A stretch of DNA of 18,342 bases from an uncultured Deinococcales bacterium. Lineage in GTDB: Bacteria; Deinococcota; Deinococci; Deinococcales; JAAFIG01. Shown here piece by piece: positions 1 through 18,342 of the stretch. A program made the position numbers and the translations under genes. Each line of letters opens with the position of its first letter. Positions within the stretch are counted from its first letter, which is position 1. The notes beneath the pieces were generated by a model, which saw only the letters and a program-made list of their open reading frames with translations, made no database searches and was not told the origin of the DNA. The stretch spans positions 1 to 18,342 of the forward strand of contig CAXTKV010000039.1 in assembly GCA_964244895.1 (NCBI GenBank), in the 5' to 3' direction.

Positions 1-268
1 TCAGGTCGTGCAGCAGCGGATACCAGTGTGTCAACTCGCTGGCGAGCAGATACTGTTCGGGCGAGTGAATCAGTTGCACGCCGTCGGCGAGCAGTTGGTC
101 GTACAGTTCGGCGTAGTTCGTGGCCGCACCGAAACGGGCAATTGCCAAAATCGAATCTTGGCGAATGTACGGTCTACGGCAGGCGAAGTACGTCTCAAAC
201 GGGAAATCGTAAACGGGCAGATCAATTCGCGCCTCGGCCAACCAGACGCTTTCCTCTAGCCAGAACAC
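1..268 (-). CDS. Partial (5' part) putative ATP-grasp domain protein (DUF4343/R2K-like); runs off the left edge
   Basis: Not in the ORF track because it has no stop in the window. Hand translation of the minus strand from GTG at 268 gives VFWLEESVWLAEARIDLPVYDFPFETYFACRRPYIRQDSILAIARFGAATNYAELYDQLLADGVQLIHSPEQYLLASELTHWYPLLHDL. The YxxLYxxLxxxGxxLIxSPEQY...LxxWYPxL segment resembles the N-terminal part of DUF4343/R2K ATP-grasp proteins. It is co-oriented with tkt and starts 43 nt after it. Start codon uncertain. Confidence 0.6.
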   Translation of the reverse strand, partial: MFWLEESVWLAEARIDLPVYDFPFETYFACRRPYIRQDSILAIARFGAATNYAELYDQLLADGVQLIHSPEQYLLASELTHWYPLLHDL

Positions 269-311
269 ATCGAGTTGATCTACGGAAATGGTCCAACCTC
301 GAGAGCCGATG

Positions 312-2300
312 TTACGACCTCCCCAATACCTCGAGCGCGGTCTTGACGACGTTTTCGACCGTGAAGCCGTACTCCTTGAAGACGACCGGATCGGGGGCGC
401 TCGCGCCGAATTTGTTGACGGTCACGGTCTTGCCGTCCAGCCCGACCCAGCGTTCCCAGCCGAAGCTCGATGCGGCCTCGATGCCGACGCGGGCGCGCAC
501 GGCGTCGGGCAGCACGCTCTCGCGGTAGGCGGCGTCCTGGGCGGCGAAAATCTCGAAGCTGGGCAGGCTGACGGCTCGAGCCTTGATGCCCTGTTTCTCG
601 AGTTCGGTTTTTGCGCCGACGGCGAGCTGGACTTCACTGCCCGTGCCGATCAGGATGATTTCGGGCGTGCCCTCGCAATCGGAGATCACGTAGCCGCCCC
701 GGCTCGCGCCCTCCCAGTTGACGGGCAGCACGGGTACGTCCTGGCGGGTGAACACCAGCGCAGTCGGGCCGTCGGTGCGTTCCAGCGCGAGCTTCCAGGC
801 GACGTTGGATTCGTTCGCGTCGGCGGGACGGATGACGTGCAGGTGCGGAATGGCGCGCAGTCCGGCCAGGTGCTCGACCGGTTGGTGGGTCGGGCCGTCC
901 GTGCCGACGCCGATGCTGTCGTGGGTGTACAGAAAAATCGTGGGGATGCCCATCAGCGCGGCCAGGCGCACGGAATTCTTCATGTAGTCGCTGAAGGTGA
1001 AAAACGTGGCGACGTAGGGGCGCAAGCCGGACAGGGTCATGCCGTTGCCGATGGCGGCCATGGCGTGTTCGCGCACGCCGAAGTTGATGTTGCGTTCGCC
1101 CATCGCGCCCTTGGCCATCGCGCCGGAGCCCTTGAAGTGCGTCATGTTGGAGCTGGAGAGGTCCGCGCTGCCGCCGAGCAACTCGGGCACGCGCGGCGCG
1201 ATCGCGTTGATGATCGCCTGAGACGCGTTGCGCGTGCGGACGGGCTTGGCGGGGTCGAAGATCGGGAATTCGTCGCGCGAAAGCGCGGGGATCATCTTCG
1301 AGAAAATGCCCGTGAGTTCGATCCCGAGCGCATTCTCGGCCATCTGGTAGGCCGCGAACTTCTCGTTCCATTCGGCCTCGAGACTCGCGCCCTTCGCACC
1401 GGCATCGGCCCAGGCTTTCAGGCCGTCCGGCGGCGACCAGAAGGGCGTCAGGTCGTCCCAACCGAAACCCTTCTTGGCGGCGATCACATCGTCTGGGCTG
1501 GGGGCTTTGCCGTGAACGTCGGCGGTGCCTTGCTTCGGCAGCCCATAGCCGATGGTCGTGTGGACGCGGATCAGCGTGGGCTTGGCGGTCTCGGCCTGGC
1601 CTGCGCGGATGGCGGCTTCCAGACCGTCCAGGTCGGTGTCGCCATCGTTGATCTCGAGCACCTGCCAGCCGTAAGCGGTGAAGCGCTCGGTGATGTTCTC
1701 GCTGAAGGCCCACGAGGTCGGGCCGTCGAGTTGGATGTGGTTGTCGTCGTAGAGCACGATCAGTTTGCCCAGCCCGAGGTGACCCGCCAGCGATGCGGCC
1801 TCGTGGGAAATACCTTCTTGCAGGTCGCCATCGGAGCAGATGCCGTAGGTGTGGTGGTTGACGACCTCCAGACCGGGTTTGTTGTAGCGCGCGGCGATGT
1901 GCGCTTCGCTGATCGCCATGCCGACCGCGTTGGCGAAGCCCTGCCCGAGCGGGCCGGTGGTGGTTTCCACTCCGGGCGTGTGACCGTACTCCGGGTGGCC
2001 TGGGGTTCTCGAGCCCCAGGAGCGGAAGCCTTTGAGGTCTTCGATGCCGAGGTCGTAACCCGTCAGGTGCAACGCGCCGTACAGCACCATGCTGGCGTGA
2101 CCGGCGCTCAGCACGAAACGGTCGCGGTTGGGCCATTTCGGGTTTTTCGGGTTGTAGCGCATGATCCGCGTCCACATCACGTAGGCCATCGGAGCCATGC
2201 CGCCAGGGCCGCCGGGGTGGCCCTCCTTGGCGTTGGCGACGGCGTCGTAAGCGAGGGCGCGAAGCGTGTTGATGGCCAGGAAATCCGTTGGGCTGCTCAT
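312..2300 (-). CDS. tkt: Transketolase
   Basis: 662 aa. Motifs [44 protein letters not shown]-binding SDGDLQEG...[34 protein letters not shown]. Confidence 0.98.
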
Positions 2301-2306
2301 GAGGGC

Positions 2307-2312
2307 ATTCTA
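2307..2312 (-). promoter_or_regulatory. -10 box (TAGAAT) of a leaderless tkt transcript
   Basis: Minus strand reads TAGAAT-gccctc-ATG, with no Shine-Dalgarno sequence. Confidence 0.75.
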
Positions 2313-2395
2313 TCGCCGCGCCGATGAGCGTGCGTTCGAGCCGGATCGCATCCGCGTCGCGGAGCAAACGATGCGTTGATCGGCACGAATTTTGG

Positions 2396-2452
2396 GAACA
2401 CCGTCCCTAACGCAAAATGCTGGTCAGTCAATATGCCGTCCCTGACGGTGTT
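2396..2452. repeat. Paired-palindrome intergenic element, copy 1 (35-bp spacing)
   Basis: GAACACCGT-CCCTA-ACGcaaaat ... atatgCCGT-CCCTG-ACGGTGTT; centres 2407 and 2442. Confidence 0.8.
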
Positions 2453-2615
2453 GTTTGTGGTCGGACAAAACAGTCCGTGTGAGCGCTGAAAGGACGCTTC
2501 GGGCGCGATGCGACTTCGCGGGGATCGCCCAGAATTCACTCTGGGTTCATGCCGACGCCTCACACTCCGTGAGGCTCGGCGATCGCAACGATCTCGAGAC
2601 CATCAAGGAGGAAAC

Positions 2616-2942
2616 ATGAAACTTTCTCGCGCTCTGATCGGTTCGGTTCTCACGCTCGGTTTGATCGGCGCAACGTTCGCGCAGACCACCCCACCCGCAC
2701 CGACGCCACCAGCAGCCACCCCGCCCGCCACCATGGCGCCCGCCACCTGCTCGGTGAGTGCCGTCAACGTCAACACGGGCACGCTGGCTGACCTGGAAAA
2801 AATTCCGGGATTGGGCGCGAAGCTCTCAGCCGCGATCATCGCGGCGCGACCCTTCAAGGACGAAGCCGAACTAGTCAAGAAGGTCAAGGGCATCGGAACG
2901 AAAAACGTCGTCAAGTTTCGCCCGTGCTTCTTGTACAAGTAA
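2616..2942 (+). CDS. Secreted helix-hairpin-helix (ComEA-like) DNA-binding protein
   Basis: AAGGAGG RBS at 2605-2611, then ATG 2616 (108 aa). Signal peptide MKLSRALIGSVLTLGLIGATFA, Pro/Ala/Thr linker, and HhH domain VNVNTGTLADLEKIPGLGAKLSAAIIAARPFKDEAELVKKVKGIG. Confidence 0.85.
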   Translation: MKLSRALIGSVLTLGLIGATFAQTTPPAPTPPAATPPATMAPATCSVSAVNVNTGTLADLEKIPGLGAKLSAAIIAARPFKDEAELVKKVKGIGTKNVVKFRPCFLYK

Positions 2943-2954
2943 GTCCAATCCACG

Positions 2955-2991
2955 AACGCCCCGCGCTCGAGACTCGAGCGCGGGGCGTTTT
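2955..2991 (+). terminator. Intrinsic terminator-like hairpin between convergent genes
   Basis: Perfect 17-bp inverted repeat AACGCCCCGCGCTCGAG-a-CTCGAGCGCGGGGCGTT running into TTTT, 12 nt after the HhH gene stop. Confidence 0.8.
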
Positions 2992-3030
2992 GCTGCGATG
3001 ACCTCGAGCGATGGATCGAGAATTGAGAAG

Positions 3031-3387
3031 TCACTTTTTGGTTTTAGACGGTACTTTCGGGCGTTTTGCGCGCCGCGCAGCCTCGAGCGCAGCCGTCGCC
3101 CACGGCTCGAAACGCTCCCAGTCTTCCAGGCAATCCGGGGCGCGACGGTAACTCATTTCCACGCGTCTGTCCCCGGCTTCGTAGCTGAAGGCTTCCAGGT
3201 CGTCTCGCACGAAATCCGGTTTGTTGAGGGCGTCCACCTTGAGGTACAGCACCTCAGCGACGACCAATCCGAAGGTCAGCCCGTCAATCGAGACGTTCCA
3301 ACCGCCGAACATGGCCTTGGCGCGCACCGGGCCGAGCGGGTTCAGGCTCTCGAGGACGAACTCCACGAACGGGCTGGTTTTCGGCAT
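3031..3387 (-). CDS. TfoX/Sxy N-terminal domain protein
   Basis: 118 aa. FVEFVLESLNPLGPVRAKAMFGG...FGLV...LYLKVD...F.Y...MSY pattern typical of stand-alone TfoX_N proteins. Confidence 0.9.
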   Translation of the reverse strand: MPKTSPFVEFVLESLNPLGPVRAKAMFGGWNVSIDGLTFGLVVAEVLYLKVDALNKPDFVRDDLEAFSYEAGDRRVEMSYRRAPDCLEDWERFEPWATAALEAARRAKRPKVPSKTKK

Positions 3388-3393
3388 GGGCGG

Positions 3394-3399
3394 ATTCTA
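3394..3399 (-). promoter_or_regulatory. -10 box (TAGAAT) of a leaderless TfoX-N transcript
   Basis: Minus strand reads TAGAAT-ccgccc-ATG. Confidence 0.75.
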
Positions 3400-3450
3400 C
3401 TGGCCTGAACTGCGCGAGCCACGGACGCGTGCAACTCGAGATCGCGCACC

Positions 3451-3500
3451 AGAGCACCATCCAGCACGCAAATAAAGAACACCGCCCAGGACGGTGTTCT
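3451..3500. repeat. Paired-palindrome intergenic element, copy 2 (25-bp spacing)
   Basis: AGAGCACCAT-CCAGC-ACGcaaat ... AGAACACCGc-CCAGG-ACGGTGTTCT; centres 3463 and 3488. Confidence 0.85.
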
Positions 3501-3529
3501 CGAGAGTTGAACAGTTAGAAATACGGCCT

Positions 3530-5125
3530 TCAGCGCTTAGCAACCAGTTGGCGCTCGAGTTCGTCGACGCCCGCGTCACCCTCCAGGGCGGGATCGCTGT
3601 AGGCGGGTGCGGAAATCTCGTGGTAGTCCAGACCCTCGATCTCCTGGTGCGGTTTGACGCGCATGCCGATGGTCGCGTCGATCAGCCGAAACATGATGTA
3701 GCTCGAGGCTCCGACCCAGACGATGTTGGCGACCACGCCGATCAGCTGCGCCAGAAACTGTCCGTAACCGCCGTACATCAGTCCCGTCACGCCGCCCGCG
3801 ATGCCGTTGAAGCCGTTGCCGTAGGTGCCGTCCGCCAGAATGCCGACGCTCAGCACACCCCAGATGCCGTTGACACCGTGGACGGCGATGGCACTGACCG
3901 GATCGTCGAGCTTGAGTTTGTGTTCGATGAAAACCGCGGCGGAGACGTACAGCAAGCCGGCCACCGCGCCCAGCACCACGGAAGCGGGCGCACCGATGAA
4001 GGCTCCGGACGCGGTCGTGGCAACCAGTCCGGCCAGCATGCCGTTGGCGGTGTGTCCCAGGTCGATCTTGCCCAGCAAGGCTGCGCTGAACAGTCCGGCG
4101 GACAGCATTCCGGCGGCGGACGTGACCATCGCGCTGACCGCGACCGTGACCAGTCGCAAATCCGTTCCGGCCAGCGTGGAACCGGCGTTGAAGCCGAACC
4201 AGCCGAAGGCCAGGATGAACACGCCGAGCATCGCCATCGGTTGGTTGTGGCCGGGGATCGATCTGACCGAGCCATCGCGCCCGTACTTGCCGATGCGCGG
4301 ACCCAAAACGATCACGCCCATCAAAGCCATCATGCCGCCCGTCAGGTGAACCACGCCGGAACCCGCGAAATCCACGTAGCCGTGACCGAGGCCAAAATTC
4401 TGGCCGAGCGTCGAGAGCCAGCCGCCACCCCAGGCCCAGCTCGCGAAGACCGGGTAGATCACCATCGAAGCGATGAACCCGTAGACCACGAAAGCGGACA
4501 GTTTCCAGCGTTCGGCCAGCGCGCCCGTCGGGATGGTCAAGGCGGTGTCCATGAAGACCAGGTGGAAGAAAAACAGCGCGAAGGTCGGCACGTCGTAGGC
4601 GTCACCGGACAACCCAAATCCCGAAAAACCCAGCAGCCCGAAAAATTTGTCACCGATGGTCACGCCCAGCATGTGCGAGAGGTTCGCACCGCCACCCAGG
4701 GTACTCGAGCCGCCGGAACCGCCCATCTGAAGGGCGAAACCGACCAGCAAGAAACCGATGATGCCGATGCCATAAATCAAGAAGTTCATGATCATCGTGT
4801 GCCCGGCGTTCTTGGCGCGCGTGAAACCCGTCTCTGCGAGCGCGAAACCGGCCTGCATGAACATCACCAGGAAGGCCGCGATCATCGTCCAGATGATGTT
4901 AATGGCAATTCTGCCCTGCCCCAACAGCGCCCCGAGTTCCGCCAGCGTCGGTTCGCCGGGCGTGGTGAGCTTCAAATCCTTGACAGTTCCGGTAGCCGTG
5001 CCGGACGGGTCGGTGGCGAAGGCCAGACCGCCGAAGACGGCGCCGACGATCAGCGCGGTCAGGATGCGAGCCTTGAGCGGGATTCCAGTTGCCCGAGCGG
5101 CGTTGGGCTCGAGGTTCGGCCTCAC
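3530..5125 (-). CDS. amt: Ammonium transporter (Amt family) with N-terminal extension
   Basis: 531 aa. FMQAGFALAETGFTRAKN, TGALAER, WAWGGGWL, DFAGSGVVH, GPRIGKY, FGWFGFNAGS, DDPVSAIAVHG (both pore His present), MRV...EIEGLD. AGGAG RBS; the GTG start overlaps the upstream TGA (GTGA at 5122-5125). Confidence 0.97.
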   Translation of the reverse strand: MRPNLEPNAARATGIPLKARILTALIVGAVFGGLAFATDPSGTATGTVKDLKLTTPGEPTLAELGALLGQGRIAINIIWTMIAAFLVMFMQAGFALAETGFTRAKNAGHTMIMNFLIYGIGIIGFLLVGFALQMGGSGGSSTLGGGANLSHMLGVTIGDKFFGLLGFSGFGLSGDAYDVPTFALFFFHLVFMDTALTIPTGALAERWKLSAFVVYGFIASMVIYPVFASWAWGGGWLSTLGQNFGLGHGYVDFAGSGVVHLTGGMMALMGVIVLGPRIGKYGRDGSVRSIPGHNQPMAMLGVFILAFGWFGFNAGSTLAGTDLRLVTVAVSAMVTSAAGMLSAGLFSAALLGKIDLGHTANGMLAGLVATTASGAFIGAPASVVLGAVAGLLYVSAAVFIEHKLKLDDPVSAIAVHGVNGIWGVLSVGILADGTYGNGFNGIAGGVTGLMYGGYGQFLAQLIGVVANIVWVGASSYIMFRLIDATIGMRVKPHQEIEGLDYHEISAPAYSDPALEGDAGVDELERQLVAKR

Positions 5126-6606
5126 GAGTTCTCCTGGTTGCGCCGCAGACGGCTGACCATCGATTTCAAGGACACGCGCATGCGCTCGAGCGAGTGCAGC
5201 AGATCGCCGATCTCGTCGTTGCTGGTCGGTTCAATCTGGCGATCCAGGTCGCCCAGGCTGATGCGGTTGGCCTGATCGGTCGCGGCCAGAATCGGGCGCA
5301 GCAACCGGGCGCTCAAGCCGGTGGCGAAGGCGGCAGCCAACCCGAGCGCCAGACCCATCACGATCAAAATCGGCGTCAGCACGCTCCAGAGTTCGTTCGA
5401 GACGACGCTGCCTTGAAGACCCACCAGCACGGAACCCAGGCGTTTACCGGATGCATCCTTGACCGGACTGATGGCCGCCACGAACTGACCGTTGCCGACC
5501 TGAACCATTCCACCCTGAGCCTCGAGCCGGGTTCGTTCGGTCGCCCAGACTGCTTCGAGTGCGCCGCGATCCACGTCCGCATCGGCGGCCTTGCCGAGAA
5601 TCGTGGTGTCGTCCTTGTCGACCACCATCACGAAGCTCGCCTCACCGTTGGCTCGAGCCTGCCACGCGATGCTATCGGCAGCCGCCATGTCGCCGGTGGA
5701 CATCGGGCGGTAAAGCGTGCTGGCGACGTTGGTGCTTAGGGTCGAAGCTTCGCCAGCCACCAGGCGCGTGATCTGGCGGGGCAGCGCCCACGACAGGTAA
5801 CTGACCAGCACCACCACGACCAGCACCAGCGGCACGATCAAGGTCAGCAAGGTCTGGGAGCGCACGCTCGAGCGGCGCGCTTTGCGGTCGCGGGCGCGCC
5901 GGGCCTGCGGTGGAAGGTCGTCTCGCATGACGGCGGCGGTGGCGCTCGCGCCGTAAGCCGCGAACGGATCTTCGGATGGGCCGAAGCTCGGTTGGGCCGA
6001 GGCGTCGATGGGCTCGAAGGCATCCGATCGAGCGGTCGGTGCGGCGAACGGGTCGCTACCAGCCAGGGTCGGCGGGGCGAACGGGTCTTCGTTCAGGTTG
6101 GTGGGCAAGGTCGGGGCGGCGAAGGGATCGGATTCGGGCGCATCCAGAAAGCCGCCTGCCGGGTGCGTCACCTGCGGCATCCCGAACGGATCCGCTTCTG
6201 GCGCGCGCCGTTCAGTCGGCGGGCTGCCGGGGCCGCGACCGAGCGGCGGGGCAAACGGGTCGGTCGCCGTTTCGACGGCGACCATCTGCGGTACGAACGC
6301 GGGCATGGGTGCGGGCGCATCGGCGTGATCTGACGCGATCTGATCGCTGGAATCGAAGACTTCCTCGATGGTCGGGTCGGGCGCGACGACTTCGACGGTC
6401 AAACCGGCGTTCCTGAGGATCGCGGCGACCCGATCGGCGTGCGGTGCGCTTCCGGCGCGCGCGATGCGCGAGCCCGCCTCTCGGGACATGAGTTGCTCGA
6501 GTTTCTCGGCGGAACCGCCGAGTTGAGCGGCGGCTTTGGCGGCGATACGACCTCGCTGGTCGGCGTCGAGGATCGGTTTGAGCAATCGGATGGTGTACTG
6601 CTTCAC
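5122..6606 (-). CDS. Membrane protein: N-terminal small alpha/beta domain, DPF-repeat linker, TM, extracytoplasmic sensor-like domain, TM, C-terminal HAMP, no output domain
   Basis: 494 aa. AGGAGG RBS at 6615-6620. Two hydrophobic helices (TLLTLIVPLVLVVVVLVSYLSWAL and VLTPILIVMGLALGLAAAFATGL). HAMP motif RPILAATDQANRISLGDLDRQIEPTSNDEIGDLLHSLERM, and the protein ends about 18 aa later. Confidence 0.88.
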   Translation of the reverse strand: MKQYTIRLLKPILDADQRGRIAAKAAAQLGGSAEKLEQLMSREAGSRIARAGSAPHADRVAAILRNAGLTVEVVAPDPTIEEVFDSSDQIASDHADAPAPMPAFVPQMVAVETATDPFAPPLGRGPGSPPTERRAPEADPFGMPQVTHPAGGFLDAPESDPFAAPTLPTNLNEDPFAPPTLAGSDPFAAPTARSDAFEPIDASAQPSFGPSEDPFAAYGASATAAVMRDDLPPQARRARDRKARRSSVRSQTLLTLIVPLVLVVVVLVSYLSWALPRQITRLVAGEASTLSTNVASTLYRPMSTGDMAAADSIAWQARANGEASFVMVVDKDDTTILGKAADADVDRGALEAVWATERTRLEAQGGMVQVGNGQFVAAISPVKDASGKRLGSVLVGLQGSVVSNELWSVLTPILIVMGLALGLAAAFATGLSARLLRPILAATDQANRISLGDLDRQIEPTSNDEIGDLLHSLERMRVSLKSMVSRLRRNQENS

Positions 6607-6701
6607 GGGTCTTGCCTCCTTTGTGCTGATCCTCGCGACTGCCTTGGCGGTCGTTGCCGTGCGGATCTGAACGGGTCTATTAAGGCTCCGGCTCGGACGG
6701 C

Positions 6702-7499
6702 CTAAATGCCGAATCGCGCCCTGATCTGCTTGAGCCGCTCGATGAAGCGGGTGCGGGCGGTCGGATCGTCGATCGCGTCCGCCAGCCCGCGCAAGAAGTT
6801 GCTGAACCCTTCCGGGCGCAGACTGCGGGTGTCGATGGAGAGGTTAGCGGCCACGTCGTCGAACAAGAATTCCGCCGCTGGTCCCAGAATTTCAGCGTAA
6901 ACCTGTCTGAGCGCGCCGACGAAGGCCGGATCGACCGAAGCGCGGCGGACGGGTTCGATCAGTTCGATCATCTTGCGCGCCAATAGGGAGCGGGCCACGG
7001 TCTGCAACTGATCGCTGTGCCAGCCGAGTTCCGCCCCGAGTTTCTCGAGGCTGACGCTCGGGTTAATGCGGGAAAGCAGCATCAGCTCCGCACCCTCGAG
7101 CACGAGTTGAACGTCGGCGGGTTGCGGCCTGACGCGGGCGGCCAGCGATACATCGACCGTGCTGCCCGGTTCCTGAACTGCGCCGTGGTCGATGGCCACC
7201 GCGATTGAAAGCGCCAGGGTCTCGAGGGATTCGGTGATGGTTTCCTTGTTGCTTTGCTCGTTGGCGCGGAAACTGAAGGTGCCTTCGCTCCAGGTGGTCA
7301 TGTGCGCCACGGCGCGCTCGCCGGTCAGATCACCGATTTCGGCGTGAATCACCTCGCCGCTGCGCAAATAAATCGAACCGGTACGGTTTGCGGATTGGAG
7401 CGCCAGCCTGCCGACCGCTCGGGTGCTCTTGAGGTAACTGAGCAGGCTGAAGAGTTGTTCTTTGCCGAGCGCACCGCCGAGGCTCTCTACAGAGGACAT
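6702..7499 (-). CDS. DUF4388 (PatA-N-like) domain protein with central wHTH-like and C-terminal helical domains
   Basis: 265 aa. N-terminal LGGAL...LFSLLSYL...VGRLAL...GSIYLRSGEVIHAE...GERAVAHMTTWSEGTFSF matches the DUF4388 pattern. C-terminal VDPAFV..LRQVYAEILGPAAEFLFDDV...LADAIDD..R..F. Confidence 0.85.
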   Translation of the reverse strand: MSSVESLGGALGKEQLFSLLSYLKSTRAVGRLALQSANRTGSIYLRSGEVIHAEIGDLTGERAVAHMTTWSEGTFSFRANEQSNKETITESLETLALSIAVAIDHGAVQEPGSTVDVSLAARVRPQPADVQLVLEGAELMLLSRINPSVSLEKLGAELGWHSDQLQTVARSLLARKMIELIEPVRRASVDPAFVGALRQVYAEILGPAAEFLFDDVAANLSIDTRSLRPEGFSNFLRGLADAIDDPTARTRFIERLKQIRARFGI

Positions 7500-8551
7500 A
7501 CGACCTCGAGTTGCGCTTCGCGCCAGACGGACAGGTGTTTATCGCGCACGGGAATCAAGAGCGGTCTGACGGCGGCGCTCGGGATGCTGAGTTTGCCCAG
7601 CACGCCGTGGTACGCCGCGCCGAGTGCCTCGAAGGCCGCCCCGTTCGGACGCAGAATGCTCAGTTTGCCGGAAGCGTAGCGCACGTCTTCCAGGAAGGGA
7701 TCGAGCTGCGGGTAGCGGTCGACCAGTTCCAGGCAAACGGCGCGCCAGGCGGCATCGAAGCTGCCCTTGCCGCGCGCGCTGTCGGTGCGGTATTCGGTGA
7801 ACTCGAGGACTTCGCGCCAGGCGGCGATCAGGTCTGCCGGGCGGGCTTGCGGATTCTGGGCGACCTGCGGCGCGGGCTCTGGTTGGGCGGCGGGCGCTGG
7901 TGCGGCGGCTACTTGCGAAGCGGTGGTCGGGTTTTCGCGTCCCAGCACGCGCAGCACGGCCTCCGGCCAGCGCGAGGCGATCTTCAGCATGTTGAGCGCG
8001 TCCAGTCCGAAGACGGGCGGCGCGTCCGGCGCGCTGAAGCTGATCAGGACTTTCAGGCCGTACTCGAGCAGCACGCTGCCCGTACCCCGGTCGGTCTGAA
8101 GTTCCAGTTCGCCGGTGTGCGCGTTGACCTCGAGTTCGTCCAGCCACTCGAGCAGCAAGGCCGGGCTGGCCTGTGCGGTGCGCAGCAGGTTCCAGTTTGT
8201 TGCACCGATCGAGAGTCGGGCCACGGCGGTCTCCAGGGCGTAGACGCTCAGTCGCGCGTCGGGCTCGCGCAGCAAATCCGACGCGCTCCCCGCGCCGAGC
8301 GCCCGGTGCCAGCCATCCGCCAGCAGGACGTGGCTGCCGACCGCCTGGGATTCGAGGTAATAGACCCGACCGAGCCGCTCACCGGTGACGATCTCGACCA
8401 CGCCGCAGAAGCCGCCCCGGTTGGTCAGGTCGTCCTCGAGCATCGTCCAGTCCACCACGTGGCTGGGCAGATCCCGGTAGATCACGCGGTCCGTCGGCAG
8501 GGGACGCCACTCGCGTACTGCCGGTTTCTGACGCAAGTTTGAGTCGTTCAA
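7487..8551 (-). CDS. Hypothetical protein with two divergent DUF4388-like repeats and a C-terminal helical domain
   Basis: 354 aa. GAGGA RBS 7 nt before TTG. Two similar segments: DWTMLEDDLTNRGGFCGVVEIVTGERLGRVYYLES and LLEWLDELEVNAHTGELELQTDRGTGSVLLEYG. Ala/Pro/Gln linker; 13-nt overlap with the next gene. Confidence 0.75.
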   Translation of the reverse strand: MNDSNLRQKPAVREWRPLPTDRVIYRDLPSHVVDWTMLEDDLTNRGGFCGVVEIVTGERLGRVYYLESQAVGSHVLLADGWHRALGAGSASDLLREPDARLSVYALETAVARLSIGATNWNLLRTAQASPALLLEWLDELEVNAHTGELELQTDRGTGSVLLEYGLKVLISFSAPDAPPVFGLDALNMLKIASRWPEAVLRVLGRENPTTASQVAAAPAPAAQPEPAPQVAQNPQARPADLIAAWREVLEFTEYRTDSARGKGSFDAAWRAVCLELVDRYPQLDPFLEDVRYASGKLSILRPNGAAFEALGAAYHGVLGKLSIPSAAVRPLLIPVRDKHLSVWREAQLEVVCPL

Positions 8552-8736
8552 GGTCGCATCCTCGTTGATCTTCTCGTCCGCAACGCCTGGGCAGCCGCGA
8601 CGGCAGTGCGTTTGGGGGGTTATACGGGATGCGCTGTGACGAAACTATTACAGACTTCAGCGCTGAGTCTGACACGGCTCCAATCCAACCCAAGTGGTTT
8701 TTTACCCGAGCGCCAATGCTCAGGCCGTGCGGTACC

Positions 8737-8784
8737 GAACACCATCCGGTACACGAACTAAAAACGACGTGCTGGACGGTGTTC
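8737..8784. repeat. Paired-palindrome intergenic element, copy 3 (25-bp spacing)
   Basis: GAACACCAT-CCGGT-ACacg ... gaCGT-GCTGG-ACGGTGTTC; centres 8748 and 8773. Overlaps the chrA stop codon. Confidence 0.8.
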
Positions 8785-9967
8785 AGCCCACAAAGCCGCG
8801 AAGCCAGCCGACCAGCCCGCCGCCCAACACCAACCAGACCGAGTTGAACTTGAACCGCACCAAGATCGCCAGGCTGATCAGCGCCAAGCTGACGGTCAAC
8901 CCGTCCACCAGCGCCGCGCGCCCGAGCTCGAGCGTGACCCCGGCCATCAGCCCGAGGGCCGCCGCGTTGATCCCATCCAGCAGTGCGCCCGTCCAGCGGT
9001 TGGCGCGCAATCGCGGCACCAGCGCCCCGGTCAAACCGACGAAGCCGAAGGCCGGACCAAAAATCGCGATGGTCGCCAAGGCCGCGCCCGGCAGGCCCGC
9101 GATCACGTAGCCCACGAAGGTCGCGCTCGAGAACAGCGGCCCCGGCGTGAACTGCCCGACCGCCACCGCGTCCAGCAGTTGGCGTTCGGTCAGCCAGCCC
9201 AGCCGCGTCACGAATTCCGAGCGCAAGAATGCCAGCAGCACGTACCCGCTGCCGTACAGGAGTGTTCCTATTTTCAGGAAACCCCAGAAGACACCGCCCA
9301 GCGTGACGCCCGAAAGCGCCGCTCCCGTCCCAGCGCTCGAGCCGAGCAGCAACAACGGCCAGGGCATCAGGCTCGAGGTTTTTGGAAATGCTCCTCTTTC
9401 CAGTCCGCGCGTCAGGATCGCGCCCAGAACTGCGCCACCGAACAGCAGACCGATCTCGTTCAGGCCCGCCGCGTAGAGCGCGACCACCGTCAGCGCCACC
9501 GCCACGGAAATCCAGGATTTGAAAGCCGCCCTGGCCAGACCGTAGATCGCGTGCCCGACGACCGCGATGATCACCGGTTTGACGCCGGACAGCAACCACC
9601 CGGCGTCCGGTCGCGAGCCGAAGCGGACGTAGGCCCAGGCGAGCGCCAGCGTGATCCCGGCGGCGGGCGCGATGAACCCCAGCCCCGCCGCCATCAGGCC
9701 GCGCCAGCCCGCCCGGTGCAGTCCGACGTGCATGACCATTTCCGTGCTGTTTGGCCCAGGAATCAGGTTGACCGCGCCCAACCAGTCCAGAAATTGCGCG
9801 TCCGTGACCCAACCGCGCCGCGTCACGACTTCCTGGCGCAGCATCGCGACGTGCGCCGCAGGCCCGCCGAAGGCTGTGAAGCCCAACTTGAGCGCCATCC
9901 GCAGGACTTCCGGCCACCTTTTCGGGTTGGGTGCATCCCGAATTGGGCTGGCGGCGCTGTCGTCCAC
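8783..9967 (-). CDS. chrA: Chromate ion transporter (long-chain CHR family)
   Basis: 394 aa with two homologous halves: LKLGFTAFGGPAAH...IPGPNSTE and FLKIGTLLYGSGYVL...DAVAVGQFTPGP. Confidence 0.96.
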   Translation of the reverse strand: MDDSAASPIRDAPNPKRWPEVLRMALKLGFTAFGGPAAHVAMLRQEVVTRRGWVTDAQFLDWLGAVNLIPGPNSTEMVMHVGLHRAGWRGLMAAGLGFIAPAAGITLALAWAYVRFGSRPDAGWLLSGVKPVIIAVVGHAIYGLARAAFKSWISVAVALTVVALYAAGLNEIGLLFGGAVLGAILTRGLERGAFPKTSSLMPWPLLLLGSSAGTGAALSGVTLGGVFWGFLKIGTLLYGSGYVLLAFLRSEFVTRLGWLTERQLLDAVAVGQFTPGPLFSSATFVGYVIAGLPGAALATIAIFGPAFGFVGLTGALVPRLRANRWTGALLDGINAAALGLMAGVTLELGRAALVDGLTVSLALISLAILVRFKFNSVWLVLGGGLVGWLRGFVG

Positions 9968-9973
9968 GGCTCG

Positions 9974-9979
9974 AGCCTA
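9974..9979 (-). promoter_or_regulatory. -10 box (TAGGCT) of a leaderless chrA transcript
   Basis: Minus strand reads TAGGCT-cgagcc-GTG. Confidence 0.65.
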
Positions 9980-10025
9980 ACCGAAGCCCGAGTCCGCGCA
10001 CGTCAGGAGCCGGTCATCGGTGCGC

Positions 10026-10031
10026 TATGCT
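10026..10031 (+). promoter_or_regulatory. -10 box (TATGCT) of a leaderless crcB transcript
   Basis: TATGCT-ctgcgc-GTG(10038), in frame with the Fluc ORF. Confidence 0.65.
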
Positions 10032-10037
10032 CTGCGC

Positions 10038-10418
10038 GTGCAAATCGGTCTTCTGATCCTGTTCGGTGCGCTCGGCACGCTCGCCCGCTACGGCGTGACG
10101 CTGCTGACCCAATCGTGGCTGCCGCGCTCCGCCCAGGATTTCCCGTGGGCGACGCTGACGGTCAACGTCATCGGCAGCTTCGTGCTGGCGGTGGTGGTTT
10201 TCCTGGCGCTCAACGGGCGCGTCTCTCAGGACGTGCGCCTGGCGCTCGGCACGGGTTTCTGCGGCGCGTTCACGACCTTCTCGACCTTTGCGCTCGAGAC
10301 GGACGCGCTCTTGACGCGCGGCGCGTGGCTGGAAGGAACGCTCTACGTCGTCGGGAACCTGCTGCTGGGCTTCCTGGCCGTCTCGCTGGGCAAGGCGCTG
10401 GCGGCGCAGTTCGCATGA
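10038..10418 (+). CDS. crcB: Fluoride efflux channel Fluc/CrcB
   Basis: GALGTLARY, FPWATLTVNVIGSF and GTGFCGAFTTFSTF signatures. Start moved from 10020 (ORF track) to GTG 10038 on the basis of the leaderless -10 spacing (126 aa). Confidence 0.95.
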   Translation: MQIGLLILFGALGTLARYGVTLLTQSWLPRSAQDFPWATLTVNVIGSFVLAVVVFLALNGRVSQDVRLALGTGFCGAFTTFSTFALETDALLTRGAWLEGTLYVVGNLLLGFLAVSLGKALAAQFA

Positions 10419-10420
10419 GA

Positions 10421-10464
10421 AACACCGTTCCGGACAGCCGTTTGAAGTGCCGTCCAGAACGGTG
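10421..10464. repeat. Paired-palindrome intergenic element, copy 4 (25-bp spacing, degenerate)
   Basis: AACACCGT-TCCGG-ACaG ... gtgCCGT-CCAGA-ACGGTG; centres 10431 and 10456. Starts just after the crcB stop. Confidence 0.7.
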
Positions 10465-10521
10465 CCGCCTCCGAGGGCCGAATTCACGTTCCGTTCAGTT
10501 CCAACCCAGAGGATTCAGGGC

Positions 10522-10980
10522 ATGAGAATCAATCCGATGGTGCGCCTCGGCGCGGTTGGGGTCGTGGCGTTGATCGCGTGGGTTTTGAGATCCCAACCGA
10601 ACGCGGCGCAGGCCATCCCGAACCAGACGACCGCAACGAACTCGAACCGGGCGACTGCTCCCGCAAACTCGAGCCTGATCGTCGAGAACCAGACGATCTA
10701 CGACCTGGACGGTCGGGTGGCCTACCGGGGCGACGTGGACTTGCGACCGACACTGGCGCGCATTCAAAGCGGACAGCGCGACCAGCACCGCACCGACGGC
10801 GCGATTCACCGCAACCGCGAGGGCAGACTGCCGCGCCGACCCGACCCCGAGTACTACCGCGAATACGTGGTGCGGACACCGGGCTTGGGCTCCGTCGGGC
10901 CGCAACGCCTGATCGTCGGCAAGGGCGGCGAGGCGTACTACACACCGGATCACTACGCCACATTTTTGCGGGTGAAATGA
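10522..10980 (+). CDS. Exported microbial ribonuclease (RNase Sa/barnase family)
   Basis: GAGGA RBS, ATG 10522 (152 aa). N-terminal hydrophobic segment. DGAIHRNREGRLP...YYREYVVRTPG...QRLIVG...YYTPDHYATF carries the catalytic Glu (REY) and His (DHY). Confidence 0.92.
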   Translation: MRINPMVRLGAVGVVALIAWVLRSQPNAAQAIPNQTTATNSNRATAPANSSLIVENQTIYDLDGRVAYRGDVDLRPTLARIQSGQRDQHRTDGAIHRNREGRLPRRPDPEYYREYVVRTPGLGSVGPQRLIVGKGGEAYYTPDHYATFLRVK

Positions 10981-11406
10981 ATGAAATATACCGACCCAGA
11001 CGCCGCATTCCGCGCCGCGACCGATTCCGCTCAAGCCATCATCGAGGTTCCCAGCGCGAGCCTCACCGATCTCTTGATCGGACTCGAACGGGCTGGTTTC
11101 CTGGTGATCCGCGTGGATCGGGCGAAAGTCTTCAGCAAAGAAACCCTGCTGCACGCGCTGTACCAGTCCTGCCAGTTTCCCGCGTACTTCGGTTTCAACT
11201 TTGATGCCCTGGAGGAATGCTTAAACGATTTCTCGTGGCTCGAGGCGAAGGGCTTCGCGCTGGTGTTCGCCGATTTCGGCCCGCTCGAGGAGCGCGCTCC
11301 AGAGGATGCGAGAACCTTCCTGGAGATCGTTCAGACCGTCAGCGCGGCCCGGCGAGCGGATGGCGTCGAAGCCCTAAAACTGATTCTGGCTCGAGGCGAA
11401 GAATAG
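10981..11406 (+). CDS. Barstar family ribonuclease inhibitor
   Basis: 141 aa. SKETLLHAL...FPAYFGFNFDALEECLNDFSW barstar motif. The ATG directly follows the RNase TGA. Confidence 0.93.
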   Translation: MKYTDPDAAFRAATDSAQAIIEVPSASLTDLLIGLERAGFLVIRVDRAKVFSKETLLHALYQSCQFPAYFGFNFDALEECLNDFSWLEAKGFALVFADFGPLEERAPEDARTFLEIVQTVSAARRADGVEALKLILARGEE

Positions 11407-11524
11407 ACCGCCCGCAACGTCAGTCTCGAGCGGGCGATCCAAGTCCCCGAGCGGTCGATCGGGCTTCAGCGTCAGGCGCGAGCCGTACTCTCGCATCGGA
11501 TTCCCGCACGAGAACCGAGTGGAA

Positions 11525-11570
11525 AACACCGTCCAGCACGCACGTTTAAATCTGCGTGCTGGACGGTGTT
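11525..11570. repeat. Paired-palindrome intergenic element, copy 5 (25-bp spacing)
   Basis: Perfect 18-bp inverted repeat AACACCGTCCAGCACGCA-cgtttaaatc-TGCGTGCTGGACGGTGTT; centres 11535 and 11560. Lies between convergent genes. Confidence 0.9.
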
Positions 11571-11611
11571 CCCGCGGACACGAGGTTGGGCACGAGTCGC
11601 GCCCAACCCCC

Positions 11612-12448
11612 TCAAACGTCACCCGATTCCGCGCCGCCATCCAAACGGAATCGACCCAGAACCCGCTCTGCCGCGAACACCAGCGCCCAGATCGGCGCGA
11701 GCGAGGCCACCAACGCGGCGGCGGCGGTCGGCCACTCGAGCTCGCGCTCGTACGTGAAAAAATCGATCATCGAGACGGGCACGGTCTTGACGCCCAGGTT
11801 CAGCACCAGCGGCATCAAGACCTGATTCCAGCTCATGACCAGCACCACGATCGCGGTCGCCGCCGCGCCGGGCGCGATCGCGGGCAGCACGATGCGCCAC
11901 AGCACCAGCCCGACGGACGCCCCCTCGAGCCGCGCGGCCTGCTCGATTTCGAGCGGACTTCGCCGCAAATACCCGTGCAGAACGTAAGTCGCCAGGGGCG
12001 CGTAGAACCCGACCTCGGCCAGCGCCGTGCCTGGAAGCGTGTCGTAGAGGTGCAGCGCGCGCAGCGTCTCGCGCAGGGGCATCAGGTACGCGATCACCGG
12101 CAGGCTCGCCAGCACGACCAGGGTCTGCACCAGGATTTCCCGGCCTTTGAAACGCGCCCTGGCGAGGCCGTAGGCGGCTGGAAGAGCGACCAGCATGGTC
12201 AACAGGGTCGTCAGTGCGCCGAGCGCGGTGCTGGTCGCGAGCCTCGGGATGAACGCCAATCGCGCCGCGCCGATCTCGAGAAAATGCGCCCAGGTCGGCC
12301 CACCCACCCAGATTAAACGCGAGCCGGACGCCCCCAAATGCAGGCCGAACGAGGCCAGCAGCGTCCAGATGAGCGGCAGCAGGCACGCGATCAGCGCCGC
12401 GCCGATGACCGCGAATCGCAACACATTCGAGGCCCGCTCGCGCTTCAC
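11612..12448 (-). CDS. Carbohydrate ABC transporter permease (MalG-like)
   Basis: Likely start is GTG 12448, which overlaps the upstream TGA (GTGA 12445-12448); 278 aa. PLIWTLLASF, ALPAAYGLAR.RFKGR, EAA loop SPLEIEQAARLEGAS, and MSWNQ. Confidence 0.92.
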   Translation of the reverse strand: MKRERASNVLRFAVIGAALIACLLPLIWTLLASFGLHLGASGSRLIWVGGPTWAHFLEIGAARLAFIPRLATSTALGALTTLLTMLVALPAAYGLARARFKGREILVQTLVVLASLPVIAYLMPLRETLRALHLYDTLPGTALAEVGFYAPLATYVLHGYLRRSPLEIEQAARLEGASVGLVLWRIVLPAIAPGAAATAIVVLVMSWNQVLMPLVLNLGVKTVPVSMIDFFTYERELEWPTAAAALVASLAPIWALVFAAERVLGRFRLDGGAESGDV

Positions 12449-13314
12449 GCTCGAACCTCGCGCCGATTCAGCCCCAAGTAGACCGCCCCCAGCGCCAGCA
12501 CGCTGCCCGCCACCACCCAGGCGGAACTCGAGCCGAGCGCCCAGTCGTAGGTCTGGAACGCCTGCTGGTACGCGTACAAGCCCGGCGTGATCGTCTCGCC
12601 GCCTGGGCCGCCGCCCGTGAACATCAGCACCGTCTCGAACGTGCCGAGCGCGTCGCCGACCAGCAACATGCCCAGCGTCAGCAGGACGCCGCGCAGGTGC
12701 GGCAGCGCGACGTGACGCGCAGTCTGGAGCCGTGAAAGCCCCTCGAGCGCCGCCATGTCCCACAACGTCGCCGGGACGCCCATCAGGGCGGGCAGCACCA
12801 GGAACGCCACCAGCGGAGCCTTGCGCCAGGTTTCGATCAGGATCAGGCTGCACAGCGCCAGCCCCGGCCCGCGCGGATCGGGCAAGGCTGGCGAGCCGAG
12901 CACGGCGGCCAGAACGGTCACGAAACCCGATTCGCGGTTGAACAAGAAGTGCCACATCACGCCGCTCGCGATTGGACTGACCAGCCACGGCGCGAGCAAC
13001 AGCAACCGCACGGCGCTTCTGCCCCGGAACGGACGGCGCAGCGCCAGCGCCACCACCGAGCCCAACCCGATCTGGAGCCCGACCGAACCGAGCGCCAACC
13101 AGAACGCGTTCCTGATCGAATCCCGGAAGCCCGGTTGGTCGAAGGCCCGAGCGTACTGCTCGAGCCCGACGAACCGGACGTTCGCGTTTCGCAACGGATC
13201 GAAGCTGGTGAAGCTGTACACCAGGCCCGACAGCGCTGGCCAGACCATCAGCCCTGCCAGCGCGACCGCCAGCGGTGCGAGCAGCATCAGCGTCTCGAGC
13301 TTTGGGCGCGGCAC
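12445..13314 (-). CDS. Carbohydrate ABC transporter permease (MalF/UgpA-like)
   Basis: 289 aa. FVGLEQY, F..SIRN, LLLAPWLVSPIASGVMW, WRKAP, EAA-like VPATLWDMAALEG, and TGGGPG. Confidence 0.93.
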   Translation of the reverse strand: MPRPKLETLMLLAPLAVALAGLMVWPALSGLVYSFTSFDPLRNANVRFVGLEQYARAFDQPGFRDSIRNAFWLALGSVGLQIGLGSVVALALRRPFRGRSAVRLLLLAPWLVSPIASGVMWHFLFNRESGFVTVLAAVLGSPALPDPRGPGLALCSLILIETWRKAPLVAFLVLPALMGVPATLWDMAALEGLSRLQTARHVALPHLRGVLLTLGMLLVGDALGTFETVLMFTGGGPGGETITPGLYAYQQAFQTYDWALGSSSAWVVAGSVLALGAVYLGLNRREVRA

Positions 13315-13318
13315 GCGA

Positions 13319-13477
13319 TCACCGAACCCAAAGCGTCAGTGTCGAGATCGATGTCGAGATCGGTATCGAGATTCGGCGCGCGAACCGATTGGTGCTCGAG
13401 CGACCGAAGAAATCCCGGAGCCTTCTGGCGGTATGGACGCCCATGATTCGGCGTTCACTCAATGGCGGTGCAGTCAT
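13319..13477 (-). CDS. Putative 52-aa leaderless small ORF upstream of the ABC permeases
   Basis: TAGATT(13484-13489)-atcggc-ATG. MTAPPLSERRIMGVHTARRLRDFFGRSSTNRFARRISIPISTSISTLTLWVR; its TGA ends 4 nt before the permease GTG. Confidence 0.4.
   Translation of the reverse strand: MTAPPLSERRIMGVHTARRLRDFFGRSSTNRFARRISIPISTSISTLTLWVR
13340..13375. repeat. Short tandem repeat, 3 x 12 bp
   Basis: TGTCGAGATCGA TGTCGAGATCGG TATCGAGATTCG. Confidence 0.7.
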
Positions 13478-13537
13478 GCCGATAATCTACGCTCGAGCAT
13501 CGCGTCCCAGAGCGTTCAACTTGCGCTGGGACGCGAG

Positions 13538-13597
13538 AGAACACCGTCCCTGACGGCGTATTCTGATTCCAGAAAACACCGTGCAGGACGGTTTTCT
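13538..13597. repeat. Paired-palindrome intergenic element, copy 6 (35-bp spacing)
   Basis: AGAACACCGT-CCCTG-ACGGcgtattct ... AGAAAACACCGT-GCAGG-ACGGTTTTCT; centres 13550 and 13585. Confidence 0.85.
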
Positions 13598-13651
13598 ATC
13601 AAAGCTGCACAAGCCGATGCCCGCTCGCCGCCGTTGGCATAACCTGTAAGC

Positions 13652-13741
13652 GTGCAGCGCCTTCAATCTCGAGCCGTCATCCTCTACCGAATCCTCAATC
13701 CGGGTCGCGCGACGCGAACCGAAGGCCGGAGCACCAGGTGA
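13652..13741 (+). CDS. Putative 29-aa leaderless leader ORF coupled to the MFS gene
   Basis: TAACCT(13640-13645)-gtaagc-GTG. (M)QRLQSRAVILYRILNPGRATRTEGRSTR; its TGA overlaps the MFS start (GTGA 13738-13741). Confidence 0.5.
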   Translation: MQRLQSRAVILYRILNPGRATRTEGRSTR

Positions 13742-14976
13742 CGCTGTTGGCCCTGCCGGAAACGCGCGCGCTGGCCGGGTTGAACGCCGACGGACGCCTG
13801 TTGTTCGGTACGCGCGCCGTGCGAATGTTCGCCTTCGGCGCGCTGTCGGTGGTGCTGGCGCTGTACCTCTCGAGTCTGGGCTTTAACGAATCCCAGATCG
13901 GTCTGCTGTTGACGCTGACGCTGGCCGGGGACGCCGCCATTTCGCTGTGGATTTCCGGCGTGGCGGATCGGATCGGGCGCAAAAGGATGCTGATGCTGGG
14001 CGCGGCCTTGATGGTCGCGGCGGGCATCGCCTTCGCGCTGACCGGAAATTTTATCTTGCTGACCATCGCCGCGATCATCGGCACGATCAGCCCCAGCGGC
14101 AACGAAGTCGGGCCGTTCCTGGCCTTGGAGCAATCCGCCATGAGCGAGGGCCTGCCCGGCACCAGCCGCACGGCGGTCTTCGCCTGGTACAACCTGGTCG
14201 GCTCACTGGCGACGGCGCTCGGGGCGCTCGGCGGTGGTGTGCTGGCGCAAGCATTGCAGCGCGCGGGTCACGCACCGACGGACAGTTACCGCGCTGTGGT
14301 GATCGTCTACGCGCTGTTGGGCGTAGGCTTGCTGGCGCTCTTTTCCAGGATCTCGGGCGCGGTCGAGGTCGTCGCCAAACCAGTCGCGGGCTCGAGCTTG
14401 GGCTTGCACCAATCACGGAACGTAATCCTCAGGCTTTCTGGCCTGTTCGCGCTGGACGCCTTCGCGGGCGGGCTGGTGGTGCAAAGCCTGATCGCGCTGT
14501 GGTTCCAACGCCGTTACGGGGTCGAACCCGCGACGCTGGGCGCCATTTTCTTCGGCGCAAACCTGTTCGCGGGACTTTCGGCGCTGGCCGCCGCCAGGGT
14601 CGCGGCCCGGTTCGGGTTGATCAACACGATGGTCTGGACGCACATTCCATCGAACGTGCTGCTGATCCTGGTGCCGTTGATGCCCAACCTGGGGCTGGCG
14701 ATCGCGCTCCTGTTGGCGCGCTTCAGCATCTCGCAGATGGACGTGCCGACCCGCCAGTCCTACGTCATGGCGGTCGTCAACCCCGACGAGCGCAGCGCAG
14801 CGGCGGGCGTGACCGGCATCGCGCGCACCATCGGCGCGTCGCTCGCACCCGCGCTGGCCGGAGCGTTGGGCGTCTCGAGCATCGCATTTTTCCTGGCGGG
14901 CGGATTGAAAATTGTCTACGACATCGCGCTGTATCGGAGTTTCATATCCCTGCCACCGCGCGACGATGACCGCTGA
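13738..14976 (+). CDS. Major facilitator superfamily transporter
   Basis: 412 aa, about 12 hydrophobic segments. Motif A-like GVADRIGRKRML and second-half AARFGLINTM. Also GTISPSGNEVGPFLALEQ and SQMDVPTRQSY...ER. GGAG RBS. Confidence 0.93.
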   Translation: MTLLALPETRALAGLNADGRLLFGTRAVRMFAFGALSVVLALYLSSLGFNESQIGLLLTLTLAGDAAISLWISGVADRIGRKRMLMLGAALMVAAGIAFALTGNFILLTIAAIIGTISPSGNEVGPFLALEQSAMSEGLPGTSRTAVFAWYNLVGSLATALGALGGGVLAQALQRAGHAPTDSYRAVVIVYALLGVGLLALFSRISGAVEVVAKPVAGSSLGLHQSRNVILRLSGLFALDAFAGGLVVQSLIALWFQRRYGVEPATLGAIFFGANLFAGLSALAAARVAARFGLINTMVWTHIPSNVLLILVPLMPNLGLAIALLLARFSISQMDVPTRQSYVMAVVNPDERSAAAGVTGIARTIGASLAPALAGALGVSSIAFFLAGGLKIVYDIALYRSFISLPPRDDDR

Positions 14977-15012
14977 GGCGTACAGCCACCCTCGAGCACC
15001 GTGCGGTCACAC

Positions 15013-15050
15013 AAAAAGTCCGAGACTCGACCAAAGGTCGAATCTCGGAC
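15013..15050 (-). terminator. Intrinsic terminator of the minus-strand membrane ORF
   Basis: Minus strand GTCCGAGATTCGACC-ttt-GGTCGAGTCTCGGAC (15-bp stem with one U.G pair), followed by TTTTT. Confidence 0.8.
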
Positions 15051-15083
15051 GGCCCTGCTGCCCGCGCTGACGGGCAATGCGGC

Positions 15084-15905
15084 TCAGATCAGCCGACTCA
15101 AAAGGAAAAGGGTGAAACCGAACAGGGCTCCCGAACCCCACCCGCGTTTCCAGATCAGGTCACCATCTCGCGCCGACAAGGCGGCTGAGATCGTCGTGGA
15201 GAAAAACGTCCTGAGAACGCTGACCCCGGCGATTCCGGTCACGGTCGAGGCTTTGGCGAGCAAGATTTGAGATGTCAGGTTGCCCAGCAACCCACGGAAA
15301 TATTTCGGTTTGAGCATCGCTTTGCGATACTCTTTTTTGCGAAGCACAAACTTCTGAAAACCGCTTCCGGTTTTCGAGAAAAGCGCCGCCACAAAGGAGA
15401 CGACGAGCACCAGAATCGCTCCTGGGATGCCCGTCGATGCCGAAAAAGAGGGTAGATCAACACCGACCGAAATAAACAGCACGCACACCCAGGTGAACGC
15501 GTCCAGAAAGGTTTTTTTGTTCTTTTTGGTTTTGCCGAGCGGTTTCTGAGCTGGATGAAGCTGGTTGACGCAAGCACCCATGACCAGAAGCCCCACGGTC
15601 GCAACGCCGAGCGCGACCGTGCTGACCGACCGATGAAAGATCGAGATGTCCGCGATGGTGGCGAAAACGTTGCTGGAAATCGCCATCAAAATATCCAGCA
15701 TCAACATGCTGGATAGTCTGGTCTGCACCAGACTTTTGAGGACGTAAGCCAGCGTGTACGCCAGCAGCGTCACGACGAGGAGCGCGCCGTGCTCAAACTG
15801 AAATACGATTTTCCCTTCTGCCCAGGCGGAACCCGTCACGTCCGGGATGAAAAAAATCAACTCGAGAATCGACAGCAGCAACGCTGTTTTGAGATTTGCG
15901 ACCAT
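15084..15905 (-). CDS. Hypothetical multi-pass membrane protein, possibly a very divergent DMT/EamA-like transporter
   Basis: ORF is open from 15953; ATG 15905 chosen as start (273 aa). About 9-10 hydrophobic segments separated by a central Lys-rich loop. Has its own terminator. No recognisable family motif. Confidence 0.6.
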   Translation of the reverse strand: MVANLKTALLLSILELIFFIPDVTGSAWAEGKIVFQFEHGALLVVTLLAYTLAYVLKSLVQTRLSSMLMLDILMAISSNVFATIADISIFHRSVSTVALGVATVGLLVMGACVNQLHPAQKPLGKTKKNKKTFLDAFTWVCVLFISVGVDLPSFSASTGIPGAILVLVVSFVAALFSKTGSGFQKFVLRKKEYRKAMLKPKYFRGLLGNLTSQILLAKASTVTGIAGVSVLRTFFSTTISAALSARDGDLIWKRGWGSGALFGFTLFLLSRLI

Positions 15906-16047
15906 TGGTTTTTGAATTGATAAAGAACTGACTTTCGAGCGCTGGATTGTCAAAAATCGCAGCCGAGATGCCCTCGAGCCAGTCCGACCGTAGCTGCGAT
16001 CGGTCAGGGCTGTGTCTGGACACCCACAGAGAACGCACGGGTTGAAG

Positions 16048-16108
16048 TCTCGAGAAGACCGTCCAGTACGGTCTTCTCGAGATCACAGCGATGCCGTACT
16101 GGACGGTT
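16048..16108. repeat. Paired-palindrome intergenic element, copy 7 (35-bp spacing)
   Basis: Perfect TCTCGAGAAGACCGT-CCAGT-ACGGTCTTCTCGAGA, then gatgCCGT-ACTGG-ACGGTT; centres 16065 and 16100. Confidence 0.85.
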
Positions 16109-16113
16109 TGCCC

Positions 16114-16350
16114 TTATTTCGAGGCCGGAAAAGGCATCGGTTCCCAGGCGTGAATTTCATTGGTGGACAAGTTGCGGGTGCGCAGCTGATTCACCGGCTC
16201 GAGCCGACCGTGAACGTTGCGCAGGGCGGATATCACGACGTGTTCGTGCCCTCGAATCTTGACGTGAACCTCCGTGCGGGTTTCACCGTCGGCCTCGACC
16301 TCGAGCGTCCAGACGTTTTGCGGCATGAACCACATCTCTTCAATGATCAT
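16114..16350 (-). CDS. Hypothetical 78-aa protein
   Basis: GAGG RBS; ATG 16350 overlaps the TerC TGA (ATGA 16347-16350). MIIEEMWFMPQNVWTLEVEADGETRTEVHVKIRGHEHVVISALRNVHGRLEPVNQLRTRNLSTNEIHAWEPMPFPASK. Confidence 0.7.
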   Translation of the reverse strand: MIIEEMWFMPQNVWTLEVEADGETRTEVHVKIRGHEHVVISALRNVHGRLEPVNQLRTRNLSTNEIHAWEPMPFPASK

Positions 16351-17039
16351 TGGTTGACCTCTGTGGGTTGAGCCTTGGCCTGCGCGCGCAATCCGAGCGC
16401 GACCACAACGATCACGGCGACCGATCCCATGGCGTACAGCGTCCAGTCCCGCTCGAGAATCGGCAACCAGGATTGCACCAGCTTGTCCTTGTGAATCAAA
16501 TCCGCCCCGACCCAGGCGATCATGGCCGCGCCCAAGAGCGTCAACCACGGCAAGCGCGCGAACAAGCTCGAGACGAGGTTGGAACCGACCATCAGCAACG
16601 GAATCGAGAGCGCCAGCCCGACCAGCAGCAGCGCGATGTCGCCGCGAGCCGCACCGGCCACCGCCAGGGCGTTGTCCAGGCTCATGACGGCGTCCGCCAC
16701 GATGATCGTGCGCACGGCCTGCGCAAAGTTTTCCGCCTTGCCACCGACCGCACCCGGATCGTCCGAGTGATCCGCCAGCAACGAATACCCGATCCAGAAC
16801 AGGGTCACGCCGCCCAGCGCGGACAGCAGCGGTACGCGCAGCAACAACGTGGCGAAAATCGTGAACAGCACCCGCAAGCCGACCGCGCCGAGCGTGCCGA
16901 GCAGCACGGCGCGCCGCCGCAGGTGATCCGGCAAACGCGAGACCGCCAACCCGATCACGACGGCGTTATCGCCGGACAGCACCAGGTCGGCGATGATGAT
17001 CTGCAACAATCCCGTCGCTGCGGATGCCACTTCAGCCAT
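16347..17039 (-). CDS. TerC family (YjbE-type) integral membrane protein
   Basis: 230 aa. IIIADLVLSGDNAVVIGLA, GTLGAVGLRV, AVRTIIVADAVMSLDNALAVAGAA, and GLALSIPL. Confidence 0.95.
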   Translation of the reverse strand: MAEVASAATGLLQIIIADLVLSGDNAVVIGLAVSRLPDHLRRRAVLLGTLGAVGLRVLFTIFATLLLRVPLLSALGGVTLFWIGYSLLADHSDDPGAVGGKAENFAQAVRTIIVADAVMSLDNALAVAGAARGDIALLLVGLALSIPLLMVGSNLVSSLFARLPWLTLLGAAMIAWVGADLIHKDKLVQSWLPILERDWTLYAMGSVAVIVVVALGLRAQAKAQPTEVNQ

Positions 17040-17053
17040 TTCTCAAACCCATC

Positions 17054-17114
17054 AGAACACCGTCCCAGACGCAAATTATTGATGATAAACGAGCACCGCG
17101 CCAGACGGTCTTCT
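17054..17114. repeat. Paired-palindrome intergenic element, copy 8 (36-bp spacing)
   Basis: AGAACACCGT-CCCAG-ACGcaaat ... GAGCACCGc-GCCAG-ACGGTCTTCT; centres 17066 and 17102. Confidence 0.85.
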
Positions 17115-17125
17115 CGAGAAGACCC

Positions 17126-18241
17126 CTACTCGCGACCCTCGAAGGTGTTGCCGAGCTTCTTGCCCGGCCCGTCCGGCTTCGCGCCCCTGGAGAGGTTGAC
17201 AAAACGACCATCTTCGAGGGCGACCTTGGACACGATCCGCATGTCGTGATCGCTGCTGGCATCGGTGATGGCGGTCACGCTGACGTAGGGTTCCAACGGC
17301 GTTCGGATGACCTTGCGCGCCAGGGTTTCCTCGACCTGGAAGATGCCCGCGCTGTTGTTCATCGAGACGCTGATCTCGACCGGTTTTTCGAGCCCTCTGG
17401 AGATCGTGACCTGCTCCACGGCCAGCGCGCTGATGCTGTGAATGTCCACCGAACCTCGAGCGAAGGCCTTGCGGCCTCGACCTTTGGTGATGTCCGTGCC
17501 GTCCGCCACGGCGGTCACGCCACCTTCCAATGTCAACGGCGGCGGGTTCAGGTCGTGGCAATCGATCGAATGCAGGATGAAGCCGCGCAATTTCGTGCGC
17601 TGCGTCGCGTCGGCGTAGATCGGCTTCAGCACCCGATCCAGAATCGGCAAGGCCAGCGTCACGCCGTGCGCTTCGTGCCCGACGCGGTGCACCTGATTGC
17701 CGATATCGTGAAGCATCGTGCCCAGCAGCACGACCGCGTAGGTGTCGTCCAGATCACCAGCGCCCGATTCGATCACGTCCGGTTTGACACCCGCCGCGAC
17801 CAGCAATTCCAGGATCGCCAGCGAAGCCGCGCCCGTCACCCAGGCGTGAACCCGCCCGTGGTCGTTGTAGCCGAGCTTGCGCACCGTGATGTAATTGGCC
17901 ATGTCCCAGTTCGCCAGCGCTTCCTCGTCGTGCGAGAGCGCGTTGTAGGCCGCCAGCGTCTTGGGGTACATCGCCAGGTCAGCCCGGATCGCCAGGTCCG
18001 CCTCCTGCAAGAGCTTGACCCTGGGCGTGGCGAACTCGATCGGCCTGTCCGGATCCGATTTCTCTCGGGCGGCGACGACCGCGCTGGTGGACAGGAACGC
18101 CGGTTGGGTCGCGCCCATCTCGAGCTTGAGGGTTTCCTCGCCCGGTTCGCGGTGCCGCACGCGCGGATCGTCCGCCAGCGCCTCCGAACGCGGTTCGGGT
18201 TTGTGAACAGCAGTCATTTTGGGTGTGCCGTTATCAGCCAT
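17126..18241 (-). CDS. HD-superfamily metal-dependent phosphohydrolase (COG3294-like)
   Basis: Motifs LGYNDHGRVH, MLHDIGNQVHRVGH, HSIDCHD, VADGTDITKGRGR, DIHSISALAV, and NSAGIFQVEE. Start uncertain: ATG 18241 preferred, with TACAAT on the minus strand at 18275-18280; the frame is open to 18292. Confidence 0.9.
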   Translation of the reverse strand: MADNGTPKMTAVHKPEPRSEALADDPRVRHREPGEETLKLEMGATQPAFLSTSAVVAAREKSDPDRPIEFATPRVKLLQEADLAIRADLAMYPKTLAAYNALSHDEEALANWDMANYITVRKLGYNDHGRVHAWVTGAASLAILELLVAAGVKPDVIESGAGDLDDTYAVVLLGTMLHDIGNQVHRVGHEAHGVTLALPILDRVLKPIYADATQRTKLRGFILHSIDCHDLNPPPLTLEGGVTAVADGTDITKGRGRKAFARGSVDIHSISALAVEQVTISRGLEKPVEISVSMNNSAGIFQVEETLARKVIRTPLEPYVSVTAITDASSDHDMRIVSKVALEDGRFVNLSRGAKPDGPGKKLGNTFEGRE

Positions 18242-18342
18242 GTTTATCGCGTCCGTGGACGCGTCTCCGGGATCATTGTACGTGCTGGACAAGAAATGCG
18301 TTTCCCGAGCGACGCGAACGAACCGCGCGAACGCGTCGCTGC

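Follow-up and report, generated by a model that had tools for sequence, protein, structure and literature searches.

Evenly spaced, helically phased palindrome pairs in a Deinococcales genome as candidate sites for a predicted host DNA-binding protein

A stretch of 18,342 nucleotides of DNA from an uncultured Deinococcales bacterium, referred to in its entirety as the window, carries between its genes eight copies of a paired palindrome, and the question that the locus raises is what such an element does. All eight copies lie where an earlier note, made from the letters alone, had placed them, and re-measurement returns the same distances between box centres, namely 35, 25, 25, 25, 25, 35, 35 and 36 bp. 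The first copy (2397..2452, centres 2407/2442, 35-bp class) sits in the divergent gap between a transketolase gene and a ComEA-like HhH gene. The four copies of the 25-bp class follow: one in the tandem gap between ammonium transporter and TfoX_N genes (3453..3498, centres 3463/3488), one touching the stop codon of a chromate transporter gene (8738..8783, centres 8748/8773), one starting two bases past the crcB stop codon (10421..10466, centres 10431/10456), and one, a near-perfect inverted repeat, in the convergent gap between a barstar-like gene and an ABC permease gene (11525..11570, centres 11535/11560). Two further copies of the 35-bp class occupy the divergent gap between ABC permease and MFS transporter genes (13540..13595, centres 13550/13585) and a tandem gap (16055..16110, centres 16065/16100), and the single 36-bp copy lies in the tandem gap upstream of a TerC gene (17056..17112, centres 17066/17102). 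The claimed occupancy of eight of the eleven gaps of at least 80 bp also stands, two of the occupied gaps being divergent, five tandem and one convergent. Eight boxes in the window have three or fewer mismatches to the consensus (0.06 expected), a count that none of 200 shuffles reached. An Rfam search of the window gave no matches; as RNA, however, five of the eight copies have stable folds (z below −3.9), which counts against reading them as protein sites.

The element extends far beyond the window. In the assembly, which is 91% complete in 328 contigs and for which genes were called in this analysis, 4,929 boxes score at least 13 bits, compared with 25 in the reversed genome. Each box is a 21-bp palindrome with dyad symmetry, and two boxes form a unit of 46–57 bp, of which there are 2,088. 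The distance plot that had been proposed has its peaks at 25/26 and 35/36 bp (893 pairs at 25, 160 at 26, 604 at 35 and 224 at 36 bp), these classes comprising 90% of all pairs; their means, 25.15 and 35.22 bp, make two sharp classes 10.1 bp apart. A further peak predicted at about 46 bp is absent, there being no 45–46 bp class among the 2,088 pairs, and the minor classes fall instead at 30/31 (59 pairs), 34 (49) and 41 bp (32). The outer half-sites are indeed better conserved than the inner ones. Where the polarity is turned around, with strong halves inside and weak halves outside, 24 of 29 pairs are spaced at 30–34 bp and none at 25/26 bp. The weak partners of strong single boxes likewise peak at 25/26 and 34–36 bp (107 of 181 counted). 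The five-base core, which had been taken to be free, is in fact constrained, reading in an oriented model C (0.87), C (0.84), a variable base, G (0.84) and G/C. Distinct copies number 888 of 891, 603 of 603 and 224 of 224, and the pairs are therefore non-clonal.

With respect to the called genes, 1,960 of the 2,088 pairs are intergenic and 53 lie inside a gene, the other 75 being located at contig edges. The pairs crowd stop codons (at a median of 22–28 bases) and prefer convergent gaps, a REP-like trait that counts against the site reading. Divergent gaps nevertheless hold 267 pairs, and others are found inside operons and inside genes; one lies between what are presumably the rpoB and rpoC genes. 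Occupancy of tandem gaps depends equally on the lengths of the upstream and the downstream gene (0.39 and 0.38; n = 2,102). The pairs are independent of transcription direction and, since about 2,100 sites adjoin unrelated genes, the earlier judgement that this is not a regulon is upheld.

The pairs are also spread more evenly than chance would have them. Their spacing along the contigs is overdispersed (CV 0.59 versus 0.65–0.74, z −4.7 to −8.1), the pair correlation within contigs falls to 0.53–0.84 at 250–1,000 bp and is flat past 1.25 kb, and intervals above 4 kb are depleted (z −3.4 to −4.6). In other words, the pairs avoid one another at distances under about 1 kb, whatever the direction of transcription. 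Control features, namely hairpins and CTCGAG, are not evenly spaced (z within 1.6). Intragenic pairs fill holes in this arrangement (median 1,334 versus 713 bp; 22 pairs; length-matched P 0.0006). No long-range period is seen among the pairs, which counts against the site reading. Pair-free DNA amounts to 631 kb, or 12% of the assembly, in stretches of up to 55 kb, and nine of eleven integrase matches fall in pair-free stretches of at least 7 kb. For single boxes the density in those stretches is close to that elsewhere (156 versus 183 per Mb), such that the depletion from foreign DNA is seen for pairs and not for single boxes.

How the pairs came to be where they are can be read in part from those inside genes. 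A 36-bp pair within pheT aligns free of indels to all 16 orthologues of the family, none of which scores above −1.8 bits, and a Cys that is invariant in the 16 is Glu here. Boxes in 3-hydroxyacyl-CoA dehydrogenase, AlaRS and NuoG-like genes also fall within aligned columns. Among eight intragenic pairs with an ortholog alignment, one is a full-length insertion and seven differ by 0–8 residues. Coding boxes of at least 24 bits number 49, against 2–6 in synonymous shuffles, and coding pairs 41, against 2–8. These alignments indicate that, in pheT and other housekeeping genes, pairs arose in place and without indel, replacing conserved residues. Some copying has evidently occurred as well, which counts against the site reading. 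A P-type-ATPase-like gene holds one pair within an in-frame insertion of 17 residues (51 bp) relative to one orthologue; element-bearing gaps exceed the syntenic gaps of distant relatives by a median of 72 bp (25 gaps, range −664 to +333), the corresponding figure for empty gaps being 1.5 bp (22 gaps); and the cores of the 25-bp class covary (see below). Nearest-neighbour copies are slightly closer than half-swapped controls (5.8 versus 6.2 mismatches). The target duplications for which a check had been proposed are not seen, the best z among 49 offsets for each of six lengths by three classes being 3.0. CTCGAG was considered in this role and rejected, its presence on both flanks being under-represented (8 versus 19.6 expected). 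Among paralogous flanks there were no empty sites, both of the two distinct two-sided matches being filled.

Whether the symmetry acts in RNA or in double-stranded DNA is addressed by the pattern of substitutions. There is no covariation within boxes, nor any excess of complementarity in within-box pairs; G-U and A-C mismatches have no sense-strand bias (1,182 versus 1,271); and T content is equal on both sides, with no T-tract asymmetry or sense-strand U-tract. Copies of the 35-bp class fold worse than arm-swapped controls (−22.0 versus −23.2 kcal/mol), whereas those of the 25-bp class fold better than theirs (−25.1 versus −23.7). Between its two cores the 25-bp class does show covariation (z 8.6 and 7.9), and this and the better folding count against the site reading; positions 8/12 of its boxes pair in 31%, and a common subtype has matching cores (174 of 611). 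At the inner positions an anti-covariation (z −6 to −7.6) was considered as selection against pairing and discounted, because it is mostly lost once copies are oriented. The sharp classes 10.1 bp apart and the lack of within-box covariation and of G-U bias, together with the absence of target duplication, the in-place coding origin and the even spacing, support the earlier preference for a geometry held by protein on double-stranded DNA over an RNA hairpin or a simple MITE.

The reading that we favour, with no better than even confidence, is that the paired boxes are selected cooperative sites for two dimers of a predicted host protein, punctuating the chromosome. Each box would bind one dimer of an abundant DNA-binding protein of the host, and two dimers would lock across the A/T-rich linker only where the spacing (25.1 or 35.2 bp) sets one particular rotation, the two distances sharing a phase and differing by a single turn. 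Single boxes would be weak and would serve as raw material, while the benefit of a second pair would saturate within about 1 kb, such that selection fills holes, taking the DNA right after stop codons where possible and otherwise rewriting codons. New pairs would arise mostly by point substitution in near-matches, with patch recombination between copies and the occasional whole insertion contributing. In the least supported step, bound pairs would act as structural anchors or topological boundaries, recurring along the chromosome at intervals of about 2 kb. Held more tentatively still is the wider proposal of a sequence-programmed chromatin grid, in which one protein may clamp some 2,100 phased pairs, one per 1–3 kb, with selection rewriting conserved residues of essential enzymes wherever an open gap is lacking; other phyla may have come to such a design on their own, using different sequence words. 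If true, a genome-wide grid of this kind, with even spacing and paired sites of high information, would amount to a new chromosome layout. The long and specific site could make the role of abundant intergenic palindromes directly testable.

Domain scans, which covered fewer than half of some 4,400 called proteins, and the rankings made alongside them singled out no cognate protein among XRE, DdrO, HU, ParB, box-cluster and codon-bias candidates, which counts against the site reading. XRE proteins and DdrO gave nothing, nor did HU, which has three paralogues here and one to three in relatives. ParB_N has four matches, one of which (the C133 paralogue) has, by a quick tree, a close orthologue in the relative G006, a genome that lacks the box expansion. 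Box clusters taken as marks of autoregulation pointed to no gene; of two codon-bias rankings, one drifted to foreign genes and the other gave no candidate.

Of the rivals, the one that survives best, although we consider it rather unlikely, is an uptake-like drive, in which a competence or recombination protein would prefer phased-pair DNA and better sites would spread through biased uptake and gene conversion, as with Neisseria DUS and Haemophilus USS. In-place origin and even spacing are also expected of uptake sequences, which counts against the site reading, and the depletion from islands fits too. The likeness to the systems of Neisseriaceae and Pasteurellaceae extends to about 2,000 sites 1–2 kb apart, to their scarcity in foreign DNA and to inverted pairs at gene ends: DUS pairs lie on average about 1.5 kb from one another and are rare in transferred regions (PMC2397512), and uptake sequences reshape proteins (PMC2817400). 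A single DUS, however, suffices for uptake (PMC2397512) and 35–65% of uptake sequences lie in ORFs (PMC2817400), whereas here phased pairs dominate, single boxes are equally dense in islands, and 97% of pairs (all but 53 of 2,088) lie outside ORFs; the box, moreover, is a 21-bp dyad and not a polar word of 9–12 bp. A ComEC-family gene is present, but ComEC is near-universal, occurring in 10 of 14 controls. Were the pairs an uptake signal, they would represent a third independent origin of such a system, with a new architecture.

Also unlikely, in our estimation, is a mobile repeat of the REP, REPIN or MITE kind, mostly old and perhaps domesticated, with the spacing classes reflecting transposase geometry and the evenness target immunity. 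The GTAG and CGTC families likewise comprise hundreds to thousands of extragenic inverted doublets with preferred spacings, near stop codons and lineage-specific (PMC3116915, PMC3733652). BIMEs are reported to bind gyrase and IHF. The whole in-frame insertion, the longer element-bearing gaps and the matching-core subtype are all in keeping with mobility, and CGTC-type REPs too lack a linked transposase (PMC3733652). Against this, the in-place origin, found in several genes, and the mutual repulsion below about 1 kb argue against a plain REP or MITE, REPIN doublets being randomly spread in extragenic space (PMC3116915). Spacings one turn of the helix apart also set the pairs off from REPs; there is no unpaired tag with a stem, the CGTC letters falling inside the dyad, and the near-identical copy families and target-site duplications of MITEs are lacking. 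A PF01797 transposase search of the genome, itself 91% complete, had no match. The one RAYT-like gene, found via relatives (NF047646, 52.6 bits against a cut-off of 80), is flanked by its own GTAG-type repeat, with the nearest pairs about 1.5 kb away; the REPIN option raised earlier is for this reason unsupported. In relatives, 27 Y1 loci contain three weak boxes in 81 kb. Repeats classed as REP-like from position alone may be of another kind.

Less probable again is a defence self-mark, whereby a protein on pairs every 1–3 kb would protect the resident chromosome against a nuclease or silencer that translocates along DNA, and incoming DNA without pairs would be attacked; the limit on long gaps, the pair-free mobile-looking stretches and a sequence private to the lineage accord with it, but 12% of the assembly persists pair-free and the effector is hypothetical. 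Bidirectional terminators or mRNA-stabilising hairpins, for which the position past stop codons, the stable folding of several copies, the core covariation and a resemblance to post-tRNA hairpins of relatives may be cited, are most improbable given a loop that changes in ten-base steps, no strand bias or U-tract, an equal effect of the downstream gene on occupancy, and sites in divergent gaps, operons and genes.

Returning to the favoured reading of cooperative protein sites, ParB-parS, Noc-NBS, MatP-matS and SlmA-SBS are precedents for dimer-bound palindromes in chromosome management. Their sites, from a few to some tens, are single and confined to particular regions, in contrast to the roughly 2,100 phased pairs that extend over this resident genome. 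To our knowledge, bacterial nucleoid proteins have either little sequence preference or few to some tens of sites. DdrO is itself encoded in this genome, which also has RDRM-like sites separate from the pairs, among them sites before genes that we take to be ruvB and uvrA. The RDRM operator of DdrO in Deinococcus, of the same phylum, is also a dyad with a five-base centre and similar inner triplets, but its outer bases differ and it serves a small promoter regulon (PMC8533742), whereas the pairs follow stop codons genome-wide. HIP1 of cyanobacteria is similarly a hyper-abundant palindrome under selection with a proposed role in chromosome structure, though it is an 8-mer with periods of 10–90 kb (PMC5861425), unlike a 46–57-bp two-box unit with 1-kb exclusion and no period. 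The CTCGAG excess of this genome is the closer HIP1 analogue.

On the genomes compared, the element appears restricted to this lineage. A search for the strict 25/26-bp pattern gives 502 occurrences in this genome and none in 362 other genomes of the order, nor any in metagenome and viral contigs, a set possibly without the closest records. A scan of genome contigs gave no carrier among the matches listed, and a second turned up a single isolated box, in a MAG that is unrelated. No published description of the motif was found in the literature covered, namely that outside subscription journals and supplements and without letter-by-letter comparison to D. radiodurans repeats. About 280 kb of relatives contained no replacement repeat family. 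In a relative about 93% alike, from one sequencing run, seven of the eight window copies fall within its listed collinear pieces. Relatives of the family have sparse single boxes (in G006, four in 420 kb versus one reversed, at 16 bits), and G005 has one pair, on a mobile-looking contig. Hairpins that follow tRNA genes in relatives resemble a single box.

The paired boxes are a genome-wide feature of their source genome (5.12 Mb, 328 contigs, completeness 91%; the window is its contig C39), the PheT and DdrO of which point to the Deinococcota through PDB matches to organisms that we take to belong there. With a trained matrix at 13 bits, 4,929 boxes are found as against 25 in the reversed genome, and the totals stand at 2,088 pairs and 922 single boxes. 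Each box is a dyad about a single variable base, AACACCGTCC-N-GGACGGTGTT, and the free five-base core of the earlier note is therefore wrong, the core being conserved save for that one base. In 90% of the pairs the centres are 25, 26, 35 or 36 bp apart, and the two classes proposed earlier do lie one helical turn from each other (means 25.15 and 35.22 bp); minor classes occur at 30/31, 34 and 41 bp, and a 45–46 bp spacing is absent among the 2,088 pairs. Strong half-sites mostly face outward, and where they face inward the spacing shifts to 30–34 bp (24 of 29 pairs). By our own gene calls (4,439 genes), 1,960 pairs are intergenic, 53 fall within ORFs and 75 lie at the ends of contigs. Pairs occupy the majority of the larger gaps of convergent or tandem type and about half of the large divergent ones, with a median of 22–28 bases from a stop codon to the next pair. 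A tRNA array (C151:8000-11700, about 24 genes) has paired boxes interspersed.

All eight copies reported in the window were recovered, with centre distances of 35, 25, 25, 25, 25, 35, 35 and 36 bp, in 8 of the 11 gaps of at least 80 bp; eight boxes there lie within three mismatches of the consensus, where 0.06 are expected. An Rfam search of the window matched no family. A lone box of 16.9 bits (15495–15515) falls within an unannotated 289-aa ORF. Upstream of the ammonium transporter, window 5122–8551 holds a co-oriented cluster of an unknown 354-aa protein, a DUF4388 protein and a membrane protein in which Cache and HAMP domains occur along with a repeat rich in Pro, Asp and Phe.

The strict 25/26-bp pattern, present 502 times here, is absent from 362 other genomes of the order, 18 of them from the same family, the genus being this single genome; nor was it found in metagenome and viral scans. 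Single boxes are sparse in relatives, slightly above control. The sole full pair seen in a relative (L021:1659-1704, contig C557 of family member G005) shares its contig with mobile-element-like genes and was probably transferred. In an organism about 93% alike, present in one public sequencing run, the collinear pieces listed cover seven of the eight window copies; the ribonuclease and barstar-like inhibitor pair of window 10522–11406 is replaced or diverged there. Three genus-g4 genomes share a conserved single box that precedes the same gene by about 75 bases (L290:1519, L291:1519, L292:1551), possibly an ancestral regulatory use of the site. Hairpins right after tRNA genes in relatives (L064, L069, L245:10146) look like a single box with a T run after it.

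The pairs are not, in the main, RNA hairpins. Individual boxes have no internal excess of complementarity, and in 1,245 tandem pairs the transcribed strand carries G-U and A-C mismatches in numbers read as equal (1,182 and 1,271), with symmetric T content. Class-35 copies fold more poorly than arm-swapped controls. On the other side, the cores of the two arms covary in class 25 (z about 8), where folding also surpasses that of the controls, and five of the eight window copies form stable hairpins; we read this as arm-to-arm correction or a common subtype.

Neither are they a plain mobile repeat. The copies are nearly all distinct, barely more alike than half-swapped controls, and no target duplication was found at pairs; CTCGAG flanks both sides of pairs more rarely than chance. 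A Pfam search gave no Y1 transposase. Relatives' proteins revealed one RAYT-like gene, under the NCBIfam cut-off (L294:1665-2189, contig C12), which bears its own GTAG-type palindrome at the 5' end and a second within the coding sequence; no pair comes closer to the gene than about 1.5 kb. Some copying did occur: a 17-residue insertion in a coding gene contains one pair, and gaps filled by a pair exceed their counterparts in distant relatives by a median of 72 bp, a noisy figure from 25 gaps. Dispersed hairpins of a second repeat family (C4:36900-36950 and about 20–60 other places) often end 4–30 bases short of a paired box, whose class and letters vary from locus to locus; a third family is small and A/T-rich.

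Pairs have arisen in place within coding DNA, where boxes are several-fold more frequent than in synonymous shuffles. The 36-bp pair of pheT aligns without indels to 16 orthologs from the family, all of them lacking the pair, and a Cys common to all 16 is replaced by Glu; three further housekeeping genes have boxes in aligned columns. Of the eight intragenic pairs (among 53) with an ortholog, seven differ by 0–8 residues and one is a full insertion. In the 93% relative, the differences listed for the second pheT box come to three letters and two residues (one case), leaving its score at 15.5 bits.

The pairs are also evenly spaced. Their spacing CV is 0.59, as against 0.65–0.74 when occupancy is permuted among gaps alike in size and orientation (3,202 gaps, element-rich contigs of at least 8 kb); neighbours are depleted under about 1.2 kb, and no longer period was found. 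In these gaps, neither hairpins nor CTCGAG gave such an effect. Occupancy climbs to the same degree with the length of the gene upstream as with that of the gene downstream, so that DNA distance rather than transcription is what is constrained, and intragenic pairs occupy holes between other pairs (22 pairs, matched P 0.0006). Pair-free stretches of at least 7 kb sum to 631 kb and include 9 of 11 integrase matches; single-box density in them is nearly normal, as would be expected if singles are the raw material. The 8.3 kb of C58:8552-16864, with dnaA-like and chromosomal parB genes, has no pairs and strong single boxes.

In the simplest reading, two dimers would bind each pair cooperatively in fixed rotation, selection would keep about one complex per 1–3 kb, and the bound complexes may serve chromosome structure; a search for the cognate protein that covered XRE proteins, DdrO, HU and ParB paralogs, box clusters and codon bias singled none out. 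An uptake-sequence-like drive (PMC2397512, PMC2817400) would account equally well for origin in place and for depletion in islands, and leaves the phased-pair requirement unexplained. A domesticated mobile repeat would account for the insertions, though not for the pheT pair. The RDRM, the DdrO operator of Deinococcus, is excluded because the genome has DdrO together with separate RDRM-like sites; the pairs fail its defining test, yet work in part alike. Identity with DUS, REP/REPIN (PMC3116915, PMC3733652), MITEs or terminators likewise fails on defining tests, although the element works in part like each of them. No known family passes, and a REP/BIME-like repeat is the fallback; the papers searched, supplements aside, yielded no description of the element.

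Separately, CTCGAG occurs 21,883 times in the genome (4.3 per kb), an excess that is HIP1-like and common to family relatives (about 4–8 per kb; loci L021–L038), most other 6-bp palindromes being avoided; it often adjoins the outer box (508 of 4,158 sides).
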